Source: Nitrospirota bacterium | GTDB taxonomy: Bacteria > Nitrospirota > Nitrospiria > JACQBZ01 | Direction: 5' to 3' | Length of the DNA stretch: 64,000 bases | Assembly: GCA_016201865.1 (NCBI GenBank) | Contig: JACQCA010000012.1 | Span: 4,447 to 68,446, forward strand | Shown here: piece by piece, positions 1 to 64,000 of the stretch | Layout: each line of letters begins with the position of its first letter | Position numbering within the stretch: position 1 is the first letter of the stretch | Translations under genes and position numbers: made by a program | Notes under the pieces: model-generated | Databases searched by the model: none | Told to the model about the DNA's origin: nothing | Seen by the model: the letters and a program-made list of their open reading frames with translations, nothing else

Positions 1-816
1 ATAGAGAAACCCACTGGGGCTAAAGGTAATAGACTTGGGATAGCTGAACTCTCCTGTTTTAATTCCTTCTCGGCCCCATTCCGAAAGGAATGCCCCATCG
101 CCGGTGAATTTTTGAATCCGATGATTATAGGTGTCGGCCACATACACATGACCCGTTTGATCCACGGCCACTCCAAACGGCCTGAAGAATTCTCCCGACT
201 TATTCCCTGGTTTTCCCCAAGCGCTAAGGAGCTTTCCCGTCTTATCAAATTTCACGATCCGGTGATTATCGGTATCGGCCACATAAACCATGCCGTCAGC
301 GGAGAGGGCCAGTCCTATTGGGATCAATAATTCTCCGGCAGGGGTATCCGATCCATTCCACATCGAGCGAAAGATGCCTTCCGGTGTGAAGACCTGGATG
401 CGACTGTTACCGGAATCAGCGACATAGATCAAGCCGTCGGGACCGATAGCAATTCCCAAGGGATTTCTAAAATCACCGGCCTCACCCCCCTCTTTTCCCC
501 ATTCTTGCAGTAAATTCCCCTGCGGACCAAACACACGAATTCGACTGGCTCCTGAATCGGCCACGTACACCCGTTTATTATCGGGAGCAACCGCGATGCC
601 ATGAGGGTACAAGAACAACCTCTGCTCAATCGAAGATCCTTTTCCTAATTGTGAAACATACCGATACCTTTCTCCTATCTGGATCCTATAGGAATCGCTT
701 TCGGGAGATTCGTGGGTTCCTCTTTCGCCTTTCTCGAAAGAGAACGCAGCCGGAAGGAAACCTATCGCTACGATTCCTATTGTCAGCAAGATCGTCTTGA
801 ACCGGTGTCTATTCAT
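1..816 (-). CDS. NHL-repeat beta-propeller protein, secreted (partial; C-terminal part runs off the window start)
   Basis: Absent from the ORF track because it is edge-truncated. ATG near 816 (complement) gives MNRHRFKTILLTIGIVAIGFLPAAFS (signal peptide). Blades then carry the NHL signature, e.g. VYVADSGASRIRVF, IYVADSGNSRIQVF, VYVADTDNHRIVKF, VYVADTYNHRIQKF. The frame stays open to position 1. Confidence 0.7.
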   Translation of the reverse strand, partial: MNRHRFKTILLTIGIVAIGFLPAAFSFEKGERGTHESPESDSYRIQIGERYRYVSQLGKGSSIEQRLFLYPHGIAVAPDNKRVYVADSGASRIRVFGPQGNLLQEWGKEGGEAGDFRNPLGIAIGPDGLIYVADSGNSRIQVFTPEGIFRSMWNGSDTPAGELLIPIGLALSADGMVYVADTDNHRIVKFDKTGKLLSAWGKPGNKSGEFFRPFGVAVDQTGHVYVADTYNHRIQKFTGDGAFLSEWGREGIKTGEFSYPKSITFSPSGFLY

Positions 817-851
817 TAAGTGACCTGCACAAAAGGTTTTGTCGGTGTCAT

Positions 852-2798
852 TTACAAGCCTGGTGTTTGAACCTTGGTAAAGATTTGAACACGGTTGTTA
901 AAGGAATCGGTTACATAGACGGTAGCGCCGTCCCGGGTCACGGCCAAATCGATCGGCAAGTTAAACTCTCCCTCACCGGAACCAAAATCCCCAAACTCGG
1001 TTACAAACATTCCATCGGAAGAAAATTTCTGAATGCGGTGATTTCCGGAATCGGCTACATAAACGGCCCCGTCGCCATCCACATCGATGCCAAGCGGAGT
1101 CTGGAATTGGCCGGGGCCGCCACCGAATCGGCCCCATTGATGAAGCAGGGTTCCTTCCTTATCGTATTTCAAGACGCGATGATTGCCGGCATCCAACACG
1201 TACAGACTTCCATCGGCCGACGCCGCGATACCGATGCAGTCTTCAAACTGCCGCTCTCCAAGGCCATGGGTGTTGACCGGCCTGACGAGTGGAGCGGCCG
1301 CGTCCGGGCGGGGCATAAAATCGAACGGAAGCCTTTCGTCCGGAATGTTGTTGAGGCCGCTTAACGAGCGGGTATCTTTCTCTTCATGGGTGCCGAAGCC
1401 CCTCCACTGTGCGAGAAAACCTCCGGTGGTGGTGAATTTCTGGACACGATGGTTTAGGGTATCCGTTACATAGAGAGCCTCTCCAAGGATCGTAACCGCC
1501 TCGGGAAAAGTGAATTTGCCCTCCCCCATTCCGGCACCACCCCAGGACAAGAGCGAATGTCCCTCCGGGTCAAACTTCTGAACGCGATGATTGCTGGCCT
1601 CCACGACGTAGAGCGCCCCCGTCTTATCCACCGTGAGACCAAACGGACCGTTAAGCTGACCCTTTTCCACGCCCGCCGTGCCGATTTTTCCCAACAAATG
1701 TCCCTGAAGGTCGAACTTTTGGACCCGGCTGTTCGCCATCTCGGCGACAAAGACCGCTCCCCGTGTTTCATCAAGCGCGATGCCGGCCGGAATGCTGAAG
1801 GCCCCGGGTTCGGAGCCGGCGGACTTGCCGATCGTAAGCAACGGTTTGCCCTTGGAGGAAAATTTCTGAATGCGGTTGTTTCCCGAATCGGCCAGATAGA
1901 TGTCGCCCTGCAAATCAACGGCGAGGCCGGACGGCACCAGGATTTCTCCCTTGCCCGCACCCGGCCTTCCCCAATGGTCCAGCAGCTTTCCGTCGGAACT
2001 AAACTTGAACAGCCGGTGCTCGCGCATATCGCTTACATAGACAAACCCTTTATCATCCACCGCGATCCCGTGCGGAAGACCGTCCACCAGCCAGGTCGCA
2101 AGGAAATGTCCATCGGCATCGAATTTCTGGACGCGGCGGTTATGCCGGTCGGCGACATACACGGCGTCTTTACCGTCCACCGCGACACCGGTCGGGAAGT
2201 TGAATTGGCCGTTGCGAATTCCAAATTGTCCGATCTGGCGTACAAATTTCCCATCGGGGGTGAATCTTTGGATGCGGTGATTAACCGTATCGGCCACGTA
2301 AACGGCTCCATCCGGGCCGACCGCAACAGCGGAGGGCACACGAAACTGTCCATCTCTATTCCCGGTTGAACCCCACTCGATCAGTAGTTTTCCTTCGGCC
2401 GAGAATTTCTTGATCCGATTGGTTGTGGCATCCGCGACATAGACGTTGCCCTCGCGGTCCACGGCAAGTCCGCGGGGTTCCCGCAATTGATCTGTGCCGA
2501 CATCGGCTCGCCCCCATGCGGCGAGAAATTGTCCGGAGGAAGAGAACTTCTGTATCCGATTATTGCGCAGATCGGCTACATAGACGAACCCGTCCGGGGA
2601 GACGGCCACGCTGACCGGTGTGCGAAATTCGCCATCCTGAGCGATGGCGCCCTTTGCCCATTGACCGAAGAAGCGGTAGGACTCGTCGGCAAGCGCGACC
2701 GGTGTTTGAGGCGAATGGAGGAGGCTAATGGTCAGATAAAACAATGATACACACGCGCTTTTCTTAAGCCCTTTTCCTTGTGTCGTTTTCCCCATCAC
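852..2798 (-). CDS. NHL-repeat beta-propeller protein (648 aa, roughly 12+ blades, two propellers), secreted
   Basis: Track ORF with hydrophobic signal peptide (LFYLTISLLHSPQTPVALA). Blade motif YV(A/T)D..N(H/N)R(I/V)QKF recurs many times (NNRIQKF, TNRIKKF, VNHRIQRF, HNRRVQKF, GNNRIQKF...). The track start 2798 is GTG; the ATG at 2795 with a GAGAGG upstream is the more likely start. Confidence 0.8.
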   Translation of the reverse strand: MMGKTTQGKGLKKSACVSLFYLTISLLHSPQTPVALADESYRFFGQWAKGAIAQDGEFRTPVSVAVSPDGFVYVADLRNNRIQKFSSSGQFLAAWGRADVGTDQLREPRGLAVDREGNVYVADATTNRIKKFSAEGKLLIEWGSTGNRDGQFRVPSAVAVGPDGAVYVADTVNHRIQRFTPDGKFVRQIGQFGIRNGQFNFPTGVAVDGKDAVYVADRHNRRVQKFDADGHFLATWLVDGLPHGIAVDDKGFVYVSDMREHRLFKFSSDGKLLDHWGRPGAGKGEILVPSGLAVDLQGDIYLADSGNNRIQKFSSKGKPLLTIGKSAGSEPGAFSIPAGIALDETRGAVFVAEMANSRVQKFDLQGHLLGKIGTAGVEKGQLNGPFGLTVDKTGALYVVEASNHRVQKFDPEGHSLLSWGGAGMGEGKFTFPEAVTILGEALYVTDTLNHRVQKFTTTGGFLAQWRGFGTHEEKDTRSLSGLNNIPDERLPFDFMPRPDAAAPLVRPVNTHGLGERQFEDCIGIAASADGSLYVLDAGNHRVLKYDKEGTLLHQWGRFGGGPGQFQTPLGIDVDGDGAVYVADSGNHRIQKFSSDGMFVTEFGDFGSGEGEFNLPIDLAVTRDGATVYVTDSFNNRVQIFTKVQTPGL

Positions 2799-2843
2799 CG
2801 GGCCTCTCGATCGATATGTTTTTGAACAGATAATCCTACCTTA

Positions 2844-2872
2844 AATCTATCAATAAATCCAGACTTTGTCAA
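2844..2872 (-). promoter_or_regulatory. candidate sigma70-type promoter for the NHL gene (852..2798)
   Basis: On the minus strand: TTGACA, 17-nt spacer (aagtctggatttattga), TAGATT. It lies in a 120-bp AT-rich gap between the BNR gene stop (2918) and the NHL gene start. Coordinates +/-2. Confidence 0.35.
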
Positions 2873-2917
2873 GGTTTCATAGAGGATAGTCCGCTTGAAA
2901 AATTATTCGAACCGCCC

Positions 2918-4150
2918 CTATAAATTAATGTTGATTCGCTTCCAGGTGGCCCCGGCATCCTGACTTTTCATGATGTATCCTAAAAAGGTCCCGGTGTAAA
3001 GGGTTGTATGCCGTAGCGTATCGATCGCAAGACTTGTAGTGTTATTACCTTGTTGGATCTCTCCATTGTCAATGTTCTCCCAGAAATTTCCTTCACTAAA
3101 ATAGTTCCTGGACAATCCATATACCCCCGCGTACAGAGCATCCTTGGCCCTCAACGCGTCGTCTGCCGGAGTATCGTTCAGATCCGGAATGGTCGGTGGG
3201 CATCGCGGCTCCTTCTGGATGCAAAAGGTCAGAACACGGACACTGAAACTCTGTACAGCAAACGGTATCGATACAACATTCCAACTCGTCCCCCCATTTG
3301 AACCTTTAAACAAGCTTCCCAGCGATTGACCTTCTCCCCCGCTGGTCCCCACATAAAGATCCGTCGGCACACGCGGATTGACGGCGATCACAAGAGGTGA
3401 GGCCGTCGTCTTTTCGCTCAGCCCCCCCAGAAGGGCCTCCTCCCATTTATTGCTGGTTCGGTTGAACCTGTAGAGATGGCCGCCTTCCGTCCCGGCATAA
3501 ATGTCCGAAGGCAACTTAATGTATGAGAAGACGGTCAACGCCGTCACGGTCATCTCGACAAGCCCGTTATTCATCTGGGTCCAATTAAGCCCATCGTCCT
3601 GGCTGACCCAGACGCCGCTTTCTTGGCTACCCACATAGAGACAGCGAGAAGGCGAACAGGGGGTAGACCATGGATCCACGGCGATCGCCGTAATGCTTTT
3701 GATGGTACCGGCAGAGGTCGACGGGTTAAACCAGTTCGCTCCGCCGTCGATCGTTTTAAATAATCCGTTATTCTCGGTGCCGGCATAAAGGGTCGCGGGA
3801 TCTTTTGGATCCATCACCAGTTTCGAAATATTCCATTCAATCAGCCCATCGACGATCCGGGTCCAGCTTCCTCCGCCATCCGGGCTTTTGAAGATGCCCC
3901 CGCCCGCCGTCGCCGCATAGACGGTGGGACAGTCCACCAGACCGGTGGAGCCATCCAAACTGCAACTGTTGGGGTCCAACAGAAGGGAAGTGATGGCATA
4001 GGAACTTCCGGTCTGCTTATTCGATGCGCTTCCCCAACAACCGCTTAAACTGATGGGAATCATGAATAATACGAATAAACCAACAATAAAACCGATACGG
4101 TTCATTCTACCTTTCCATCGAGACGACCGGAGAACTGGTGGACCGAACAA
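2918..4150 (-). CDS. BNR/Asp-box repeat beta-propeller lipoprotein (sialidase / xyloglucanase / Ycf48-like fold)
   Basis: Repeated YAGTENNGLFKTIDGGANW, YVGSQESGVWVSQDDGLNW, YVGTSGGEGQ...GSNGGTSW (S-x-D-G-G-x-(T/N)-W BNR signature). The probable start is the internal Met at ~4105 (MNRIGFIVGLFVLFMIPISLSGC, lipobox LSGC), which abuts the stop of the upstream gene at 4107. Confidence 0.65.
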   Translation of the reverse strand: MFGPPVLRSSRWKGRMNRIGFIVGLFVLFMIPISLSGCWGSASNKQTGSSYAITSLLLDPNSCSLDGSTGLVDCPTVYAATAGGGIFKSPDGGGSWTRIVDGLIEWNISKLVMDPKDPATLYAGTENNGLFKTIDGGANWFNPSTSAGTIKSITAIAVDPWSTPCSPSRCLYVGSQESGVWVSQDDGLNWTQMNNGLVEMTVTALTVFSYIKLPSDIYAGTEGGHLYRFNRTSNKWEEALLGGLSEKTTASPLVIAVNPRVPTDLYVGTSGGEGQSLGSLFKGSNGGTSWNVVSIPFAVQSFSVRVLTFCIQKEPRCPPTIPDLNDTPADDALRAKDALYAGVYGLSRNYFSEGNFWENIDNGEIQQGNNTTSLAIDTLRHTTLYTGTFLGYIMKSQDAGATWKRININL

Positions 4151-5162
4151 CCTTTTGTCCGGCCATTTCGACTACGGTAATCTCACCGTAACGCTCTCCA
4201 TACGAAACGTAGAGCCGCCCGCCGTCCGAGGTGGTCGTCATGCATCGGGGGGAATACTTTAATGGAATCGTCACGACCGCCTCCTGCTTCGCCGGATCCA
4301 CGACCGAAATGCTCTGCGATTGATTATTGAGGACATAGATCGGTCCTCCGGCAACCGTCAGAACTTCCATCGGCCGTTCCCCGATCCGGATTTTCCGAAT
4401 CACCTTCAGATCGTCCGTTCGAACGACGTTGAGCGTGCCGACATGGGCATCGCTCACAAACAGGAGCTGTCCGTCTTCCGAGACGGCTACATCGGTCGGG
4501 AATTCTCCCACGGAAGCTTTCCGAATCACCTCGAAGGAAGCGATCTCCACCACGGACAGATCGCCCGTGCCGCGATGCAGCACATACGCGTACCGACCTT
4601 CCGGATGAATGGCCATATCGGCGGGACGACCTCCTAACGAAAGGGTCTTCAGAACCTTGAGGGTATTCTTATCAATGACGGACAGGGTATCGGAGCCGTA
4701 GTTCGTAACGAAAAGATAGGGGGTTCGGGCCGATGTGGCGGCTCGAATTGGACGGTGCCCGACCGGGATTGTTTTCACCGCCTCCGGCGTTTTGAGGTTG
4801 ACGACCGTCACGTCATCCGAAAGGTAATTCACCACATACCCGATCTCACCGTCCATCGCCATCGCGATCGGCTTCCGGCCGACCGGAATTCGGTGAAGCG
4901 GACGAGCGGTCGCCGCATCCAAGATGAGCAGGCCGCTTTGCGGTTCGGAGTCGCGCAGCAGGTACAGGCGGGCATCATCGGGGGAAACGACGACGCGCAT
5001 AAACCCTTCCGGGATATCCGCCCAGGCCGCCTCGCCGGGATCATCCGGTGTGTGCGGTGCGGGGCTTGCGGTAAGCGTCGACAAGGCGCAACCCATTAAG
5101 ATCAATGATAAGGACGCTGCTGCTTGAACCATGACCCCGTTTCGCTTGAGTCGTTTTTTCAT
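4107..5162 (-). CDS. YVTN-family beta-propeller repeat lipoprotein (351 aa)
   Basis: Lipobox LILMGCALS. Blades of the 40-residue YVTN type: YVVNYLSDDVTVVNL, FVTNYGSDTLSVIDK, YVLHRGTGDLSVVEI, LFVSDAHVGTLNVVR, YVLNNQSQSISVVD. Confidence 0.7.
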   Translation of the reverse strand: MKKRLKRNGVMVQAAASLSLILMGCALSTLTASPAPHTPDDPGEAAWADIPEGFMRVVVSPDDARLYLLRDSEPQSGLLILDAATARPLHRIPVGRKPIAMAMDGEIGYVVNYLSDDVTVVNLKTPEAVKTIPVGHRPIRAATSARTPYLFVTNYGSDTLSVIDKNTLKVLKTLSLGGRPADMAIHPEGRYAYVLHRGTGDLSVVEIASFEVIRKASVGEFPTDVAVSEDGQLLFVSDAHVGTLNVVRTDDLKVIRKIRIGERPMEVLTVAGGPIYVLNNQSQSISVVDPAKQEAVVTIPLKYSPRCMTTTSDGGRLYVSYGERYGEITVVEMAGQKVVRSTSSPVVSMER

Positions 5163-5217
5163 CTCTGACCCATTTACATGGCATCGTTATTGAAGCCGCA
5201 CCTGATGCTTAACGCAC

Positions 5218-6012
5218 TTAACGACCTTTCAGCACAAAATCAACCCGTGTCTCGTTCTTAGCCTTTACTTCAACCGGTTGGGTGATCCTATCGGGAGCGT
5301 CGTATACGGGTCGCTGTAACAGACCTGGGCCGGATTTTAATGAATCCTCATAGGAGGAACGGTTCGTCATCGTATAGCCTTCATGCCAGGCCACCAGCGT
5401 GTATTCTCCCGGCGGCACACCGGCGATTCTAAAACGTCCATTCTCTTCAGTAACTGAAAAGTAGGGGTGATCGAGTGAAACGGCCCATCCCTGCATGTGT
5501 GCGTGCGAATCACACTGGATATGAATGATACCGCCGCTTTTGATCGTCCTCTTTGCAACATGACCCATTTGGGGCAGCGCGAGGTTGAAAAGCGTGGCGC
5601 CCCGTTCATTGAATGCATGCACGTTGTGAAGCACCATGTCATTGCTATGAAACACGACAGGCCTATTTTTAAAAACGACCGATACATGGGGAACAAAAAG
5701 GCACTTAAAAGCGTCAATGGCCATGCCGGTTGGAATGGCTTTTCCTCGATGAATACCTTCAAGGTACACCACGGTATTCTTGACGCCCTTGTTGGAGGGA
5801 TTGACCACAAGCACCGGATCCCACACCGCCTCCCCGCAGAATTCAGGGTTCTTGACCACCGGAATGGCCGGGATATCGGGCACCGAACCCGCAAAAGTGA
5901 CTCGCCCGAAGATCGTGCCGCTTTCTACGACCTCCGTCTCATCGTAAGCCAAAGCTGCGCCCCAGGGATTCATGAGTAAGACTGTTATGGCAATCCAAAC
6001 AAACCGAGTCAT
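5218..6012 (-). CDS. cupredoxin-like (type-1 copper) domain protein with C-terminal CarbopepD_reg-like beta-sandwich, secreted (264 aa)
   Basis: Signal peptide MTRFVWIAITVLLMNPWGAALA. Candidate blue-copper ligand set: His in VVFHSNDMVLHNVH, then GGIIHIQCDSHAHMQGW (C-x2-H-x2-M, the amicyanin/pseudoazurin spacing in the G.Y...C..H..M.G context). The C-terminal GRFRIAGVPPGEYTLVAWHEGY is a typical carboxypeptidase-regulatory-like domain motif. Confidence 0.5.
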   Translation of the reverse strand: MTRFVWIAITVLLMNPWGAALAYDETEVVESGTIFGRVTFAGSVPDIPAIPVVKNPEFCGEAVWDPVLVVNPSNKGVKNTVVYLEGIHRGKAIPTGMAIDAFKCLFVPHVSVVFKNRPVVFHSNDMVLHNVHAFNERGATLFNLALPQMGHVAKRTIKSGGIIHIQCDSHAHMQGWAVSLDHPYFSVTEENGRFRIAGVPPGEYTLVAWHEGYTMTNRSSYEDSLKSGPGLLQRPVYDAPDRITQPVEVKAKNETRVDFVLKGR

Positions 6013-6022
6013 TTATGTCTCA

Positions 6023-7228
6023 TTAATAGCAACAGGTGTTTTCTCCCAAATCTACGAAATAGACAAACATTCCATCCGTGGCAATCTCTAAAGGTTTTTT
6101 GAAGCCGACTCCACTGGCCAACTCCATTTGTGCAGGAGGAGGGCCGCCTTTTCCGATGCTCTTAACCGATGCGCTCCATACCTCGCTCCAGTAGACTTTG
6201 TTGTTATCCACGGCTACATTCATAGGCCAACTCAGCGATTCCGCCAGCAAGGTGCAGGATAATGAAGCCGAACCGGTTCCACAATCGGCCGGTGTAATCG
6301 GGTTCATTGGATCGGCATTCACTCCCGTAAGTTTATAGATCCTGCCCGCATCGGGACGCCCGACGTTAAAGTCCGCAAAATAAAGGATGTTTATACCATT
6401 ATTCTGAACCTCCAGCACAGGCGGGTACGGCGTTGAAAGCCCGGTGATCAGATTTTCCTGAACCGGCGGTATCGTAGACGCCGTCCGGCTCATCCGAAAC
6501 ACCCTCCCGCCGTACATTTCAACGACATAGACATACTGGGAATCCACCGCCACACCGACAGGCACGCTGAGATTCCCGGCCAAGGTCTCGACGCCCGTAA
6601 TCGTTCCGTCACTTCCAACCCGAATCTTTTTGACCGCGCCATCGGTATAGCCGTTCGTCTGTGTGCCTCGCTCGGAAAAGTAGACCGAGACCCCATTTTG
6701 ATCCGTGATTGCGACGACGGCAAACGGCGAGTTAAGGCCCGTCGCAAGAACGGTCTTTATTCCGGTATTAAGGTTCACGCGATCAACGGCGCCGTTGTCG
6801 CCATACTCCGTGAAATAAAGATCCCCATTATTGACGAACGAACTCCTCGGATTATTTAGTCCCCCCACCAGCACCTCCGGCGCGGTCCCCTGTACTGCAT
6901 CCGCATGGAGTTTTAGGATGCGCCCCGTACAATTTCCTGTTCCATCCTCGGTGAAATAGAGCATGCCGTTATCTACGGTCACGTGCCATGTAAGATTGAG
7001 CTGACCCACAAGCCTTTCCGGAAACGGCCCTCCGTTGACGGGCACTTTATAGAGCGCGCTTTTGTCTGTTTGAAACACGGAATCGCATTGGACTGCTAAA
7101 GCATTATTGTTCGGATTGGTCGTATTCGTGTTGGATGAAGGCGAGCTCATACAACCTCCCACCACGCCAAGCGCAGCCGAAACCGCCAGCGCGAGACCCA
7201 TCAGCGCATATCGTATTTGAAGTCGCAT
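6023..7228 (-). CDS. beta-propeller repeat lipoprotein (YWTD / NHL-like blades), 401 aa
   Basis: Lipobox VVGGCMSS. Repeated (L/V)YF(T/S)E...G.(I/V).(K/R)(L/V) blades: MLYFTEDGTGNCTGRILKL, DLYFTEYGDNGAVDRVNL, VYFSERGTQ...VKKIRV, ILYFADFNVG...RIYKL, KVYWSEVWSASVKSI. Confidence 0.5.
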   Translation of the reverse strand: MRLQIRYALMGLALAVSAALGVVGGCMSSPSSNTNTTNPNNNALAVQCDSVFQTDKSALYKVPVNGGPFPERLVGQLNLTWHVTVDNGMLYFTEDGTGNCTGRILKLHADAVQGTAPEVLVGGLNNPRSSFVNNGDLYFTEYGDNGAVDRVNLNTGIKTVLATGLNSPFAVVAITDQNGVSVYFSERGTQTNGYTDGAVKKIRVGSDGTITGVETLAGNLSVPVGVAVDSQYVYVVEMYGGRVFRMSRTASTIPPVQENLITGLSTPYPPVLEVQNNGINILYFADFNVGRPDAGRIYKLTGVNADPMNPITPADCGTGSASLSCTLLAESLSWPMNVAVDNNKVYWSEVWSASVKSIGKGGPPPAQMELASGVGFKKPLEIATDGMFVYFVDLGENTCCY

Positions 7229-7287
7229 GATCCTTAATCCCCCCTTAACGGTCCATCCCTGATTTTACATCGACACGTTCACAACTC

Positions 7288-8475
7288 TTATTGAAGATAC
7301 GCGTATTTCAGAGCATTATTGGTGGTGTCGCGGTAGATGATGTGGATCGTCCCGTTGCCGTCCTCGGCCATGGCCGATGTCCGGCCCACGTCCCCCGCCT
7401 CGTCGATCGTCTGATACGTCCAACCGTTTGCCGTCAGCACGGCATGCTTTAAGTCCTGATGGGTCCCGTCGAAATAACTCAGACGCAACTGACCCAAATG
7501 ATCGATCAGGCTTGCCAGTTGCAAATAACCCGTCGATTGAACGCCATCGCTGACGTACGTCAGATCTCCCACGGCAGACACCATCTCGGGAGTGGTCCAT
7601 GCTCCGCCGGCTTTGACTGTGTGTTCCAACGTCTGCCCGGCAATATCATAAAAAACAATATGAGGAACCGTCCCAGCCAATCTCAATTCCATCCGGGTTT
7701 CGCCGACGAGAGGAGAGGTCGTGACGTCTTCGGGATTTGAAAAACCATTGCCGGCCCCGACCATGTATTTTATCTTTTTCTCGACGGCGTCAAAAAAGGC
7801 CAGATGAAGATTATTGTTGACGTCGATCTGGAGCGACATCTGCGTTACATCGGGGTCGAGCCAAACCGATGTGGGCGCCCATGTTCCCGTTGAATCCTTT
7901 TTCGCATAATACACGCCGGACCCTGTCACGCAGTATCCAATATAGACATTCCCAAGCGCATCCAGCCTCAAATCGGCGCCGGGGCAGACCCCTCCCGGAT
8001 TCGCGACAACCTCAAAGCTCCAGGGATTCCCGGTGCCCGACATCTGCGTTGTGTACAGCAGCCTCCCGTTTGTCACATCCCAGTAGGCCAGGTGAACCCG
8101 TCCAAGACCATCCACGGCAATGCTGGTGTATCGGCCGACATCCACCGAAGGATCGTAAATATTCCCATCCACGGTCTCGACCGTCCAGACACCGGACTGC
8201 ATCACGGCATGCCGCAGCGCGCCGCCGCCCGACGCGATCAAATCATTCTTGGCATAATAGCTCGCATGCAAACGGCCGTCCGGGGCTATGGCGAGTGACG
8301 GATAGGCCCCGATGCGATAGTCGGCATCCACGACAAAGGTTTTGAAGTTGTTTCCCGGCGTCGCTGAATGATTCGGCGCGGCGGCATCCATGCAGGAGGT
8401 CAGGCCGTAAACCATAACGGCCGAGAGGATCCCGGCGCCCAAAAGGGTTCGAACTTTACGTTCTTGAGAAATCAT
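7288..8475 (-). CDS. beta-propeller repeat lipoprotein, family unassigned (395 aa)
   Basis: Lipobox VYGLTSCMD. Periodic blades end in ...LHLAFFD..KKIKYMVG, ...LRLSYFD..QDLKHAV, ...IHIIYRD..NALKYAYL. Confidence 0.45.
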   Translation of the reverse strand: MISQERKVRTLLGAGILSAVMVYGLTSCMDAAAPNHSATPGNNFKTFVVDADYRIGAYPSLAIAPDGRLHASYYAKNDLIASGGGALRHAVMQSGVWTVETVDGNIYDPSVDVGRYTSIAVDGLGRVHLAYWDVTNGRLLYTTQMSGTGNPWSFEVVANPGGVCPGADLRLDALGNVYIGYCVTGSGVYYAKKDSTGTWAPTSVWLDPDVTQMSLQIDVNNNLHLAFFDAVEKKIKYMVGAGNGFSNPEDVTTSPLVGETRMELRLAGTVPHIVFYDIAGQTLEHTVKAGGAWTTPEMVSAVGDLTYVSDGVQSTGYLQLASLIDHLGQLRLSYFDGTHQDLKHAVLTANGWTYQTIDEAGDVGRTSAMAEDGNGTIHIIYRDTTNNALKYAYLQ

Positions 8476-8500
8476 TTTCCCTCTTTTTACTTTTCAATCC

Positions 8501-11500
8501 TTACGACGGCGGTATCCATTTGTTCGCTCTGACACGGATGTTCAGCGCGGGCAGAACGCTTCCGGAGGTCAACTCGCTCTCCAGGAACAACGTCCAGGCA
8601 TTGCCGCAGCCGGCACTCGTTACACAATTTGTCAAACTATTTGCGGGATTCGTCCCTTCCATCGCGATGGCCGGATTCCCGTAATAGTCATCGCCGACGG
8701 TATAGTTATCAATGGGGGTTCGGGTCGTGGTGTCGAACCCGGCGCCGGCTTTAAACCTCATCCCGTACACACGCCACCGACCGGACGCATCCTTTTGCGC
8801 CCAGACCGCCATGCCGTTCCCGGTCGAGTCCAGCGCCACTTGGGGAGAGAAGGCCACACGGCTCACGGCGGTATCGTTCAGCACGGCATAGGGAAGGTTG
8901 TAAGTGTCATTCGTGGCCGCACCAAGCGCCGGGATTGGAAAGGAGGACCGCCAGTCGGTGGCGGTCGCCGCCGCACCGCCACAGGTCGTTGCACCGACCA
9001 CCTCAAAACAGTCGGCATAGACATCGTAATACGACCCGCTCGCATCCTTCCAGAACCGCTCCCAGACCGCCAGCGCAGTGCCGCTGGCATCTCCCGCCAT
9101 CGCGATCTGCGGAACATTGAGCTGGCATTCGATCAGCCAGATGCTTATCTCGGTCTGCACGCGGGCCTGCGAGGGGCAGTTGTAAAATTGCTCGGCTCCT
9201 CCGCGGTTGGTCGGTTGACTGGCATGGGCAAAGAGAAATGTCTTGTTGCCCGTCCAGCTTGTGGCCGCCCAGCTTGTGCCGCTTGCATATCGCATCGCCG
9301 CAATCGCATTGCCGCTCCAGTTAACAATTGCGTAGTTGGACAGACCGACATGCGTTTCTCTATTGACGAAGGCACATCGACCATTGGCGCCGCAGCCATT
9401 AGCAATATCCTCTTCTTCTCTCCAATAAACCTTCACCACCACGATCGCATTTCCGTTTCGATCCATCGCGATCTGCGGCTGAGAAGCCGTAATGCAGGCC
9501 GTCGTTAGACCCGCAATGGCTGTCGCACTACCTTGAGCCTCTCCAGTAGCAAAACAAGGAGTAACCGCAACGGGCGCATCCGGATCGATATTCAGTGCTC
9601 CGTTCGCGCCCCCCCAATTCGGGGTCAGGGGGGTGATGTTATCAAACTGATTCACATACACCGCGCCGTCGAAACAGGTAAACGTACCAACATTGACGGC
9701 AAGGGGCAAACCTTTAGAGGTCGGCGCAAGGTCGCAGGTCGAGGCCACCTGGCGAATGAAGGCCGCAATCGCACCGCCCGAAGCATCCATCGCCACGACG
9801 GGGCTGCTGGCAGGAGTCACTGACGTGCCGCCGCTGATAAAGCAGATCCCGTCATCGGCACCGCTATTGGTCGGGCAGACGCCGGCATCGCTTATTTCCC
9901 AGCCGCCGGAAAACCGCCGGGCCATCGTCTGCCATCCGGCGGCATAGCTGAAGATGTCTCCGTCCGTATTGGCAGTAGAACCAAATCCAGTATATAATAG
10001 GCCGTCATAGACTGCCATTGAGAATACCGCCTCAAAACTACCTGTATCCAGACTGACGGTCCAGTCCGTCCCATCGCAGACCGAGCACCGCTTGATATCC
10101 CCGTCTCCGGCCGAGCCGGTCCCCAGCCCGATATATAAGAAGCCGTTATAAGAAACCATCGAGCGCACCGCTTCATAGGTCGTGTCGGTCGGACTTCCGT
10201 TGGTAAACACCGTCGTCCAGTCCGTCGTCGTGTTGCATGCGGAACACCGCATCACATCCCCGTCCCCGCTTCCATCCCCCAGCCCGACATAGAGCTGGTT
10301 ATTATAGACCGCCATCGACCGAACGGCATCATACGGCGATCCCGCGCTTAAAACCGTGGTCAAATCCCCCGCTGTCACCCCGTCGCATACGGTGCATCGC
10401 ATCACAACCGCGTCCGTACTGGCCGTGATTCCAAGGCCGATGTAAAGTTGGTTGCCGCCGACGCTGTTAAAGACCATCAGGGCCGTCACTTCCTCAAAGG
10501 CATTTGTTGCCGAGTCCACCACAAGCTGCCAGTCCGTCCCATCGCAAAGGGTGCAGCGATAGACATCCGCGTTGCCGGTCGAGGTGCCCGTGCCGATATA
10601 GAGCTGACCGTTATAGACCGTCATGGATCGCACCGATTGGTACTGCCCGGTGTTGGCGGCCGGGATTCCGGTATCAAACACGGTCGTCCAGGTATTCGTC
10701 GTCACATCATACGACTGGACATCCCCGTCCCCTGCCGCACTGTCTCCATACCCCACATACAGTTTCCCATTGTAGACCGCCATCGAGTCCACTTGATCGT
10801 ACGGGGCCCCATTGTCATGGATGTTGGACCAGGTGCCGCCGCCGGGATTGTAAACGTAAACATCCCCGTCTCCATCTGTGTTATCGCCCATGCCGGCATA
10901 GAGTTTGCCGTTGTAGACCGCCATTGAGCGCACCGAATCATAAGGACTGCCGGTATTAAGCGATACCTGCCAATCCGTCTGGTAATACTGCGACCAGACG
11001 GCCATCGCCGTTCCGCCGCCGTCCGGCTCGACCGCGATCGCGGGAGCCGAGGCATTGAAGGTGGTAAAATCGGTGGAATTATTAAGCTGCTGAATCGGCC
11101 CCCAACTCCCGGAACTAAACCGACGGGCATAGACCCGCTGGGCAACCGTCCCGTCTCCGCCTAAGGCGGACTGCTCCCAAACCACGATCGCATTCCCGTT
11201 GTCGTCCATCGAGATCTTGGGCGCCCATGCGCCGTATTGCGCGCTTCCTGTATCAATAAGGCAGATACCATCACCGGGTGGAGGAGAAGTAGGGTCTGGA
11301 TTGCCGAACGGACAGCCGCTGTCGCTCGTGACCCAGTTGGGCCCGGTGGCCCGGCGGGCAAACAGATGATAGACGGCCGGGAGTGTGTCAAAGGGGTCCA
11401 GATCCACAAGCTTGACCCAAACCGCGATCGCCGTACCGCTCCCGTTCGGCTGTACCGCGATCTGAGGAGTTGTGGACATCCCGGTTCCGGTGTCCAGATT

Positions 11501-11653
11501 TGTCGCCCCTTGAAAGCCCAGCGCCTGAACGCCTGTCGAAGACGATCCCTTCCCCGGATCGGTCTTAAACCCGCAGCCGCTCAGCAGATAAAGGCCGCCG
11601 AGCAGGGCTATAAAGGTTAAAAAGTTTAAAGGGTTATGGATTTTCATCTTCAT
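8501..11653 (-). CDS. large repeat lipoprotein (1050 aa) with about 10 Kelch-like ~45-aa repeats
   Basis: Lipobox LYLLSGCGF. Repeats of the form (V/A)RSMAVYN(G/N)(K/Q)LY(V/I)G.GD..(G/A).GDV..(Y/C)...(T/D)(T/D)W, e.g. VRSMAVYNGKLYAGMGDNTDGDGDVYVYNPGGGTW, SMAVYNGKLYVGYGDSAAGDGDVQSYDVTTNTW, VRSMTVYNGQLYIGTGTSTGNADVYRC. The N-terminal third has a different repeat type (..AIAVW.., ..AIVVW.., ..AMAVW..). Confidence 0.6.
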   Translation of the reverse strand: MKMKIHNPLNFLTFIALLGGLYLLSGCGFKTDPGKGSSSTGVQALGFQGATNLDTGTGMSTTPQIAVQPNGSGTAIAVWVKLVDLDPFDTLPAVYHLFARRATGPNWVTSDSGCPFGNPDPTSPPPGDGICLIDTGSAQYGAWAPKISMDDNGNAIVVWEQSALGGDGTVAQRVYARRFSSGSWGPIQQLNNSTDFTTFNASAPAIAVEPDGGGTAMAVWSQYYQTDWQVSLNTGSPYDSVRSMAVYNGKLYAGMGDNTDGDGDVYVYNPGGGTWSNIHDNGAPYDQVDSMAVYNGKLYVGYGDSAAGDGDVQSYDVTTNTWTTVFDTGIPAANTGQYQSVRSMTVYNGQLYIGTGTSTGNADVYRCTLCDGTDWQLVVDSATNAFEEVTALMVFNSVGGNQLYIGLGITASTDAVVMRCTVCDGVTAGDLTTVLSAGSPYDAVRSMAVYNNQLYVGLGDGSGDGDVMRCSACNTTTDWTTVFTNGSPTDTTYEAVRSMVSYNGFLYIGLGTGSAGDGDIKRCSVCDGTDWTVSLDTGSFEAVFSMAVYDGLLYTGFGSTANTDGDIFSYAAGWQTMARRFSGGWEISDAGVCPTNSGADDGICFISGGTSVTPASSPVVAMDASGGAIAAFIRQVASTCDLAPTSKGLPLAVNVGTFTCFDGAVYVNQFDNITPLTPNWGGANGALNIDPDAPVAVTPCFATGEAQGSATAIAGLTTACITASQPQIAMDRNGNAIVVVKVYWREEEDIANGCGANGRCAFVNRETHVGLSNYAIVNWSGNAIAAMRYASGTSWAATSWTGNKTFLFAHASQPTNRGGAEQFYNCPSQARVQTEISIWLIECQLNVPQIAMAGDASGTALAVWERFWKDASGSYYDVYADCFEVVGATTCGGAAATATDWRSSFPIPALGAATNDTYNLPYAVLNDTAVSRVAFSPQVALDSTGNGMAVWAQKDASGRWRVYGMRFKAGAGFDTTTRTPIDNYTVGDDYYGNPAIAMEGTNPANSLTNCVTSAGCGNAWTLFLESELTSGSVLPALNIRVRANKWIPPS

Positions 11654-11677
11654 TTTTAATTATACCACTTTTTCTTC

Positions 11678-13072
11678 TTAATTCGACCGCGCAAAGTAGA
11701 CGTCATCCCCCTCATCATCGCCGCCCAAGCCGCGGCTTGCAAACCGGTTGTTGCGCTCATCCGTCCAGATCAGATAGGCCCTTCCGTTGGGGTCCAGTGT
11801 CACGCTGGGATGGTATTGATCCGCCTTGCCGGCATCATCATTGACGCGCCGGTTCGGACCGAATGTCTTCCCCCCATCCGGACTCTTCGCGAGATAAATA
11901 TCGGCATCGCCGTTTCGGAAATCTTCCCAGGCCACGGCGACGACGCCCTGGGCATTGGCCGTCGCGCTGGGGAAGGCCTGAGCCGCCGTTCCCGGATCGT
12001 CATTCAGCCGGAGATTCGCCGAAAAGGTCGCGCCGCCGTCCGTGCTTCGGGCGAAATAGATATCGGCATTACCGGTTCGGGCGGCTTCCCAATGCTGCTC
12101 TTCACCGGTCGCGGAAGGGTGCGGGGGCATTGTAACGGCGCTGTTTCGGAAATCGCTCCAGGCTACGACGATTTCGCCCGACGGCCCGAGCGCAAGGCTG
12201 GGCGAGATCTGGGGCGCCGATCCGCCCGCCGACGGCGGGTCGTCATTCACTCTTCGATTGGCGCTGAAGGTCGCGCCGCCGTCGAAGCTTTTGGTGAAAT
12301 AGATGTCGAAATTGTCGTTGCGGAAGTCTTCCCAAGCCGCGTAGATGACGCCCTGAGCGTCCACGGCCACGGAAGGATGGGAATGGTCCGTCGCCTCCGG
12401 ATCGTCGTTGACGCGCCGGTTTGTCGAGAAGGTCCGCCCTTGATCCTTGCTGACCGTCATATAAATATCATCCTTACCGTTGCGGGCATCCGTCCAGGCC
12501 ACGACCGCCCACCCCTTGGAATTCACGGCCAGTGTCGGGTTTCCTTGATAGGCCGCGCCGCGGTCATCGTTGAGTTGGAGGTTTTTCGAAAATGTCTTTC
12601 CGCCGTCGGTGCTTCGGGCGAAAAAGATGTCGGCATTGCCCTTTCGCCCGTCCCGCCAGGCGACATAGATCGTCCCTTGCGCATCCACGCCGATGCCGGG
12701 TTTGTACTGGACCGACGTCGTGGTGTCGTCATTGACCCTCTTGTTCGGCCCGAAGGTCCGGCCCCCGTCCACGCTTCTGGCGAAAAAGACGTCCGCATTC
12801 CCGTTCCGGACATCATACCAGACCGCATAAAGGGTATCCCCCCATACGGCCATGCTGTGACCGCCAGAGGAAAAGGTATGGGTCCAATAATGGGCCGCTT
12901 CATAGTCCGAGATTCTCCGATTCGATTCGAAAGTCAAAGGCGGCAACGAGGCCGGGACGGTCTCAACGCCTGCCTGACGGGCAGGCAGGCCGTCGCTCTG
13001 CGCAATGCGCAGGCCGGCATAACCGGAGGCGATACCGATCAAGATCACCCATAGAATCACCTTGAGTTTCAT
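11678..13072 (-). CDS. BNR/Asp-box repeat beta-propeller protein (exo-sialidase-like fold), secreted, 464 aa
   Basis: Six or more repeats (Y/F)(F/M)(A/T)(R/K)S.DGG(R/K/A)TF(G/S).N.R(V/L)NDD: FFARSVDGGRTFGPNKRVNDD, FFARSTDGGKTFSKNLQLNDD, YMTVSKDQGRTFSTNRRVNDD, YFTKSFDGGATFSANRRVNDD, YFARSTDGGATFSANLRLNDD, YLAKSPDGGKTFGPNRRVNDD. N-terminal signal MKLKVILWVILIGIASGYAG. Confidence 0.65.
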   Translation of the reverse strand: MKLKVILWVILIGIASGYAGLRIAQSDGLPARQAGVETVPASLPPLTFESNRRISDYEAAHYWTHTFSSGGHSMAVWGDTLYAVWYDVRNGNADVFFARSVDGGRTFGPNKRVNDDTTTSVQYKPGIGVDAQGTIYVAWRDGRKGNADIFFARSTDGGKTFSKNLQLNDDRGAAYQGNPTLAVNSKGWAVVAWTDARNGKDDIYMTVSKDQGRTFSTNRRVNDDPEATDHSHPSVAVDAQGVIYAAWEDFRNDNFDIYFTKSFDGGATFSANRRVNDDPPSAGGSAPQISPSLALGPSGEIVVAWSDFRNSAVTMPPHPSATGEEQHWEAARTGNADIYFARSTDGGATFSANLRLNDDPGTAAQAFPSATANAQGVVAVAWEDFRNGDADIYLAKSPDGGKTFGPNRRVNDDAGKADQYHPSVTLDPNGRAYLIWTDERNNRFASRGLGGDDEGDDVYFARSN

Positions 13073-13079
13073 GGCCCCC

Positions 13080-14120
13080 TCACCTCTCTAAATCTCCATT
13101 TAGAAATGAAGACAAGCCCCGTCCATCGTTGGCCGGATTCCGCGTCAAGTTAAAGGGACGCGATCCGTCCGCGCCCATCAGGTACAGCTCCCAGTTCCCG
13201 TCCCGGTTGGTATGAAACTGGATCTCGTTGTTGGTCAACCAGATCGGATCGTGATCGTCCATCACCGTGCGGGTCAGATTGCGTTGATCGGACCCGTCCG
13301 CATTCATGACATAGATCTCCTCGTTCCCGTCCCGGTCCGAAACAAAAGCGATCCGGGTGCCGTCCGGCGACCAGTCCGGAAACCGATCCGATCCAGGGTG
13401 GCGGGTCAGGTTCGTCGTCGCGCCGCCGTCGGAACGCATCACGTAGATCTCGTCGTTCCCGTCGCGATCCGAGACAAAAGCGATCCGGGTCCCGTCCGGC
13501 GACCAGACCGGATACCAACTGTTGGCCTGGTCGCGGGTGAGGTTAAACGGCCTCCGCCCATCGGAATACATCACATAGATCTCCTGATGGCCGTTTCGGG
13601 TCGACTCGAAGGCGATGCGGGTCCCGTCCGGCGACCACTGCGCGTTTTCATCCTCGCCCTTATCGTGGGTCAGCCGCGTCTGATGAGACCCGTCCGCATC
13701 CATGACATAGATCTCCCAGTTTCGATCCCGATGAGAACCGAAGACGATCTTCTTGCCGTCCGGCGACCAGCGGGGGGAATCCTCATCCTCGCTTGTGAAG
13801 GTCAACCGGCGAGGATCCGAACCGTCCTCATTCATCCGATAGATCTCTTTGTTCCCGTCCCGATCCGTCAGAAACACCACCTGTTTTATTCCCAGTATTC
13901 CGACGCTGTAATATTCCGCGGCCTTCGTGTAGGTTAAGCGCTTGAGATGCGAGCCGTCCAGGTACATCATGTAGATCTCCGGATTCCCGTCGCGGTCCGA
14001 AATAAAATGGATCTTAAAATCGGCCGGCAGCTCGCGAATCCCGCGCAATGCCGTCGATAGACAACCGACGGTGACCATCAGCAAGACGATTCCCGCTCTG
14101 AATATCCGTCCCAGCCTCAC
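13080..14120 (-). CDS. TolB-like (PD40 / WD40-like) beta-propeller repeat protein, secreted (346 aa)
   Basis: Track start is GTG. Signal peptide GIVLLMVTVGCLS. PD40 blades: DGNPEIYMMYLDGSHLKRLT, DGNKEIYRMNEDGSDPRRLTF...PRWSPDG, DRNWEIYVMDADGSHQTRLTH, WSPDGTRIAF repeated. Confidence 0.75.
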   Translation of the reverse strand: MRLGRIFRAGIVLLMVTVGCLSTALRGIRELPADFKIHFISDRDGNPEIYMMYLDGSHLKRLTYTKAAEYYSVGILGIKQVVFLTDRDGNKEIYRMNEDGSDPRRLTFTSEDEDSPRWSPDGKKIVFGSHRDRNWEIYVMDADGSHQTRLTHDKGEDENAQWSPDGTRIAFESTRNGHQEIYVMYSDGRRPFNLTRDQANSWYPVWSPDGTRIAFVSDRDGNDEIYVMRSDGGATTNLTRHPGSDRFPDWSPDGTRIAFVSDRDGNEEIYVMNADGSDQRNLTRTVMDDHDPIWLTNNEIQFHTNRDGNWELYLMGADGSRPFNLTRNPANDGRGLSSFLNGDLER

Positions 14121-14228
14121 CGTGCACCGTCATAGGGGCTCGCGTCGCCCCCTCCATCCGCCTCAGGCGGACTGGAGTCTTCCCCTCTCGCTCGCTCCCG
14201 CTCGCTGGGTATCTATCCGTAGGTGTCG

Positions 14229-15317
14229 CTAATTCTTTCGGTCCAGACCGCTTTCATTATATAGCACCACACTGCGCATATCGTCGGCCGGATCATGGGT
14301 CAGGTTGACCAGCCCCGAACCGTCCCGGTTCATCGCGAACAGATCCCAATTCCCCTCCCGGTTTCCAACAAACAGAATCCGCCCGTCCGGAAGCCAGACC
14401 GGGTCGTCCTCTTCGGCGTTGGGCGTGCGGGTCAGGTTCTTGGGGATCGATCCGTCCGAGTTCATGATATAGATTTCCCGGTTCCCATCGCGGGTCGTCA
14501 CAAACGGGAGGTACCGCCCGTCCATGGACCAGGTAAACATCCCGCTCCCGTCATCCGCCGGATTGCGGGTGAGATTCGTCGGATGGGACCCGTCGGCGTT
14601 CATGGCATAAATCTCCCGGTTGCCGTCGCGGGTGGACACGAACCCGATTCGGGTCCCGTCCGGCGACCAGAACGGGTTCCAGTCCAGTCCGGCCGTATCC
14701 GTCAGATTGCGCTGGCCGGACCCGTCGGCATTCATGAGATAGATATCCTCATCCCCGCCCGCCCGCGTGGACACAAAGGCGATCTGTGTTCCGTCCGGCG
14801 ACCACTTGGCGTCGGACTCTTCGGCCTCCGTCCGGGTCAGGCGGGTCGGGTCGGACCCGTCGGCGTTCATCACGTAAACCTCGCGGTTTCCATCCCGCGC
14901 CGATATAAACACGATTTTTTTCTTGTCCGGCGACCAGCGGGGAAAGTCATCCGTTCCGGCGCGGGTCAGTTGACGCTGATCGGTCCCATCCGCCGCCATC
15001 GAATAGATATCCCGCTTTCCCTGATCGTTGTTCACATAGACGACCCGGCTGCCGTCCAATGTCACAACGGCAAAGTACTTGGACCCGCCGCTGTTCGTCA
15101 GCCGGATCGGGTGTTCCCCGTCCGCGTCCATACGGAACAGCTCCCTGCCGCCGGTTCGATTCGACGAGAAGTAGATCTTAAAATCGTTGGTCTCTTGTGG
15201 GATGATCGCTTTCGGCTTGGCCGTCATTCCGGCCATCTGTCCGCAACCGGATATTAACAGGCCCGCCATGATCGCGACCCCGCCCCACAGACTCATCCTT
15301 TTCATAAAACCCTCCAT
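14229..15317 (-). CDS. TolB-like PD40 beta-propeller lipoprotein (362 aa)
   Basis: Lipobox LLISGCGQ. Blades: GGRELFRMDADGEHPIRLT, RDGNREVYVMNADGSDPTRLT, DGNREIYAMNADGSHPTNLT, WSPDG. Confidence 0.8.
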   Translation of the reverse strand: MEGFMKRMSLWGGVAIMAGLLISGCGQMAGMTAKPKAIIPQETNDFKIYFSSNRTGGRELFRMDADGEHPIRLTNSGGSKYFAVVTLDGSRVVYVNNDQGKRDIYSMAADGTDQRQLTRAGTDDFPRWSPDKKKIVFISARDGNREVYVMNADGSDPTRLTRTEAEESDAKWSPDGTQIAFVSTRAGGDEDIYLMNADGSGQRNLTDTAGLDWNPFWSPDGTRIGFVSTRDGNREIYAMNADGSHPTNLTRNPADDGSGMFTWSMDGRYLPFVTTRDGNREIYIMNSDGSIPKNLTRTPNAEEDDPVWLPDGRILFVGNREGNWDLFAMNRDGSGLVNLTHDPADDMRSVVLYNESGLDRKN

Positions 15318-16397
15318 TTAATTGTACGTGCCCGGCTGCAGCCGGATCCCCCTCGTATCGTCGGCCGGGTTATGGGTCAGGTTGGTCACACCGGAACCGT
15401 CCCGGTTCATGGTGTACAGTTCCCAGTTCCCGTCCCGGTTCGTCAGGAACAGGATGCGCCCATCCGGAAGCCAGACCGGATCATCTTCGTCCGCGTTGGG
15501 TGTGTTGGTGATGTTCCTCGGGTTCGAACCGTCCGCATTCATGATGTAGATCTCGCGGTGCCCATCGCGGTTGGTCACGAACGGCAAAACCCGTCCGTCC
15601 GAGGACCAGGTGAACATCCCGCTCCCGTCGTCCGCCGGATTACGGGTCAGGTTGGTCGGATTGGACCCGTCGGCGTTCATCGCATAGATCTCCCGGTTGC
15701 CGTCTCGGGTAGACACAAATCCGATCCGTGTGCCGTCCGGCGACCAGAACGGATTCCAGTCCTCTGCGGGATTCTTGGTCAGGTTACGCTGATTGGACCC
15801 GTCGGGGTTCATCACATAGATCTCTTCGTTGCCGTCGCGGTTGGAGGTGAAGGCGACCGTGTTTCCGCGCGGGAGCCACTGAGGGTCATCCTCCATCCCG
15901 GCCGTGTGAGTCAAGCGCGTCTGATCGGTCCCGTCCTCATTCATGATATAGACCTCGCCGTTTCCATCCCGCTCCGAAATAAACACGATCCTTTTACCGT
16001 CGGGCGACCACCGGGGCGCATAGTCGTCCGCGCTGTTGTTCGTGAGCCGCACCCGATTGGAGCCGTCCGTGTTGATCCGGTAAATCTCGCGGTTGCCGTC
16101 GCCGTCCGTCACATAGACCGCCTTCTTCTCATCCGGCGAGGCCACGGCATAATCCACCTGACCCATCTTCCGGGTCAACCGGGTCTGTCGGCTTCCGTCC
16201 GGCTCCATCATGTAAAGCTCGCGAGCGCCGTCTCGGTAGGAGATAAAAAACAGCTTGAAATTCGAAGACGCCGCGTCTTGAGCGGAAACCTCCGCGGTGG
16301 TTCTGGCGGCCGGCGTCATCGCGGAACTGCAGCCGATCAATCCCAAGACCGTTAGGGCTCCGATCACGGCCTTAAAGAACTGCCCCTCCATCTTCAT
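15318..16397 (-). CDS. TolB-like PD40 beta-propeller lipoprotein (359 aa)
   Basis: Lipobox LGLIGCSSA. Blades DGARELYMMEPDGSRQTRLT, DGNREIYRINTDGSNRVRLT, DGNGEVYIMNEDGTDQTRLT. Its C-terminal half is nearly identical to the preceding paralog (DGNREIYAMNADGS(H/N)PTNLTRNPADDGSGMFTWS.DGR.LPFVT.RDG.REIYIMN.DGS.P.N.T.TPNA.EDDPVWLPDGRILF). Confidence 0.8.
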   Translation of the reverse strand: MKMEGQFFKAVIGALTVLGLIGCSSAMTPAARTTAEVSAQDAASSNFKLFFISYRDGARELYMMEPDGSRQTRLTRKMGQVDYAVASPDEKKAVYVTDGDGNREIYRINTDGSNRVRLTNNSADDYAPRWSPDGKRIVFISERDGNGEVYIMNEDGTDQTRLTHTAGMEDDPQWLPRGNTVAFTSNRDGNEEIYVMNPDGSNQRNLTKNPAEDWNPFWSPDGTRIGFVSTRDGNREIYAMNADGSNPTNLTRNPADDGSGMFTWSSDGRVLPFVTNRDGHREIYIMNADGSNPRNITNTPNADEDDPVWLPDGRILFLTNRDGNWELYTMNRDGSGVTNLTHNPADDTRGIRLQPGTYN

Positions 16398-16451
16398 GGG
16401 TCATCCTCCTGTTAAGCAACTCGATTCACGATCATCAACCCGACGCACGGC

Positions 16452-18401
16452 TTACGGGCGCATCTCGATCGCTTTCGTCAGCAATCGTTTTTGCGCCCCA
16501 TTGGGGTCCGAAATCCAGATTCGGTATTCCCCGCTCGCGTTCGTGACGTAGGCCAGCCACCGGCCGTCGGGACTGACGGTCGGATGCCAGATGCGGGTGC
16601 CGAGCTGCGCCACCGAACGCGTCAACGATACGATCTCCCCGGTTTCCAGATTCTTTCGATACAGTTCATCATGGCCGGCCTCTTCCGCGATAAAATAGAG
16701 ACCCTTTCCGTCCGGGGCCCAGGCCGGCAGTCGCGCCGACGGACCCTGCACGACGGCTTTCGCATCTCGGCCGTCCCGATCCATCACATAAATGGCGGAC
16801 GCTCCGTCGCGGTGCGAAGTAAACGCGATCCGACGGTCGTCGGGCGACCAGGCCGGTTGAACATCCGCGCCGGGGGCGGTCGTCAACCGCATCGGGGTCG
16901 ACCCATCGGACGCCGCGAGGTAGACCTCCCAATTGCCGTCGCGATTGGATTCAAACGCGACCCACTTTCCGTCATGAGACAGGACCGGATCTTCACCCGG
17001 CCCAATCGTATCGCGATGCATCCGTCCGTCGGCCGCCCCGGTCGCCGCGCGCTCGATCCGACCGGTTTCGATCTCCACGACATACCATTCCCGAACCCGA
17101 CCCCGGCCGGCCGCAAAGGTAATCCGGCGGCCGTCCGCAGACCAGACAGGGTGTTCTTCAAAGTAGCCTCCCGTTCCATGCGAGCCTTCCTCGTTCGAGC
17201 GGGCAGTAACGGCAATTTCCTGAAAATCCGCCATACGGATGGCATAAATTTCTTCCCGGCCTCCGCGGTTTGAGGAAAAATAAATTTTCGTTCCATCCGG
17301 CGACCAATACGGGCAGATATCGTTGCCGGGGTTGAATGTCAACCGAGTTTGGTTTGATCCGTCGGAATTCATGACATAGATTTCCGGATTCCCATCTCGG
17401 TATGAGGCAAACGCCACATGTCTCATGTCCGGGGAGAAAACCGGGCTGGATTCGGCCGCCGGGGTTTGCGTCAGCCGGACCCGGCCGGTCCCGTCCGCGC
17501 GGATCGTGTAGACATCCCAATTCCCGTCTTTATTCGATTCAAAAATGATCCTCTGCCCGTCGGAAGACCAGCGCGGGTGATCCTCGTCGGAGGGATAATC
17601 GGTCAGGTCAACGGCCTCGCCCCCCTCCGAGGGCATACGAAAGATGTCCCAATTCCCGCTGCGATTCGAAATGAAGGCCAAGTACCGGCCGTCCGGCGAA
17701 TAGACCGGCGCGTCATTGTCTTTTGGACTGGCCGTCAAGGCCTCCAGACCCGTCCCATCGGGACGGATCCGGTAGATCTGCCAACTCCCGCGCCGGTTCG
17801 ACGCAAAGGCCAGCCATCGGCCGTCCGGCGACCAGACGGGGTTATAATCCTGCGCCGGGGAATTCGTCACGCGCCGGAGGTCCCGTCCGTCCGGTTTCAC
17901 GGTATAGATGTCCCAATTCCCGCTGCGCCGGGAAGAGAAAACGATCCGGCTCCCGTCGGGGGACCAGGCATAACTGCCGTTTCCGTCCTCGGCGCGGTTC
18001 CGGGTCAAATTCACGGGGTTGGATCCATCCTCATTCATCACATACAGCTCGGTGTTGCCGTCCCGACCGGAGACGAAGGCGATGCGTTTTCCATCCGGCG
18101 AGGCCACGGGCCAGATGTAAACCGGTTTGCCCTCGCGAAGATCCATGGGCTGATCTTCCCCTTCCGAAGCATAGGGCTGATTCCCCTTCAATGGGTCTAT
18201 CAGGGAAGGGACCATGCTGCCGCATCCTAAGCTCAGCAGAACGGTTATTGGAATGATGAAGGCGACCAGTAAGGCCACTTGCTTTCTCCTTGCAATTGGG
18301 TCAGCCGCATGACATGGGACCCATCCGGATCCATCAGATGGATCTGATAACTTCCCTCCCGGTTTGAACTGAACGCGATCTGTTTTCCATCCGGCGACCA
18401 T
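16452..18401 (-). CDS. TolB-like PD40 repeat lipoprotein, double-length (about 13 blades)
   Basis: PD40 blades throughout (NTELYVMNEDGSNPVNLT, SWQIYRIRPDGTGLEALT, NPEIYVMNSDGSNQTRLTF...). The track ORF overlaps the upstream gene by 157 nt. A more plausible start is the GTG at ~18278, preceded by AGGAGA, giving (M)ALLVAFIIPITVLLSLGCGS (lipobox LSLGC). Confidence 0.7.
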   Translation of the reverse strand: MVAGWKTDRVQFKPGGKLSDPSDGSGWVPCHAADPIARRKQVALLVAFIIPITVLLSLGCGSMVPSLIDPLKGNQPYASEGEDQPMDLREGKPVYIWPVASPDGKRIAFVSGRDGNTELYVMNEDGSNPVNLTRNRAEDGNGSYAWSPDGSRIVFSSRRSGNWDIYTVKPDGRDLRRVTNSPAQDYNPVWSPDGRWLAFASNRRGSWQIYRIRPDGTGLEALTASPKDNDAPVYSPDGRYLAFISNRSGNWDIFRMPSEGGEAVDLTDYPSDEDHPRWSSDGQRIIFESNKDGNWDVYTIRADGTGRVRLTQTPAAESSPVFSPDMRHVAFASYRDGNPEIYVMNSDGSNQTRLTFNPGNDICPYWSPDGTKIYFSSNRGGREEIYAIRMADFQEIAVTARSNEEGSHGTGGYFEEHPVWSADGRRITFAAGRGRVREWYVVEIETGRIERAATGAADGRMHRDTIGPGEDPVLSHDGKWVAFESNRDGNWEVYLAASDGSTPMRLTTAPGADVQPAWSPDDRRIAFTSHRDGASAIYVMDRDGRDAKAVVQGPSARLPAWAPDGKGLYFIAEEAGHDELYRKNLETGEIVSLTRSVAQLGTRIWHPTVSPDGRWLAYVTNASGEYRIWISDPNGAQKRLLTKAIEMRP

Positions 18402-19312
18402 TGGGGTCCGATGTCGTCCGCCGGATGGTTTGTGAGGTTCCGCAGGCCTTGGCCCTCCACGTCGACGACGTAAATTTCGCCCTTGCCTTGCTGAATCGAC
18501 TCAAAGGCCAATCGGCGGCCGTCCGGCGACCAGGTCGGATTCGAATCGGCGCCGGCCATCCGCGTGAGGCGAATCAGATCAGATCCATCGGCGGCCATGA
18601 CATAGATTTCCCAGTTTCCATCCCGGTTCGATTCAAACGCGATTTTCTTCCCGTCCGGCGACCAGATCGGCGTTTCGCTATCCGCCGGCCCGTGGGTCAG
18701 GGGGACCGGATCGCCGCCGTTTCCATCCGGCCGCACCGCCACCCGATAGATCTCCCAGCGGCCCGCGGTATTGGACTCAAAGGCGATCGCCTCCCCATCC
18801 GGAGACCAGGCCGCCGCCACCTTATCACCCGGAAGATCCGTAAGCCGGGTTCTTGGCTGCCCGTCATTTCGCATGAGATAGATCTCCCGATGGCCCTCTT
18901 CCCCGACCACAAAGGCCAGCCGTCGGCCGTCCGGCGACCAGGCCGGTGAACCTTCCCGTTCCGGCGTCCGCGTCAGCTTGGTCTCTGCGAAATCCCGAAG
19001 GCTCATGCTGTAGATCTCCCAATTGCCGTCCCGGTTGCTGGCATAGGCCAGCCGTTCCCCGTCGGACGACCAGGAGGGCCAGATATTTTTACCGTGCCCC
19101 CGTGTCAGATTCGTCAAGTGGCGTCCATCCCGGTTGACGATGTAAATATCCCGACCTTCCCCATGCAGGAGCGTGAAGGCCAACCGGGGTCCCCGCAAAT
19201 CCGGGTCCGTGGATCCGGATTCACGACCCGCATTTCCCGTCGGCGCACAACCCGCATGGATCAACCCTAAACTCATTGTGAAAAGAGCCAACCGCCATAC
19301 AATTTCCTTCAT
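18245..19312 (-). CDS. TolB-like PD40 beta-propeller lipoprotein (355 aa)
   Basis: Lipobox GLIHAGCAP. Blades NWEIYSMSLRDFAETKLT, HREIYLMRNDGQPRTRLT, NWEIYVMAADGSDLIRLT, WSPDGKKIAF. Confidence 0.8.
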   Translation of the reverse strand: MKEIVWRLALFTMSLGLIHAGCAPTGNAGRESGSTDPDLRGPRLAFTLLHGEGRDIYIVNRDGRHLTNLTRGHGKNIWPSWSSDGERLAYASNRDGNWEIYSMSLRDFAETKLTRTPEREGSPAWSPDGRRLAFVVGEEGHREIYLMRNDGQPRTRLTDLPGDKVAAAWSPDGEAIAFESNTAGRWEIYRVAVRPDGNGGDPVPLTHGPADSETPIWSPDGKKIAFESNRDGNWEIYVMAADGSDLIRLTRMAGADSNPTWSPDGRRLAFESIQQGKGEIYVVDVEGQGLRNLTNHPADDIGPQWSPDGKQIAFSSNREGSYQIHLMDPDGSHVMRLTQLQGESKWPYWSPSSFQ

Positions 19313-19342
19313 CTCTCCCTCAGGGACCGCCGCAGCAAACGA

Positions 19343-20476
19343 TCAAGGCCTTTCCTGTCTGGCCTGCTGAATTCCCCAGAGGTGCATGAGAAAGATCTGC
19401 CACGGCCCGCTGTTTTCCTTCCCGATGAAACTGATCCGCGATCCGTCCGGCGACCAGGAAGGAACCTCCTTCTCCGAAACGGCATCCGTCATCGTCTTTT
19501 GAATGCGACCGGCCAGGTCCACGACGGAAATGGTTGCTCCCGCCGTTCCTTTCGAGACAAAGGCGATCATTTTCCCGTCGGGAGACCAACGCGGGCTGTC
19601 TTCTTCTTCCGGCGTCCGCGTCAGTTGCCGCTGATCCAAACCGTCCGCGTTCATCACGTACAGTTCCCAGTTGCCGGTCCGATTGGAAACAAAGGTCAGG
19701 TGTTTCCCGTCCGGGGACCAATTGGGACAGGTGCTCTCCCCCGCGCTCTTTGTGAGCGGCCGGACCGTCGAGCCCCCGCCGCCCATGATGTAGATCTCGT
19801 TGTGGCCGGTTTGATTCGAGACAAAGACGACGTGTTTCATGTCCGGCGACCATTTCTGGTTGTCCTCCACGGCCGCCGTCGCGGTGAGCCTCCGCGTGTC
19901 CGATCCGTCCGGATTCATCGAAAAAAGGTCCCAGCTTCCCGATCGGTCCGAAATAAACATGATCTTCACGCCGTTATTCGACGCCGGGGGAGACCAGATC
20001 GGCCAGCGATCGTTGGCGGCATTCCGGCTTAAATTTTTCTGATGCGAACCGTCCGAATCCATGAGATAGATCTCTTTATTCCCGTCCCGGTTTGAGACAA
20101 ACACCAGATGCTTGCCGTCGGGCGACCAGATCGGGTCGTCGTCCTCGGCCGGATTCTGCGTCAGGTTCCGCGCACGGCCGCCGTCGGCATCCATCGTGTA
20201 GATCTCCTTATTCCCGTCCCGTCCGGACTCGAAGGCCAGGCGGGTTCCGTCCGGCGACCAGACCGGATTCTCCTCATCCGTCTCGGTGCTCGTGAGCCGG
20301 ACGACCACCGGCGTTGTTCGGTTGATCCGCTCGGCTGCCGTTGCATCAAAACCGGATGGCTCGGTCGAGACCCCGCGCATCCCGCAACTCGTCAACACCG
20401 CAAGATTAAAAAGTTGCGCGAACACCAGGACGGCTCTCATCTTATGACTCATTTTATGACTCATTTCGGTCCCCAA
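19343..20476 (-). CDS. TolB-like PD40 beta-propeller lipoprotein (377 aa)
   Basis: Lipobox AVLTSCGM. Blades DGNKEIYTMDADGGRARNLT, DGNKEIYLMDSDGSHQKNLS, HNEIYIMGGGGSTVRPLT, NWELYVMNADGLDQRQLT. Confidence 0.8.
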   Translation of the reverse strand: MGTEMSHKMSHKMRAVLVFAQLFNLAVLTSCGMRGVSTEPSGFDATAAERINRTTPVVVRLTSTETDEENPVWSPDGTRLAFESGRDGNKEIYTMDADGGRARNLTQNPAEDDDPIWSPDGKHLVFVSNRDGNKEIYLMDSDGSHQKNLSRNAANDRWPIWSPPASNNGVKIMFISDRSGSWDLFSMNPDGSDTRRLTATAAVEDNQKWSPDMKHVVFVSNQTGHNEIYIMGGGGSTVRPLTKSAGESTCPNWSPDGKHLTFVSNRTGNWELYVMNADGLDQRQLTRTPEEEDSPRWSPDGKMIAFVSKGTAGATISVVDLAGRIQKTMTDAVSEKEVPSWSPDGSRISFIGKENSGPWQIFLMHLWGIQQARQERP

Positions 20477-21546
20477 AACGGCCAGGTATTGTCCGCCGCC
20501 GTGTCGGTCAGACGCTTCTGATGCGACCCGTCACGGTTCATGATATAGATCTCGTTATGTCCGTCCCGACCGGAGACAAAGGTGATCTGACCTCCGTCCG
20601 GCGACCAGGTCGGGATGTCCGCATCGGTCGGGCCGGCAGTCAAGCGTTTCACGTTCGACCCGTCGACGTTCATCAGGTAAACCTGCCAATTGCCGTCCCG
20701 GTTCGAAATCACCGTCAGTTGCCGGCTGTTCGGAGCCCAGAAAAAGGCCCCGCGGCCGTCCTCCCCTTTATGACGGGTCACGTTGGCAGCCTGCGACCCG
20801 TCGGCGTTCATGACATAGATCTCGTTGTTGCCGTCCCGGTTCGAGACGAAACCGATCTTCGTGCCGTCCGGCGACCATTTCGGGTTGAAATCGCTTCCGG
20901 CGCTCCGCGTTAAATTCCTCGGGTCGGTTCCATCGCTGTTCATGACGTAGATCTCGCTGTTTCCGTCCCGCTTGGACAGAAACGCGATCCGGGATCCGTC
21001 CGGCGACCAGAACGGTCGGGAGTCCTCGGCCGGATCATGGGTCAACCGATGGAGATCGGTTCCATCGCTCTTCACCACATAGATCTCGAAATTGCCGTCC
21101 CGTGTCGAGATGAATGCCAGCCGGCTTCCATCGGGAGACCAGAAAGGGTCTTCATCCTCCGCTGGATCGTGCGTCAATCGAACCGGATGCGAACCGTCCG
21201 CATTCATGATGTAGATTTCCTTGTTTCCATCCCGGTTTGAAACAAACGCCAATCGCCGGCCGTCGGCCGACCAGACCGGCCAGATGTCGTCGCCGGGGTT
21301 GCGGGTCAGGTTGATTTGACGGGACCCGTCCGCGTCCATCGTATAAATTTCCCAGTTTCCATCCCGATGGGACTCGAAGGCGATCTTCCGATCGTCGAGT
21401 CCCTGCTTGGCCGAGACAAACCAAGGCCCGGCCGGAATCAGAGCCGTCCCAAAAAGAATCATGACCGCCATCTTCTTCAAGAAGCCGACCCCAAAGAATC
21501 CCCGAAGAATCCGGAACGATCGCGGCAGGCCGTGCATCTTCATCAA
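20461..21546 (-). CDS. TolB-like PD40 beta-propeller protein, secreted (361 aa)
   Basis: Signal MAVMILFGTALIPAGPWFVSA (internal Met; the true start may be at ~21471). Blades DGNWEIYTMDADGSRQINLT, DGNKEIYIMNADGSHPVRLTH, DGNFEIYVVKSDGTDLHRLTH, DGNSEIYVMNSDGTDPRNLT, DGNNEIYVMNADGSQAANVT. Confidence 0.8.
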   Translation of the reverse strand: MMKMHGLPRSFRILRGFFGVGFLKKMAVMILFGTALIPAGPWFVSAKQGLDDRKIAFESHRDGNWEIYTMDADGSRQINLTRNPGDDIWPVWSADGRRLAFVSNRDGNKEIYIMNADGSHPVRLTHDPAEDEDPFWSPDGSRLAFISTRDGNFEIYVVKSDGTDLHRLTHDPAEDSRPFWSPDGSRIAFLSKRDGNSEIYVMNSDGTDPRNLTRSAGSDFNPKWSPDGTKIGFVSNRDGNNEIYVMNADGSQAANVTRHKGEDGRGAFFWAPNSRQLTVISNRDGNWQVYLMNVDGSNVKRLTAGPTDADIPTWSPDGGQITFVSGRDGHNEIYIMNRDGSHQKRLTDTAADNTWPFWGPK

Positions 21547-21564
21547 ACCTCCTTCATTTCAGCT

Positions 21565-22653
21565 TTAGTTCATCAACCACTGCGGATCGACCTTTTGTCC
21601 TCCGGCAGCGGTGACCTGCAGAACGTTGGAGCCGTCGGCATCCGCCACAAAAAGCTGCGTCGCCTCGACCTGATAGGCCACAAACAATAATCGTCGGCCA
21701 TCCCGCGACCAGACCGCCTTGGCCTCCTCCGGAAGCCGTCTCATGAGCCGTTTTTCATGCCGTCCGTCCGCATCCATGACATGAAGTTCTCGACGGCCGC
21801 TCTGCTTCAAGGCATACGCGATTTGACGACCGTCCGGCGACCAGACGGGGTCCGCCTCGTCGCCGCGGCTCCGGCTCAACCGGACCACTTCCGCGCCGTC
21901 CGCTGACATACGGTAAAGTTCCCAGTTACCGGTGCGATTCGAGACAAACAGCAGCTGCCGACCGTCCGGCGACCAGGCCGGGCATTGCTCATCGGCCGCG
22001 CTCCTCGTGAGATTCATCGAATCGGTTCCGTCCGCATTCATCGAAAAAATCTCCCAGGCCCCGTCCCGGCGAAATTCGTAGGCGATCCGGCGGCCGTCCG
22101 GCGACCAGACCGGGTTGGCCTCTTCCGACATCGTCTCCGTCAGTCTCCGCTCATTCGAGCCGTCCGCATCGATGCCGTAAAGCTCCCAGTTTCCATCTCG
22201 ATTCGATTCAAACACCAACCGACGGCTGTCCGGCGACCAGACCGGTCCTTCATCAATACCCTCGGCATAGGTCAGCCGGATCTGATCCGACCCGTCGGTG
22301 TTCATGATATAGATCTCGTAGTCCCCGTCGCGTCTTGAAACGAAGGCGATCTTGGTTCCATCGGGAGAAGGCACCAGCCCTTCCTCTTCGGCCGGGGTTG
22401 ACGTCAGTCGCTGCGCGTCTCGACCGTCGGTCGTAATGGAATAGATGTCCCAGGAACCGTCCTGGTTCGACGCATACACCACTCTGCCCACGGCCGTTTC
22501 CACCGACATCGGCGCAGGGAACACCCTTTCTTGCAAGAGAAGGTTTTGACCACAGCCCATCATCAGCACGGTCACGCCATACGCAACCAAGACCGTTGCT
22601 TTATTCACTCCACCGTTTCTATCCCAGACACGATCCCACATAGGACTACTCAC
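21565..22653 (-). CDS. TolB-like PD40 beta-propeller lipoprotein (362 aa)
   Basis: Lipobox TVLMMGCGQ. Blades GSWDIYSITTDGRDAQRLT, DGDYEIYIMNTDGSDQIRLTY, DGNWELYGIDADGSNERRLT, WSPDG. Confidence 0.8.
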   Translation of the reverse strand: MSSPMWDRVWDRNGGVNKATVLVAYGVTVLMMGCGQNLLLQERVFPAPMSVETAVGRVVYASNQDGSWDIYSITTDGRDAQRLTSTPAEEEGLVPSPDGTKIAFVSRRDGDYEIYIMNTDGSDQIRLTYAEGIDEGPVWSPDSRRLVFESNRDGNWELYGIDADGSNERRLTETMSEEANPVWSPDGRRIAYEFRRDGAWEIFSMNADGTDSMNLTRSAADEQCPAWSPDGRQLLFVSNRTGNWELYRMSADGAEVVRLSRSRGDEADPVWSPDGRQIAYALKQSGRRELHVMDADGRHEKRLMRRLPEEAKAVWSRDGRRLLFVAYQVEATQLFVADADGSNVLQVTAAGGQKVDPQWLMN

Positions 22654-23611
22654 CGCTCGATCGGATGGCCAGCCCGCTCGGCCTCACGCCCACTTTCACG
22701 GTCCGGATCAGATGCCCGGACGGAAGAGCGATGACCGACAGGTCGGATGATCCTTCATTCAAAACGTATGCATAGCGACCGTCCCGGCTGATCTTGATCT
22801 CCACGGGCGTTTTGCCAACCGGAATGCTCTTTACGACGCGGTAATCGCCGGCATCGATCACCGAAATATTGTCCGTGCTGACATTCGTCACATAAACAAA
22901 ACGTCCGTCCGGAGAAAAGGTCAGGCCCGCCGGAAAGCTGTCGACCGTTACCGTTCGGGCGATGGCTCTGGAAACCGTGTCGATGATCGTCACCCCGCGG
23001 GGATAATCGGCCACCCAAACGGTCCGACCGTCCGGAGAAACAGTGATCCCGGTCGGCATCTCACCCACCTTGATTCTTTGGATCACGGAGCTGGTCTCCG
23101 TTTCGATCACGACCACTTCGCTGGAGCTGCCGTTGCTGACGTAGACAAACCGCCCATCCGGCGTGACGTCGATCCAGTTCGGACCCAGCCCGACGGGAAT
23201 GGTCTTCACCGCCCGGCCGCTGCTCCGGTCGACAAGGGAAACGGTATTGGAAGAGCGATTGGTCACGTAGAGGAAACGGTCATCCGGCGTCAGCACCAGT
23301 CCCGTCGCTCCATTTCCGACTTCAATGGTATCGATTACTTGATTGGCGGCCGTATCCACCACGGTAACGGTGTTCGTGAAATTGGCTACATACAACCGCT
23401 GACCGTCCCGCGTCAGCGCCACGCCGCCCGGCATCGCGCCCACCGGCAATGTTTTGATCGGCCGATACCGCTGCGTATCGATGATGACCAGATCATTGGA
23501 CCCTTCATTCGTTACATAGAGATAACTTCCGGGGCCATTTTGACTGCCGAATGTCGCGCAACCGGCTAAAGCGATGAAACACAGCAGCGGGACGGTTTTA
23601 GCCAACGTCAT
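22646..23611 (-). CDS. YVTN-family beta-propeller repeat lipoprotein (321 aa)
   Basis: Lipobox FIALAGCAT. Seven blades: YVTNEGSNDLVIID, YVANFTNTVTVVD, YVTNRSSNTVSLVD, YVSNGSSSEVVVIE, WVADYPRGVTIID, YVTNVSTDNISVID, YVLNEGSSDLSVIA. It overlaps the next gene by 4 nt. Confidence 0.75.
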   Translation of the reverse strand: MTLAKTVPLLCFIALAGCATFGSQNGPGSYLYVTNEGSNDLVIIDTQRYRPIKTLPVGAMPGGVALTRDGQRLYVANFTNTVTVVDTAANQVIDTIEVGNGATGLVLTPDDRFLYVTNRSSNTVSLVDRSSGRAVKTIPVGLGPNWIDVTPDGRFVYVSNGSSSEVVVIETETSSVIQRIKVGEMPTGITVSPDGRTVWVADYPRGVTIIDTVSRAIARTVTVDSFPAGLTFSPDGRFVYVTNVSTDNISVIDAGDYRVVKSIPVGKTPVEIKISRDGRYAYVLNEGSSDLSVIALPSGHLIRTVKVGVRPSGLAIRSSGE

Positions 23612-24681
23612 TTTTGCGCCACTCCCTCATGAATGGTATCTCCCACGGCAAGCGATTTAACCACTTTTTCCGTCTCCAAGTCCAAGATCGTCACGTCGCT
23701 TGAATCACGGTGCGAGATAAAGGCCTTTCGCCCGTCATCGGTAAAAAGGATATCGACCGGAAATTTTCCTCCGGTGGGCAGCGTCTTCACCACGTCGTCC
23801 GTCGTCGAGTCGATCACGGAGATATTATTGTCCCGCTCATTGGCCACATAAACATACCGGCCGTCGGGGGCGAGCGAGACCCCGGCGGGCGCATCTCCGA
23901 CCTTGATGGTCTTCACCACGGTGAGTGTCCGAAGATCAATCACGGAGACGTCGTCGCTGACATTGTTCGCCACATAGGCCCGCGATTCATCGGGGGTGAG
24001 GACGATCCCCTCCGGAACCGTCCCAACCGTAATGTACCGGACGACCTCGATCCGGGAGGTGTCGATCACGGCCACATTGTTCGAATCGCAATTGGTCAGA
24101 TAGGCCGTTTTCCCGTCTCGACTGAAGACCAGATTATCCGGCGACTTTCCGACCGGCAGGGTTTTGACCACCGTCCAGTCCATCACCCGGATCACGGTCA
24201 GATCATTCGAGCCCGCATTCGCCACGTAGGTGAATCGTCCGTCCGGCGTCATCGTGACCCCGTCCGGTCCGATTCCGGCCGGAACGGTCCGGATCACCTT
24301 CAGGGATTTCAAGTCCACCACCGAAACATTGCTCGAGTCAAAATTGGCGGTCACCGCATAGAGACCGTTCTTCGTCAACGTAACGCCCAGCGGTCGCTTT
24401 CCGACACGAATCGTTTTAATGATCTGTTCGGTGACGGGGTCCACGATGGCCAGCTCGTCCGTCGCCGCGTTGGTCATATAGAAGAGCCCGTTGCCCTGAT
24501 GACCGGGTTTCACGACCGGTTGAGTCGTCGTGAGGGCGGCCTCGACCCGATGGCCGGACGGAGCGTTGCCGCTTTGATGGCTCGCCCAAACCCCGCCGGG
24601 AACAACAAACAGGATGGTGAATGTCAGAGCGGCAGCTAAAAAGTGGTCATCTGTCGTTTTCATGTCGTCTCTCTCTCGCAC
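23608..24681 (-). CDS. YVTN-family beta-propeller repeat protein, secreted (357 aa)
   Basis: Signal LAAALTFTILFVVPGGVWA. Blades FYMTNAATDELAIVD, YAVTANFDSSNVSVVD, YVANAGSNDLTVIR, YLTNCDSNNVAVID, YVANNVSDDVSVID, YVANERDNNISVID. Confidence 0.75.
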   Translation of the reverse strand: MRERDDMKTTDDHFLAAALTFTILFVVPGGVWASHQSGNAPSGHRVEAALTTTQPVVKPGHQGNGLFYMTNAATDELAIVDPVTEQIIKTIRVGKRPLGVTLTKNGLYAVTANFDSSNVSVVDLKSLKVIRTVPAGIGPDGVTMTPDGRFTYVANAGSNDLTVIRVMDWTVVKTLPVGKSPDNLVFSRDGKTAYLTNCDSNNVAVIDTSRIEVVRYITVGTVPEGIVLTPDESRAYVANNVSDDVSVIDLRTLTVVKTIKVGDAPAGVSLAPDGRYVYVANERDNNISVIDSTTDDVVKTLPTGGKFPVDILFTDDGRKAFISHRDSSDVTILDLETEKVVKSLAVGDTIHEGVAQK

Positions 24682-25717
24682 CTATTTTCAGCGTGATCAG
24701 CCAGATGTCGCTGTTTCCGGAGCGCAAGGAAGTATAAGCGATCTTCTTGCCGTCCGGACTCCAGGATGAGCGCCACCCGTCCACCATCCCGTCAACGGTC
24801 AACGGCGACGGACTCGATCCGTTGGAATCCATGATCCAGAGATTGGAGTCGGCCGTCCGAAACACGATGCGCTTCCCGTCCGGGCTCCAGGACGCCGCCG
24901 GATTATTATCGAACCGTTTGTCGGCCGCCAACCGGACCAGATTTCCCCCGCGCAGATCCGAAAGCCAGAGGCCCCATGCCCCGCTCATGTTCGATGAAAA
25001 AAGGACTTGTTGCCCGTCCGGACTGAACGAAGGATGCCAATGTTCGGCCATGCCGATGGAATGCGGCCACTGCTTTTGTGTCGCAAGATCCATGATCCAG
25101 TTCTCATCCTTGCCCGTTCGGTTCGAGGTAAAAATAATCATCGTCCCATCGCGGCTCCAGGAGGGATCGCGACTCCAGGTGGTTGGAAGAGGATCGGCCT
25201 GCGTCAAGGGTCGCGGGTTCGAGCCGTTCGCATCCATGAGCCAGATCTGGTTTGCCCCGCTGCGGTTCGACGTAAAGGCAATCGCCTTCCCATCCGGACT
25301 CCAGGCCGGCGACCAATTCCCGTTGGGACCGTTCGTCAGCGGGCGGGCATGGGTCCCGTCCAGATCCATCACCCAGATCTCTTCGCGACCGGTGGCGTAA
25401 GAAGTAAAGACCATCCGCTTCCCATCGGGGCTGAAGCTTGGGATGTAGTCCATCTCTTCGCTCGTCGTGAGCTGGACCTCGAAGGCCACAAGCGGACCGA
25501 GCGTACTCGGCCCCGGAGAACCTGCAACGGCCGCCGATGAATTCAGGATCATTACAACCATCAAGAGCCACAGGAATTTACGCATGGGATTCTCCCAATT
25601 CTTAATCAACTTAATCATCGCTCGGCGAGAACTGCTCCCTTCGTTTCGCCATACCCGCCGAGGCCTTCTTTCTCGGACCGGGGCCGGTATAAGCCACGTA
25701 GGCGATCTTTGAACCAT
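24647..25717 (-). CDS. WD40-like/PD40 (TolB C-terminal-like) beta-propeller protein, secreted
   Basis: WSPDGK..AF blades (FSPDGKRMVFTSYATGREEIWVMDLDGTHARPLT, WSPDGKAIAFTSNRSGANQIWLMDANGSNPRPLT...). The track ORF overlaps the upstream gene by 107 nt. The probable start is the internal Met at ~25585 (MRKFLWLLMVVMILNSSAAVA), preceded by GGGAG. Confidence 0.7.
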   Translation of the reverse strand: MVQRSPTWLIPAPVRERRPRRVWRNEGSSSRRAMIKLIKNWENPMRKFLWLLMVVMILNSSAAVAGSPGPSTLGPLVAFEVQLTTSEEMDYIPSFSPDGKRMVFTSYATGREEIWVMDLDGTHARPLTNGPNGNWSPAWSPDGKAIAFTSNRSGANQIWLMDANGSNPRPLTQADPLPTTWSRDPSWSRDGTMIIFTSNRTGKDENWIMDLATQKQWPHSIGMAEHWHPSFSPDGQQVLFSSNMSGAWGLWLSDLRGGNLVRLAADKRFDNNPAASWSPDGKRIVFRTADSNLWIMDSNGSSPSPLTVDGMVDGWRSSWSPDGKKIAYTSLRSGNSDIWLITLKIGARERRHENDR

Positions 25718-26774
25718 CGGGCGACCATCGATGCCGGTCCCGACCCTTGTCGGCCATCCCCCGGGTCAGCCGCCGCTGATCGGATCCGTCGGGGTTCATC
25801 ATATAAATCTCGTTGTGCCCGTCCCGATCGGAGATAAAAGCGATTTTGCGCCCGTCCGGCGACCAGAAGGGGTTAAAGTCCTTTGCCCGATTCGCGGTCA
25901 ACCGATGCGGATCGGCGCCGTCTGCATTCACCAGATAGATCTCCCAGTTTCCGTCCCGCCGCGACGTGTAAACGACGCGACTCCCGTCCGGCGACCAGGC
26001 CGGCCCCTCCGTCGGCGCAGGGAGAGGGCTGAGATTCCGCTGATGACCTCCGTCCGCGTCCATGCGGTACACCTGATAGGTTCCATCGCGATTCGAATCG
26101 AACAGGATCGAACGGCCGTCGGGGGACCACTCGTTCCAGCAGAATCCGTCCATCGCCGGATCATGCGTTAAGCGTTGTTCGTGTGTTCCGTCCGCCGCAA
26201 CGACATAAACCTCCCAATTCCCGTCCTTGTTGCTGACATACGAAAGGACGTGTCCATCGGGCGACCAGGCCGGATTGATGCTGTCGCCTGCAACCGTCCG
26301 AGTCAGACGGCGTTGTTCCGAACCGTCCGCCGCCATGGCATACAATTCCCAGTGACCGGTCTGATCCGACGTAAACACGATCCGGAAACCGTCCGGCGCC
26401 CATTCCGGATCATCCTCGTCGGCTTGATTGTATGTCAATCGAAGCCCATTGGATCCGTCCGCGTTCATCACATAAACTTCATCAGTCCCATCCCGATTTG
26501 AGATAAAGGCGAGTTTGGTCCCATCCGGAGACCAGGCCAGACTTCGTCCTTCCACGGGAGGAAGCGTTAAACGATAGGGACGAGAGTCCTCAACGGATGT
26601 CCAAAACAGCTCCCACCGACCGTCCGGCCGATGGTTTAAAGGACTCCGATGATTAAAAGCCCCTCCCTGATCCAATAGACCACACCCTGCCAACGCGAGA
26701 AGGCCCAAAAGCTTAATCGCGGGCAGGGGGATTTGACTCTTTGAATTTTGATCCATCATCGTTGGACTCTTCAT
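25611..26774 (-). CDS. TolB-like PD40 beta-propeller lipoprotein (387 aa)
   Basis: Lipobox LALAGCGL. Blades DGTDEVYVMNADGSNGLRLTY, GHWELYAMAADGSEQRRLT, DGNWEVYVVAADGTHEQRLTH, DGNWEIYLVNADGADPHRLT, DGHNEIYMMNPDGSDQRRLT. Confidence 0.8.
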   Translation of the reverse strand: MKSPTMMDQNSKSQIPLPAIKLLGLLALAGCGLLDQGGAFNHRSPLNHRPDGRWELFWTSVEDSRPYRLTLPPVEGRSLAWSPDGTKLAFISNRDGTDEVYVMNADGSNGLRLTYNQADEDDPEWAPDGFRIVFTSDQTGHWELYAMAADGSEQRRLTRTVAGDSINPAWSPDGHVLSYVSNKDGNWEVYVVAADGTHEQRLTHDPAMDGFCWNEWSPDGRSILFDSNRDGTYQVYRMDADGGHQRNLSPLPAPTEGPAWSPDGSRVVYTSRRDGNWEIYLVNADGADPHRLTANRAKDFNPFWSPDGRKIAFISDRDGHNEIYMMNPDGSDQRRLTRGMADKGRDRHRWSPDGSKIAYVAYTGPGPRKKASAGMAKRREQFSPSDD

Positions 26775-28618
26775 AATCCTGCGGCTTTGGGTGCCAGCCA
26801 GTGGCTTCCGCCGTCTTCCGTGTAACGAATCACTCCCCCTGTTCCTACCGCCGCCCCATGTTCATGATCCGAGAAATGAACGCTGTAAAAATCATTCGTC
26901 GTGTTTGATTTCTGAAACCGCCATCGCTTTCCGCCGTCTTCGGTCGCCAGAATCACGCCTTTATCTCCCACGATCCAACCGTGCCGGGTATCCGGAAAAT
27001 AGACATCGCCCAGTTTCTCAGTCGTGCCCACCGTCTCCCGGTTCCAGGCGGTTCCACCGTCCGTCGTATGGAGGACAACGCCGTCGCTCCCCACCGTCCA
27101 GCCGTTCTGCGTATCAACGAAATGGATATCGCCGAGCCATTTGCCGTCCGGGGCGCGTTGCATCCGCCAGGTTTTTCCGCCGTCTTCGGTCGAAAGAATC
27201 ACGCCGCCGCGACCGACCGCCCAGCCCCGAAGGTGATCCTGCATAAAAAGTCCGTCCAGCCAATCAGTCGTCCCGCTCTCTTGCTTCTCCCAGGTATCGC
27301 CCCCGTTTCGGGTGTGGAGAATGAGCCCATTGCGTCCGACCGCCCAGCCTGATTGTACATCCACAAACTGAATATCATAAATCCAGTTCTCCGTCGTCCC
27401 GCTGGTTTGTGCGGACCAGTGTCCGCCTCCGTCGCCTGTATGCCAGATCGCCCCGAAACCGCCCACCACCCAGCCGTTCTTCGGATCGATGAACTGAACA
27501 CCGCAGAGCCAGCGCATCGTCTCGATCGGCTGGGCCGTCCATCGTCTCCCGCCGTCCGTGGTATGAAGGATCACCCCGCTGTCTCCTGCCGCCCATCCGT
27601 TTTGAGAATCCGTGAAATGCACGCCGCATAACCAAGCCGCAACCTCCCGGCTTTGAGCGACCCAGGTTTCACCCGCATTGGTGGTATGCCGAATCGTCCC
27701 GCCGCGGCCGACAACCCAACCGTTCTGTCGGTCGGTAAAAAACACACCGAGCCAATTGGACGTCCCGCTGGACTGCAATTTCCACCGTTCTCCGCCATCG
27801 GTGGTATGAAGCACCGTTCCGGCAACACCGACCGACCATCCATGGCGCTCGTCTGCAAAATAGACGCTATAGAGGGAGCGATTGGTTCCGCTCACCTGGG
27901 GCCTCCACGTCCGACCACCGTCGCGGGTCGAGAGAATGACTCCATCCTTGCCCACGGCCCATCCCTGCTGATCATTCAAGAAAAAGACCTCATAAAGCCA
28001 GTCGTCCTGGGCCAGGGTTTCGGTCTTCCAGGTCTCGCCGCCGTCCACCGTATGGAGTATCAATCCGTCCCTCCCCACAATCCATCCCTTGCCCGCATCC
28101 GCAAAGGCAACACTATACAGATTCTTCTGCGTCCCGCTGGCCTGGGGCCGCCAGTGCCGCCCGCCGTCTTCGGTATGGAGAATCGCCCCATCACGTCCCA
28201 CAATCCAACCTTGTTTGGAATCGACAAAATGGAGACTGAAGAGGTGAGTGGTTGTTCCCGCATGCTGGGGCTGCCACCGCTTTCCTCCATCCAGGGACAT
28301 TAAGATGGTCCCGTTGTCGCCGATCGCCCATCCCTCCAGTGGATCCAAGAATTGGACGCCGCCCAGGCCGTTCTGTGTGCCGCTGTCCTGCATCGTCCAG
28401 TTCTCCCCGCCGTCTTCAGTATGAAGGATCAGCCCGCCCTTGCCTACGATCCAGCCTTTGGCCTTATCCAAGAAGAAGACACGATCCAGATCCTGTTGAG
28501 GCCAGGGCGGAGACTCCACCGTCTCGCGCCATAAAACACACCCTGAAGCGAGCGTCATCACAAGAATCATACCGACAAAGAACACAACCCAACGGTCACG
28601 GTCGACCATTTCATTCAA
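26771..28618 (-). CDS. Ycf48-like / BNR-repeat double beta-propeller protein (615 aa, about 14 blades), secreted
   Basis: About 14 repeats of G.ILHT(E/T)DGG..W......GT...L..V.F.D...GW.VG, e.g. LILHTEDGGENWTMQDSGTQNGLGGVQFLD, AILHTEDGGRHWRPQASGTQKNLYSVAFAD, VILSTRDGGRTWRPQVSGTNRSLYSVYFAD. Signal VVFFVGMILVMTLASGC. Confidence 0.7.
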   Translation of the reverse strand: MNEMVDRDRWVVFFVGMILVMTLASGCVLWRETVESPPWPQQDLDRVFFLDKAKGWIVGKGGLILHTEDGGENWTMQDSGTQNGLGGVQFLDPLEGWAIGDNGTILMSLDGGKRWQPQHAGTTTHLFSLHFVDSKQGWIVGRDGAILHTEDGGRHWRPQASGTQKNLYSVAFADAGKGWIVGRDGLILHTVDGGETWKTETLAQDDWLYEVFFLNDQQGWAVGKDGVILSTRDGGRTWRPQVSGTNRSLYSVYFADERHGWSVGVAGTVLHTTDGGERWKLQSSGTSNWLGVFFTDRQNGWVVGRGGTIRHTTNAGETWVAQSREVAAWLCGVHFTDSQNGWAAGDSGVILHTTDGGRRWTAQPIETMRWLCGVQFIDPKNGWVVGGFGAIWHTGDGGGHWSAQTSGTTENWIYDIQFVDVQSGWAVGRNGLILHTRNGGDTWEKQESGTTDWLDGLFMQDHLRGWAVGRGGVILSTEDGGKTWRMQRAPDGKWLGDIHFVDTQNGWTVGSDGVVLHTTDGGTAWNRETVGTTEKLGDVYFPDTRHGWIVGDKGVILATEDGGKRWRFQKSNTTNDFYSVHFSDHEHGAAVGTGGVIRYTEDGGSHWLAPKAAGL

Positions 28619-28630
28619 TCGGCTTTCTTT

Positions 28631-29662
28631 TCATTTCATTAACTGAGCCACTTGCAGCACGGCAATCTCTCCTCGACCCTCGTCATTCACACGCGTAAAT
28701 GCAAGGTCGCGACCGTCCGGGCTCCATGAGAGATAAAGGAAGCTCAAACCGTCGAAGACCTGTTTATCCACATTATATTTAAGCTCATGCGCTCCCAAGG
28801 CGCCCTTTGCAATGCGCCGCTCATTCTTTCCATCACGGTCCATCAGCCAGATATCCCGTCGGCCGTTCCGTTCCGAGACAAAGGCGATATGGCTTCCGTC
28901 CGGGCTCCAGGCCGGGAGAAAGTCCCGGCGGGTTTCCGTTTTCTGGGTCAATTGTTTAATCGTTCGCTCCGCCGTATCAATGATCCAGATATCGCTCTTG
29001 CCGCGCATCGAGGAAACGGCCGCCACGGATTTCCCATCCGGACTCCAAGCCGATACCCAATCGCCGCAGCGGATATTCGGCATCCCCTGGACGTTTCCGC
29101 CGTCCGCATCCATAACCCAAACGAGGACGTCCATGGATCGTGAAGAAACAAAGGCGATGCGTTTTCCATCCGGACTCCAGACGGGGGCGATATCCAGTCC
29201 ATTGAATTGTGTCAGCTGGCGGTTGTCGGTCCCGTCTAATTTCATGCTCCAGATATCCCAATTTCCGCTGCGATCCGACGCGTAAGCCAGCCGGGCGCCG
29301 TCCGGACTCCAAGAAGCAAAACGCTCATTGCTCGGATTATTCGTGATCTGCTTGAGCCCTGTCCCATCCCGGTTTATCGTCCAGATATCCCAATTTCCGG
29401 CCAGATCGCTTTCAAAAGCCAATGCCTTGCCGTCCGGGCTCCAGACCGGATGAATCGCGTTGGCCGGCAATGCACGGATCGGCATCACGGTCGCATTGCT
29501 CCACGCACAGCCCGCAATCAGCAAAAGAGGGATGAGGTATAAGGAGTAAGTGATCAGCGCATGGCTGATATTCGACCCGGACTTGATCTTTAGATGTCTT
29601 AACCCCTTCATTTTTGTTTCCCTCCTCATCCCGCGGCTTTTGCGTCGCTTCACGGCTGCCAT
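28631..29662 (-). CDS. WD40-like/PD40 beta-propeller protein, secreted (343 aa)
   Basis: Signal-anchor ITYSLYLIPLLLIAGCAWS (lipobox-like). Blades WSPDGKALAFESDLAGNWDIWTINRDGTGLKQIT, WSPDGARLAYASDRSGNWDIWSMKLDGTDNRQLT. Confidence 0.75.
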   Translation of the reverse strand: MAAVKRRKSRGMRRETKMKGLRHLKIKSGSNISHALITYSLYLIPLLLIAGCAWSNATVMPIRALPANAIHPVWSPDGKALAFESDLAGNWDIWTINRDGTGLKQITNNPSNERFASWSPDGARLAYASDRSGNWDIWSMKLDGTDNRQLTQFNGLDIAPVWSPDGKRIAFVSSRSMDVLVWVMDADGGNVQGMPNIRCGDWVSAWSPDGKSVAAVSSMRGKSDIWIIDTAERTIKQLTQKTETRRDFLPAWSPDGSHIAFVSERNGRRDIWLMDRDGKNERRIAKGALGAHELKYNVDKQVFDGLSFLYLSWSPDGRDLAFTRVNDEGRGEIAVLQVAQLMK

Positions 29663-30717
29663 CGGGGCGCACTGACCTCGCTACGGTTGAACGTCAACCG
29701 TTGCGGGTGATCCCCATTCGCATCCATGACGTAAACTTCCTCCGCACCGTCCCGGTTGGAGACAAAGGCGATCCGCTTCCCGTCCGGAGACCAGACCGGC
29801 TGGATATCCGCCGCCGGGTGTCGGGAAAGGTTCTTCACGTCGGAACCGTCCCGATTCATCGCATAGATCTCGCTGTTTCCGTCTCGCGTCGTTGTGAAGA
29901 GGATCTGCCGACCGTCCGGAGACCAGACCTGCATCCCCATTTGCTCATCTGATTTTGTCCGTGTCACGTTGCGCGGCCGGGAGCCGTCGGCATTCATCAC
30001 GTAGATCTCCCAGTTTCCATCCCGGTTCATGTCCCGATCGGTTCCCCAAGCAATCAGCATGCCGTCCGGAGACCAGGAATGGAAGCCCCGGCCGTCCTCG
30101 GCGGGATTCTGGGTGAGATTGATCGGATGGCCTCCATCGGCATCCATGGTATAGATCTCATAGTTGTCGTCCCGTCGGGAGACAAAGGCGATCTTCGATC
30201 CGTCCGGAGACCAGTGGGGGCTGTAATCCCGCGCTTCATTTCGGGTCAGTCGGCTCGGATGGCTGCCGTCGGCCGCCATCGAATAGATCTCTTGATTCCC
30301 GTCCCGATCCGAGACAAAGGCCAAGCGTCCCCCATCGGGAGACCACATCGGGTTATAGTCCTGTGCGCCGTTCCGCGTCAGGTTCGTCGGGTGCGAACCA
30401 TCGGCATTCATGATATAGATCTCTTTGTTTCCATCACGCTCCGAAACGAAGACGATCTTCTTTCCATCCGGGGACCAAAACGGGGAGCGGTTTTCGGCCT
30501 GGGTGTCGGTCAGACGCACGGCGTCTGTACCGTCGGCATTCATCATGTAGATTTCCCATTGACCGCTTTGCTTGGATTCGTAAACGATCTTTTTCTCTCC
30601 GGCCGCAACCGGGTTCGACAGAAACAGCACAACGGCGCCGATGATTAGCACCCCAAGACCCAAAGCGGATGCCCGACCGGCACGGCCTACCATTAAAATG
30701 TCCTTCATCGTTTTCAC
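29650..30717 (-). CDS. TolB-like PD40 beta-propeller protein, secreted (355 aa)
   Basis: Signal LGVLIIGAVVLFLSNPVAA. Blades SGQWEIYMMNADGTDAVRLT, DGNKEIYIMNADGSHPTNLT, DGNQEIYSMAADGSHPSRLT, DDNYEIYTMDADGGHPINLT, DGNSEIYAMNRDGSDVKNLS. Confidence 0.8.
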   Translation of the reverse strand: MKTMKDILMVGRAGRASALGLGVLIIGAVVLFLSNPVAAGEKKIVYESKQSGQWEIYMMNADGTDAVRLTDTQAENRSPFWSPDGKKIVFVSERDGNKEIYIMNADGSHPTNLTRNGAQDYNPMWSPDGGRLAFVSDRDGNQEIYSMAADGSHPSRLTRNEARDYSPHWSPDGSKIAFVSRRDDNYEIYTMDADGGHPINLTQNPAEDGRGFHSWSPDGMLIAWGTDRDMNRDGNWEIYVMNADGSRPRNVTRTKSDEQMGMQVWSPDGRQILFTTTRDGNSEIYAMNRDGSDVKNLSRHPAADIQPVWSPDGKRIAFVSNRDGAEEVYVMDANGDHPQRLTFNRSEVSAPRWQP

Positions 30718-30746
30718 TCCTTTATATATGCCTCAGGATATATGCC

Positions 30747-32966
30747 TCAGGGTTGCCAACGGGGGTAGTCTTCCCTCGTCCGCGTAAAGGTCAATTGGAC
30801 TTGATGCCTGCCGTCTGTATCCATGACATAGATCTCGTCAAAACCGGTCCGATTGGATACAAACGTCACCTTCTCCCCATCCGGGGACCAGAGCGGGACA
30901 TCATCCATCGCCGGGTTTCTCGAAAGATTCAAGGAACCGGTTCCATCCCCATTGACGACATACACCTCTTCGTTGTTGTCCCGGTTCGAAATAAAGGCGA
31001 TCTGTTGACCGTCCGGGGACCACACAAACATCCCGATCCCTTCCTCGGCCGGATGATGAGTCACATTGATTGGTTTAGAACCGTCCGCATTCATCACATA
31101 AATCTCCCAGTTTCCATCCCGGTTTGTAACCCAGGCAATCTTGGACCCGTCCGGCGACCAGGAATGACTTCCGCGGCCGTCTTCGGCGGAGTTTTTCGTC
31201 AGGTCTGTTTGCTCCGCTCCGTCCGGGTTCATGAGGTAGATCTCATTATTGCCGTCGCGATTGGAAACGAAGGCCACTCTTTTACCATCCGGAGACCAGT
31301 TGGGATTCCAGTTATCACCGGCCGCGGTCAAGCGGGATTGGCGCCGTCCTTCCGTGTCCATACGGTAGATCTCACGATGACTGTCCCGCTTGGAAACGAA
31401 TGTGATCCATTGACCGTCTGGCGACATGGAGGGACTGAAATCCTGTCCCTCGCTGCGGGTGAGGTTGCGCTGATCCGACCCGTCCGCATTCATCAGATAG
31501 ACTTCTTTATTCCCATCGCGGTCCGAAACAAATAGAATCGTACGCCCATCAGGAGACCAAAAGGGGGCCCGATTCTCAGCACGGGTATACGTCAGGCGGA
31601 CCTGGCCGGTCCCGTCTGCATTCATGAGATAGATTTCCCAGTTCCCGGATCGCCGCGATTCGAAGACGATCTTATGGCCCGGATCAGGCCGTAGAGAACC
31701 GCTGTGCTGAGCATCCGAGAATGTTCCGGCCAAGGCTTTATGGGCTCCGGTCTTCGCCGTCTCTCCTCGATCGAGAACGGTAAAAGCAAACGGAGCAAGA
31801 AACAGAACCGCAAAGAGGGCCGACACAAACGGGATATGTTTGATCCGACCTTTCTCTTTTTCTCTGCGCCATCGATACAGCATGCGCCGCAACCCTCTTG
31901 GGAAAATTCCCTTCACCGCCCCGAGCATGACGGTCGAAACGACTTTATAATGATCGGCGTCAATCACCGAAACGCTCGATGAGCCCTGGTTCACCACATA
32001 AATCGTCCTTCCATCCGGAGAAACGGTGATGTCCCATGGATCCTTTCCCACCGTAATCTTCTTGACGACCTTCTCCTGCACCGTATCGAGAACCGAGATC
32101 TCATTGGCGTCGCGGTGCGCGATGTAAAGATAGCGGCCGTCCGGCGATAGGGCCAGTCCGCCGGGATAGCTCCCGACCTTTACCATTTTCCGCATTTGGT
32201 TCGTTCGAGTATCCAAAATCGCAATTTCACCGCTGTCCTCAATCGCCGCATAGGCCGTCTTTCCATCCGGCGCCATCACAATATCCCTCGGCCCCCGAAG
32301 GACCTCTTCGCCATCCGGCAGGATGACGGTCCGAGCCGCATCGGAACTCGGATCCTTCAAGTCCAATCGGGCTTTAACGGCGCCGGTGGCCGTATCCACG
32401 ACGCGAATCGAATAGAAATCGGTTACGTAAACGGATTTTCCATCCGGCGTCATCGCCACATTCTGCGGCCCCACGCCGAGCGGAACGCGTTTCTTGACGG
32501 TACGGCTGGCCAGATCCACGATGGACAGGTTATTGCCGGATTCGGTCGCCACGTAGATCGTCCTCCCGTCCGGCGAGACGGCCATCCCGCCCGGATCCAT
32601 ATAACCGCCCTTTTCATCCTTTAATGAAATCTTGGCCCGGATGCTGTTGGAACGGGTGTCCACCACCGCGATCGCATCCGCCTCGCCCAACGCCACATAG
32701 AAATCCCGTCCATCTTGAGTAATGAAGCCGCCGCAGGGGGGAGAGTCGATCGACACCTTGCGGACCTGCGCGGGATCATTCCGGTCAATGATGTAGAACT
32801 GCCGGAGGCCTTTCAACGTCACGAAGAGTTGGGTCGGCCCATAAATGATCCGGCTGGCCGTATGCTTGGCCCAGACCGCGTCGGAACTTTGGAGCACAAG
32901 GCCCGCAGCAAAAATCATCCAGAGAAAGATCGTCTTCCGAGCCCTTATCTTCCCCATGACACCCAT
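30747..32966 (-). CDS. in-frame fusion ORF: N-terminal YVTN propeller (~350 aa) joined without a stop to a complete TolB-like PD40 propeller module carrying its own signal peptide
   Basis: The N-terminal half has YVTN-type blades (YVATESGNNLSIVD, YVTDFYSIRVVD, YIAHRDANEISVLD, YVVNQGSSSVSVID). At residue ~362 an internal Met (ATG ~31883, preceded by AGAGGG) opens MLYRWRREKEKGRIKHIPFVSALFAVLFLAPFAFTVL, a full signal peptide. PD40 blades follow (SGNWEIYLMNADGTGQVRLTY, DGNKEVYLMNADGSDQRNLT, DGNNEIYLMNPDGAEQTDLT...). Each half matches the size of the stand-alone paralogs. Confidence 0.6.
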   Translation of the reverse strand: MGVMGKIRARKTIFLWMIFAAGLVLQSSDAVWAKHTASRIIYGPTQLFVTLKGLRQFYIIDRNDPAQVRKVSIDSPPCGGFITQDGRDFYVALGEADAIAVVDTRSNSIRAKISLKDEKGGYMDPGGMAVSPDGRTIYVATESGNNLSIVDLASRTVKKRVPLGVGPQNVAMTPDGKSVYVTDFYSIRVVDTATGAVKARLDLKDPSSDAARTVILPDGEEVLRGPRDIVMAPDGKTAYAAIEDSGEIAILDTRTNQMRKMVKVGSYPGGLALSPDGRYLYIAHRDANEISVLDTVQEKVVKKITVGKDPWDITVSPDGRTIYVVNQGSSSVSVIDADHYKVVSTVMLGAVKGIFPRGLRRMLYRWRREKEKGRIKHIPFVSALFAVLFLAPFAFTVLDRGETAKTGAHKALAGTFSDAQHSGSLRPDPGHKIVFESRRSGNWEIYLMNADGTGQVRLTYTRAENRAPFWSPDGRTILFVSDRDGNKEVYLMNADGSDQRNLTRSEGQDFSPSMSPDGQWITFVSKRDSHREIYRMDTEGRRQSRLTAAGDNWNPNWSPDGKRVAFVSNRDGNNEIYLMNPDGAEQTDLTKNSAEDGRGSHSWSPDGSKIAWVTNRDGNWEIYVMNADGSKPINVTHHPAEEGIGMFVWSPDGQQIAFISNRDNNEEVYVVNGDGTGSLNLSRNPAMDDVPLWSPDGEKVTFVSNRTGFDEIYVMDTDGRHQVQLTFTRTREDYPRWQP

Positions 32967-34006
32967 TTCTCCTCCGCATCGGTATGCGTCAATCGTCGCG
33001 GGCGAGACCCGTCCCGGTCCATGACATAGACCTCCGAATTCCCATCCCGTGTTGAAGTAAACGCGATCTGTCTTCCGTCCGGAGACCAGACCGGCCAGAA
33101 ATGATCGCCAGGAGCGGTCGTCAGCGGCGTGAGTTCCGAGCCGTCCGGTCTTATCCGGTAAATTTCCTGGCGGCCGCTTCGATCGGACACAAAAAGAAGA
33201 TCGCGGCCGTCCGGAGACCAGACCGGTCCGTCATCCGCGGCCGGATGGTTCGTCGCGTTCCGCGCCCCGGATCCGTCGGACGCCATGACATAGATCTCGC
33301 GATTCGCGTCCCGTTCCGAAACGAACGCGATCTGTCTTCCGTCCGGAGACCAGACGTGGCTGTCCATGCCGTCGCTCGCCGAGTTGTACGTCAGCCGGAT
33401 CTGATTGGAACCGTCACGGTTCATGACATACACCTCAGGGTTTCCATCGCGGGTCGAGACAAACAGAATTTTCGTTCCATCCGGAGACCAAACCGGGATG
33501 GCATCCATGGCCGGGTCATGAGTCAATCGCCGCTCATGAAGCAAGGATGTTCGTTCATCGCCGCCGACGTCCACCGCGTAGATCTCTTCATTCCCATCGC
33601 GCAAGGATGTAAAGACGATCCGCTCCCCCTCCGGCGACCAGTCCGGATCCTCCTCATCGGCCTCGGTGTAGGTCAGCCGCGTCTGCCCTGTGCCGTCGGC
33701 CCGCATCAGATAAAGCTCCTTGTTGCCGTCACGGGTCGAGATGAAGGCGATGCGCGTCCCATCCGGAGACCCGGCCGGCCAGATGTCATCCCCGCGGCTT
33801 CGGGTCAGTCGTTCTTCTTTTCCGGTCGTCGCATCCATGAGATAAATTTCCCAGTCTCCGTCCCGGTTAGAACCGTAAACAAGTCGCGCATGGGGAGCAG
33901 GAGATTCGGAATGGATCCGAACCCCCATGCAGCCTGCCATCATCAATCCCAAAACCCCCAACCATTTCAGCACCGCTCTCGACTCTCGACTCACACTATT
34001 TGTCAA
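32945..34006 (-). CDS. TolB-like PD40 beta-propeller lipoprotein (353 aa)
   Basis: Lipobox LMMAGCMG. Blades DGDWEIYLMDATTGKEERLT, DGNKELYLMRADGTGQTRLTY, DGNEEIYAVDVGGD, DGNPEVYVMNRDGSNQIRLTY, DGNSEVYVMDRDGSRPRRLTH. Confidence 0.8.
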   Translation of the reverse strand: MTNSVSRESRAVLKWLGVLGLMMAGCMGVRIHSESPAPHARLVYGSNRDGDWEIYLMDATTGKEERLTRSRGDDIWPAGSPDGTRIAFISTRDGNKELYLMRADGTGQTRLTYTEADEEDPDWSPEGERIVFTSLRDGNEEIYAVDVGGDERTSLLHERRLTHDPAMDAIPVWSPDGTKILFVSTRDGNPEVYVMNRDGSNQIRLTYNSASDGMDSHVWSPDGRQIAFVSERDANREIYVMASDGSGARNATNHPAADDGPVWSPDGRDLLFVSDRSGRQEIYRIRPDGSELTPLTTAPGDHFWPVWSPDGRQIAFTSTRDGNSEVYVMDRDGSRPRRLTHTDAEEKWVSWGR

Positions 34007-34872
34007 TCCTTAGCGCATCGAAACCCGTAGGTATAATCCGAGTGCCAACCGTCCGCCTCACGGGGCCCGACGGTCGGAAGAACCGCTAATCGCGCGGCGG
34101 TTCTTGAAAAAGCGGCGTCGGTTAAATACGATCCGCCCCGGATGATCTTGAACGATCCGGACCCGCTCACGGCTCGCGCGGTGTTGCCCGGATAGGACCG
34201 ATAGACCGTCGCCGTCCATTCTCTTACGTTGCCGGCCATATCGTACACACCGTACGGGCTGAGATCCTCCGGATGACTCCCAACCGGCGCCTTCCAACCC
34301 TTCACTCCGTAATGCTCTTGTCCTTCCGGCGACTTCCAGCGCGCACTGGTCTCCAAGGTATTCGCGCGACCGGGTTCAAACCGATTGCCCCACGGCCAGA
34401 GACGCCCATCCGTCCCCCGCGCGGCCTTTTCCCATTCCGCCTCGGTCGGCAGGCGTTTCCCGGCCCACCGGCAGTATTCGACCGCATCAAACCAGTCCAC
34501 ATCCGATACGGGATAGGTTTCATATCCTTCCGGAAAGGAATCCTCGCGGCCCGCTTCCTTCCAATAACCCGGATACTTTTTTGAGCCGGTCGCCTTCAAA
34601 AATTGAAGATACTCCGCCTCCGTAATCTCATAGCGGTCGATATAAAACGACCGAACATACATCTTTTGCTGCGGGAGCTCATCCACCCCGATCTCAAATC
34701 CGATCTTCCCATCCCGGTCGGTGCTGCCGATCAGAAACGAACCGCCGGGGACATAGACCATAGGAGTCATAGGAGTCGCAGAGCGAGGGTTCGGAACGGC
34801 GGGGGTCATAAAGACACACCCTCCCAGAACCGGCCACAAAAGCAGCATCGTTAACCGGATTCTTTTTCTCAT
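34003..34872 (-). CDS. FGE-sulfatase (formylglycine-generating enzyme) fold protein, secreted, lacking the catalytic Cys pair (289 aa)
   Basis: Signal LTMLLLWPVLGGC. Diagnostic FGE-family motifs RLPTEAEWEKAARGTDGRLWPWGN and IRGGSY. The C-terminal region reads RGGSYLTDAAFSRTAARL, without the CxxxxC of catalytic FGEs; it ends GFRCAKD. Confidence 0.8.
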   Translation of the reverse strand: MRKRIRLTMLLLWPVLGGCVFMTPAVPNPRSATPMTPMVYVPGGSFLIGSTDRDGKIGFEIGVDELPQQKMYVRSFYIDRYEITEAEYLQFLKATGSKKYPGYWKEAGREDSFPEGYETYPVSDVDWFDAVEYCRWAGKRLPTEAEWEKAARGTDGRLWPWGNRFEPGRANTLETSARWKSPEGQEHYGVKGWKAPVGSHPEDLSPYGVYDMAGNVREWTATVYRSYPGNTARAVSGSGSFKIIRGGSYLTDAAFSRTAARLAVLPTVGPREADGWHSDYTYGFRCAKD

Positions 34873-35700
34873 CTAATTCGCATCCTTCGCGCACCGGAAA
34901 CCGAAATCCGGCTGGGCGAGATCGGCCAGCCGGTAATGCCGGTGGGCCGCACGCGCAAACGGATTCGCCGGCATTTCCCATGAACCGCCCCGCAGGATCC
35001 GAAATTTCTTGTCCGGCGCAATCGTCCGGGGTGATCCCGGATAGGATTTTAGAATTGACGCGGTCCATTCCATCGCATTCCCGGCCAGATCAAATACTCC
35101 ATAGGAACTGGCGCCTTCCGGAAGGCTTCCGACCGGCGTCGTCCAGTTACGTTTCGAGTCCTCGGTGTTCATCCGCTTTAAATCCAGTTCATTCCCCCAA
35201 GGCCAGATCCGGCCGTCCGTCCCGCGCGCCGCCTTTTCCCATTCCTCCTCGGTCGGCAAGCGTTTCCCCGCCCATCGGCAGTAGGCCTCGGCATCATAGA
35301 AGTTCACGTCGATCACCGGGTGATGATCCTCCGGCGCCGGATAACCGAATTCCTTGTAGTCCTTCCAGATCGCCGGAGATTCATGACCGGTTGCGGTCAC
35401 GAACGGCCGATACGATCCGACCGAGACCTCATAACGATCGATCCAGAACGCTTTGACGGAAACCGCATGCTTCGGCATGGAATCCACCCCCACTTCGAAT
35501 CCGATCTTGCCGTCGTTCGCGTCGCTCCCCATCATGAATTCACCGGCCGGAATAAGCGCCATGTCCGACGGCGGCGGGGATGCGGAAGCGGCATCAGCAT
35601 ACTGTTGAAGTATTAAACCGGCCGAAAGCATGATCCATACTCCCACCCCCGCACCCCTTAATACTTCAACCCTTGGACTCATTTTAGATCCGCCGCGCAC
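34873..35700 (-). CDS. FGE-sulfatase fold protein, secreted, non-catalytic paralog (about 270 aa)
   Basis: RLPTEEEWEKAARGTDGRIWPWGN, LRGGSW...FARAAHRHYR, no Cys pair, ends FGFRCAKD. The likely start is the Met at ~35682 (MSPRVEVLRGAGVGVWIMLSAGLILQQYADAA), overlapping the upstream gene by 4 nt. Confidence 0.8.
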   Translation of the reverse strand: MRGGSKMSPRVEVLRGAGVGVWIMLSAGLILQQYADAASASPPPSDMALIPAGEFMMGSDANDGKIGFEVGVDSMPKHAVSVKAFWIDRYEVSVGSYRPFVTATGHESPAIWKDYKEFGYPAPEDHHPVIDVNFYDAEAYCRWAGKRLPTEEEWEKAARGTDGRIWPWGNELDLKRMNTEDSKRNWTTPVGSLPEGASSYGVFDLAGNAMEWTASILKSYPGSPRTIAPDKKFRILRGGSWEMPANPFARAAHRHYRLADLAQPDFGFRCAKDAN

Positions 35701-36503
35701 CGAAAACCGATCGACCGATGCCTTTTCCCGGGCTCGCGGGCCATGCTGCGACTGGCCGATCGGGCATATGGTTCGCCCGGCAAGGTGTAGGCGCCGCCTT
35801 TGACGACCTTGTTTTTGCCGAACGCGTTCCGAACGAGTTTACTCCCCGGATAGGCCTGATACCAGTCGGCCGTCCATTCGGCCACATTACCGGCCATGTC
35901 GTATACCCCGTACGGACTGACACCTTTCGGAAAGCTGCCCACGGGAAGCGTGCCCGCCGCTTTATACTCTTGAACATTGGCCTTTTGCGGATCGAACATA
36001 TTTCCCCATGGCCAGATCCGACCGTCCGTGCCGCGCGCAGCCTTTTCCCACTCCGCCTCGGTGGGCAATCGCATCCCGGCCCATTTGCAGTAAGCATCCG
36101 CATCGTCCCATGACACATAAATCACCGGATGGTTTTCAAACTCCTTCGGAACGCCGCCCTCGCGGGCCCATGGATAAATCTCCGGGAACCGCGGATCGCC
36201 GGGCGGCTTTCTTCCGGTCGCTTCGATAAATTTTCGATACTGCTTTGCTGCGACCTCATACCGGTCGATCGAGTACGCTTTCAGATCCACCGCGTGCTGA
36301 GGCAGCTCGTCCACCCCCACCGTAAAACCCACGCGACCGTCTTTGGGCTCGCTTCCCATCAAAAACGTCCCGGCCGGAATCGGCACCATGTCGGCTGTAG
36401 GTTGCGAGCGGGCCTGCCCCCCGAAAAGCAATGAGCACGTTACCGCTTGAGTCATGAGCAGACTCCACTTGAATAATGTTCCTCCACGACTCACAACTCT
36501 CAA
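35679..36503 (-). CDS. FGE-sulfatase fold protein, secreted, non-catalytic paralog (about 274 aa)
   Basis: RLPTEAEWEKAARGTDGRIWPWGN, VKGGAY...YARSASRSMAREPGKRHRSIGFRCAAD, no Cys pair. The track start is TTG; an ATG (MTQAVTCSLLFGG) preceded by GGAG is an alternative start. Confidence 0.8.
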   Translation of the reverse strand: MRVVSRGGTLFKWSLLMTQAVTCSLLFGGQARSQPTADMVPIPAGTFLMGSEPKDGRVGFTVGVDELPQHAVDLKAYSIDRYEVAAKQYRKFIEATGRKPPGDPRFPEIYPWAREGGVPKEFENHPVIYVSWDDADAYCKWAGMRLPTEAEWEKAARGTDGRIWPWGNMFDPQKANVQEYKAAGTLPVGSFPKGVSPYGVYDMAGNVAEWTADWYQAYPGSKLVRNAFGKNKVVKGGAYTLPGEPYARSASRSMAREPGKRHRSIGFRCAADLK

Positions 36504-36528
36504 CTCTCAATTTCCAGATCTCAACTCT

Positions 36529-39500
36529 TTACCCGCTCGTTCCCGGGTTTCTTCCTCCCGCGCACCACCGGGCGTTCGGCGTGCCGGTGTTGCTCGACTG
36601 ATAAGCGCAGGAATCCATCACTTCGTTATGACAACGGAGGTAGCACCGGAAACTGGTGCCGTCATAGAACCACATCGGCTTCTGGGCCGTGGTCCCTTCC
36701 GCCTGAGGACCGAAATTAATCAGATGCGTTCCGACCACCCCGTCCGTCATGCCGTCCACGCTGTCGGGCGGCAGCATCCCGCCGCGACCGTCGCCGAAGA
36801 TGGTATTGAGCGCTTCGACATTCGAATGGACATTGTAGTGGCATTCATGGCACATCGCGCCGGTCCACCGGAGGTGATACATATGCAGATTGCCGTTCCA
36901 CCAGGAATCCACACCGCCTGAACTTGCCGCCGTATTCAGACCGAAGAAATGGGTCCAACTCCGATCCTTATCCAGGGATGGGGTACCCGATTGACTATCA
37001 ATCGGGTTTCCGGCCGAAGGGTCGAACCCGCGGCGATCGTGGCATTGGAAACAGAGAAGAAATTTCCTAAAGTGGGTCGGATTGATTCCTCCCCCGCCTC
37101 CGGCGATGGCATGGGAGGGTGTTCCTCCGGGAGCGCTATACCCATCGCCCTCCTTCCCCGCGCAACTGATCTGAGGATTGTTCTGTTCAAAACACCGGAT
37201 AGGACTTAGAATATCGGTATCGTAATTGGCACGCAGGATGCGCCGGTTAATCGAACCGTGCGGACCGATCGGCTTGCCCGGCCGATCCGTCACGTAATTA
37301 AAACCGATGACGGCATTTAAGTCCGGCCAGACATCCGTAGGTCTCAGATTGGATTCGGTCAGCGGCCCACGGATGCCAGAATTATCTTGCGCCGCCGTTG
37401 CAGCATCGAGATTGGCCTGGTAAATATTGGAGTAAACGTCATACGCATTGTTGTTGTGACAATCCGTGCATTGAATCGTCAGATTGCTCAACGCGGCCGA
37501 GGCCGCGGCCGGATTGCCGGGAGCAGGCACGACGTTGCCCGGCCCGTTGCCGCAGTTTAAGCTAAAGGCAACGGCCAGTTGGTTGCATAACTGAAAGGCG
37601 CCGTTGCGACCGGGTTTTACCACGGGATGGTAGGCCGGGTTTTTTATTTGCTGGGTATGTGAAAAGACCACTTGGCCATAGCGGGTCAGATCGATGCTCA
37701 ACATCGCAGGCGTTTCGACATCGGCCGTTTGGGGATTCAGTTCCCGCCATTTGTTGCTGAAGCCGCGGAACGAGAAGGCGGTGCCCGTGGCCCCATTGGT
37801 CGGATCGGTCCTGGGTGAAAACAGGGTCGTCTTGTAAGAGGCAAAACCATCCGGCACCGCAAGGCTGGTCACATCGTTGGGGTAGCGCAGGTTGGGCGTG
37901 CCTGTATCCGGACCGAAGACTTTTTCATAGCTGTTGCCGTGGCAACGGAAACAGACTTCGTAGACGTAGGGATCTCGATTGGCTGAGGTGCCGTCGACCG
38001 TGGTGTCCCTTCCACAGATCACATAGCCGGGCAGACACCGGCTTACCACCACGGGCCGCGTCCCCGTGATGTCGATGCCGACCCCCTTCGCCCCCTTCAA
38101 TCGTGCTCCTTGTCCGTTCGCGCCGGGACTTCCGATTCCGCCCGGAGGATTCGGGGCGCCATTGTAAGACAGCGCCGCCAAGTTGGGACTGTTCACTTGG
38201 TGGGGGTTGTGGCAGTCCACGCATTCCACATGGGTCGTATCAAGCGTCGTGATGCCGGGCGTCGTCTCGTTGTTCACCGGAACAAGCGCGGCTCCCTCGC
38301 TCCTGAGCTGGACTCCTTCTTGGGAGCGGGATATGATGACCGGCTCATGCCCGCCGGCCAACTGCAGACACATCGCGCTTCCCCCTCCCGATCCTCCCAA
38401 GCAGATCGCGCTGTCTTTGGCAAATTCGCTGTAGATATCGGGAGCGACGCGCGCCGAACCGGAACTGCCGCAGGCGCCGGACGTGTTGGTTCCGTCGCAG
38501 AACCGGTGATTCACATTTTGGACCGTGGGATCGCCGGCCGGAAGGAAGACGTTGGACACCGTTTGGTTGTTGGGCGAATGACAGAGGAAACAGGTGTTTT
38601 CCACGGCATCCCCGGCTCCAAAGGCCGTGACGCCTTCCCGGTGAAGCCTCTTCGCCCCCTGAGCGGTGTGGGGATCATGACAGTTTCGGCAGGCATACGC
38701 CGCAACTGTGTGGCCTCCGTCAAAATCATACGGGCTGCTCGCGCCGGGATAGGCCGCATGAACGGCCTGGCTGATATCATGCGTGCTGTTATCCCAGCCG
38801 GGTTTGCTGTGGCAATAGAGGCAGATGATTTGGCCGGCGGGAGCCACACGAGCAGGCTCGCCCACTAAATATCCCGTCTCGGTCGCGTCCTGGAACCGCG
38901 GCGCCCGAAGAAACTTGGGGTAGGTCACCGCATGGGGATTGTGGCAGGAGGTGCATTGGACTTTGTTGAAGTCGAGGGGGTCCGCGGGGTTGTTTCCCGG
39001 ATACCGTTTCACACCGGTCTGGTATCCCCCGGCCGGGGCCAAGGGGGTAATGGAGCTCAGAGCGGCGGGCGGTCCGGGATCCACCAGCTCCGCATCCACA
39101 TTGACCGCGAGGTTCGAATCAAACGAAAACGAGATCGGATGGTCGTTCTGAAGATTGGTGCCGAGCACGCGCGTGTCGCCGGTCAGCAGTCCCGCCCCAA
39201 CGGCCCCGGCTTGAGTAGACATGGCCCCGACTCCTAAGAAATCCGTCGTGGGCGTCTCTGTGCCGTATCCCCCCGATCCCGGTTTATTGATCACGCTGCC
39301 GATGGCGATCACCCCGTCGTGACACGAAAGACACAACCGGGAATAGCCGGTCGGCTTGCTCGGATCGTTCAGCGCTCCTTCGAATGAAAAGCTCCAGGCC
39401 TGATCATATAAGACATACGCCGTGGTATCCCGATAGGAAAGGTTCCGGTTCCAGATCGGCGCCTTAATCGCAGGAAGAGTGGAAGACGCTCCGACACTGC

Positions 39501-39843
39501 TCGCCCCGTGAGGGGTGTGACAGAAAACACAGACCTCGGACTGGCTCGCCGAGTGGGTCGTCCCGAACCCTGAAGAGGAAAGGTTATGTCGGCTGAGCCT
39601 GATATCCTCCTCGACAGCCACCGTCCCCGGCGGCAACGGCGGACATTCGGAACCGCCCGGACATGTGGCCCAGGCCTGCGAGTCGAGTATTGGGAGTTGA
39701 ACGTTGAAAGTTGAGAGCAAGGCGAAAATAAACCAAAAGAATACCACCTTGCCAGCGGCTGGGGACAGATTTGAAATCTGTCCCCTCCCGATTTTCAAAT
39801 CCGTCCCCTCCCGGTTCATCACTCTTCGATCCTTCCCTTTCAT
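36529..39843 (-). CDS. multiheme c-type cytochrome, 1104 aa, 11 CXXCH plus 1 CXXXCH heme-binding motifs, signal-anchored/secreted
   Basis: Motifs CVFCH, CLSCH, CTSCH, CLYCH, CRNCH, CFLCH, CVDCH, CFRCH, CTDCH, CFQCH, CHECH and CYLRCH. The N-terminal module (CVFCHTPHGAS...APIWNRNL...CLSCHDG...NDHPISF) matches the first module of the four smaller cytochromes at 57.9-63.6 kb. Strong RBS GGAGGAAGG before the ATG; hydrophobic segment VVFFWFIFALLSTF. Confidence 0.85.
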   Translation of the reverse strand: MKGKDRRVMNREGTDLKIGRGQISNLSPAAGKVVFFWFIFALLSTFNVQLPILDSQAWATCPGGSECPPLPPGTVAVEEDIRLSRHNLSSSGFGTTHSASQSEVCVFCHTPHGASSVGASSTLPAIKAPIWNRNLSYRDTTAYVLYDQAWSFSFEGALNDPSKPTGYSRLCLSCHDGVIAIGSVINKPGSGGYGTETPTTDFLGVGAMSTQAGAVGAGLLTGDTRVLGTNLQNDHPISFSFDSNLAVNVDAELVDPGPPAALSSITPLAPAGGYQTGVKRYPGNNPADPLDFNKVQCTSCHNPHAVTYPKFLRAPRFQDATETGYLVGEPARVAPAGQIICLYCHSKPGWDNSTHDISQAVHAAYPGASSPYDFDGGHTVAAYACRNCHDPHTAQGAKRLHREGVTAFGAGDAVENTCFLCHSPNNQTVSNVFLPAGDPTVQNVNHRFCDGTNTSGACGSSGSARVAPDIYSEFAKDSAICLGGSGGGSAMCLQLAGGHEPVIISRSQEGVQLRSEGAALVPVNNETTPGITTLDTTHVECVDCHNPHQVNSPNLAALSYNGAPNPPGGIGSPGANGQGARLKGAKGVGIDITGTRPVVVSRCLPGYVICGRDTTVDGTSANRDPYVYEVCFRCHGNSYEKVFGPDTGTPNLRYPNDVTSLAVPDGFASYKTTLFSPRTDPTNGATGTAFSFRGFSNKWRELNPQTADVETPAMLSIDLTRYGQVVFSHTQQIKNPAYHPVVKPGRNGAFQLCNQLAVAFSLNCGNGPGNVVPAPGNPAAASAALSNLTIQCTDCHNNNAYDVYSNIYQANLDAATAAQDNSGIRGPLTESNLRPTDVWPDLNAVIGFNYVTDRPGKPIGPHGSINRRILRANYDTDILSPIRCFEQNNPQISCAGKEGDGYSAPGGTPSHAIAGGGGGINPTHFRKFLLCFQCHDRRGFDPSAGNPIDSQSGTPSLDKDRSWTHFFGLNTAASSGGVDSWWNGNLHMYHLRWTGAMCHECHYNVHSNVEALNTIFGDGRGGMLPPDSVDGMTDGVVGTHLINFGPQAEGTTAQKPMWFYDGTSFRCYLRCHNEVMDSCAYQSSNTGTPNARWCAGGRNPGTSG

Positions 39844-39923
39844 CCTTCCTCCGCTTTTAACCCACGGGACAAACAGCCGCCATCCACTATATCACACTTA
39901 ATCCTTTCATATCGATGGTCTTC

Positions 39924-42900
39924 TCACGGACCCGGAATAATCAGCTCATATGTATTCGTATCGCCACTGCCGTTTCCGGCCTGGATGAAATAGCCTTTCC
40001 ACGGCTCTAAGATCGCCTGCGGGGCGCTGTACACATCCGGCAAGGCCGGTGCCAGATAAATATAGTTGGCGCCCTTCAATTCATAAATGGCGCCCGCGTT
40101 TTGGATCCAGTTATTGGGATAGGGATTAGTGTACGCAGCAGTGTAGGTAACACAGCTTGCGTCATTGTTAAATATTCGAACCTTACTGTTCGTTAAATCC
40201 TTCCGTGTGGTGAACGGATTGCCAATCATGTTCCAACCCTTACTCAAGTGAATGGCGAAACTGTTGGCCACACCACAATATGTCCCATAGTTCACATCGC
40301 CCGCCTGCAGCGCACGCGATCCCACCGGCACATCAATCACGGGATTGTACGGTCCGCCGATTAAGAAGTAGCCTTCGCCGGGCTGAATCAGTAACGTTGT
40401 CGTCGTAAGGGGACCGGTGGCCGTGGCATGGGCCCAAATCTCGCTTGAGGTCAGCGCCCGGTTCCAGATCGCGACTTCGTCAACGGTGCCGGCCAAGAAT
40501 TGACTTTGTGTTCCGACCGCATCCCAAGCCGCCCCGATCGTGAGATTTCTGATTGTCGTCAGATTCGCCCCGATCAGGCTTGGGTTGGTCTGATTTATTT
40601 CTAACGCACCGTCAACATACACGAGAAGTTGACCTGTTGTGCTGTTCCATGTCATGGCAATGTGATGCCACTGCCCATCATTGATTACTTTTGTGGAAAG
40701 AGCAGGGACACCGTAATTTGCTCCTGTATTGGTTGTCACACCCGAATAAATGGAAGCGCTGAGTCCATTGTCAACGACAACATTATTTAATGTTGAAGCG
40801 CCGGAGATTTGCCAGCCCGCGGTGGTGCCTGCGTTTCCTGTGCCCCGTTTTTGGACAAGCCGCCATTGAGTCCCCTGGGTCGTTTTGATCCAGCCTTCAA
40901 CCGTAAAGCTCTGGGCGTTAAAATTCAAGACATTGCCCATATCCACATATTGCGTCGCCCCGTTCAAGGAAAGGGCACTGGTGAATTTACCCGCACCGTA
41001 TGAAGGACCGCCAACTAATGTGCCGTTATTTGCATACCCGCTCGAATCCGGCGTCGGACTTCCACCATCCAAATGCCACACGCCCACGGCATCCGATGAC
41101 AGGCCGTAGCCGGTATAAGTGGCATTATAGTTTATAAAGGAGCCGTTATCGGCGTTGAAGCCGGTTGAATTCCACCGGAAGAGCTGCGGCGCCCCGCTAA
41201 TGTCATCCTCGAAGATGACCATCGGATTCGGGCTGGCCGGCTTGAGCGGCACTGAGATAAGGTTGAAGTTCGTCCGAAGCGCCGTGCGGCCGGCCTTGCT
41301 GCCGTCGGTCGTGTTGTCGCCGCAGGAGGTCGTCGTCCCGGCGCAGTATGCGACGTTGGACATCAGCGACTGTCCCGTCGGAAATCCTCGCTCATCCGCG
41401 GCCTTGAGCGCAAAGTAGTAAATCGTATTTGTTGCCAGACCGGTCACCGTAAACGTTTCGGGAGACCCGGCTAATTGGGGCGCGGGTTCACCTGTGGCCT
41501 GCACCACGCAATCTACCGGCTTGGTGGAATCGGCGCAGGCAAGGTTGCTCCAGTCCACCTGATTGGCGCCGGGAGTTCCATCCACAATCGGCAGCATGGA
41601 GTACCGCACGTCGTAACTGGCGGCCGAGCCCACACCGGGCGCATCGAAATCATCTGGCGGCGCGGTCCAAGTCAGCGTAATGGAATCTTTGCGCTGTTCT
41701 CCCTGCTTGATGGTAAGATCCGTAACCGCTGCAGGAGCCTTCGTATCCGAACTTCCGGAGGTGGGGTTCGGAGCCTGAGCCTGGTTCGAGTAGGCCGAAT
41801 TGATATCCTGCGAGCCGTCTGAAGCCGCCCACACAGGACGAACAAAAGCTCTCACTTGATAGCAATATTTCTTCCCGGGTGTAAGCCCCGTGTCGGGATA
41901 ATAGACAAGGCCGCCGGTCGACGCCGACTGAACGGTGTCGCTCAAGACTTCTTTGATCTGGGTGAAGCCCGTGGTCGTACCCGGACAGACCCCGGTCCCG
42001 GTTATATCCAACCGCTCCACTTTAAACCCGGTTTCCGGATCCGGCGGACTGTTGGCGGAGCCGGAGTTGTCCACCCAGGTCAGATTAAGCTGCGTCTGAC
42101 TTAACGTCGCATCGGGCGGATTCGTGACCGTCAGGTTCGGCGCCCTGATCTGGGAAGCGGTGGGCGCAATGGCCGCAACGGCCTTGACCGAGTCGGGATT
42201 CGCAGCCATCGCAGCGTTTACTACGAGACCGCTGGTGGCTGCGGCATGGGCCTGAATTTCAGTCAGGGTCAGCGCCCGGTTCCAGATCACAACTTCGTCA
42301 ATGGAGCCGAGGAATGGGGACATGAAACCCGTGACCCCGGACACCCCGATCTTCAGGCTCCCCGTGGTGGCCACGCGAGGTTCTCCAACAATGGCTTGCG
42401 TCGTGCCATTCCGTGCCTCATTCACATAGAAGGTCACATTCCCGCCGCTCACTACCGCGGCGACATACTGCCAGATGCCTGGCGTCAATGAAGCGCCGTT
42501 GGAGATCGTATCCTGTGATGTTGCGCTCTTTCGATGGCTGAAATTGAGCAGGCCCGCCGAGGTAATACTTAATCGATATTCCGCATCGAAATTACCGCTC
42601 GGTTGCGCCTTGGATAAAATCCACCGCGTCGCGGCAAAATTAGTCGGATTCACCCATGCTTCAAGCGTGAGATCGCCGGTCAGTTGCAGGGGGGCCGCGT
42701 TCGGCACCTCCACATAATCATCCACGCCGTCGAAGGAGAGCGCGTTGACGAATCCTGATTTACCGGTGGTCCATGTAGGCATGGTAGAGACTCTGGTAAA
42801 GCTCAATTCATCCACCCAGCCATTGCCTGCAGGAGTGCCATCCGCAAAGCATCGGACATTAACGCTTGTCGTCCCCACCGGAATGAGTACAGTCTCAGTT

Positions 42901-45900
42901 GCAAACGTCCAATCGGCGTTGACATCCAGCCGTATGCCAGAAGAATCGATCCCTGTGCCCTGCACATCGCATTGCAAAAACTTATTCGTGCTGGTCAGTG
43001 AATTTCTCAACCAACCGCGCAGCACATATTGAGCATTGGCCGTCACGGCGACTGCCTGTTGTCTACCGAATGCCGCAGAGGTGCCGTTAAAGACAAGTTT
43101 CATGCTCTGCAAGCCGCCGTGTTGCACGGTGGCGTCCACATTTGACGAAGTGCCGGTGCCGATGACAACAGTCCAACTCGTCGGAGCCCCGGAAGTGGGA
43201 GTTTCAAAGCTGGGGTTTAATAAGAGGTTGGTTGCCGAAAGATACCCCGTATTGTTGTTGGTCGTTCCATCAGAAGTTGTCACGCCACTGCCCTCATCAA
43301 AATGCCACAGGCTTGCAGCAACACCCGATGTACAGGCCGAGGTGGTCGGGACGATGTTCACAATGATCTGCTCAGTCACAGCCCCAGAGAGCGGTGGTGT
43401 CGCCTTCAAGGTATACATCGCCGAAGCCCCCGGCAATATACTTCCTGTCGGATAGGATCCGTTGGATGTCTCGGTTGTGCCGTCGGTTACAGAGACGGTC
43501 CAGTTCGTGGGAGTGATCCAACTTAACGTGAATGTCGTCGCCGTAATCTGCTCGTTCTGGACCGATAACGCATAAGAAGACGTCGCGCCGGGCGTCACGG
43601 TCAGCGTCTGCGAGCCTCCGAGCCCGCTCCCCGTAGCGTCGTACACATTATCGCCGTTGCCGCCGATGATTCCATCCGCGCGGCAGGGAGCCGTGAAATC
43701 AGCATCCGCCGGAGTGGTTGGCGGACTGCCGTCGCTGTTGCTTCCGAACGAGACCCAGCCGCTGATTCCATCCGAACGTGCCGTGTCATCCAGCGCCCGC
43801 GCGCGCCAGTGATAACTTCCGCCCAAGGTCAGCCCGTTGACCGCTATGGCTTTGACGCCCGGCGCACCGTAAGTTGTCGAAGAAGGATTATAATGCGTCG
43901 CCGTTCCCGTAAAGGACGCCCCGACCGGCTGGACCTCGATTTCCAATCGAATATTGTTGGTCGGAAGCGTGTTCGTATCCGATACGGCCGCCTCAAGGCA
44001 GATGCCGGATGTGCTGATGACCCCTCCTACGGCCACCCCGGCTTCATTGCCGTCGCACGACCCATCATAGAACCGTTGTAGGAGGGAGATAACCGGCGTC
44101 GCATTCACCACCATAAAGTCCGTGTTCCCCGATGTCCCGAACTCGGTCCAGCCGGTGAACCCTCCCGCGCTGTCCACCGCGCGGTACTTCCAATGATAAC
44201 TCGTCCCATAGGACAACGACCCCACTTCGACCTTTGCAACCGTCCCGGACTTGACCGCAAGGCTGCTTGCGGTGACGTTACCGATAAAGGTCGAGCTCAT
44301 CGGCACGACCTCCACCTGCAACTGGAGCTCCTGAGGCGGGAGGGTATTGACATCCACCAGCGTCGCATTCATGCAGATGGTTTGCTGTAAGATGGCGCCC
44401 GCCGCGGCGGCGCCCACCTGCTCAACCACCGTCGCTTCATTCGCATCACACGAACCGTCATACACCCGCTGCCGGACCGTCGCGGCATTAATCGTGGGCG
44501 TTGCATTCGTCACGGTGAAATCGGTATTGTTCACCGTCCCGAACTCGGTCCAGTCGCTGGCCCCGCCCGCGCTGTCCACCGCGCGGTACTTCCAATGATA
44601 ACTCGTCCCATAAGAAAGACTGCCCGTATCAAAAGCGCGGGTATAGTGGTCGGTGATTTGGTCCGGGTTCAGGGGAATGTTGAAGATGGCCACTTCGTCC
44701 ATGCGGCCGTCGAATGGCCAACCCGGCAAGTCCGGACGGTATCCGATATCAACCGTATCGACTGTATCCCCAACACCTCCCGTAAAGGTCCCGGTCGCAT
44801 CGAGGATTGCATTCAGATACAAATTGATATTGGTTCCGTCATACGTCATGGCCACATGATACCAGTTACCGGGAACCAGAGGAGTGCCTCCTGTGACCTC
44901 AGCGCTCAACCCAAATGCTACCCCGCCATCTCCTATATAACCAGCTAACAGTCCATCCGGTCGGACCGCGAGTACATAGTTTAACTCTTTGGCAACAATG
45001 GTCTGAGGATCTGGGGTTGGGGTCAAGGAATTGAGATTGACCCATGCTTCCACACTCATATTGGTCATCCCATCCAGGGTCGGACTATCCGGCACCACCA
45101 CGTGATCGAGCGTCGCGGCAGCGAAACTGCCCGCGGCCGCGCCCAGTCGGGATGCGATCGTAAAGGTTGCGCCATTGACGGCCGTTCCGTTGTTGACGGG
45201 GATATTGAGCGAGCTGTCCAACCAGTCATTATTCATATGCCACAAGGCCATAAGATTCGAGTTCAACACGCCGGGGCCCAAATCACCGGGGGCCAACCCC
45301 CTCCCCGGTGTCCCGGAAGGCCCTGAAACACGGGCTATCCCCCCGTCGATCACGAGCCCGCTCGTTGACGATGCCGTTCCGGTAAAGGTCTGGCTCACCG
45401 GCTTGACTTCCACCTCCAGCGTGATCGTCTGGGACGGCAGCGTGCTTGTGTCCCGCAGAGAAGCTTCAAAGCAGATATTCTGCTGAAAAATGCTGGTATT
45501 TTCGGGCACGACCGCGCCGCTTCCGTTGCAAGGAGAGGGAATGCTATTATACACCCGTTGGTTTGCCGTTCCGGCCTGAATCGTCGGCAGCGCATTCACC
45601 ACTTTGAAATCGGTGTTCCCCGACGTCCCGAATTCGGTCCAGACGCTGGCGGCATTCAACTGATCCACCGCGCGGTATCGCCAGTGATAGCTCGTCCCAT
45701 AGGACAGCGACCCCACCTCTATCGTTGCCACACCTCCGTCGCTGACCGGGCCGCTCGTCGCCACGGCCCCCCCAAAGGTCGAGGTAACCGGCTGCACCTC
45801 CACCTGCAGCGTGATCGTATCGCCCACATTGACATCCGACAGCGTCGCGTTCAAGCAGATGCTCAATTCCCCGATGGTGCCCGCCGGGGTGGCGCCCGCC

Positions 45901-48233
45901 TGTTCAGCCACCGTGCTCCCGGCCAACGTCGGACAACTTCCAAGGTCCTTCCGTTGCTGCACCGTGGCGGGATTGATCGTTGGGGCCGCATTCCCCACGC
46001 TAAAGCTCGCGCCGCTCACATCCGTCCCAAATGAGGTCCAGGCGCTGTATCCATCCGCGTCACGCAAGGTGGAGTCCTTCGCGCGATACTGCCAGTGATA
46101 ACTGCCGTCGGCAAGCCCGCTCACACGGACCCGTCCAATGATTCCGTCCGTCACGGCGGTGCCGCGGCTTACGGTCGTCGCATTGCAGGCCCCTGTCCCC
46201 GTGCAGCTAAAGGTCGACGTCGTCGGCTGCACTTCGACCTCTAACGTGATCGTCTGGCTCGGAAGCGTGTTCGCATCCGACAGCGTCGCATTAAAACAGA
46301 TATTCCCCACACTGACGACGCCTCCGACGATAACCGTTGTCTCGCCCGGAACAGTACTCCCATTGCAGACCCCGTCGTCATCCACCCGTTGCTGCGCCAG
46401 AGTCGCCGTGGGCGTCTTATTCACGACATTAAAATCCGGATCATTCGGATCGAAATTCGTCGCAAACGAGGTCCAGCCGCTCTCGAGACCGGTCGGATCC
46501 ACCGCCCGCGCCTGCCAGTGATAACTCGTGCCGTAGGCCAAAGGCGCACCGCCGCGAAGATAGTGATCGGCGATCTGCGGCGCCGTGAGGGGAGCGCTAA
46601 AGATGGCGACCTCGTCAATGAAGCCGTTGAAAAAATCGCTGCATGTCGTGCTGGCGACACCACTGCATGCCGCTCCGATTTGGTTGTCTCTTGTAGAATT
46701 GTTGATGGTCCTTGCTGCGGAGTTCCTTAGCGTCCCGTCCACATAAATATAACCGTTTGTCCCATCCCATACACCTGCGATGTGATGCCATGCCCCGTCA
46801 GAAACAGACACGCCCGAATCTAATGTGCTCCCGCCAATTACGACCGCGGCATTACTCCATGTAAAAGGGCGTCCTGATTGTAGATAAAGTTGATATCCAC
46901 TCCCGCCGTCATAGGTTGAGAATACCACCTGAGTCGTTGCACTGGTTGTTTTGACCCACGCCTCTACTGTTTTAGTGGTGCCGGTATTTATGGCTGACGC
47001 ATTACCTACTATTACAAAATTACTGCCGCCGTTAAACGAAAGGGCTCGGTTAAATCTGCCCGCGGTGGTCCAGGCCGTGCCGCCGGTCAACGTCCCTGTA
47101 TCCGCCGGCACGTTTCCACTGTCGGCCGCCGTCAACCCCGTCCCTTCATCGAAATGCCATAGGGCCAGAAGGCTCGAATCCGCTACACCCGGCCCTAAGT
47201 TGCCGGGAATGGACAATGGATTTATAGGTCCTACTTGTATTACAGTACCTACCCCCACGCTTCCACTGTTGAGCGGGTCAATCGCCACCGTCGCAGTATT
47301 GGAAAACGCCGTCCCCACCGGCTGCACTTCAACCTCCACGCGAACGGTCGCACTATCAAGATCATCTGCCTTCGTCTCCAAGCAGATGGTCTGCTGAAGA
47401 ATATCGCCGCCCACTCTCACCGTCGTCTCGTCGCCGTTGCAGGCAACTCCATCCCAGACCCGCTGCTGCAATGCGCTGATGGTCGGCGGGAACTTTGTCG
47501 GGATAAAGTCCGTGTCGAACGGATCGAAATTCGTCCCGAAGGAGGTCCAGGCGCTGGCTGCTCCGATGCTATCCAGGCCGCGTGCCTGCCAGTGATACGC
47601 CGTGTTAAAGGTGAGGGCGCTGAACGTGATCCGCGCCACCGTCCCGCTGTTCACGGCGCCGCTCGTCACCACCTGCGGCGATGCCGCGCAGGTTCCCGTC
47701 CCCGTACAGCCGAAGGTCGTCGCCGTCGGCTGCACCTCCACCTGCAACTGGATCGTCTGGGGCGGATTCGTATTGGTATCGTTTACGGTCGCCTCAAGGC
47801 AGATCGTCGTTTGATCAATATTGCCGCCCACCCCCACCGTCGTCTCGATGCCGTCGCATGAGCCGTCGTAAATCCGTTGCTGAAGACCCGTGACCGACGG
47901 CGCCGCATTCACCACCGTAAAGTCCGTGTTCAGCGCCGTCAAATATTCCGTCCAACCGGTCTGCCCATCCGTCCGAGCCGTCGAGTCCAACGCACGGTAC
48001 TGCCAATGATAGCTCGTCCCGTACGACAACGACCCCGCCCGCACCCGCGCGATCTGCCCGGTGTTCACGGTGCCGCTCGTCACCACCTTCGCCGACGCCG
48101 TGCAGGTCCCCGTCGCCGGACAGCCGCAACTCCCCGATCGTCCCCGTGATCTCGGCCACCACGTTCCCGGCCGTCGTCGGACAACTTCCCAGGTCCTCCC
48201 GCTGCTCGACGAACGCCAGCGTCGGCGTCGCAT
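39924..48233 (-). CDS. giant repetitive surface/adhesin-like protein, distal 2769-aa portion (FN3-like repeats, LamG domains, 2 FN3, C-terminal domain)
   Basis: About 8 repeats carrying the ...LSYGTSYHW(Q/K/R)(Y/A)RA(V/L)D...W(T/V)(E/S)FG signature (FN3-like F-G strand pattern). LamG (Laminin_G_3-type) modules: LALWHFDEGTG...VEAWVKTT...IDEVAIFSAPLTAPQIADHY, MALWHMNNDW...VEAWVNLN...MDEVAIFNIPLNPDQITDHY, LSFDGVDDYVEV...LEAWVNPTN...IDEVVIWNRALTLTEIQAH, VGVWHLDGG...VEGWIKTT...VDEVAIWNRALTSSEIWAH. FN3: LTVTNPP...KKYCYQVRAFV and TDLTIKQGEQ...TIYYFALKAADERG. The first 35 residues (MRRRRWRSSSSGRTW...) are an out-of-frame read of a duplicated repeat segment, so this is not a real N-terminus. Confidence 0.7.
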   Translation of the reverse strand: MRRRRWRSSSSGRTWEVVRRRPGTWWPRSRGRSGSCGCPATGTCTASAKVVTSGTVNTGQIARVRAGSLSYGTSYHWQYRALDSTARTDGQTGWTEYLTALNTDFTVVNAAPSVTGLQQRIYDGSCDGIETTVGVGGNIDQTTICLEATVNDTNTNPPQTIQLQVEVQPTATTFGCTGTGTCAASPQVVTSGAVNSGTVARITFSALTFNTAYHWQARGLDSIGAASAWTSFGTNFDPFDTDFIPTKFPPTISALQQRVWDGVACNGDETTVRVGGDILQQTICLETKADDLDSATVRVEVEVQPVGTAFSNTATVAIDPLNSGSVGVGTVIQVGPINPLSIPGNLGPGVADSSLLALWHFDEGTGLTAADSGNVPADTGTLTGGTAWTTAGRFNRALSFNGGSNFVIVGNASAINTGTTKTVEAWVKTTSATTQVVFSTYDGGSGYQLYLQSGRPFTWSNAAVVIGGSTLDSGVSVSDGAWHHIAGVWDGTNGYIYVDGTLRNSAARTINNSTRDNQIGAACSGVASTTCSDFFNGFIDEVAIFSAPLTAPQIADHYLRGGAPLAYGTSYHWQARAVDPTGLESGWTSFATNFDPNDPDFNVVNKTPTATLAQQRVDDDGVCNGSTVPGETTVIVGGVVSVGNICFNATLSDANTLPSQTITLEVEVQPTTSTFSCTGTGACNATTVSRGTAVTDGIIGRVRVSGLADGSYHWQYRAKDSTLRDADGYSAWTSFGTDVSGASFSVGNAAPTINPATVQQRKDLGSCPTLAGSTVAEQAGATPAGTIGELSICLNATLSDVNVGDTITLQVEVQPVTSTFGGAVATSGPVSDGGVATIEVGSLSYGTSYHWRYRAVDQLNAASVWTEFGTSGNTDFKVVNALPTIQAGTANQRVYNSIPSPCNGSGAVVPENTSIFQQNICFEASLRDTSTLPSQTITLEVEVKPVSQTFTGTASSTSGLVIDGGIARVSGPSGTPGRGLAPGDLGPGVLNSNLMALWHMNNDWLDSSLNIPVNNGTAVNGATFTIASRLGAAAGSFAAATLDHVVVPDSPTLDGMTNMSVEAWVNLNSLTPTPDPQTIVAKELNYVLAVRPDGLLAGYIGDGGVAFGLSAEVTGGTPLVPGNWYHVAMTYDGTNINLYLNAILDATGTFTGGVGDTVDTVDIGYRPDLPGWPFDGRMDEVAIFNIPLNPDQITDHYTRAFDTGSLSYGTSYHWKYRAVDSAGGASDWTEFGTVNNTDFTVTNATPTINAATVRQRVYDGSCDANEATVVEQVGAAAAGAILQQTICMNATLVDVNTLPPQELQLQVEVVPMSSTFIGNVTASSLAVKSGTVAKVEVGSLSYGTSYHWKYRAVDSAGGFTGWTEFGTSGNTDFMVVNATPVISLLQRFYDGSCDGNEAGVAVGGVISTSGICLEAAVSDTNTLPTNNIRLEIEVQPVGASFTGTATHYNPSSTTYGAPGVKAIAVNGLTLGGSYHWRARALDDTARSDGISGWVSFGSNSDGSPPTTPADADFTAPCRADGIIGGNGDNVYDATGSGLGGSQTLTVTPGATSSYALSVQNEQITATTFTLSWITPTNWTVSVTDGTTETSNGSYPTGSILPGASAMYTLKATPPLSGAVTEQIIVNIVPTTSACTSGVAASLWHFDEGSGVTTSDGTTNNNTGYLSATNLLLNPSFETPTSGAPTSWTVVIGTGTSSNVDATVQHGGLQSMKLVFNGTSAAFGRQQAVAVTANAQYVLRGWLRNSLTSTNKFLQCDVQGTGIDSSGIRLDVNADWTFATETVLIPVGTTSVNVRCFADGTPAGNGWVDELSFTRVSTMPTWTTGKSGFVNALSFDGVDDYVEVPNAAPLQLTGDLTLEAWVNPTNFAATRWILSKAQPSGNFDAEYRLSITSAGLLNFSHRKSATSQDTISNGASLTPGIWQYVAAVVSGGNVTFYVNEARNGTTQAIVGEPRVATTGSLKIGVSGVTGFMSPFLGSIDEVVIWNRALTLTEIQAHAAATSGLVVNAAMAANPDSVKAVAAIAPTASQIRAPNLTVTNPPDATLSQTQLNLTWVDNSGSANSPPDPETGFKVERLDITGTGVCPGTTTGFTQIKEVLSDTVQSASTGGLVYYPDTGLTPGKKYCYQVRAFVRPVWAASDGSQDINSAYSNQAQAPNPTSGSSDTKAPAAVTDLTIKQGEQRKDSITLTWTAPPDDFDAPGVGSAASYDVRYSMLPIVDGTPGANQVDWSNLACADSTKPVDCVVQATGEPAPQLAGSPETFTVTGLATNTIYYFALKAADERGFPTGQSLMSNVAYCAGTTTSCGDNTTDGSKAGRTALRTNFNLISVPLKPASPNPMVIFEDDISGAPQLFRWNSTGFNADNGSFINYNATYTGYGLSSDAVGVWHLDGGSPTPDSSGYANNGTLVGGPSYGAGKFTSALSLNGATQYVDMGNVLNFNAQSFTVEGWIKTTQGTQWRLVQKRGTGNAGTTAGWQISGASTLNNVVVDNGLSASIYSGVTTNTGANYGVPALSTKVINDGQWHHIAMTWNSTTGQLLVYVDGALEINQTNPSLIGANLTTIRNLTIGAAWDAVGTQSQFLAGTVDEVAIWNRALTSSEIWAHATATGPLTTTTLLIQPGEGYFLIGGPYNPVIDVPVGSRALQAGDVNYGTYCGVANSFAIHLSKGWNMIGNPFTTRKDLTNSKVRIFNNDASCVTYTAAYTNPYPNNWIQNAGAIYELKGANYIYLAPALPDVYSAPQAILEPWKGYFIQAGNGSGDTNTYELIIPGP

Positions 48234-48664
48234 TCACCACCGTAAAGTCCGTGTTCCCGGACGTTAAATACTCCGTCCAGCCGCTGGCTATTGCTTGGTC
48301 ATCCAACGCACGGTACTGCCAATGATAGCTCGTCCCGTACGACAACGACCCCGCCCGCACCCGCGCGATCTGCCCGGTGTTCACGGTGCCGCTCGTCACC
48401 ACCTTCGCCGACGCCGTGCAGGTCCCCGTCGCCGGACAGCCGCGCCGTGCAGGTCCCCGTCGCCGGACAGCCGAAGGTCGTCGCCGTCGGCTGCACCTCC
48501 ACCTGCAACTGGATTGTCTCGGCCACATGGACATCCGACAGCGTCGCATTAAAGCAGATGCTCAACTCCCCGATCGTCCCCGTGATCTCGGCCACCACGT
48601 TCCCGGCCGTCGTCGGACAACTTCCCAGGTCCTCCCGCTGCTCGACGAACGCCAGCGTCGGCGG
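47987..48664. repeat. perfect local tandem duplication inside the giant gene: 141-bp unit X (about 47987-48127 and 48303-48443) and 101-bp unit Y (about 48128-48228 and 48564-48664), plus a ~31-bp direct duplication (about 48413-48443 / 48444-48474)
   Basis: The identical peptide GCPATGTCTASAKVVTSGTVNTGQIARVRAGSLSYGTSYHWQYRALD is encoded twice (N-terminus of the 2769-aa ORF and inside the 244-aa ORF 47815..48549). TLAFVEQREDLGSCPTTAGNVVAEITGTIGEL is also encoded twice (244-aa ORF and the C-terminus of the 1519-aa ORF). Copy 1 joins X directly to Y, lacking the ~89-bp segment Z (about 48475-48563) present in copy 2. Copy 2 carries the extra ~31-bp duplicate. Both changes shift the frame; the 1519-aa ORF ends in the out-of-frame reading RLSGDGDLHGVGEGGDERHREHRADRAGAGGVVVVRDELSLAVPCVG. 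Unit boundaries +/-2 nt. Confidence 0.7.
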
Positions 48665-51600
48665 CGTATTCGTCACCTTAAAATCCGAATTCGCCTCGGG
48701 ATTCCCCCCAAAGGACGTCCAGGCGCTGACCACGTTGTTGTTGTCCACGCCGCGGTACTGCCAATGATAGTTGGTGCCGTACGTGCGCCCGGAAACAGCC
48801 ACCGTAATAACGACACCCTGGGTCGTAAAACCGGAACAATCCGGCGAACAGAACTGTGCGGTATTGCTGAAGGTCGTCAAGACCGGTTGCACCTCCACTT
48901 CCAGCCGGACAGAGTTTCCTTCGACATCGGCCACATTGGCCTCAAGACAGATGGAGGTCTCGTTAATCTCGCCCCCCACCGGCACCGTCGTTTCGCTGCC
49001 CAAACAGACTGAGTCGGCAAACACATCCACACGCTGCTGCACCGTCGAGGCGTTGATCGTCGGCGGGAAATTATTCATTCTAAAATCGGTATTGTTCGCC
49101 GCTCCAAACTCGGTCCAGACGGTGGCCGCTCCACGGTCGTCCACCCCACGGTACTTCCAGTGATAACTGGTCCCGGAGACCAGCCCGCCCACCGAAATAA
49201 TTTTAGTCCCGCCGGAGGCAAAGGAACCGAGAGGCGGTTCGGAATGCGTGGCTGTTCCAGAAAAAGTGCTGGTGGTCGGCTCCACCTCGACCTCGAGACG
49301 AACCGGATTTAGGTCCGGATCGGTTATATTCCCCTGAAGGCATATGGTGGTTGTAAGAACGTCAGTCCCCTCCGGAATGACGATCCCGCTCCCAACGGCA
49401 CAAGTTCCGTTGAAGAGGTTCCGCTGCAGCGGCGGCGACGTTGTCGTGTCGATGATCGGCGGGTGATTCGTCACGGTAAAATCGGTATTGTTCGCCGTCC
49501 CGAACTCGGTCCAGGCGCTGATTCCATCGGCACGCGTCGTATCATCCACCGCGCGATACTGCCAGTGATAGCTCGTACCGGACTGGAGCGGACCCACCGT
49601 CACCCGCGCCACAGGGGCAGACTCGGTCACGGCCGTGCTTGTCCAGTTCTGAGTACCCGAGAAGGTCGACGTGGTCGGCTGGACTTCCACCTGCAACGTG
49701 ATCGTCTGATTGCTCGTCAAACCGGATAGCGGCAACTTGTTATTGGGATCCGAAAGCGTCGCATTAAGACAGATGCTTGTCTGGTCAATTGCGCGGCCTT
49801 CCACCACGGTGACTTCCCCGGCCCCCAATCCGTCGCACGCTCCGTCATATACCCGCTGCTCGACGGCCGATGCCGTCGGCGGCAAGTTCACCACTTTGAA
49901 ATCCGTGTTCCCCGCCGTTCCAAACTCGGTCCAGCCGGTGGCCGCGTTCAGGTTATCCACCCCACGCGCCTGCCAGTGATAAGAACTGCCATAGGAACGT
50001 CCGCTGATCGTCACAATTTTTTGGCCCTGTGCCGATGTGCCGGCACAGGTGGAAGCGTCGTCGCAGAAAATATTTGTGGTGCCGTCAAAGGTAGACCCTG
50101 TCGGCTTCACCTCCACCTCAAGACGGATGGTCTGTACGGGATCGATATCGGTCACATTCACATCAAGGCAGATCGTCGTGGTTCCAACGCTGCCTTGCTC
50201 CGACACCGTGGTCTCATTGCCTTTGCAGCGTAAGCTGTTATCGAAAATCCGCTGCAGCATTGTGATCATCGTAGGAGGCAGGTTGACCGCGCTGAAATCA
50301 ATCCCAGACGGCTCGGGATTCGCCCCAAACAAGATCCAGCCGCTGGGCGCTCCCTGTTCATCCACCGCACGTGCCTGCCAGTGATATTTTGTGCCGTAAG
50401 AAACAGTAACCGGCAAATACTTGCCGGTCTGCAAGTCAAAGGAACCGGTCGTAGTAGCGGCATTGCCAAAGGTCGTCCCGATCGGCTGCACCTCCAACTC
50501 AAGACGGGTTTGCTGGGTTGAATCCGTATCGTTCACAGTCGCTTCAAGGCAGATGGTCTGCGCATTAATGCTGCCCCCCACAACCACCGTGCTCTCATTG
50601 CCTTTGCAGCGCAAGCTGTTATCGAAAATCCGCTGGTTCAGGCTGCCGGCGATGATTGTAGGCGGCACATTGACCGGTATAAAATCGACGTTCGAGGGAT
50701 AAACTGCGCCGTCATTATTCCCAAAGTCGCTCCAGCCGCTGTCTGCTCCAAAGCTGTCCACCCCACGCGCCTGCCAGTGATATTCCGTGCCGTAGGAAAG
50801 CCCTCTGATCGTCACAATTTTTTGGCCCCCTGTCGATGTGCCGGTACAGGTGGAAATGTCGTCGCAGAAAATATCGGTGACAGTGTCAAAGGGCTTGACC
50901 AACGGCTTTACTTCCACCTCCAACCGGACGGCATTACCGTCAGGATCGGTGACATCTGCGTCAAGGCAGATAACCCGCGTGTTAATGCTGCCCCCCACAA
51001 CCACCGTGGTCTCATTGCCTTTGCAGCGCAAGCTGGTATCGAAAATCCGCTGCAGCATGGCGCTGATCGCGGGCCGGGTATTACCCACGGTGAAATCGGA
51101 CGCCGCAGAAACGGTCGGAGGATTGCCGTCGCTGTTGTTCCCAAAGGAGAACCAAGATGTGGTCGTCCCCCCGGGGAAATCCACCACACGCGCGCGCCAG
51201 TGATAGCTTTTACCGTTGGCAAGCCCGGTCACCGTCACAATTTTTTGGCCCTGTGCCGATGTGCCGGCACAGGTGGAAAGGTCGTCGCAGAAAAGATTGG
51301 TGGCGCCGTCAAAGGACGTTCCCACCTCCTTTACTTCAACTTCGAGACGGACACTTTGGCCGGCGGCATCGGTCACATCCGCCTCAAGGCAGATGGTCTG
51401 TGTTCCAATGCTGCCCCCCACGGCCACCGTGGTCTCATTGCCTTTGCAGCGCAAGCTGGTATCGAAAATCCGCTGCAGCATGGCGCTGATCGTGGGAGAA
51501 GGAGAGCCTATACTAAAATCCGGATCAAACGGATCGGTATTCGTCCCAAACGAGGTCCAGGCGCTGACACCATCGGTGCGCCCCGTATCATCCACCCCAC

Positions 51601-52858
51601 GCGCCCGCCAGTGATAAGCCGTGCCGGAGGAAAGCCCGGTCACCGTCACAATTTTTTGGCCCTGCCCCGATGTGCCGGCACAGGTGGAAAGGTCGTCGCA
51701 GAAAAGATTGGTGGTGCCGTTGAAGGTCACGCCGACCGGCTTCACCTCCACCTCAAGACGGACACCGTTTCCGGCGGCATCCTGCACATCTGCATCAAGG
51801 CAGATGGCCTGTGTATTAATAGTGCTCCCCATGTCCACCGTTGTCTCATTGCCTTTGCAGCGTAAGCTGGTATCGAAAATCCGCTGCGTCATTGCGCCGA
51901 GGGTGGGCGGCGTATTCACCGTCTTGAAATCGGTATTCCCCGCCGTTCCAAACTCGGTCCAGCCGGTGGCCAAACCTACCATATCCACTCCACGCGCGCG
52001 CCAGTGATAAGAACTGCCGTAGGAAAGGCCGGTCACCATGGCAGGGAACGGAGTCTGGACACCCGTGGTGACGCAGTCATTTGAAGGTGAGCAGAAAATA
52101 TTGGTGGTGCCGTTAAAGGTCGCCCCTGCCGGTTTTACTTCGACCTCCAGCCGGACGGTATCGCCGGCAACATCCTCCACAGTCGAATCAACGCAGATGC
52201 TCCGCGTATTAATCGTGCCTTGCTCCGACACCGTGAACTCATTGCCCTTGCAGCGTGCGGTGGCATCGAAAATCCGCTGGTTCATTGCGCCGATGGTGGG
52301 CGGCGTATTCACGGCGGTGAAATCCGGATCCGAGGGCAATGGATTCCGATCGATATTCGTCCCAAACGAGGTCCAGGCACTGGCCGCTCCCGTGAAATCC
52401 ACCCCCCGCGCGCGCCAGTGATAAGAACTGCCGTAGGAAAGGCCGGTCACCGTGGCAACATAAGTAGTGTTCTGGATGCCGGTGGTGATACAATCAGATG
52501 AAGGTGAGCAGAAAATTTTGGTGGTGCCGTCAAAGGTTATGCCGACCGGTTTCACTTCGACCTCAAGCCGGACGGTATCGCCATCGCCGTCGGTAATATT
52601 GGCCTCAAGGCAAACGGTCTGTGTATTAATAGTGCTCCCCATGGCCACCGTTGTCTCATTGCCTTTGCAGCGTCCGGTGGTATCGAAAATCCGCTGCAGC
52701 ACACTGCCCGGGGTGATCGTAGGGGCAACGGCCGAGGAGGCGGTTCCGCTGAAGATGATTGGAAGAAGTTGGAGGGCAAAGAAGGCCGTCACCCCTACTG
52801 CTTTGAGGAGCAGAGGTCCTTTCAGAACAGTTCGCCCTCTGTCGGCTTGCAATCTCAT
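48299..52858 (-). CDS. giant repetitive surface/adhesin-like protein, proximal 1519-aa portion with signal peptide and about 11 FN3-like repeats
   Basis: N-terminus MRLQADRGRTVLKGPLLLKAVGVTAFFALQLLPIIFSGTASSA (signal peptide). Repeats each carry L(R/C)CKGNETTV....I.T..ICL(E/D)A.V.D..G..VRLEVEVKP.G..F.GTT..FC.......G.......V.GLS.G(S/T).YHW(R/Q)ARGVD. The last repeat is truncated by the frameshift. Confidence 0.7.
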   Translation of the reverse strand: MRLQADRGRTVLKGPLLLKAVGVTAFFALQLLPIIFSGTASSAVAPTITPGSVLQRIFDTTGRCKGNETTVAMGSTINTQTVCLEANITDGDGDTVRLEVEVKPVGITFDGTTKIFCSPSSDCITTGIQNTTYVATVTGLSYGSSYHWRARGVDFTGAASAWTSFGTNIDRNPLPSDPDFTAVNTPPTIGAMNQRIFDATARCKGNEFTVSEQGTINTRSICVDSTVEDVAGDTVRLEVEVKPAGATFNGTTNIFCSPSNDCVTTGVQTPFPAMVTGLSYGSSYHWRARGVDMVGLATGWTEFGTAGNTDFKTVNTPPTLGAMTQRIFDTSLRCKGNETTVDMGSTINTQAICLDADVQDAAGNGVRLEVEVKPVGVTFNGTTNLFCDDLSTCAGTSGQGQKIVTVTGLSSGTAYHWRARGVDDTGRTDGVSAWTSFGTNTDPFDPDFSIGSPSPTISAMLQRIFDTSLRCKGNETTVAVGGSIGTQTICLEADVTDAAGQSVRLEVEVKEVGTSFDGATNLFCDDLSTCAGTSAQGQKIVTVTGLANGKSYHWRARVVDFPGGTTTSWFSFGNNSDGNPPTVSAASDFTVGNTRPAISAMLQRIFDTSLRCKGNETTVVVGGSINTRVICLDADVTDPDGNAVRLEVEVKPLVKPFDTVTDIFCDDISTCTGTSTGGQKIVTIRGLSYGTEYHWQARGVDSFGADSGWSDFGNNDGAVYPSNVDFIPVNVPPTIIAGSLNQRIFDNSLRCKGNESTVVVGGSINAQTICLEATVNDTDSTQQTRLELEVQPIGTTFGNAATTTGSFDLQTGKYLPVTVSYGTKYHWQARAVDEQGAPSGWILFGANPEPSGIDFSAVNLPPTMITMLQRIFDNSLRCKGNETTVSEQGSVGTTTICLDVNVTDIDPVQTIRLEVEVKPTGSTFDGTTNIFCDDASTCAGTSAQGQKIVTISGRSYGSSYHWQARGVDNLNAATGWTEFGTAGNTDFKVVNLPPTASAVEQRVYDGACDGLGAGEVTVVEGRAIDQTSICLNATLSDPNNKLPLSGLTSNQTITLQVEVQPTTSTFSGTQNWTSTAVTESAPVARVTVGPLQSGTSYHWQYRAVDDTTRADGISAWTEFGTANNTDFTVTNHPPIIDTTTSPPLQRNLFNGTCAVGSGIVIPEGTDVLTTTICLQGNITDPDLNPVRLEVEVEPTTSTFSGTATHSEPPLGSFASGGTKIISVGGLVSGTSYHWKYRGVDDRGAATVWTEFGAANNTDFRMNNFPPTINASTVQQRVDVFADSVCLGSETTVPVGGEINETSICLEANVADVEGNSVRLEVEVQPVLTTFSNTAQFCSPDCSGFTTQGVVITVAVSGRTYGTNYHWQYRGVDNNNVVSAWTSFGGNPEANSDFKVTNTPPTLAFVEQREDLGSCPTTAGNVVAEITGTIGELSICFNATLSDVHVAETIQLQVEVQPTATTFGCPATGTCTARLSGDGDLHGVGEGGDERHREHRADRAGAGGVVVVRDELSLAVPCVG

Positions 52859-52865
52859 GGCTGTT

Positions 52866-53510
52866 CTATGACACCCTCAACACAAAATGCCGAATCTGCC
52901 CGTCAGCGGCGTAGGTAAGCGGGCCGCTCGCGCAGAGATCCGTTTGGGGCAGTTGTCCTTCTGTGTTCCAGAGCATAAACTGATGGGTGGCGCAGCTTAC
53001 CCCGCCGGCAGGCGGAACCCAGGAAACCGTGACGGTTCTCCCCGATGCCGCAACCACCTCGATCCGCCATTCCGCAGGCAGATTGAGCGATCGGAGATCC
53101 TGCCACAGTTGTTGGCTGTTCGTGTCGTAACCGGCATCGCCGGCATGAGCGAAATAGGCCTGAATCGGCGCATCGGTGTACAAGAGGGCTCGGACATCCC
53201 CTGCGTTGTCAAACCCGTCTGTTGCAGTTTCTCCTACTCCGGCCGACAGACGGTTATACGCCACGCCGCCGTCCGCCCCACTCTCCGGCACCGATATCTG
53301 AAGTGTCAACCGCCAGCCCGCGGGCTTGGAGCCAATTTGAGGCGCCGCTCCCCCATCGGGCGAAGAGGATGAACCCCGATCCTGGCATGCAAACAGCCCA
53401 AGCATCCCGAATACTAAAACGAGCCCATGAATCGCGCGCGTCATTTGGTTTATGCTTGACGGTTTGTGGTTGAGGGCTGCCGTAAGGGTATGCATCACAC
53501 CTCCAAACAT
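52866..53510 (-). CDS. small lipoprotein of unknown function (about 190-214 aa), 8 nt upstream of the giant gene
   Basis: Lipobox-containing signal MTRAIHGLVLVFGMLGLFACQDRG. The likely start is the second ATG (about 53495), preceded by GGAGG. No recognisable domain. Co-directional and nearly abutting the giant gene start. Confidence 0.45.
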   Translation of the reverse strand: MFGGVMHTLTAALNHKPSSINQMTRAIHGLVLVFGMLGLFACQDRGSSSSPDGGAAPQIGSKPAGWRLTLQISVPESGADGGVAYNRLSAGVGETATDGFDNAGDVRALLYTDAPIQAYFAHAGDAGYDTNSQQLWQDLRSLNLPAEWRIEVVAASGRTVTVSWVPPAGGVSCATHQFMLWNTEGQLPQTDLCASGPLTYAADGQIRHFVLRVS

Positions 53511-53565
53511 TCTAATTTAAGATTTTCCCCTATGTTACGGCAATAAAAGAGATTTTCCCTTTTTA

Positions 53566-53593
53566 ATCTTACCACTTTTAGACCTGCTGTCAA
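53566..53593 (-). promoter_or_regulatory. candidate sigma70-type promoter for the lipoprotein + giant-gene transcription unit
   Basis: On the minus strand: TTGACA, 16-nt spacer (gcaggtctaaaagtgg), TAAGAT. It sits in a 96-bp AT-rich gap after the NHL gene stop (53607). Coordinates +/-2. Confidence 0.35.
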
Positions 53594-53606
53594 CGACAAA
53601 CAGGCC

Positions 53607-54716
53607 TTATTGTATTGGATTTTTTGTTCCTTCAACAGCGCCTCCGGCCGGTTGTGGCTGAGAAGCCGACGCATCTTCTTTAGGACTGCCTAAAAATAGA
53701 AATACCTGGACCCGTTGGTTATAAGTGTCCGCCACGTAAATCCGGTTCTTGTCGTCAATCGCGATCCCCGCCGGAAGGTAGAAATCCCCTTCTTTTTCAC
53801 CTGTTTGACCGAAATTCATCAATAAATCCCCTGTGCGGTCGAAGATCTGAATCGTGTCGAAGATCCCGTCCACAACGTAAATATGCCCTTCCAAATCCAC
53901 GGCGACGCCCTTCGGCTTTGAAAAACTACCGAGGATATTGCCCATTTGACCTAACTTTCCCTGAAATTTTCCTTCCGAGTCGAAAATCTGCACGCGGAAA
54001 TTCATCGAGTCCGTAATGTAGAGGGCGCCTTTGGAATCAACCGCAATGTGGGTCGGAAAATTTAATTCGCCCTCTTTTTCGCCCCGTTGGCCGAAGGTCG
54101 TTACCACGTTGCCGTCCGGATCGAATACCGTTACCCGATGGGCCGCGGTATCCACCGCGTAGAGGCGGCGCAACTTCGGATGATACGCGATGCCGGTCAG
54201 CCGCTGGAACTGCCCCGGTTCGCCGATCGTCTTTACCAATCGTCGTCTTTTGGGTTCGTAGACAAAGATACGGTTGAGTTGGGAATCGGAAACATAAAGC
54301 AACCCCTTTTCATCCAGCGCCACGCCCACCGGCGACATCAACCGGGACCGGCCCCGGACAATCCAGAAGATTTGCTGATAGCTCTTCGATGGAAAATCGT
54401 AGATGTGGACCGTCTGTAGACCGGTGTCCGCCACATAAACGCGGCCGGAACCATCCGTTGCCACGGCATACGGACGAAGCATATGAGGGCTGCCTTCCTC
54501 GCCGAACAGAAATTCGACGGCCTTCATGAACCAACTCCGCTTGGCCCCCATGTCCTTCGGTTCGGAGAAACTATTCAGATACGAAATCACGGGAGGATCC
54601 GGCGGCGTCGGCCAAGACCGCTCGACACGAGATCGGACCGGTTCCATGGCGGCGCACGCCGATAGAACGACGACGATGCCGATCCCGATAACCGTCTGAA
54701 TCGCCCGCTTCATCAC
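53607..54716 (-). CDS. NHL-repeat beta-propeller lipoprotein (369 aa)
   Basis: Track start is GTG followed by ATG: MMKRAIQTVIGIGIVVVLSACAAME (lipobox LSAC). NHL blades: VYVADTGLQTVHIYD, LYVSDSQLNRIFVYE, LYAVDTAAHRVTVFD, LYITDSMNFRVQIFD, IYVVDGIFDTIQIFD, IYVADTYNQRVQVF. Confidence 0.8.
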   Translation of the reverse strand: MMKRAIQTVIGIGIVVVLSACAAMEPVRSRVERSWPTPPDPPVISYLNSFSEPKDMGAKRSWFMKAVEFLFGEEGSPHMLRPYAVATDGSGRVYVADTGLQTVHIYDFPSKSYQQIFWIVRGRSRLMSPVGVALDEKGLLYVSDSQLNRIFVYEPKRRRLVKTIGEPGQFQRLTGIAYHPKLRRLYAVDTAAHRVTVFDPDGNVVTTFGQRGEKEGELNFPTHIAVDSKGALYITDSMNFRVQIFDSEGKFQGKLGQMGNILGSFSKPKGVAVDLEGHIYVVDGIFDTIQIFDRTGDLLMNFGQTGEKEGDFYLPAGIAIDDKNRIYVADTYNQRVQVFLFLGSPKEDASASQPQPAGGAVEGTKNPIQ

Positions 54717-56683
54717 TAAAATGCCCGGCTGGCTCGACCCATAACGGACCGGGATCCAAATCGCTTCCCGGCCGTTCGGGTTTCGACCTCTTGATACTGC
54801 GCTCCCAATGTTACGGCGCCGAGTTGATAACCAAGGTTCAGGTTGCCCTCCACGACATTGACGTCCGCCTGGTAACGATTGTCTTCCACGGAATCCCTTG
54901 CCGATATCAACGTGTTGATGCGCGAGAAGAGATACGTTGCGTACTGAACCTGCGTGGTGAGGACTTGCCGGTCCAAATGAAGCTCGGTCGGGTAATTGTC
55001 GATATGGTAGTTGGCTGTGGCGGAAAAACCGATCAAGGTGCCGTAGCTCGCAGTCAACTCACCGGACATGACCCTTCCTTCCACCCCGAAACCGGAGGTG
55101 TGGGAGTAACTGCCCCCGCCCCGGAGCCCCACGCTATCCCCAATCAGGATCAGATTCCTAAAATAAGAGCTGTCGGCCGATAACTGAATCAAATAGCTGC
55201 TCTGTTCCGACTTCACCGATTCGGTGACACGTTGGATGTCGCTAAAGGTCGCGCCAAGTCCCGCATGGATCTTTTCGGCGTTCGTGTTATCCACGCCGAA
55301 GTTGACGCTATTCCCCAAATCCCTTGAACTAAAACCGCCCGGCCGCGTGTCCGATTCACCGTAATTGATATTATAAGCCGCTCGGTACTGAAAGCGTTGC
55401 CACGGTTTGGTGTAACTGATGCTGGACTGGTAGTGCTGAAAGAGATTGTCCGTGTTTGCGGTGCCGGTCGCGCGCATTGACGTCATTCCCCCGCTCCCGC
55501 TCAATCCGGTGGTCAAACCGAAAAAGGGACGGTAATTTAGGCTCGCATCGGCCGATTCGGAGTTGACGGTCGAATCGGTAGAGGAAACGAGCAGGTATCG
55601 AGCGCCGAAGCCCGAGTCCGTTTTTTCGTTATAGCGCAGATTGGCCGAACCCTGCACGGCATGGCTCTTAAAGTCATTCACAAAGGGATTCTCGCTGTAG
55701 TTGTAAGAAGCGCTGCCGTCCCACCAGTACAACGGCGGCCGATAGAATATTCCCATCCCGGCGCTCCGCTCTTGAAAGAGGGTGACTCCGGGCGTCTGTA
55801 CATTTTCAGGAAGATGACTGCTCGAGTACCGACCGTAGGCCGTTACGATCAGGCTGGTGGTCAACTGGGAACTGGTGTCGATATTAACTCCGTGCGAACG
55901 GGACGTCCCGCCCGGGGGGGCTTCGGTCGTGCTCAACTGGTAACCGACGGCAATGCGGGTGACTCCGACCGATGTATCGGTAAAGGCGCTGTAAGCATGG
56001 CTGGTCGATCTCCCGCCCGGATGCGTCGCCGTCTCCTGGTAACTCAAAACCAACCGCGGCAGATGGCTGATACTCATGACCCAATTGGCGCCGAGAGAAT
56101 CAATGCGGTCTTTGGTCGTGACCCTCAAGGTGGCGAGCTCCAAGTCGGTCTTCCGCACGGTTCGTTGACCGGTCAGACCGAGCGGCGACCATTGCGGAAA
56201 CAAATTCAGCGCAAGCCGGTAACTCGTCACGCTAAAACGGTTCTTCTGATCCGTCGTCTCGACATTCACGGTCTGATTCAACAATGAGACCTCCCCGTTG
56301 TAACTACCCACGCGATAGGCGTCTCCGGACAGATTAAGATTGGCCTGCAGGCCGGACGAGTTGACCGCGGAATTTCCGTTGTCGGCCAAGGTGATGGCCC
56401 GACTGTAATTCACGTTCAACGATCCGCCGAGATTGAGAATCCGCGCTTCCGCGGTAGAGACCGGCCACGGCATCTCTCCGCCCATGACGATGCTGAAAAC
56501 GGCCCCGATCCAGAACCAAAACCATGGACCCCGGCGGCGGTTAACGGCCGGCTTCGCGCAAGGGCAATCCACACCCTCGTTTCGATGGGGGCAGGCGTTC
56601 GATTCACCCTTGCAACGGGTCACATCCAACGACCGGAATCGACTTTTCACGCAATGGGATCCCTTGCTCGTCTTTCGTATCAA
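54716..56683 (-). CDS. predicted large outer-membrane beta-barrel protein (porin-like, up to 655 aa)
   Basis: Composition and pattern typical of an OMP barrel: Gly/Ser/Thr/Tyr/Asn-rich, alternating hydrophobic residues, many short Y.x.Y/(S/T).x.(S/T) strands, C-terminus ...VMGRASRAF ending in Phe. A hydrophobic signal-like segment WFWFWIGAVFSIVMGGEMPWPVSTAEA lies about 60 aa into the track ORF, so the first ~50 Cys/Arg-rich residues are probably not translated and the true start is near 56540. Confidence 0.55.
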   Translation of the reverse strand: MIRKTSKGSHCVKSRFRSLDVTRCKGESNACPHRNEGVDCPCAKPAVNRRRGPWFWFWIGAVFSIVMGGEMPWPVSTAEARILNLGGSLNVNYSRAITLADNGNSAVNSSGLQANLNLSGDAYRVGSYNGEVSLLNQTVNVETTDQKNRFSVTSYRLALNLFPQWSPLGLTGQRTVRKTDLELATLRVTTKDRIDSLGANWVMSISHLPRLVLSYQETATHPGGRSTSHAYSAFTDTSVGVTRIAVGYQLSTTEAPPGGTSRSHGVNIDTSSQLTTSLIVTAYGRYSSSHLPENVQTPGVTLFQERSAGMGIFYRPPLYWWDGSASYNYSENPFVNDFKSHAVQGSANLRYNEKTDSGFGARYLLVSSTDSTVNSESADASLNYRPFFGLTTGLSGSGGMTSMRATGTANTDNLFQHYQSSISYTKPWQRFQYRAAYNINYGESDTRPGGFSSRDLGNSVNFGVDNTNAEKIHAGLGATFSDIQRVTESVKSEQSSYLIQLSADSSYFRNLILIGDSVGLRGGGSYSHTSGFGVEGRVMSGELTASYGTLIGFSATANYHIDNYPTELHLDRQVLTTQVQYATYLFSRINTLISARDSVEDNRYQADVNVVEGNLNLGYQLGAVTLGAQYQEVETRTAGKRFGSRSVMGRASRAF

Positions 56684-56792
56684 CGGCCTCGCGCCCAGGA
56701 TTCATGTCGCTGCTGACGAATTAAATGGCGATCTATTTATCCCGCCGCCTCGTCCTAACGAAACGGCGTTCCCACGGTTTTTTACGCTTGAA

Positions 56793-57767
56793 TCAGTAAA
56801 TCTTGATCTCGGCCTTCGTCTTCAGGCCCGCAGCCCACTCCGCAAAACGTTTTTCGATGGCCGACGTCTTCATTTCTCTTCGTAATAACTCTTTATCCAC
56901 CTCCTCGTAACTCAACGGCTTGGAGGGACGTTTTTCCTCGATCTTGAACACGACATAGCCTTGAAGCAGTCTCACCGGATCGACGACGTCGCCGACCTTC
57001 CGTGAGAATGCCGCCTCCTCCATATCCGTAAACGGCAGACGACCCTGATGGAGCAAACCGGTGTCTCCTCCGTTCACCTTCGTTTCGTCATCCTCCGAAA
57101 ATTCAGCGGCCAACGAGGCCGCGTCCTCGCCCGCGCGGATTCGATCCGCAAGCCCCTGGGCTTTTTTACGGCCTTCTTCCCAGTCCGGCTCGCTCCCGCC
57201 GGGCTCGACCTTGATCAGGATCATTCGTAGACGAATCGCATCGGGTATGACAAACTGCTCCCGATGCCCGTCGTAGTAGGTTTTGAGCTCGTCGTCCGTG
57301 AGCACAATCTTGGAACGAACCTCTTGTTCCGTCACCTTTCGGATCATCAGATAACGCCCAAGCCCCTCGCGGACGTCGGACGGCGTCAGGCCCTGTCGAT
57401 CCAGGTTTTCCTTAAACTGCTTCTCGGAAGGGAAACGGCCCGCAATCCTGGAAAATTCGGCTTCCACCTCATTGGATTCAACCTTGATCCCAAGCCGAAT
57501 GGCTTCCTGATAAATCAGTTCCCTCACGATGAGCTTATTCAATTCTTCCTGTCGAATCTCGAAGAGACGATTTTGGGATAAAGATCGGTGGCCGGTGGCC
57601 GGAATTCGCTCTTCGATCGCCTGCTTCAACATCTTTACCGTAATGGGCGTATTATTGACTTTGGCGATCGGATCGGAATCCTTCTTTCCGCCTGCGGCGG
57701 ACGATTCCGCGGCCCGGCCCGTTCCGGCCAACACCAAGAACATAAGACAGGCGATGATGGTCCTCAT
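56793..57767 (-). CDS. SurA-like periplasmic chaperone / PpiC (parvulin)-type peptidyl-prolyl cis-trans isomerase (324 aa)
   Basis: Signal MRTIIACLMFLVLAGTGRA. The SurA_N-like region (PITVKMLKQAIEERIP...ELNKLIVRELIYQEA) is followed by one parvulin rotamase domain (EFSEDDETKVNGGDTGLLHQGRLPFTDMEEAAFSRKVGDVVDPVRLLQGYVVFKIEEKR). RBS AGGAG about 9 nt before the ATG. Confidence 0.75.
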   Translation of the reverse strand: MRTIIACLMFLVLAGTGRAAESSAAGGKKDSDPIAKVNNTPITVKMLKQAIEERIPATGHRSLSQNRLFEIRQEELNKLIVRELIYQEAIRLGIKVESNEVEAEFSRIAGRFPSEKQFKENLDRQGLTPSDVREGLGRYLMIRKVTEQEVRSKIVLTDDELKTYYDGHREQFVIPDAIRLRMILIKVEPGGSEPDWEEGRKKAQGLADRIRAGEDAASLAAEFSEDDETKVNGGDTGLLHQGRLPFTDMEEAAFSRKVGDVVDPVRLLQGYVVFKIEEKRPSKPLSYEEVDKELLRREMKTSAIEKRFAEWAAGLKTKAEIKIY

Positions 57768-57804
57768 GACTTGTTTGCTCCTAATGAATCAAAAATACCG
57801 TAAC

Positions 57805-57893
57805 TCATATACAAAAGCGGGTAATCCTCCCCGACGTCGCATCGGGGAGGATTACCCAAGCTTCTGTAGGGGTTTGATTAATCAAACCCCTAC
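57805..57893 (-). terminator. rho-independent terminator region after the tetraheme cytochrome gene 57915..58952: two perfect hairpins, the second followed by a U-tract
   Basis: Hairpin A at about 57866-57893: gtaggggtttgattaatcaaacccctac (28-nt perfect palindrome). Hairpin B at about 57819-57857: gggtaatcctccccga-cgtcgca-tcggggaggattaccc (16-bp stem). On the transcript hairpin B is followed by GCUUUUGUAUAU. It lies between the cytochrome stop (57915) and the SurA start (57767). Confidence 0.55.
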
Positions 57894-57914
57894 AACACAA
57901 GGGCATTGCGCCCC

Positions 57915-58952
57915 TTATTTCTCATGGCAGGACAGGCAGACCGCGCTCCCCGCGTTCGGATTATCCGCGATCTTGGTGCTGTCAATAATGCCAAGCACCG
58001 TGCCCACCGTCGTGGTTCCGCCGCCCTTTTCGATGCCGCCGGGTACAGCAGTAGTGGTCGGCAACCTTAAGAACAGAGGCCTCGGCGCATGCGGGTTGTG
58101 GCAGGAGGCGCACTCCACCCATGTCCCCACAGTGGTACTTCCACCGCTTGCAGGATAGAGCCGTAGCGCATCCCGTCTATCTTGCGGCGGCAAAGCCCCG
58201 GTCCGGCCTATCTTCTGGATAAGGCCGTCCGTAACAAGAGCGCCGCTCAGGAGCACGTCACTGAACTGTGGATCACCGGCAGGCATCGGGAAGCTGATCG
58301 GATGGTCATCCGACAGATCCTTTGTCAGGTTCGGGAACGGAATGGCGCCTCCCAGAATCGTCCCGTAGTTCGGACCGGTATCGGTACGATCCGGCGTGCC
58401 TAAGGCTGCGCCCTCCATCGACAGATCGAGATCCAAAAACGCGCTGCCAGCGGGCTTTGTGATCGCACCGGTCGAGGTGGTGTTGGTCTTCCCGAAGAAC
58501 TTACCCGAGCCGCCTCCGTTGATAAAGGCATCCAACGCGGCCACGCCGTCATGGCAGGAAAGACAGGCAAGTGAAACGCCCATCGGTTGGCCCGCGCTGC
58601 CCTGATCGAAGTTGGGGCTGGTGTAGGTCGAGTAGCCCGAACTGGTCGGGATGGCCCGGTTCCACAGAGGCGCGGCCGCCGTGCCTACATTGGCGCCGTG
58701 CGGCGTATGGCAGAAGACGCAGACCTCGGTCGTCGGGCTGCCGCCCGCGCCGATGTTCGTTCCGGCGACCGGGTTGGATGTGCTCAGGTTATGGAGCGTA
58801 TTTCTTACATTCTCCGCCGGCCAGCTCGTATGGGCTATGCCCAAATGCAGCGCCCATGCGGAGATCGGGGCGGTGATGAAAAACGCCCCTGCAATGAGCA
58901 GAGTCAGGGCGAAAGACCTTCCGCTCCTGCTCCGGCTTTTTGGGTGTTCCAT
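57915..58952 (-). CDS. tetraheme c-type cytochrome, secreted (345 aa)
   Basis: CVFCHTPHG, CLSCHDG, CASCHNPHA, CLSCHEK, plus the family motifs APLWNR and LSDDHPISFP. Signal FALTLLIAGAFFITAPISAWA. Strong RBS AAAAAGGAGGGAAUAAG before the AUG. Confidence 0.85.
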   Translation of the reverse strand: MEHPKSRSRSGRSFALTLLIAGAFFITAPISAWALHLGIAHTSWPAENVRNTLHNLSTSNPVAGTNIGAGGSPTTEVCVFCHTPHGANVGTAAAPLWNRAIPTSSGYSTYTSPNFDQGSAGQPMGVSLACLSCHDGVAALDAFINGGGSGKFFGKTNTTSTGAITKPAGSAFLDLDLSMEGAALGTPDRTDTGPNYGTILGGAIPFPNLTKDLSDDHPISFPMPAGDPQFSDVLLSGALVTDGLIQKIGRTGALPPQDRRDALRLYPASGGSTTVGTWVECASCHNPHAPRPLFLRLPTTTAVPGGIEKGGGTTTVGTVLGIIDSTKIADNPNAGSAVCLSCHEK

Positions 58953-59279
58953 CTTATTCCCTCCTTTTTATTTTTTCCCGTTTCGAGATCCGGCTCTCGA
59001 GTGGCCCGATCTCGGTTGGTTCACAGTTCACAGCTTCATGGTCGCCGTGCCTGTCCTATGATCCGAGGCGCCATGCATTGCGCCTCTTTACTTATGGCGA
59101 TCCATGAATCGCCCGCGACAAACCGGGGTCCAGCCCCTCATCTTGGGCGCAATGAATTGCGCTCCTGCATTTCATAACATTTCCTCCTTTCTTGTATTTT
59201 TGTCTTGTGTTCTTGGTTCATCTTTTCCAATGGCCGCGGAGATAAACTCCGCGCTGTATCGGGCGCAATGAATTGCGCG
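58953..59279 (-). promoter_or_regulatory. 327-bp intergenic spacer carrying three copies of a GC-rich palindromic motif (consensus GCGCAAT-GA-ATTGCGC) and a possible 27-codon small ORF
   Basis: Copies at about 59263-59278 (gcgcaatgaattgcgc, 2 nt after the stop of gene 59280..60437), 59147-59162 (gcgcaatgaattgcgc) and 59065-59086 (gaggcgc-catgcatt-gcgcctc variant). An additional hairpin cgcggag-ataaa-ctccgcg is at about 59237-59255. A minus-strand small ORF, about 59092-59175 (MKCRSAIHCAQDEGLDPGLSRAIHGSP), has RBS AAAGGAGGA and overlaps the middle motif. Confidence 0.4.
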
Positions 59280-60437
59280 TTACTTCTGATGACAGGACAG
59301 ACAAATGGCGCTCCCTGAGTTCGGTTTCTGCCCCCAGGTTACCCCGGCATCCGTCGCAGACCACGCTGTATCAATCGTATCCGTCGGGCCGGTAATGTGC
59401 CAGTAATCAAGCGGATTATCAATTACACCCGTAGTCCTAATATCTTTTCTAATGGAGCTTGGGAGTCTTAAGAACGAGACCCTCGGCGTATGCGGGTTGT
59501 GGCATGAGGCGCATTCAACATAGTATCGGTTAGTGGGATAATCTGAGGGATAGAGCCGGATTCGATCCCGTTTGTCGGTTGCTAACTGTCCATCCTTCGT
59601 AACAAACATCACGCTCGAGCCGGCGGTGCCGCCGTCTAATGATGAGTTTTTTCCGATAAGAGAGAACTGCGGATCGAACGACGCGCATAGCCCTCCACAA
59701 AACCTGGGATCCGGCACCGCCATTCCGATGGGATGGTCATCCGAGAGATCGATGTCCAAGTTGGGAAAGGGATACGCGCTCTCGATAGGGCTTGCTCCGC
59801 CAATGACACCGGTAATGGTGTCATGAATACCCCCTGAATAAGGGCTTAGAGAAGTGAGGTTTGTTTCAGTGCCATTCCGGTAGTCGGGTGGCAATGCTCC
59901 TCCTCTCATACTGGAATCAGTATCGATGATTCCACCGCCGAAGTCGATAGCGGGAATGCTTATATTGCCGGTAATGCCTAAGTTCAATTTCTCAAATCCG
60001 CCGGAACCCGGCGCATTGATCAGCGCATCAACAGCGATCGTGCCGTCATGGCAGGATAAACAGGCCAGCGAGACCCCCTTCGGTTTTCCTGGGGTGTTCC
60101 CGCCTCTATCAAAGTTAACCGCGTTGTACTCTTTGTATGTTCCTGAATCCGGAAGGTTCCGGTTCCATAACGGGGCCAAAGCCTGGGTCGCCCCGTTTGC
60201 GCCGTGGGGCGTATGGCAGAAGACGCAGACCTCAGACATCGGGGGAAATGTTGTCGCCCCCCTGGCCAGGACATCCGGGTTTCCGATCATGTAATGTTTT
60301 GTATTTCTGATATCCTCCGTTTCGGTCACGGTATGGGTCGCCATGACTTCCGAGGCCACAAACCCACAGGCGGATATCATCAGCAGAGGAAGCGCATATC
60401 GCCGCAGGCCCTTGCTCTTCCCTTGAAAGGATTTCAT
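59280..60437 (-). CDS. tetraheme c-type cytochrome, secreted (385 aa), paralog of 57915..58952
   Basis: CVFCHTPHGANG, CLSCHDG, CASCHNPH, CLSCHQK, APLWNRNL, LSDDHPIGMAVP. Signal YALPLLMISACGFVASEVMA. Confidence 0.85.
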   Translation of the reverse strand: MKSFQGKSKGLRRYALPLLMISACGFVASEVMATHTVTETEDIRNTKHYMIGNPDVLARGATTFPPMSEVCVFCHTPHGANGATQALAPLWNRNLPDSGTYKEYNAVNFDRGGNTPGKPKGVSLACLSCHDGTIAVDALINAPGSGGFEKLNLGITGNISIPAIDFGGGIIDTDSSMRGGALPPDYRNGTETNLTSLSPYSGGIHDTITGVIGGASPIESAYPFPNLDIDLSDDHPIGMAVPDPRFCGGLCASFDPQFSLIGKNSSLDGGTAGSSVMFVTKDGQLATDKRDRIRLYPSDYPTNRYYVECASCHNPHTPRVSFLRLPSSIRKDIRTTGVIDNPLDYWHITGPTDTIDTAWSATDAGVTWGQKPNSGSAICLSCHQK

Positions 60438-60517
60438 TTTCTTCCCTCCCTATGTCGGTTCACCGTTGCCGCACGGACAACGGCTCGCCGCGCCAAAGAC
60501 AAACACACGATCTCGGT

Positions 60518-61618
60518 CTACTTCTCATGACAACTCAGGCAAATGGCGCTGCTGGCATTCGGTTGCTGACCCCAATTCTTTCCTCCGGGATGCCCGAGAC
60601 TGTCCGTCGGCGAAAGATTCGTCCTCACCAAATCCGGCACTCCGCTCGGCAATCTTAAGAATGAAACCCGAGGCGCATGCGGGTTATGGCATGAAGCGCA
60701 TTCGATAAAGTAACGCCCGGGCTGATCGGTCGAGGGATAAGCCCGAAGCCGGTCTCGTTTCTCAAGCGGCCAGATCACCGATCGGTCCGGGGATGTCCGG
60801 CTGATGAAGGCCACGCTGGTTCCATCCGTTCCTCCGTCCAACTTTGAGGCCGTCAATTCTTCGCAGATCTCGCTGAACTGGCTGTCGGTTATACATGGAA
60901 TCTCCATTCCGACCGGATGGTCATCCCGAAGGTCCTGGCCCAGATTCGGAAAAGGCTGGGCGCCTTCGCTGCCTTTTCCGACGCCGCGCACGAGATCATG
61001 AAGGCCTCCTGAATAAGGGCTTTCCGCCGTCGGCTCAACCTCTGTGGAATCTCTTAAACCCTCGGCAAACGTGTCGCTGGCATCCACAATCCCGCCCCCC
61101 AGAAAACTGATCTTGGGATCGCCGATTCCAGGACCCCGTCCTACGCCCAGATTGGCCGGAACGAATCCGCCCGAGCCGGATCCATTGATGAGGGAATCAA
61201 ACGCAATGCTTCCATCATGGCAGGACAGACAGGCCAGGGACACCCCTTTGGGCCGATGGGTTCCCAGGATATCTTGCGCGTCGAAATTAGGTGAACTGTA
61301 AACCTCATAGCTGGAATCGTCCGGAAGCAGCCGGTTCCAAAGGGGGGCGTGGCCCGGAGCGGCCATGTTGCCGCCGTGCGGGGTGTGACAGAAAACGCAG
61401 ATCTCGGTCGTGCCGATCGCGTTAATGTCCGGATTGGAGGAAAGATTGTGCTTTGTTTGGCTCACGTCTTCCGACAACCTCACATCATGACTTGCAATCG
61501 CCCATGTTCCCCCTAATAACAACAGGAGCACGTAAGTCATCGCTGGTAGCAAATAAACTGTTTTCGGCCGCATCGTTGCTCGTCCGCTTCGGGGGCCGTT
61601 GCCGCTCGCTGCTTTCAC
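60518..61618 (-). CDS. tetraheme c-type cytochrome, secreted (366 aa), paralog
   Basis: CVFCHTPHGG, CLSCHDG, CASCHNPHAPR, CLSCHEK, APLWNRLL, LRDDHPVGMEIP. Signal VYLLPAMTYVLLLLLGGTWAIA. RBS AGGGAGGGAAG. Confidence 0.85.
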   Translation of the reverse strand: MKAASGNGPRSGRATMRPKTVYLLPAMTYVLLLLLGGTWAIASHDVRLSEDVSQTKHNLSSNPDINAIGTTEICVFCHTPHGGNMAAPGHAPLWNRLLPDDSSYEVYSSPNFDAQDILGTHRPKGVSLACLSCHDGSIAFDSLINGSGSGGFVPANLGVGRGPGIGDPKISFLGGGIVDASDTFAEGLRDSTEVEPTAESPYSGGLHDLVRGVGKGSEGAQPFPNLGQDLRDDHPVGMEIPCITDSQFSEICEELTASKLDGGTDGTSVAFISRTSPDRSVIWPLEKRDRLRAYPSTDQPGRYFIECASCHNPHAPRVSFLRLPSGVPDLVRTNLSPTDSLGHPGGKNWGQQPNASSAICLSCHEK

Positions 61619-61636
61619 TTTCGTTTCCTCGCGACT

Positions 61637-62761
61637 CTACTTTTTACCCTCCACGCCGGACCCCACAACCTTTGCTTTGTATTTTTCGCCCATGTATTGA
61701 TAGATATTAATACGGTGATTGTATTGATCGGCTACGTAAATCTGGTCGTCCTCATCAATCGCCATGCCGGCTGGTAACCAGAGTTGTCCCGGTCTGCTTC
61801 CAAACCCCCCGAAGAAAAGGAGAAGCTGGCCTTGTTGATCAAAGATCTGAATGTTGCTGAAAGCGGCATCCACCACATAGACATGCCCCTCGGAGTCCAA
61901 GGCAATCCCCTTCGGTTTCGCGAAATGCCCGAGGGCGGTGCCGACGCCTCCGAATTTCGCTTGAAACTTTCCATCCGCGTCAAAAACCTGGACCCGAAAA
62001 TTAAACGTGTCCATGACAAACAGCTTGCCGTCCTTGTCGACGGCGATGTTGGTCGGCCAATTGAATAGGCCGTCCTCAACCCCTCGACCCCCGATCTCGA
62101 AAAGGAATTTCCCTTCGTCGGCATCAAAGACCGAAACTTTGTGTTTTTTGGTGTCCGCGATATAGACGCGTTTCAACGCGTCGTTCACTGCAATCCCCAC
62201 CGGTTGGTCGAAGCGGCCTTTTTCACCCATCGCCAGCAAGAAATTGCCGCTGTGATCATACACCACGGCCCGGTTTTGAACGACGTCGGTGACGTAGATC
62301 CGCCCGGCGGCATCCGTGGTCACCCCCATCGGCTTGGCCAAGACGCCCGGTCCCTCCAACCCGATCAATGTGAACTGTTGATTCTTGGTGTCAAAAACTA
62401 AAACGCTGGCCCATCCGCTGTCCGTCACCAGCAACCGGCCTTCTCGATCCATATGAACGGCGTACGGCTTGGCCAAACGCGCGCTCGGTTGGGCGCCGAC
62501 AATCAGCTCTCCGACTTGTTTCCAGAACGTTTGTTTTTCGACGTCGCGCGAGCCGGTGATGCTCTTTACAAACTTGATCTTCGGCTCCTCCGGCGGCAGC
62601 GGCCAGATCACCTCGGCCGGTTTCGGCGTCGCACAACCGGCCGATATTGATAAAGCACAAAAAAGCAGTAGAAACCCTATTCGTCTATCTTTTGCGCCTT
62701 GGAACACCGATCGGACCTCCCCCCTGTTCTTTTTTAACCTATGAAGCCTTGACTCTCTCAT
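61637..62761 (-). CDS. NHL-repeat beta-propeller lipoprotein (374 aa)
   Basis: Lipobox LLFCALSISAGCAT. NHL blades LLVTDSGWASVLVFD, IYVTDVVQNRAVVYD, VYIADTKKHKVSVFD, LFVMDTFNFRVQVFD, VYVVDAAFSNIQIFD, IYVADQYNHRINIY. It lies 18-19 nt from the cytochrome genes on both sides. Confidence 0.8.
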   Translation of the reverse strand: MRESRLHRLKKNRGEVRSVFQGAKDRRIGFLLLFCALSISAGCATPKPAEVIWPLPPEEPKIKFVKSITGSRDVEKQTFWKQVGELIVGAQPSARLAKPYAVHMDREGRLLVTDSGWASVLVFDTKNQQFTLIGLEGPGVLAKPMGVTTDAAGRIYVTDVVQNRAVVYDHSGNFLLAMGEKGRFDQPVGIAVNDALKRVYIADTKKHKVSVFDADEGKFLFEIGGRGVEDGLFNWPTNIAVDKDGKLFVMDTFNFRVQVFDADGKFQAKFGGVGTALGHFAKPKGIALDSEGHVYVVDAAFSNIQIFDQQGQLLLFFGGFGSRPGQLWLPAGMAIDEDDQIYVADQYNHRINIYQYMGEKYKAKVVGSGVEGKK

Positions 62762-62780
62762 TGTTTTAACCTTTTACCCC

Positions 62781-63650
62781 TCATTTCTGGTGACATGTCA
62801 AGCATAAAGCGCTGAATCGGTTCGATGCCCGTAAAAACGGATCCCGCCCTTCAATATTCTTTTCATCCGGATTATGGGGATCATGACAGGATGCGCACTG
62901 AACCTTGTCGTCATCAAACGTCTGAACTCCGTTCGGAAAGGTGCGACCCCCATCCTCCTTCGCGATGGGAGGCTGGTTAAAGGCCGAGTCTTTGCTGAAT
63001 GTCGGGTAAGTGATCGAGATGGGGTGATCGTCTTTGAGGTTCTTGGTCAAGTATCGGATCGTCGCATCGTGGGCGCCGCTCAATCCCGCGTAGGCCCCCC
63101 GTTGCCGGTTATGGCATTTTCCGCAACTGTCCGAACCGACCGCTCCCTCCGGACTCATACGATAGTGAACACCGGAATCAAACCAGTCATGAAATTTTGG
63201 TTTGTTGATCACGGCATCCACCGCCACCGATCCATCGTGACAGGACAAACAGCCCAAGGAAATGCCGTCCGGCGCATGGGGCGCGGCCGAATCGAAGTTG
63301 GGGCTGGAATACATCTGGTAGCCGTTGCCGTTCAGATCCGGAAGTTGGCGGTTCCAGAGGGGGGCCATCGTACTCGCCTTATGGGGTGTGTGACAATAGA
63401 CGCAGGTTTCCCGGTAGTCGTTGAAGGAGCCGCCGGTCATCGGACCGGTCTCGCTGCCGTAACCTCTCATATTCAACGCAGACAGATCATGCCGGGAACC
63501 GATGACGGATCCGCCCATAGAGGAAATCGCTGCTACAAACAGCCCTCCACCCACAACAACGGCCGATGCGACAAACCGAGAGATCTTCACGGCCCCCTCC
63601 TCTGATTCTCCCTTATTTATGATGATAGAAGAAGAACGGTGATCGGTCAA
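62781..63650 (-). CDS. pentaheme c-type cytochrome, secreted (289 aa), first gene of the cluster
   Basis: CVYCHTPH, CLSCHDG, CGKCHNRQ, CASCHDPH, CLTCHQK, APLWNRQL, LKDDHPISITYP. Signal FVASAVVVGGGLFVAAISSMGG. Confidence 0.85.
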   Translation of the reverse strand: MTDHRSSSIIINKGESEEGAVKISRFVASAVVVGGGLFVAAISSMGGSVIGSRHDLSALNMRGYGSETGPMTGGSFNDYRETCVYCHTPHKASTMAPLWNRQLPDLNGNGYQMYSSPNFDSAAPHAPDGISLGCLSCHDGSVAVDAVINKPKFHDWFDSGVHYRMSPEGAVGSDSCGKCHNRQRGAYAGLSGAHDATIRYLTKNLKDDHPISITYPTFSKDSAFNQPPIAKEDGGRTFPNGVQTFDDDKVQCASCHDPHNPDEKNIEGRDPFLRASNRFSALCLTCHQK

Positions 63651-63897
63651 GGGAAGTATGGATAAATCTCTTCACATGGTTACCAGTCCCTCATCAGGCA
63701 ATTGCAATGACCTATATCATATATCATAGGAGAGAAAACGATACAGAATTTATCAGAATCTGTCAAGAAAAAAGACCGCACAATCCTGTGGTATGTCTTT
63801 TGTTTGTAGCGGATGAAATACCCGCCTGTGAAAAATACAACCCCTGCGAACTTTAAGCATGGAACACACCACAAATTTTATTATGAAGTTGGAGGCG
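63651..63897 (-). promoter_or_regulatory. AT-rich upstream region of the cytochrome/NHL/porin cluster (probable promoter region)
   Basis: Markedly lower GC than the rest of the window. A possible -35 TTGACA on the minus strand is at about 63761-63766, with a weak -10 (TATCGT) 17 nt downstream. Direct repeat atatcatatatcat. The track ORF 63680..63874 lies here and is probably spurious. Confidence 0.3.
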
Positions 63898-64000
63898 TTA
63901 CTGCGGGGAAAACCCTTCCAATTTGCTGATGCCTTTTAACGTGCCAAACCATTTAAATCCAAGAGGATCCGTAACCACGGTGAAGACCCCGTCATCCACC
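63898..64000 (-). CDS. 3-prime end of a minus-strand CDS entering from beyond the window end; product unknown
   Basis: Open frame on the minus strand ending in a TAA at about 63898-63900: ...VDDGVFTVVTDPLGFKWFGTLKGISKLEGFSPQ*. Only about 34 codons are visible; codon usage is GC-rich, as in the neighbours. Confidence 0.3.
   Translation of the reverse strand, partial: VDDGVFTVVTDPLGFKWFGTLKGISKLEGFSPQ

What the first reader, a model, noticed from the sequence alone, without database searches (positions are those of the whole stretch)
1..64000. 64 kb with every gene on one strand and almost all products exported beta-propellers, repeat proteins or cytochromes: a cell-envelope supra-locus
Seen in the sequence: about 45 consecutive minus-strand genes, no plus-strand genes, no housekeeping genes, no mobile elements, and uniform GC, so no obvious horizontal-transfer island signature. 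Functional themes recur across blocks: four NHL propellers (two at each end), multiheme cytochromes sharing one N-terminal module at 36.5 kb and 57.9-63.6 kb, a copper protein, Cys-less FGE-fold proteins. Inference: a coordinated envelope system for interaction with an extracellular, possibly mineral, redox substrate.
Basis: inference. Interest (0 to 1): 0.55.

Follow-up and report, generated by a model that had tools for sequence, protein, structure and literature searches.

The report
Cytochrome-wire genes plus conserved propeller array
This 64-kb stretch from an uncultured Nitrospirota bacterium holds a gene set for moving electrons across the outer membrane, related to Geobacter OmcE "nanowire" clusters and to the candidate manganese-oxidation cluster of Manganitrophus, joined to an old, order-conserved run of about 27 secreted beta-propeller proteins of unknown role.

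Summary
Forty-one minus-strand ORFs, plus the tail of a 42nd, tile 94% of the window, and nearly all carry export signals. There are no plus-strand genes, tRNAs or mobile-element genes.

The right-hand part (36.5-64 kb) is a conserved module for extracellular electron transfer. It has five cytochromes that share the OmcE tetraheme module (PDB 7TFS/9YUQ, E 1e-12 to 1e-18, all eight haem-ligand His kept). It also has two NHL propeller lipoproteins, 36% identical to those of a Desulfuromonadia omcE cluster, a SurA-like chaperone, a roughly 30-strand outer-membrane barrel, a 12-haem protein and three FGE-fold proteins that lack the catalytic Cys pair.

The same gene order is in the core genome of Ca. 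Manganitrophus. By inference it is the published "PCC_1" candidate for Mn(II) oxidation.

The propeller array (1-34 kb) is not a recent expansion. Each gene has its own positional orthologue (62-88% identity for most) in related Nitrospiria MAGs and metagenome contigs, while paralogues share 31-60%. Manganitrophaceae and the other distant Nitrospirota examined carry only the cytochrome module.

A 13.7-kb block with one frameshifted giant repeat gene is specific to this genome among the loci fetched.

Verdict: a real, clade-conserved supra-locus. The redox interpretation is supported for the cytochrome module and untested for the propellers.

The parts
63902..64000 (-). C-terminal 33 codons of a Reg_prop-like beta-propeller gene, a 42nd same-strand gene. 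In relatives it is the first gene of the block.
   Evidence: Its translation matches the C-termini of the 354-356-aa genes upstream of the g41 orthologues in L004, L007 and L008.
63738..63766 (-). Promoter-like site (TTGACA-17-TATCGT) in the AT-rich gap upstream of g41.
   Evidence: Consensus scan only. Not evidence of function.
62781..63650 (-). g41: pentahaem cytochrome, an OmcE-like module with one extra haem. It is among the most conserved proteins of the cluster.
   Evidence: It has 5 CxxCH motifs. PDB 9yuq E 1e-18 and 7tfs E 9e-18. All 8 OmcE-family His are kept. It is 79-86% identical in close relatives and 66-73% in Manganitrophaceae and the other distant Nitrospirota.
61637..62761 (-). 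g40: NHL-repeat beta-propeller lipoprotein.
   Evidence: Pfam NHL E 8e-34. It is 36% identical over its full length to both NHL genes of the Trichloromonas omcE cluster, E 1e-58.
60518..61618 (-). g39: OmcE-like tetrahaem cytochrome with two large loop insertions (366 aa).
   Evidence: It has 4 CxxCH motifs. 7tfs E 1.4e-15. All 8 conserved His are present. Orthologues are 73-77% identical in close relatives.
59280..60437 (-). g38: extra OmcE-like tetrahaem paralogue with a lipobox (ISAC). Among the loci fetched it is specific to this genome.
   Evidence: 7tfs E 2e-12. It is 48% identical to g39. Relatives carry only two OmcE-like genes here. Lipobox.
57915..58952 (-). g37: OmcE-like tetrahaem cytochrome.
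   Evidence: It has 4 CxxCH motifs and 8 conserved His. Orthologues are 46-55% identical.
57818..57858 (-). Terminator- or attenuator-like hairpin (19-bp stem, 11 G-C pairs, T-rich tail) directly after g37.
   Evidence: It is the only strong hairpin in 64 kb. A hairpin followed by a T-run occupies the same gap in L004, L007, L008 and L010.
56793..57767 (-). g36: periplasmic SurA-like chaperone and parvulin-type PPIase.
   Evidence: Pfam SurA_N_3 and Rotamase. It holds a conserved position in all relatives.
54716..56683 (-). g35: large outer-membrane beta-barrel of about 30 strands with a C-terminal Phe. The true start is probably near 56485.
   Evidence: AF2 with an 18-sequence alignment, pLDDT 79, 30 strands. 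Best Foldseek matches are MtrB (6r2q_B) and LptD, at low TM. The family is rare: 81 representatives among 1.84e9 proteins. P0001 is 589 aa.
53607..54716 (-). g34: NHL-repeat beta-propeller lipoprotein. Its start overlaps the g35 stop by 1 nt.
   Evidence: Pfam NHL E 3.5e-37. It is 33-36% identical to the Trichloromonas NHLs. Lipobox LSAC.
52866..53510 (-). g33: small lipoprotein of unknown family, the first gene of the block inserted in this genome.
   Evidence: No Pfam or NCBIfam family. The only homologue seen is in L011, after its g34 orthologue.
39924..52858 (-). g32 plus g31: one giant gene of about 4300 aa for an exported repeat protein. It has at least 10 repeats of about 135 aa ('VEVQP...HWQxR'), fn3-like domains and 4 LamG domains, and is split by two frameshifts. 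No counterpart appears at this position or elsewhere in the loci fetched from relatives.
   Evidence: Pfam Laminin_G_3 E 1e-95 and fn3-like hits. Repeats and frames. In relatives, g34 is followed directly by the g30 orthologue.
48407..48474 (-). 31-bp tandem duplication that causes the first frameshift between g32 and g31.
   Evidence: TRF: period 31, 2.2 copies. The peptide GCPATGTCTA is encoded twice in successive frames.
36529..39843 (-). g30: 1104-aa dodecahaem cytochrome (11 CxxCH plus 1 CxxxCH). Its first roughly 350 residues are an OmcE-like tetrahaem module.
   Evidence: Haem motifs. 7tfs E 6e-12 over residues 74-314. All 8 His are kept. Orthologues are 64-67% identical in close relatives and 32-35% in Manganitrophaceae and the other distant Nitrospirota; the 12-haem count was checked in L004, L008 and L014.
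34003..36503 (-). g29, g28, g27: three secreted FGE-sulfatase-fold proteins that lack the catalytic Cys pair.
   Evidence: Pfam PF03781 E 1e-55 to 1e-59. Only the structural Cys residues are present. They score far below the cutoffs for EgtB, SenA, GldK and PvdO. Close relatives have three copies, more distant Nitrospirota one.
30747..34006 (-). g26 (PD40 propeller lipoprotein) and g25 (YncE-like plus PD40 double propeller). The g26 start overlaps the g27 stop by 4 nt.
   Evidence: Pfam. Orthologues follow the FGE genes in L004, L007-L010, L020-L028. g25 is about 80% identical in global alignment.
28631..30717 (-). g24, g23: PD40 (TolB-like) propeller proteins.
   Evidence: Pfam PD40 E 1e-55 to 1e-63. 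Positional orthologues, mostly 71-88% identical, occur in L021, L027, L032 and others.
26771..28618 (-). g22: double Ycf48-like/BNR propeller lipoprotein.
   Evidence: Pfam PSII_BNR E 8.5e-92. Orthologues are 76% identical in L021, L027 and L032.
24647..26774 (-). g21, g20: PD40 propeller proteins.
   Evidence: Pfam. Orthologues are 72-76% identical.
22646..24681 (-). g19, g18: YncE-like 7-bladed propeller proteins.
   Evidence: Pfam YNCE E 5e-26. Orthologues are 74-85% identical.
13080..22653 (-). g17 to g10: eight PD40 propeller (lipo)proteins; g13 is a double propeller.
   Evidence: Pfam PD40 E 1e-42 to 1e-116. One-to-one ordered orthologues, 62-84% identical, occur in L027, L100, L101 and L102. 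Paralogues are 31-60% identical. There is no TolB N-terminal domain, and g10, the one tested, scores below the TIGR02800 cutoff.
11678..13072 (-). g9: BNR_2 (sialidase-fold) propeller with no Cys.
   Evidence: Pfam. It is identical to an NCBI Nitrospirae MAG protein. Relatives exist in which it is fused to the neighbouring PD40 gene (P0063-P0065, about 805 aa).
8501..11653 (-). g8: 1050-aa Cys-rich lipoprotein with Kelch repeats.
   Evidence: Pfam hit at E 3.6e-8, below the curated cutoff. Orthologues are 64% identical in L102 and 34-55% in L100 and L101.
6023..8475 (-). g7, g6: lipoproteins with weak propeller-type matches (BNR_4; DUF5050/SinM-like).
   Evidence: Weak hits only. They are partly conserved: g7 47% in L101, g6 49% in L102.
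5218..6012 (-). g5: secreted protein with a C-terminal CarboxypepD_reg domain and an N-terminal part carrying a type-1-copper-like C-x2-H-x2-M motif. It is absent from the relatives examined.
   Evidence: Pfam. Motif. No cupredoxin profile or PDB hit, and the model failed. Not found in L100-L102.
4107..5162 (-). g4: YncE-like propeller lipoprotein.
   Evidence: Pfam. Orthologues are 40-54% identical in L100 and L101.
2918..4150 (-). g3: Sortilin/BNR propeller lipoprotein. In GCA_035517655.1 it is the last gene of the block.
   Evidence: Pfam. Orthologues are 34-60% identical. In L100 it is followed by a convergent polA.
1..2798 (-). g2 (double NHL propeller) and g1 (NHL propeller, cut by the window edge). 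A promoter-like site lies upstream of g2 at 2844-2872.
   Evidence: Pfam NHL E 5e-94 and 1e-43. A g2 orthologue, 73% identical, occurs in L101. Promoter-like site.

Best explanation
The window is a clade-conserved, co-directional block of envelope genes from an uncultured Nitrospirota (class Nitrospiria) bacterium. It consists of two joined parts.

Part 1 (36.5-64 kb) is a module for extracellular electron transfer. It is homologous to the omcE 'cytochrome nanowire' clusters of Desulfuromonadia. By inference it also corresponds to the 'PCC_1' porin-dodecahaem cluster proposed as the entry point for Mn(II)-derived electrons in Ca. Manganitrophus.

Proposed mechanism (all steps inferred).
- The roughly 30-strand barrel g35 sits in the outer membrane.
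- The SurA-like chaperone g36 and the two NHL propeller lipoproteins g34 and g40 help deliver and assemble the cytochromes.
- The 12-haem g30 and the 5-haem g41 link periplasmic carriers to the outside through or at the barrel.
- The OmcE-like tetrahaems g39, g38 and g37 form the extracellular haem chain, possibly as a polymer held by inter-subunit His-haem ligation as in OmcE.
- The OmcE-like N-terminal module of g30 is a plausible docking, base or cap unit for that chain.
- A strong hairpin after g37 would separate a highly expressed subunit unit from the assembly genes downstream.
- Given the lineage, electron flow is more likely inward, from an extracellular donor such as Mn(II), Fe(II) or a mineral. 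The direction is not determined.

Part 2 (1-34 kb) is an ancient, order-conserved array of about 27 secreted beta-propeller proteins and lipoproteins drawn from at least six propeller families. It starts in translational coupling with the FGE-fold genes of part 1. My best guess is that these form a periplasmic or surface protein layer that scaffolds or protects the electron-transfer apparatus. This guess is weak.

Shown: the domain content, the homologies, the barrel fold, the synteny and the age of the array. Inferred: filament formation, the role of the barrel, the direction of electron flow, the equation with PCC_1, and any role for the propellers.
For: OmcE homology.
- All five cytochromes hit the OmcE filament structures 7tfs and 9yuq at E 1e-12 to 1e-18.
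- All five keep the 4 CxxCH motifs and 4 further His that the preprint 10.1101/2025.10.22.684050 names as family-defining.

Cluster composition.
- That preprint says minimal omcE clusters contain two multihaem cytochromes, two beta-propeller lipoproteins, OmcE and a large beta-barrel, and that examples occur in Nitrospirota.
- The window has all of these. g34 and g40 are 33-36% identical over their full length to both NHL genes of a Trichloromonas omcE cluster, E 1e-49 to 1e-60.
- g35 is modelled as a barrel of about 30 strands at pLDDT 79. Its nearest solved folds are MtrB and LptD.

Conservation of the module.
- The order g41-g40-OmcE-like-g36-g35-g34-g30-FGE is conserved in 5 close and 5 distant Nitrospirota genomes. 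These include Ca. Manganitrophus sp. GAC4 and a Manganitrophaceae chromosome.
- In Ca. M. noduliformans Mn1 the genes run 5-haem, NHL, 4-haem, two genes not in the table, NHL, 12-haem 'extracellular', FGE. They are core to all 8 Manganitrophaceae genomes compared and sit at the 34th-83rd expression percentile on Mn(II).

Array and its link to the module.
- One-to-one positional orthologues of g26 to g2, 62-88% identical for most of the PD40, YncE and Ycf48-like genes, occur in independent metagenomes. In one MAG they lie on the same contig as the cytochrome module. Paralogues are only 31-60% identical.
- Starts and stops overlap or abut from g30 to g11, and there is no strong terminator in 1-40 kb.
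- PD40-BNR fusion proteins occur in relatives.
- The hairpin after g37 is conserved in position.
Against: - No experiment bears on this organism.
- The barrel shows no significant sequence similarity to the Desulfuromonadia barrel. hhalign gives E 0.1-0.2, and the only hint is a 94-aa N-terminal match at E 0.005. That component is therefore an analogue by position and fold, not a proven homologue.
- The accessory cytochromes (g41, g30) are not of the same type as the two accessory cytochromes of the Desulfuromonadia cluster.
- The OmcE-like proteins here are 345-385 aa with large loop insertions, against about 200-230 aa for proven filament subunits. The insertions could block polymerisation.
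- In Manganitrophus Mn1 the 4-, 5- and 12-haem genes are expressed at similar, moderate levels. That is not the large excess expected of a major filament subunit.
- The distant Nitrospirota examined run the module without any propeller array. The array is therefore not required for the core function, and its link to the module may be only positional.
- The identification with 'PCC_1' is inferred from haem counts and core-genome status. No gene-ID list was available.
Confidence: 0.6

Rival explanations
1. A classical porin-cytochrome conduit with no filament. The barrel g35 encloses or docks the dodecahaem g30, as in Mtr/Pcc systems and as proposed for Manganitrophus PCC_1. The OmcE-like 4- and 5-haem proteins are monomeric periplasmic or surface partners. 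g38, for example, would be a surface-anchored lipoprotein.
For: - The best fold match of g35 is MtrB.
- The literature on the Manganitrophus cluster interprets it as a PCC.
- g38 has a lipobox.
- The 4-, 5- and 12-haem genes are expressed at similar, moderate levels in strain Mn1.
- The large loop insertions in g37-g39 have no counterpart in proven filament subunits.
Against: - No MtrA/DmsE-type or MtrC-type protein is present. Only sub-threshold hits were found.
- All five cytochromes retain the complete His set of the OmcE family, including the extra His needed for inter-subunit ligation.
- The accessory genes (two NHL propellers and a barrel) are those that accompany proven OmcE filaments.
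- A terminator-like hairpin follows the tetrahaem genes, as is usual after major structural subunits.
Confidence: 0.3
2. Two unrelated neighbours. The propeller array (1-34 kb) is an independent set of envelope lipoproteins, for example for envelope maintenance, substrate binding or a surface coat. It happens to lie downstream of the cytochrome module on the leading strand, and synteny is kept only because the compared genomes are close relatives.
For: - Manganitrophaceae and other distant Nitrospirota carry the module without the array within the roughly 5 kb of downstream flank fetched. In strain Mn1 a pantothenate gene lies three genes after the FGE gene.
- No propeller of the array has a redox domain.
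- GC skew shows the whole region is co-oriented with one replication strand.
- Single PD40 genes at 40-52% identity occur in unrelated contexts elsewhere.
Against: - The flanks differ between relatives (UbiA and polysaccharide genes versus a hydrolase upstream; polA downstream) while the block stays intact.
- The first PD40 gene overlaps the stop of the last FGE gene, and gaps stay minimal for 26 kb with no terminator.
- NHL propellers of the same subfamily as g34 and g40 reappear at the far end of the array in g1 and g2, at 34-41% identity.
- The 13.7-kb insertion did not break the block.
Confidence: 0.35
3. A horizontally acquired genomic island.
For: - GC is somewhat lower at both ends, 0.525-0.54 against 0.58-0.61 in the middle.
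- The left-end genes g1, g2, g5, g6 and g7 are the least conserved in relatives.
- A 13.7-kb block (g33-g31) is present only here.
Against: - There are no integrase, transposase, phage or conjugation domains, no tRNA and no Rfam element.
- The block is vertically conserved, with orthologue identities typical of the rest of the cluster, across many Nitrospiria genomes.
Confidence: 0.05

Closest known systems
omcE cytochrome-nanowire gene clusters of Desulfuromonadia (G. sulfurreducens OmcE filament PDB 7TFS; Desulfuromonas soudanensis OmcE bundles, apparently PDB 9YUQ; preprint 10.1101/2025.10.22.684050)
   Same: - The tetrahaem module has 4 CxxCH motifs and 4 conserved His.
- Two NHL beta-propeller lipoproteins are homologous over their full length.
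- A large outer-membrane barrel is encoded next to them.
- Additional multihaem cytochromes are present.
- The preprint already notes such clusters in Nitrospirota.
   Different: - There are three tandem tetrahaem paralogues of 345-385 aa with large insertions, instead of one subunit of about 200-230 aa.
- The accessory cytochromes are themselves OmcE-module proteins: one with 5 haems and one with 12 haems and 1104 aa.
- The barrel is about 600 aa and not detectably homologous to the 743-aa Desulfuromonadia barrel.
- The cluster adds a SurA-like PPIase and FGE-fold proteins.
- There is no purHDE/resB context and no glycosylation block. Instead there is a downstream array of about 27 propeller genes.
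'PCC_1' porin-dodecahaem cytochrome c cluster of Ca. Manganitrophus/Manganitrophaceae (Yu & Leadbetter 2020, from memory; Yu et al. 2022, PMC9040806)
   Same: - The gene order and haem counts match: 5-haem, NHL, 4-haem, short PPIase-like gene, barrel, NHL, 12-haem, FGE.
- Orthologue identities are 32-35% for the barrel and the 12-haem protein, and up to 57-73% for the NHL and the 5-haem protein.
   Different: - The paper states that PCC_1 is unique to Manganitrophaceae. Here a homologous cluster is found in other Nitrospiria.
- The window version has 3 tetrahaems and 3 FGE genes where Manganitrophaceae have one of each, a full-length SurA-like gene, a 13.7-kb insertion and the propeller array.
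- That the Manganitrophus cluster I matched is the one called PCC_1 is my inference. It is the only 12-haem cluster that is core to the family.
MtrCAB / Pcc porin-cytochrome conduits (PDB 6R2Q)
   Same: A large outer-membrane barrel is encoded together with multihaem cytochromes. MtrB is the top structural match of g35.
   Different: - There are no MtrA/DmsE-type or MtrC-type proteins above threshold.
- TM-scores are only about 0.3.
- The barrel has about 30 strands, against 26 in MtrB (the MtrB figure is from memory).
OmcS 'companion' assembly cluster of Geobacter (Shen et al. 2025, Cell Chem Biol; known to me only from the reference list and discussion, and from memory)
   Same: The idea is shared: a porin-like pathway with helper proteins, encoded next to the filament subunit, mounts the cytochrome filament on the outer membrane.
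   Different: The paper is not held in the library, so its components could not be compared. OmcS is a hexahaem cytochrome unrelated in sequence to OmcE.
Outer-membrane cytochrome clusters with NHL propellers in Desulfovibrio ferrophilus IS5 (PMC5815863)
   Same: NHL beta-propeller genes are co-located and co-expressed with extracellular multihaem cytochromes in an organism that takes up electrons from solids.
   Different: The cytochrome families differ, and there is no OmcE module, barrel or propeller array described there. No sequence comparison was made here.
TolB (Tol-Pal system) and other PD40 propeller proteins
   Same: Fourteen array genes carry PD40 repeats (13 are PD40-only and g25 adds a YncE-like propeller). 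Their best NCBIfam match is TolB.
   Different: - They have no TolB N-terminal domain, and g10, the one tested, scores 240 bits against a cutoff of 343.
- Many are lipoproteins.
- There are 14 diverged paralogues in a row instead of a single gene in a tol-pal operon.

Membership tests
OmcE-type cytochrome nanowire gene cluster | A tetrahaem subunit with four CxxCH motifs plus four further conserved haem-ligand His. | tested here: met
   g37, g38, g39, g41 and residues 80-345 of g30 align with OmcE homologues and keep all 8 His. PDB 7tfs and 9yuq give E 1e-12 to 1e-18.
OmcE-type cytochrome nanowire gene cluster | A large outer-membrane beta-barrel encoded next to the subunit gene. | tested here: met
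   The g35 AF2 model has about 30 strands at pLDDT 79 and a C-terminal Phe.
OmcE-type cytochrome nanowire gene cluster | The barrel is homologous to the Desulfuromonadia cluster barrel. | tested here: inconclusive
   hhalign gives E 0.11 and 0.17. An exhaustive profile search found 81 family members, none significantly similar to the L018 or L019 barrels. The best match is a 94-aa N-terminal stretch at E 0.005.
OmcE-type cytochrome nanowire gene cluster | Beta-propeller lipoprotein(s) in the cluster. | tested here: met
   g34 and g40 are NHL proteins. g34 has a lipobox by the heuristic (LSAC), and g40 has a lipobox-like SAGC noted by eye. They are 33-36% identical over about 325 aa to both NHL genes of Trichloromonas locus L018.
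OmcE-type cytochrome nanowire gene cluster | Two further multihaem cytochromes in the cluster. | tested here: met
   g41 has 5 haems and g30 has 12. They are OmcE-module proteins, unlike the roughly 330-aa accessory cytochromes of L018.
OmcE-type cytochrome nanowire gene cluster | The subunit polymerises into an extracellular haem filament. | not testable with these tools
   This needs cryo-EM or AFM of a carrier organism, or haem-aware multimer modelling.
Manganitrophaceae PCC_1 (porin-dodecahaem cluster) | A porin-like barrel plus a 12-haem cytochrome in a conserved cluster. | tested here: met
   L013-L017 and the Mn1 gene table show the same order and haem counts (5, 4 and 12) as the window. 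The label 'PCC_1' for that cluster is inferred.
Manganitrophaceae PCC_1 (porin-dodecahaem cluster) | Restricted to the family Manganitrophaceae, as stated in PMC9040806. | tested here: not met
   Homologous clusters occur in at least 5 other Nitrospiria MAGs and many metagenome contigs, and these are closer to the window than to Manganitrophaceae.
MtrCAB-type porin-cytochrome conduit | An MtrA/DmsE-family periplasmic decahaem and an MtrC/OmcA-family surface decahaem. | tested here: not met
   Only sub-threshold hits were found: TIGR03508 at 20-27 bits against a cutoff of 192, and PF22113 below its cutoff.
Formylglycine-generating enzyme (FGE/SUMF1) | The FGE-sulfatase fold (PF03781). | tested here: met
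   g27-g29 give E 1e-55 to 1e-59 over the full domain.
Formylglycine-generating enzyme (FGE/SUMF1) | A catalytic, copper-binding Cys pair in the C-terminal 'GGS..C....C' segment (feature recalled from memory). | tested here: not met
   The segment reads RGGSYLTDAAFSR, RGGSWEMPANPFAR and KGGAYTLPGEPYAR, with no Cys. Only the structural 'YC.W' and 'GFRCA' Cys remain. No equivalog cutoff is reached for the two tested, g27 and g29.
TolB | A TolB N-terminal domain plus a propeller scoring above the equivalog cutoff. | tested here: not met
   No TolB_N domain appears in any PD40 gene. g10, the one tested against NCBIfam, scores 240 bits on TIGR02800 against a cutoff of 343.
Cupredoxin (type-1 copper protein), for g5 | A cupredoxin fold with His, Cys, His and Met ligands. 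| tested here: inconclusive
   The motif C167-x2-H170-x2-M173 and upstream His residues are present. There is no Pfam, NCBIfam or PDB sequence match, and the single-sequence AF2 model is unusable at pLDDT 31.
Mobile genomic island | Integrase, transposase or conjugation genes, a flanking tRNA, or deviant composition. | tested here: not met
   No such domains and no tRNA. GC varies only from 0.525 to 0.614. The block is vertically conserved.

The most novel reading that the evidence does not exclude
Nitrospiria, including the Mn(II)-lithotroph family Manganitrophaceae, build OmcE-type cytochrome filaments through a barrel- and chaperone-assisted pathway. On this reading, what has been called the PCC_1 'porin-cytochrome' candidate for Mn(II) oxidation is a nanowire machine used for electron uptake from solid or precipitating substrates.

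The 12-haem g30, with its OmcE-like N-terminal module, would be the missing base, tip or 'stopper' unit. The OmcE preprint says no such unit has been found in omcE operons.

In the window's clade, the co-transcribed array of about 27 propeller lipoproteins would form a dedicated envelope layer for this apparatus.
Probability: 0.25. Interest if true: 0.8.

Novelty: new variant of a known kind. Interest (0 to 1): 0.6.

Why it matters
Two lines of research that have so far run apart appear to meet in this locus.

- Work on Geobacter-type cytochrome nanowires still lacks an account of how the filaments are secreted, started and terminated.
- Work on manganese chemolithoautotrophy has a prime candidate for the first electron acceptor, PCC_1, that is uncharacterised and was thought unique to one family.

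If the homology shown here reflects shared function, three things follow. Mn(II)/Fe(II)-oxidising Nitrospirota become test systems for nanowire-based electron uptake. The conserved helper set (barrel, two NHL propellers, a SurA-like chaperone, FGE-fold proteins) becomes a defined parts list for assembly studies. The fusion of an OmcE module to eight more haems in g30 offers a concrete candidate for a filament base or tip.

The order-conserved array of about 27 diverged propeller lipoproteins is unusual in its own right and has no assigned function.

Tried and rejected
- Genome scan with g36. A genome-collection scan with the single protein g36 found no relatives. An alignment of g35 homologues was needed.
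- Querying the protein database with a partial OmcE sequence rebuilt from PDB alignments. This did not return G. sulfurreducens OmcE itself, only homologues at 50% identity or less. The Desulfuromonadia comparison therefore rests on a Trichloromonas MAG locus (L018), which matches the published description of omcE clusters.
- Barrel homology with the Desulfuromonadia barrel. hhalign and an exhaustive profile search followed by BLAST/phmmer gave nothing significant.
- The 'copper protein'. No cupredoxin profile hit and no PDB sequence hit were found, and the single-sequence AF2 model was unusable. The claim is left as a motif only.
- Structure prediction of g30 or the tetrahaems with deep alignments. 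This was not possible because sequences from fetched loci cannot be submitted.
- Literature. The Nature 2020 Manganitrophus paper is not held. A search for the OmcS 'osc' cluster paper found nothing. The supplements of PMC9040806 carry no 'PCC_1' label, so that identity is inferred.
- Recent tandem expansion of PD40 genes. Rejected: paralogues are 31-60% identical, while positional orthologues are 62-88% identical.
- Mobile island. Rejected.
- Real plus-strand genes. Rejected for the ten longest ORFs.
- Rfam. No families were detected.

Full report
**Observation**

The window is tiled by 41 non-overlapping minus-strand ORFs covering 93.8% of the sequence. At the right edge, 63902-64000 (-) encodes the last 33 residues of a further same-strand gene. 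It matches the C-terminus of a 354-356-aa Reg_prop-like propeller gene found at the same position in relatives.

The ten longest plus-strand ORFs have no credible Pfam family. There are no tRNAs, no Rfam families, and no mobile-element or housekeeping domains. GC runs from 0.525 to 0.614, lower at both ends. GC skew is negative throughout, so the genes lie on the G-rich strand.

A simple hydrophobicity and lipobox test finds an N-terminal hydrophobic segment in 40 of 41 products and a lipobox in at least 17.
- The gene count is about 41-42.
- The FGE-fold proteins are not Cys-less. They lack the catalytic Cys pair.
- The 'copper protein' is only a motif in g5.

**Gene content**

Pfam scans give the following, from right to left:
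- g41: a 5-haem cytochrome.
- g40: NHL propeller.
- g39, g38, g37: 4-haem cytochromes.
- g36: SurA-like PPIase.
- g35: 655 aa, no family.
- g34: NHL propeller.
- g33: no family.
- g32 and g31: giant LamG/fn3-like repeat ORFs.
- g30: 1104 aa with 11 CxxCH and 1 CxxxCH.
- g29-g27: FGE-sulfatase fold.
- g26 to g1: a run in which all but g5 are propeller-type proteins. These are PD40 (14 genes, one also carrying a YncE-like propeller), YncE-like (3 more), a double Ycf48-like, BNR_2, Kelch, Sortilin/BNR, two weak propeller-like proteins, and two more NHL genes.

About 29 of 42 genes encode beta-propellers.

**The cytochrome module**

Every cytochrome matches the cryo-EM structures of OmcE filaments: 7tfs from G. 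sulfurreducens and 9yuq, a 16-chain entry. E-values range from 1e-12 to 1e-18.

In an alignment with OmcE homologues, g41, g39, g38, g37 and the first roughly 350 residues of g30 keep the four CxxCH motifs and four additional His. The recent preprint on OmcE bundles treats these as the conserved signature. The tetrahaems carry two large loop insertions, and g41 has one extra haem in one of those loops.

The same preprint defines minimal omcE clusters as two multihaem cytochromes, two beta-propeller lipoproteins, OmcE and a large beta-barrel. It notes examples in Nitrospirota.

I fetched a Desulfuromonadia example (Trichloromonas MAG, L018). It reads purHDE-resB-ccsB-cytochrome-NHL-cytochrome-NHL-OmcE-743-aa protein-glycosyltransferase, exactly as described. 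g34 and g40 align over their full length to both of its NHL genes at 33-36% identity, E 1e-49 to 1e-60.

With an 18-sequence alignment, g35 is modelled as a barrel of about 30 strands ending in Phe (pLDDT 79). Its best solved-structure matches are MtrB and LptD, at low TM-score. I could not show sequence homology between this barrel family and the Desulfuromonadia barrel. The family is small: 81 representatives in 1.84 billion proteins.

**Relatives and synteny**

The window comes from a Nitrospirota MAG. g9 is identical to an NCBI 'Nitrospirae bacterium' protein on a 79.9-kb contig, and the same DNA occurs in runs SRR12113409-11.

Homologues of g35 are all from Nitrospirota/Nitrospiria. In five close relatives the order is Reg_prop-like, g41, g40, two tetrahaems, g36, g35, g34, g30, three FGE genes, g26, g25, without interruption.

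It follows that g33-g32-g31 (39.9-53.5 kb) is an insertion specific to this genome among the loci fetched. g38 is an extra duplicate.

Five more distant genomes carry a reduced version: g41, g40, one tetrahaem, a short PPIase-like gene, the barrel, g34, the 12-haem protein and one FGE gene, followed by unrelated genes. These include Ca. Manganitrophus sp. GAC4 and a Manganitrophaceae chromosome.

**Link to Manganitrophus PCC_1**

The supplementary core-genome table of Yu et al. 2022 lists, for strain Mn1, consecutive genes Ga0306812_1011436 to _1011443. They are a 5-CXXCH cytochrome, NHL, a 4-haem hypothetical protein, two genes not in the table, NHL, a 12-CXXCH 'extracellular' cytochrome and an FGE-sulfatase gene. 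Six of the listed genes are present in all eight Manganitrophaceae genomes compared, or in seven of the eight. Their expression during growth on Mn(II) falls at the 34th-83rd percentile. A pantothenate gene lies three positions after the FGE gene.

The paper says that, of three 'porin-dodecahaem' PCC clusters, only PCC_1 is shared by the family, and that it is unique to the family. I infer that this cluster is PCC_1. If so, PCC_1 is a member of the OmcE-type cluster family and is not confined to Manganitrophaceae. I found no paper making that connection in the library searched. The identification lacks a direct gene-ID confirmation.

**The propeller array**

A metagenome scan with g25 orthologues, followed by tblastn, shows contig L027 carrying g27 to g15 in the same order. 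Each gene best matches its positional counterpart, mostly at 70-81% identity. L021, L022, L026 and L032 agree.

On contig DATIYJ010000035.1 of MAG GCA_035517655.1, the stretch 62.4-84.2 kb carries g41-g25 orthologues. The stretch 33.4-54.7 kb carries g18-g11, g9, g8, g4 and g3 orthologues, and then a convergent polA. Two further metagenome contigs carry g18 to g2 and g17 to g6.

Within the window the PD40 paralogues are only 31-60% identical, mean 41%. The array is therefore old and order-conserved, not a recent amplification.

Several features point to co-transcription with the cytochrome module:
- The first PD40 gene overlaps the stop codon of the last FGE gene.
- Gaps stay minimal or negative down to g11.
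- No strong terminator is predicted in 1-40 kb.
- Some relatives encode g10-g9 as one fused PD40-BNR protein.

The least conserved genes are at the low-GC left end (g1, g2, g5-g7). g5 was not seen in relatives.

**Regulatory hints**

The only strong terminator-like structure in the window is a 19-bp-stem hairpin with a T-rich tail, immediately after g37. A hairpin plus T-run occupies the same gap in four relatives, although the sequences differ. This is the arrangement expected if the tetrahaem genes are expressed in excess of the downstream assembly genes. It is a prediction only.

**The inserted giant gene**

g32 and g31 share repeats of about 135 aa. A 31-bp tandem duplication at 48407-48474 shifts the frame, and a second shift follows within about 300 bp. 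The repeat motif can be followed through all three frames. This is one gene of about 4300 aa that is a pseudogene, phase-variable or mis-assembled. It explains why g31 seems to lack a signal peptide.

**Interpretation**

The best-supported reading is a two-part block.

Part 1 is an extracellular electron-transfer module of the OmcE/PCC_1 type. The proposed working (inferred) is as follows:
- The barrel g35 sits in the outer membrane.
- The SurA-like protein g36 and the NHL propellers g34 and g40 act as periplasmic assembly helpers.
- g30 and g41 provide the link across the envelope.
- The tetrahaems form the external haem chain, possibly a polymer.
- The OmcE-like module of g30 is a candidate docking, base or cap unit. 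The preprint says no such unit has been seen in omcE operons.
- Given the Nitrospiria/Manganitrophaceae context, electron uptake from Mn(II), Fe(II) or a solid donor is more likely than metal reduction. This is not shown.

Part 2, the propeller array, has no demonstrated function. Conserved linkage and tight gene packing argue that it belongs to the same system in this clade. Its absence from distant carriers argues that it is accessory.

The main rivals are a non-filamentous porin-cytochrome conduit, and mere neighbourhood of two unrelated envelope gene sets.

**Novelty and score**

OmcE-type clusters are known, and their presence in Nitrospirota has been mentioned. The variant here is distinctive in several ways:
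- multiple enlarged tetrahaems;
- OmcE-module 5- and 12-haem proteins;
- a different barrel family;
- a SurA-like gene and FGE-fold genes;
- a conserved array of about 27 propeller genes.

The apparent identity with Manganitrophus PCC_1 is not stated in the literature I could search. I rate this as a new variant of a known kind, with interest 0.6.

Noticed in passing
window 48100-48510 (junction of g32 and g31): A 31-bp tandem duplication at 48407-48474 and a second frameshift within about 300 bp split one giant repeat gene of about 4300 aa into two ORFs. The repeat motif continues through frames 0, 1 and 2. This could be a pseudogene, slippage-type variation, or an assembly artefact in a repeat (31 is a plausible k-mer size; that point is from memory).
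   Followed up: partly
window 39924-53510: The block g33-g32-g31 (13.7 kb: a small lipoprotein plus the giant LamG/fn3-like repeat protein) sits between g34 and g30. These two genes are adjacent in all five close relatives and five distant ones. Only L011 has a g33-like gene after g34. No mobile-element signature was found at the borders.
   Followed up: partly
window 57818-57858 (-); L004 about 8610-8660, L007 about 8570-8610, L008 about 8840-8880, L010 about 8840-8890: A very stable hairpin plus T-run directly follows the last OmcE-like gene. It is conserved in position but not in sequence among close relatives. It looks like a terminator or attenuator that separates subunit genes from assembly genes.
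   Followed up: partly
window 59280-60437 (g38): This is an extra OmcE-like tetrahaem paralogue, 48% identical to g39, and the only one with a lipobox. Relatives have two tetrahaem genes here, and Manganitrophaceae have one.
   Followed up: partly
window 5218-6012 (g5): The N-terminal part carries a type-1-copper-like ligand pattern ('IQCDSHAHMQGW' with His residues upstream) ahead of a CarboxypepD_reg domain. There is no profile match to cupredoxins, and the gene is absent from the syntenic relatives examined.
   Followed up: partly
proteins P0063-P0065 (relatives of g10 and g9, window 11678-14120): In some metagenomes the PD40 gene and the adjacent BNR_2 gene are fused into one protein of about 805 aa that is 71-78% identical to g9. 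This is Rosetta-stone-type support that neighbouring array members act together.
   Followed up: no
PMC9040806 versus loci L004, L007-L011, L022, L026: The paper states that PCC_1 is unique to Manganitrophaceae among Nitrospirota. A homologous cluster with the same order and haem counts is present in several other Nitrospiria MAGs and metagenome contigs.
   Followed up: partly
L019 (GCA_021772915.1, contig JAJFLB010000034.1, 7.3-16.5 kb of the locus): A genome of unknown taxonomy has two OmcE-like genes, two NHL genes, a 654-aa protein with no Pfam hit, and a 601-aa multihaem protein whose N-terminus is an OmcE-like module (32% identity to g30 residues 79-422). The fusion of an OmcE module to extra haems is therefore not confined to Nitrospirota.
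   Followed up: partly
window 1-8000 and 62000-64000: GC is 0.525-0.544 at both ends, against 0.58-0.61 in the PD40 array. The low-GC left end coincides with the genes least conserved in relatives (g1, g2, g5-g7).
   Followed up: no
L005 and L027 (JGI sample 3300032770): Two contigs from one sample end and begin within the FGE trio: one ends just after the g30 orthologue and the other starts within g27. This suggests that the paralogous FGE genes break assemblies, so counts of FGE copies in draft MAGs may be unreliable.
   Followed up: no

What the first reader, a model, noticed from the sequence alone, without database searches (positions are those of the whole stretch)
5218..6012. Putative type-1 copper (cupredoxin) domain fused to a CarbopepD_reg-like domain inside the propeller array
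Seen in the sequence: GGIIHIQCDSHAHMQGW gives C-x2-H-x2-M preceded by a small-residue/aromatic beta-strand. This is the ligand loop arrangement of amicyanin/pseudoazurin-type blue copper proteins, with candidate upstream His in VVFHSNDMVLHNVH. GRFRIAGVPPGEYTLVAWHEGY is a carboxypeptidase-regulatory-like beta-sandwich motif. Inference: a secreted blue-copper electron carrier. A copper protein in a locus full of multiheme cytochromes and Cys-less FGE-fold proteins (the NirV/copper-enzyme association) hints at a periplasmic redox chain.
Basis: partly seen in the sequence, partly recalled or inferred. Interest (0 to 1): 0.5.

Follow-up and report, generated by a model that had tools for sequence, protein, structure and literature searches.

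The report
Unannotated blue-copper protein with nested domains
This gene encodes an exported protein in which an amicyanin-like blue-copper domain is nested inside a small beta-sandwich; it belongs to a very large family that databases label only by the sandwich, and it probably carries electrons for outer-membrane cytochrome systems.

Summary
ORF 5218-6012 (minus strand, 264 aa) has a signal peptide, and His129, Cys167, His170 and Met173 are invariant in 118 of 118 homologs. The family profile aligns them one-to-one with the copper ligands of amicyanin. An AlphaFold2 model (pLDDT 94) matches cupredoxins and the transthyretin-like domain of carboxypeptidase D. The two domains are nested, not joined end to end: the cupredoxin (about aa 96-180) sits inside the sandwich. 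Pfam sees only the sandwich, so the family (about 3,200 clusters at 50% identity) is annotated generically. Elsewhere, family members sit directly upstream of cyc2 (14 of 76 testable loci) and beside dihaem cytochromes c and haem-copper oxidases. The target's own clade instead always follows a ~400-aa propeller lipoprotein. That pair lies in a conserved Nitrospirota supercluster: a 30-strand porin, tetrahaem cytochromes, a roughly 12-haem cytochrome, three FGE-like genes and a propeller array. Best reading: a periplasmic type-1 copper electron carrier. The fold and ligands are shown; the function is inferred. Ligand geometry could not be measured, and homology to the Tenderia cupredoxin UetF could not be tested. 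This is a new variant of a known kind, of moderate interest.

The parts
5218..6012 (-). Complete gene, 264 aa plus stop: exported cupredoxin nested in a transthyretin-like (CarboxypepD_reg) sandwich
   Evidence: ORF list. An identical protein is in NCBI as 'carboxypeptidase regulatory-like domain-containing protein [Nitrospirae bacterium]'. AF2 model: pLDDT 94.1, pTM 0.89.
5947..6012 (-). Signal peptide, aa 1-22 (MTRFVWIAITVLLMNPWGAALA, probable cleavage after ALA); no lipobox Cys
   Evidence: Read from the sequence. Helix at aa 3-13 with low pLDDT in the model. The cleavage site is inferred; no signal-peptide predictor was run.
5728..5946 (-). N-terminal part of the sandwich, aa 23-95: strand A (aa 32-41), a 35-residue loop carrying Cys59, and strand B (aa 76-85)
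5473..5727 (-). Cupredoxin domain, aa 96-180, nine beta-strands
5626..5628 (-). His129, the N-terminal copper ligand (LHN motif; Asn130 follows)
   Evidence: Conserved 118/118, with Asn130 at 114/118. Aligns to amicyanin His53-Asn54.
5494..5514 (-). Ligand loop C167-D-S-H170-A-H-M173 (Cys, His and Met ligands)
   Evidence: C167, H170 and M173 are each 118/118. They align to amicyanin Cys92, His95 and Met98. One subgroup has C-x3-H-x2-M with all ligands kept.
5221..5472 (-). C-terminal part of the sandwich, aa 181-264, with a helical insert at aa 215-238 and the family-specific invariant Trp209-His210
6023..7228 (-). Upstream ~400-aa six-bladed propeller lipoprotein, the constant partner of the target's clade, separated by 10 nt
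   Evidence: Its ortholog directly precedes the cupredoxin gene in L003, L089 and L090 at 47-50% identity. It matches designed six-bladed 'Pizza' propellers at E 3e-9.
4107..5162 (-). Downstream YncE/YVTN-type propeller lipoprotein
   Evidence: Pfam YNCE, Cytochrom_D1 and Lactonase hits. An ortholog lies downstream in L003 but not in L089 or L090.
54716..56683 (-). Context: outer-membrane beta-barrel of the upstream porin-cytochrome module
   Evidence: AF2 model pLDDT 88.3: 30 long beta-strands and no helix. It has 32 homologs, all Nitrospirota where named.
56793..63650 (-). Context: SurA-type PPIase (56793-57767), three tetrahaem cytochromes (57915-58952, 59280-60437, 60518-61618), an NHL propeller (61637-62761) and a five-haem c7-like cytochrome (62781-63650)
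   Evidence: CXXCH counts, Pfam hits and colinearity with L087 and L088.
36529..39843 (-). Context: 1,104-aa multihaem cytochrome with 11 CXXCH plus 1 CX3-4CH
   Evidence: It is 64% identical to the colinear genes in L087 and L088.
34003..36503 (-). Context: three FGE-sulfatase-fold paralogs without a C-x4-C pair
   Evidence: Pfam hits, Cys positions and conservation in L087 and L088. A homolog is start/stop-coupled to a cupredoxin family member in L091.

Best explanation
The gene encodes an exported, roughly 27-kDa type-1 (blue) copper protein. An amicyanin-like cupredoxin (about aa 96-180) binds one copper through His129, Cys167, His170 and Met173. It is nested between the second and third strands of a transthyretin-like (CarboxypepD_reg) beta-sandwich. 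A Cys59-Cys104 disulfide probably ties the two parts together.

It most likely works as a one-electron carrier in the periplasm. The copper centre accepts electrons from c-type cytochromes that bring them across the outer membrane. Here that means the conserved module of a 30-strand porin, tetrahaem cytochromes and a roughly 12-haem cytochrome. The copper centre then passes the electrons on towards a terminal oxidase. The sandwich serves as a docking module for a partner, most probably the ~400-aa propeller lipoprotein encoded 10 nt upstream.

Shown here: the fold, the conservation of the ligands, their correspondence to amicyanin, the nested architecture, and the conserved gene contexts.

Inferred: copper binding itself, redox function, direction of electron flow, the identity of the partners, and the docking role of the sandwich.
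For: Ligands. H129, C167, H170 and M173 are invariant in 118/118 homologs, and N130 is 114/118. The family profile aligns LHNVH to amicyanin PHNVH (His53), and CDxHxHM to CTPHPFM (Cys92, His95, Met98), at E 2.6e-4 to 1.6e-3.

Cysteines. 111 of 118 members have exactly three Cys. C59 and C104 are lost together in the same two sequences.

Export. A signal peptide with an ALA cleavage motif is visible in the sequence.

Nested architecture.

Family context.
- Nineteen of 84 loci carry a Cyc2-criteria ORF. In 14 of the 76 loci with enough downstream sequence to test, it sits at +1 or +2 on the same strand (criteria from PMC8406198).
- A dihaem cytochrome c occurs in 29 loci and COX1 in at least 8.
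- One member lies inside an aa3 oxidase operon, and a DUF983 fusion exists.
- One locus reads octahaem cytochrome, family member, COX1. Another reads family member, bd-like oxidase.
- One member lies near a NirK-like gene.

Own context. The pair of propeller gene then cupredoxin gene is conserved in 4 of 4 loci of the clade. The window is colinear with Nitrospiria loci across the porin-cytochrome-FGE part.

Precedent for docking. The sandwich superposes at 1.7 A on Kustc1130, which binds a multihaem complex next to its electron exit sites (PMC6469936).
Against: No cupredoxin model in Pfam or NCBIfam matches the protein. Across the family, only 3 of 118 members give weak hits.

The window contains none of the family's usual redox partners: no cyc2, dihaem cytochrome c4 or COX1 (no Cyc2 motif in six frames). 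The nearest cytochrome gene is about 30 kb away.

The immediate neighbours are propellers of unknown function.

Some family members sit in contexts with no redox genes, such as PilZ or SHOCT neighbours. No background rate of cytochrome genes near random genes was computed for these genomes.
Confidence: 0.6

Rival explanations
1. It is a copper chaperone or insertase. On this reading it delivers Cu(I) to a cuproenzyme (the CuA or CuB site of an oxidase, a multicopper oxidase, or the FGE-like proteins) and does not transfer electrons.
For: Family members lie in aa3 and cbb3 oxidase clusters, next to FixS and P-type ATPase genes and beside large multicopper-oxidase-like genes. To my knowledge, cupredoxin-like folds are used by chaperones such as PCuAC.
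Against: The ligand set is the classical buried type-1 set with an invariant Cys and axial Met, aligned one-to-one with amicyanin. The target has no PCuAC motif H(M)x10Mx21HxM and no CxxxC or CxxC motif. To my knowledge, type-1 sites hold copper tightly and do not exchange it.
Confidence: 0.1
2. It is a catalytic or substrate-facing mononuclear copper protein. It might oxidise a small molecule (for example NO, nitrite or a metal ion), or be the dedicated redox partner of an enzyme formed by the neighbouring propeller or by an FGE-like protein. On this reading it is not a general shuttle.
For: The best Foldseek hit is the purple cupredoxin of Nitrosopumilus maritimus (5fc9). The strictly conserved pairing with one propeller and the start/stop coupling to an FGE-like gene in L091 fit a dedicated two-protein unit. 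Invariant Trp209-His210, near-invariant Asp168 and His132 are unexplained and could form a second site.
Against: The axial Met is invariant, which argues for a closed, coordinatively saturated site and against an open one. The broad family context is cytochromes and oxidases. No propeller or FGE partner is conserved across the wider family.
Confidence: 0.2
3. It is a structural or adhesive beta-sandwich protein of the propeller array, and its metal site is vestigial or binds a non-redox metal such as zinc.
For: Sequence databases see only CarboxypepD_reg and PL4-domain-II folds, which are typical of surface and adhesin proteins. The neighbours are propellers and giant Laminin_G/fn3 proteins. 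The Bacillus anthracis Cupredoxin_1 protein has been crystallised with zinc as well as copper (4hcg and 4hcf).
Against: All four ligands are absolutely invariant across several phyla and about 3,200 clusters at 50% identity, so the site is under strong selection. The recurrent link to respiratory genes also argues against a purely structural role.
Confidence: 0.07

Closest known systems
Amicyanin (Paracoccus; PDB 1aac, 1aaj)
   Different: Identity is only about 19%. There is no Pfam Copper-bind hit. The domain is nested inside a second domain and is not free-standing. Asp follows the Cys, where amicyanin has Thr. No methylamine dehydrogenase genes were seen in the window.
Rusticyanin and AcoP of the Acidithiobacillus ferrooxidans rus operon (cyc2-cyc1-acoP-coxBACD-rus)
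   Same: These are periplasmic cupredoxins encoded with the fused cytochrome-porin Cyc2, a dihaem cytochrome c4 and a terminal oxidase, and they carry electrons from Cyc2 inward (PMC10654088). Many members of the present family show the same gene logic: family member, then cyc2, then a dihaem cytochrome c, then COX1.
   Different: There is no detectable sequence relationship beyond the fold (AcoP TM 0.45-0.49). The architecture differs. The hosts are Nitrospirota, Acidobacteriota and Gammaproteobacteria. The target gene itself has no cyc2 nearby.
UetF, the 'much larger' cupredoxin of the uetABCDEFGHIJ cluster of Ca. Tenderia electrophaga (bioRxiv 10.1101/2022.05.06.490989)
   Same: It is an oversized cupredoxin encoded in a cluster with a tetrahaem cytochrome, a PPIase, a large beta-barrel, c7-type cytochromes, NHL propellers and an undecahaem cytochrome. 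The window has the same order of tetrahaem, PPIase, barrel, NHL, plus an 11-12-haem cytochrome.
   Different: The barrel here has 30 predicted strands against the 28 reported for UetC. The cupredoxin lies about 49 kb from the barrel, within a propeller array that the Uet cluster lacks.
Porin-dodecahaem cytochrome c (PCC) complexes proposed for Mn(II) oxidation in Ca. Manganitrophus (PMC9040806)
   Same: These are Nitrospirota systems with an outer-membrane barrel and a roughly 12-haem cytochrome, proposed as an electron-uptake route.
   Different: Orthology to PCC_1, PCC_2 or PCC_3 was not tested. That paper's main text does not mention a cupredoxin, blue copper, plastocyanin or propellers (term search).
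Kustc1130, assembly factor of the hydrazine dehydrogenase complex (PDB 6hif_Y; PMC6469936)
   Different: It is free-standing, with no inserted copper domain, and shares only 15% identity. This is a structural resemblance and was not tested as homology.

Membership tests
Cupredoxin / type-1 blue copper proteins | Greek-key beta-sandwich cupredoxin fold | tested here: met
Cupredoxin / type-1 blue copper proteins | One upstream His (usually followed by Asn), plus Cys, His and Met in the loop between the last two strands | tested here: met
   H129-N130 and C167-x2-H170-x2-M173. The four ligands are invariant in 118/118 and align to amicyanin His53, Cys92, His95 and Met98.
Cupredoxin / type-1 blue copper proteins | The four ligand side chains converge on one metal site | not testable with these tools
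   The tools do not return model coordinates. There is only indirect support from the low-rmsd superpositions.
Cupredoxin / type-1 blue copper proteins | Match to curated sequence models (Pfam Copper-bind PF00127, Cupredoxin_1 PF13473) | tested here: not met
   The target gives no hit at E<=10. Across the family, 2/118 hit Copper-bind (best E 0.062) and 1/118 hits Cupredoxin_1 (E 0.016). NCBIfam gives nothing. So the protein has the fold and ligand set of this superfamily, but it is not a member of those Pfam families.
Cupredoxin / type-1 blue copper proteins | Binds copper with type-1 spectroscopy and a reversible redox couple | not testable with these tools
   This needs protein chemistry.
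CarboxypepD_reg / transthyretin-like beta-sandwich (PF13620) | Score above the Pfam gathering threshold, and a seven-strand sandwich fold | tested here: met
Uet-type extracellular electron uptake cluster (Tenderiales) | Gene order of tetrahaem cytochrome, PPIase, large beta-barrel, with NHL propellers and an undecahaem cytochrome | tested here: met
   57915-58952 (4 haems), then 56793-57767 (SurA/PPIC), then 54716-56683 (30-strand barrel), then 53607-54716 (NHL), plus 36529-39843 (11+1 haem motifs).
Uet-type extracellular electron uptake cluster (Tenderiales) | Sequence homology of the components, including cupredoxin UetF, to the Tenderia proteins | not tested
   The Tenderia sequences could not be reached. 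The barrel search returned only Nitrospirota. No Tenderia entry was among the 120 best hits of the gammaproteobacterial branch. No supplementary files are held for the preprint.
Cyc2-linked iron-oxidation module (cyc2, cytochrome c4, oxidase) | A Cyc2 gene (signal peptide, AxPxFAR[Q/K][T/Y], a single CXXCH, PxL, at least 365 aa) next to the gene | tested here: not met
   The window has no such motif in any frame. The feature is met for 19 of 84 loci of the wider family, with the ORF at +1 or +2 on the same strand in 14 of the 76 loci that have enough downstream sequence.
PCuAC-type copper chaperone | H(M)x10Mx21HxM copper-binding motif | tested here: not met
   A regex search of the target found none.
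CuA domain (cytochrome oxidase subunit II / NosZ) | Two Cys in a C-x3-C ligand loop | tested here: not met
   The loop has only one Cys and the protein has no C-x3-C, although CuA domains do appear among the fold hits.

The most novel reading that the evidence does not exclude
This family, an amicyanin-like copper centre nested in a transthyretin-like docking sandwich, may be the widespread and so far unrecognised periplasmic electron acceptor of outer-membrane electron conduits. Those conduits would include Cyc2 and porin-multihaem-cytochrome modules in neutrophilic Nitrospirota, Acidobacteriota and Gammaproteobacteria. The family would then be the functional counterpart of rusticyanin. In the target's clade, the carrier would have been recruited to a propeller-scaffolded porin/dodecahaem system.
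Probability: 0.3. Interest if true: 0.7.

Novelty: new variant of a known kind. Interest (0 to 1): 0.5.

Why it matters
Cupredoxins are textbook electron carriers. This branch is invisible to Pfam and NCBIfam, so about 3,200 clusters (at 50% identity) are labelled 'carboxypeptidase regulatory-like', 'polysaccharide lyase family 4 domain II' or 'hypothetical'. Metabolic reconstructions of Nitrospira, Acidobacteriota, Steroidobacteraceae and related MAGs therefore miss a likely copper-dependent step that lies next to cyc2 and terminal oxidase genes.

If the family accepts electrons from Cyc2 or porin-cytochrome conduits, it gives a concrete and testable candidate for the periplasmic link in neutrophilic metal oxidation or electron uptake. 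It would also provide a simple marker: H...C-x2-3-H-x2-M followed by PGxYxLVAWH.

A redox domain inserted into a docking sandwich is also an unusual solution for tethering a carrier to its partners.

Tried and rejected
- **Pfam and NCBIfam on the whole protein and on the excised cupredoxin segment.** No copper family was found.
- **PDB sequence search with the single sequence.** It gave only a weak NOMO hit. The family profile was needed to reach amicyanin.
- **AlphaFold-database fold search.** The library was not available.
- **Ligand geometry.** The tools return no model coordinates.
- **A natural 'ligand-loss' control.** The Acidobacteriota/PilZ-linked subgroup seemed to lack the loop. On alignment it has C-x3-H-x2-M with all ligands kept, so there is no control.
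- **Reaching UetF of Tenderia.** I tried homologs of the window's barrel, a profile of gammaproteobacterial family members and the preprint's supplements. All failed.
- **The family's usual partners in the window.** No cyc2, dihaem cytochrome c, COX1 or AlgE-type porin was found.
- **A split NosZ-like enzyme (cupredoxin plus YncE/lactonase-type propeller).** I rejected this on inspection. The loop has one Cys, so it is not CuA. By eye the propeller has few His. The YncE neighbour is also not conserved in L089 and L090.
Full report
**1. The observation**

The ORF lies exactly at 5218-6012 on the minus strand and encodes 264 aa. All three quoted peptides are present. The loop reads C167-D-S-H170-A-H172-M173.

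The C-x2-H-x2-M spacing alone is weak evidence. It occurs five times in the six-frame translation of the window against about 1.4 expected, and once more in a real ORF at 52866-53510. Conservation is what makes it real.

The protein has 366 word-index homologs. An exhaustive profile search finds 3,177 clusters at 50% identity at E<=1e-30, and 13,552 at E<=1e-10, some of which share only the sandwich.

In an alignment of 118 members, the column counts are as follows:

| Residue | Conserved in |
|---|---|
| His129, Cys167, His170, Met173, Asn143, Trp209 | 118/118 |
| His210 | 117/118 |
| Asp168 | 116/118 |
| Asn130 | 114/118 |

Cys59 and Cys104 are each present in 116/118. They are missing together in the same two sequences. 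Of the 118 members, 111 have exactly three cysteines. The natural reading is one disulfide plus one free thiol ligand (inference).

**2. What the protein is**

Pfam reports only CarboxypepD_reg (37.5 bits, cut-off 32.3) and fn3_3, over aa 173-261. No copper family appears even at E<=10, and NCBIfam reports nothing. Across the family, all 118 members hit CarboxypepD_reg. Only 2 weakly hit Copper-bind (best E 0.062) and 1 hits Cupredoxin_1 (E 0.016). This explains the names that sources give: 'carboxypeptidase regulatory-like domain-containing protein', 'Polysaccharide lyase family 4, domain II' and 'hypothetical protein'. JGI sometimes gives 'plastocyanin'.

An AlphaFold2 model built on the 118-sequence alignment is confident (mean pLDDT 94.1, pTM 0.89).

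- **Foldseek against the PDB.** The 50 listed best hits are all cupredoxins. They include the purple cupredoxin of Nitrosopumilus (5fc9), pseudoazurin carrying an engineered amicyanin loop (2ux6), amicyanin, plastocyanin and CuA domains.
- **Family profile against PDB sequences.** It reaches amicyanin at E 2.6e-4 to 1.6e-3 over amicyanin residues 20-104. The family's LHNVH aligns with PHNVH (His53), and CDxHxHM aligns with CTPHPFM (Cys92, His95, Met98). That these four residues are amicyanin's copper ligands is established knowledge.

The protein therefore carries a complete type-1 copper ligand set in the right fold. I could not measure side-chain geometry, because the tools do not return coordinates.

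**3. Architecture**

The nine strands between aa 97 and 180 form the cupredoxin. Strands at aa 32-41 and 76-85 precede it. Strands at aa 185-262 follow it, interrupted by a helical insert at aa 215-238.

Three results indicate that the N-terminal strands belong to the sandwich:

- Removing aa 96-180 raises the CarboxypepD_reg score to 41.9 bits, and the match then runs back to profile position 6 through aa 69-95.
- The paired Cys59 and Cys104 would link the A-B loop of the sandwich to the first cupredoxin strand (inference).

The cupredoxin is therefore inserted between strands B and C of the sandwich, and the two are not fused end to end.

The N-terminus (MTRFVWIAITVLLMNPWGAALA|YDE) looks like a Sec signal peptide with no lipobox. 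This was read from the sequence; no predictor was run. The neighbouring propellers mostly carry lipoprotein-type Cys motifs.

**4. Context in the window**

Every gene from 63650 down to 852 is on the minus strand. In order, the window holds:

- a five-haem c7-like cytochrome, an NHL propeller and three tetrahaem cytochromes;
- a SurA-type PPIase;
- a 655-aa protein with no Pfam hit;
- an NHL propeller;
- a 214-aa lipoprotein and two giant Ig/Laminin_G proteins (1,519 and 2,769 aa);
- a 1,104-aa cytochrome with 11 CXXCH plus one CX3-4CH;
- three FGE-sulfatase-fold proteins;
- about twenty PD40, YncE, BNR and Kelch-type propeller proteins, with the cupredoxin gene among the last of them.

The 655-aa protein has only 32 detectable homologs, all Nitrospirota where named. 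It is predicted with pLDDT 88.3 to be 30 long beta-strands with no helix, i.e. a very large outer-membrane barrel.

Two Nitrospiria loci (L087, L088) are colinear with the window from 63650 to about 30747 at 46-90% identity. They lack the 39924-53510 block.

A third organism (L003) is colinear from 21546 to 852 and includes the cupredoxin at 57% identity. In L089 and L090 (61-64% identity) the array is shuffled, but the ortholog of the 6023-7228 propeller still immediately precedes the cupredoxin gene. That pair is thus conserved in all four loci, with gaps of about 10-14 nt or a small overlap.

In the more distant L091 (50% identity), the cupredoxin gene is start/stop-coupled to an FGE-like gene. 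That gene is 43% identical to 35679-36503. It sits beside a sulfite-oxidase-type molybdoenzyme gene.

**5. Context across the family**

A scan of one genome per species found at least 588 loci. They span Nitrospirota, Methylomirabilota/Rokubacteria, Acidobacteriota, Gammaproteobacteria (Steroidobacteraceae), Nitrospinota, Planctomycetota, Myxococcota and others.

I clustered the neighbouring ORFs of 84 loci and annotated representatives. The recurrent partners are:

| Partner | Loci |
|---|---|
| Dihaem cytochrome c, same strand, +2 to +4 | 29 |
| ~490-aa protein at +1 | 22 |
| P-type ATPase | 10 |
| COX1 | at least 8 |
| Alginate_exp-type porin at +1 | 7 |
| 900-1,660-aa multicopper-oxidase-like protein at -1, often followed by two or three tandem family paralogs | 7 |

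The ~490-aa proteins meet the published Cyc2 criteria (PMC8406198): a signal peptide, A-x-P-x-F-A-R-K-Y, a single CXXCH, PxL, and at least 365 aa. They also end in an aromatic residue. In all, 19 of 84 loci carry such an ORF. In 14 of the 76 loci with enough downstream sequence to test, it lies at +1 or +2 on the same strand.

Individual look-ups show further arrangements:

- family member, then cyc2-like gene, then dihaem cytochrome c, then CcoN/CcoO-type genes, FixS and a P-type ATPase;
- a member inside an aa3 operan-type cluster of COX2-COX1-CtaA-CtaB-COX3-COX4-DUF983, plus a DUF983 fusion protein;
- octahaem cytochrome, then family member, then COX1, and separately family member, then bd-like oxidase subunit;
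- a member near a NirK-like gene and a Copper-bind protein.

Not every context is redox. Some members sit beside PilZ, SHOCT or histidine-kinase/GGDEF genes. I did not compute a background rate for these associations.

The window contains none of these usual partners and has no Cyc2 motif in any frame.

**6. Mechanism**

The best-supported reading is a periplasmic one-electron carrier. The type-1 copper centre would accept electrons from c-type cytochromes of an outer-membrane conduit and pass them towards a terminal oxidase.

To my knowledge, amicyanin-type sites have high potentials. That would fit inward (oxidative) electron flow better than metal reduction, but this point is an inference.

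Three rivals remain:

- **Copper chaperone.** There is no PCuAC, CuA or Sco-type motif, and the site is a closed type-1 site.
- **Catalytic site, or dedicated partner of a propeller or FGE-like enzyme.** This is not excluded. It is encouraged by the L091 coupling and by the unexplained invariant Trp209-His210.
- **Purely structural protein.** This is contradicted by the invariance of the ligands.

**7. Comparison with what is known**

- **Structure.** The copper domain is closest to amicyanin.
- **Function.** The family-wide gene logic parallels the rus operon of A. ferrooxidans, where rusticyanin and AcoP link Cyc2 to cytochrome c4 and the oxidase (PMC10654088).
- **Context.** The window resembles two described systems. 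One is the uet cluster of Ca. Tenderia electrophaga, with its tetrahaem-PPIase-barrel order, NHL propellers, an undecahaem cytochrome and an oversized cupredoxin UetF (10.1101/2022.05.06.490989). The other is the porin-dodecahaem (PCC) complexes proposed in Ca. Manganitrophus (PMC9040806).

I could not obtain the Tenderia or Manganitrophus sequences, so homology to UetF or the PCC components is untested. An earlier Tenderia study mentions a 'copper containing plastocyanin homolog' grouped with a ccoO homolog and co-expressed with cyc2 (10.1101/074997). This shows that such genes have been noticed only generically. A full-text search for 'cupredoxin' together with 'carboxypeptidase regulatory-like' found no paper.

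**8. Verdict**

The nested architecture and the family context are refinements to it.

It is a new variant of a known kind: a classical type-1 copper centre in an unusual nested architecture. It defines a very large family that is annotated only through its other domain.

Interest is moderate at 0.5. The chemistry is ordinary. The size of the blind spot and the recurrent adjacency to cyc2 and to oxidases make it a useful, testable lead for electron-uptake and metal-oxidation pathways.

Noticed in passing
window 52866-53510 (-): A 214-aa lipoprotein with a second C-x2-H-x2-M motif (VSCATHQFM at aa 173). It sits inside the porin-cytochrome module next to an NHL propeller. It has no Pfam or PDB hit and no obvious upstream His-Asn, so the motif could be chance or a second, very divergent copper protein.
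   Followed up: partly
window 39924-53510 (-): A block of three genes that is absent from the otherwise colinear Nitrospiria loci L087 and L088. It holds the 214-aa lipoprotein, a 1,519-aa Ig/PhoD_N-like protein and a 2,769-aa protein with four Laminin_G_3 domains plus fn3. It looks like a lineage-specific insertion of giant surface or adhesin-like proteins into the cluster.
   Followed up: partly
window 54716-56683 (-): An outer-membrane barrel predicted with 30 beta-strands (pLDDT 88). That is more than the 26 strands of MtrB and the 28 predicted for UetC, both as reported in the Tenderiales preprint. Only 32 homologs were detected, all Nitrospirota where named, and there is no Pfam family. 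The called TTG start is probably too far upstream, since homologs are 590-650 aa.
   Followed up: partly
window 34003-36503 (-); L087 16150-18700; L091 2728-3636: Three tandem FGE-sulfatase-fold paralogs always follow the ~1,100-aa multihaem cytochrome. Each has 2-3 Cys but no C-x4-C pair, and each ends in a conserved GFRCA motif. In L091 a homolog is translationally coupled to a cupredoxin family member. Their role is unknown.
   Followed up: partly
L001, L005, L017, L018, L020, L021, L024, L025, L027, L028, L035, L037, L039, L041 (gene at +1): Cyc2-type fused cytochrome-porins (AIPAFARKY..CxxCH..PxL, C-terminal DFA[YF]) lie immediately downstream of the cupredoxin family gene in Nitrospira, Acidobacteriota and Steroidobacteraceae genomes. 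I found no description of this adjacency in the papers I searched.
   Followed up: partly
L065, L069, L074, L076, L081, L084: In Nitrospiraceae MAGs, a 900-1,660-aa multicopper-oxidase-like protein is followed by two or three tandem paralogs of the family, whose loop reads CGFHAYM. This may be a copper-only oxidation module.
   Followed up: no
window 5383-5388 (Trp209-His210) and 5509-5511 (Asp168): Family-specific invariant residues lie outside the canonical ligand set: Trp209 at 118/118 and His210 at 117/118 on the sandwich, and Asp168 at 116/118 next to the Cys ligand. They might form an interdomain electron path or a second site. This cannot be placed without coordinates.
   Followed up: no
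window 6023-7228 (-): The conserved partner propeller is a lipoprotein with 7 Cys that ends in ...ENTCCY. It resembles designed six-bladed 'Pizza' propellers (E 3e-9) and has no curated family above threshold.
   Followed up: partly
P0058; locus of P0054: A 391-aa fusion of DUF983 with the cupredoxin-sandwich protein exists. In the P0054 contig, DUF983 and the family member are adjacent at the end of an aa3 cytochrome oxidase operon, with a second paralog upstream of COX2.
   Followed up: no
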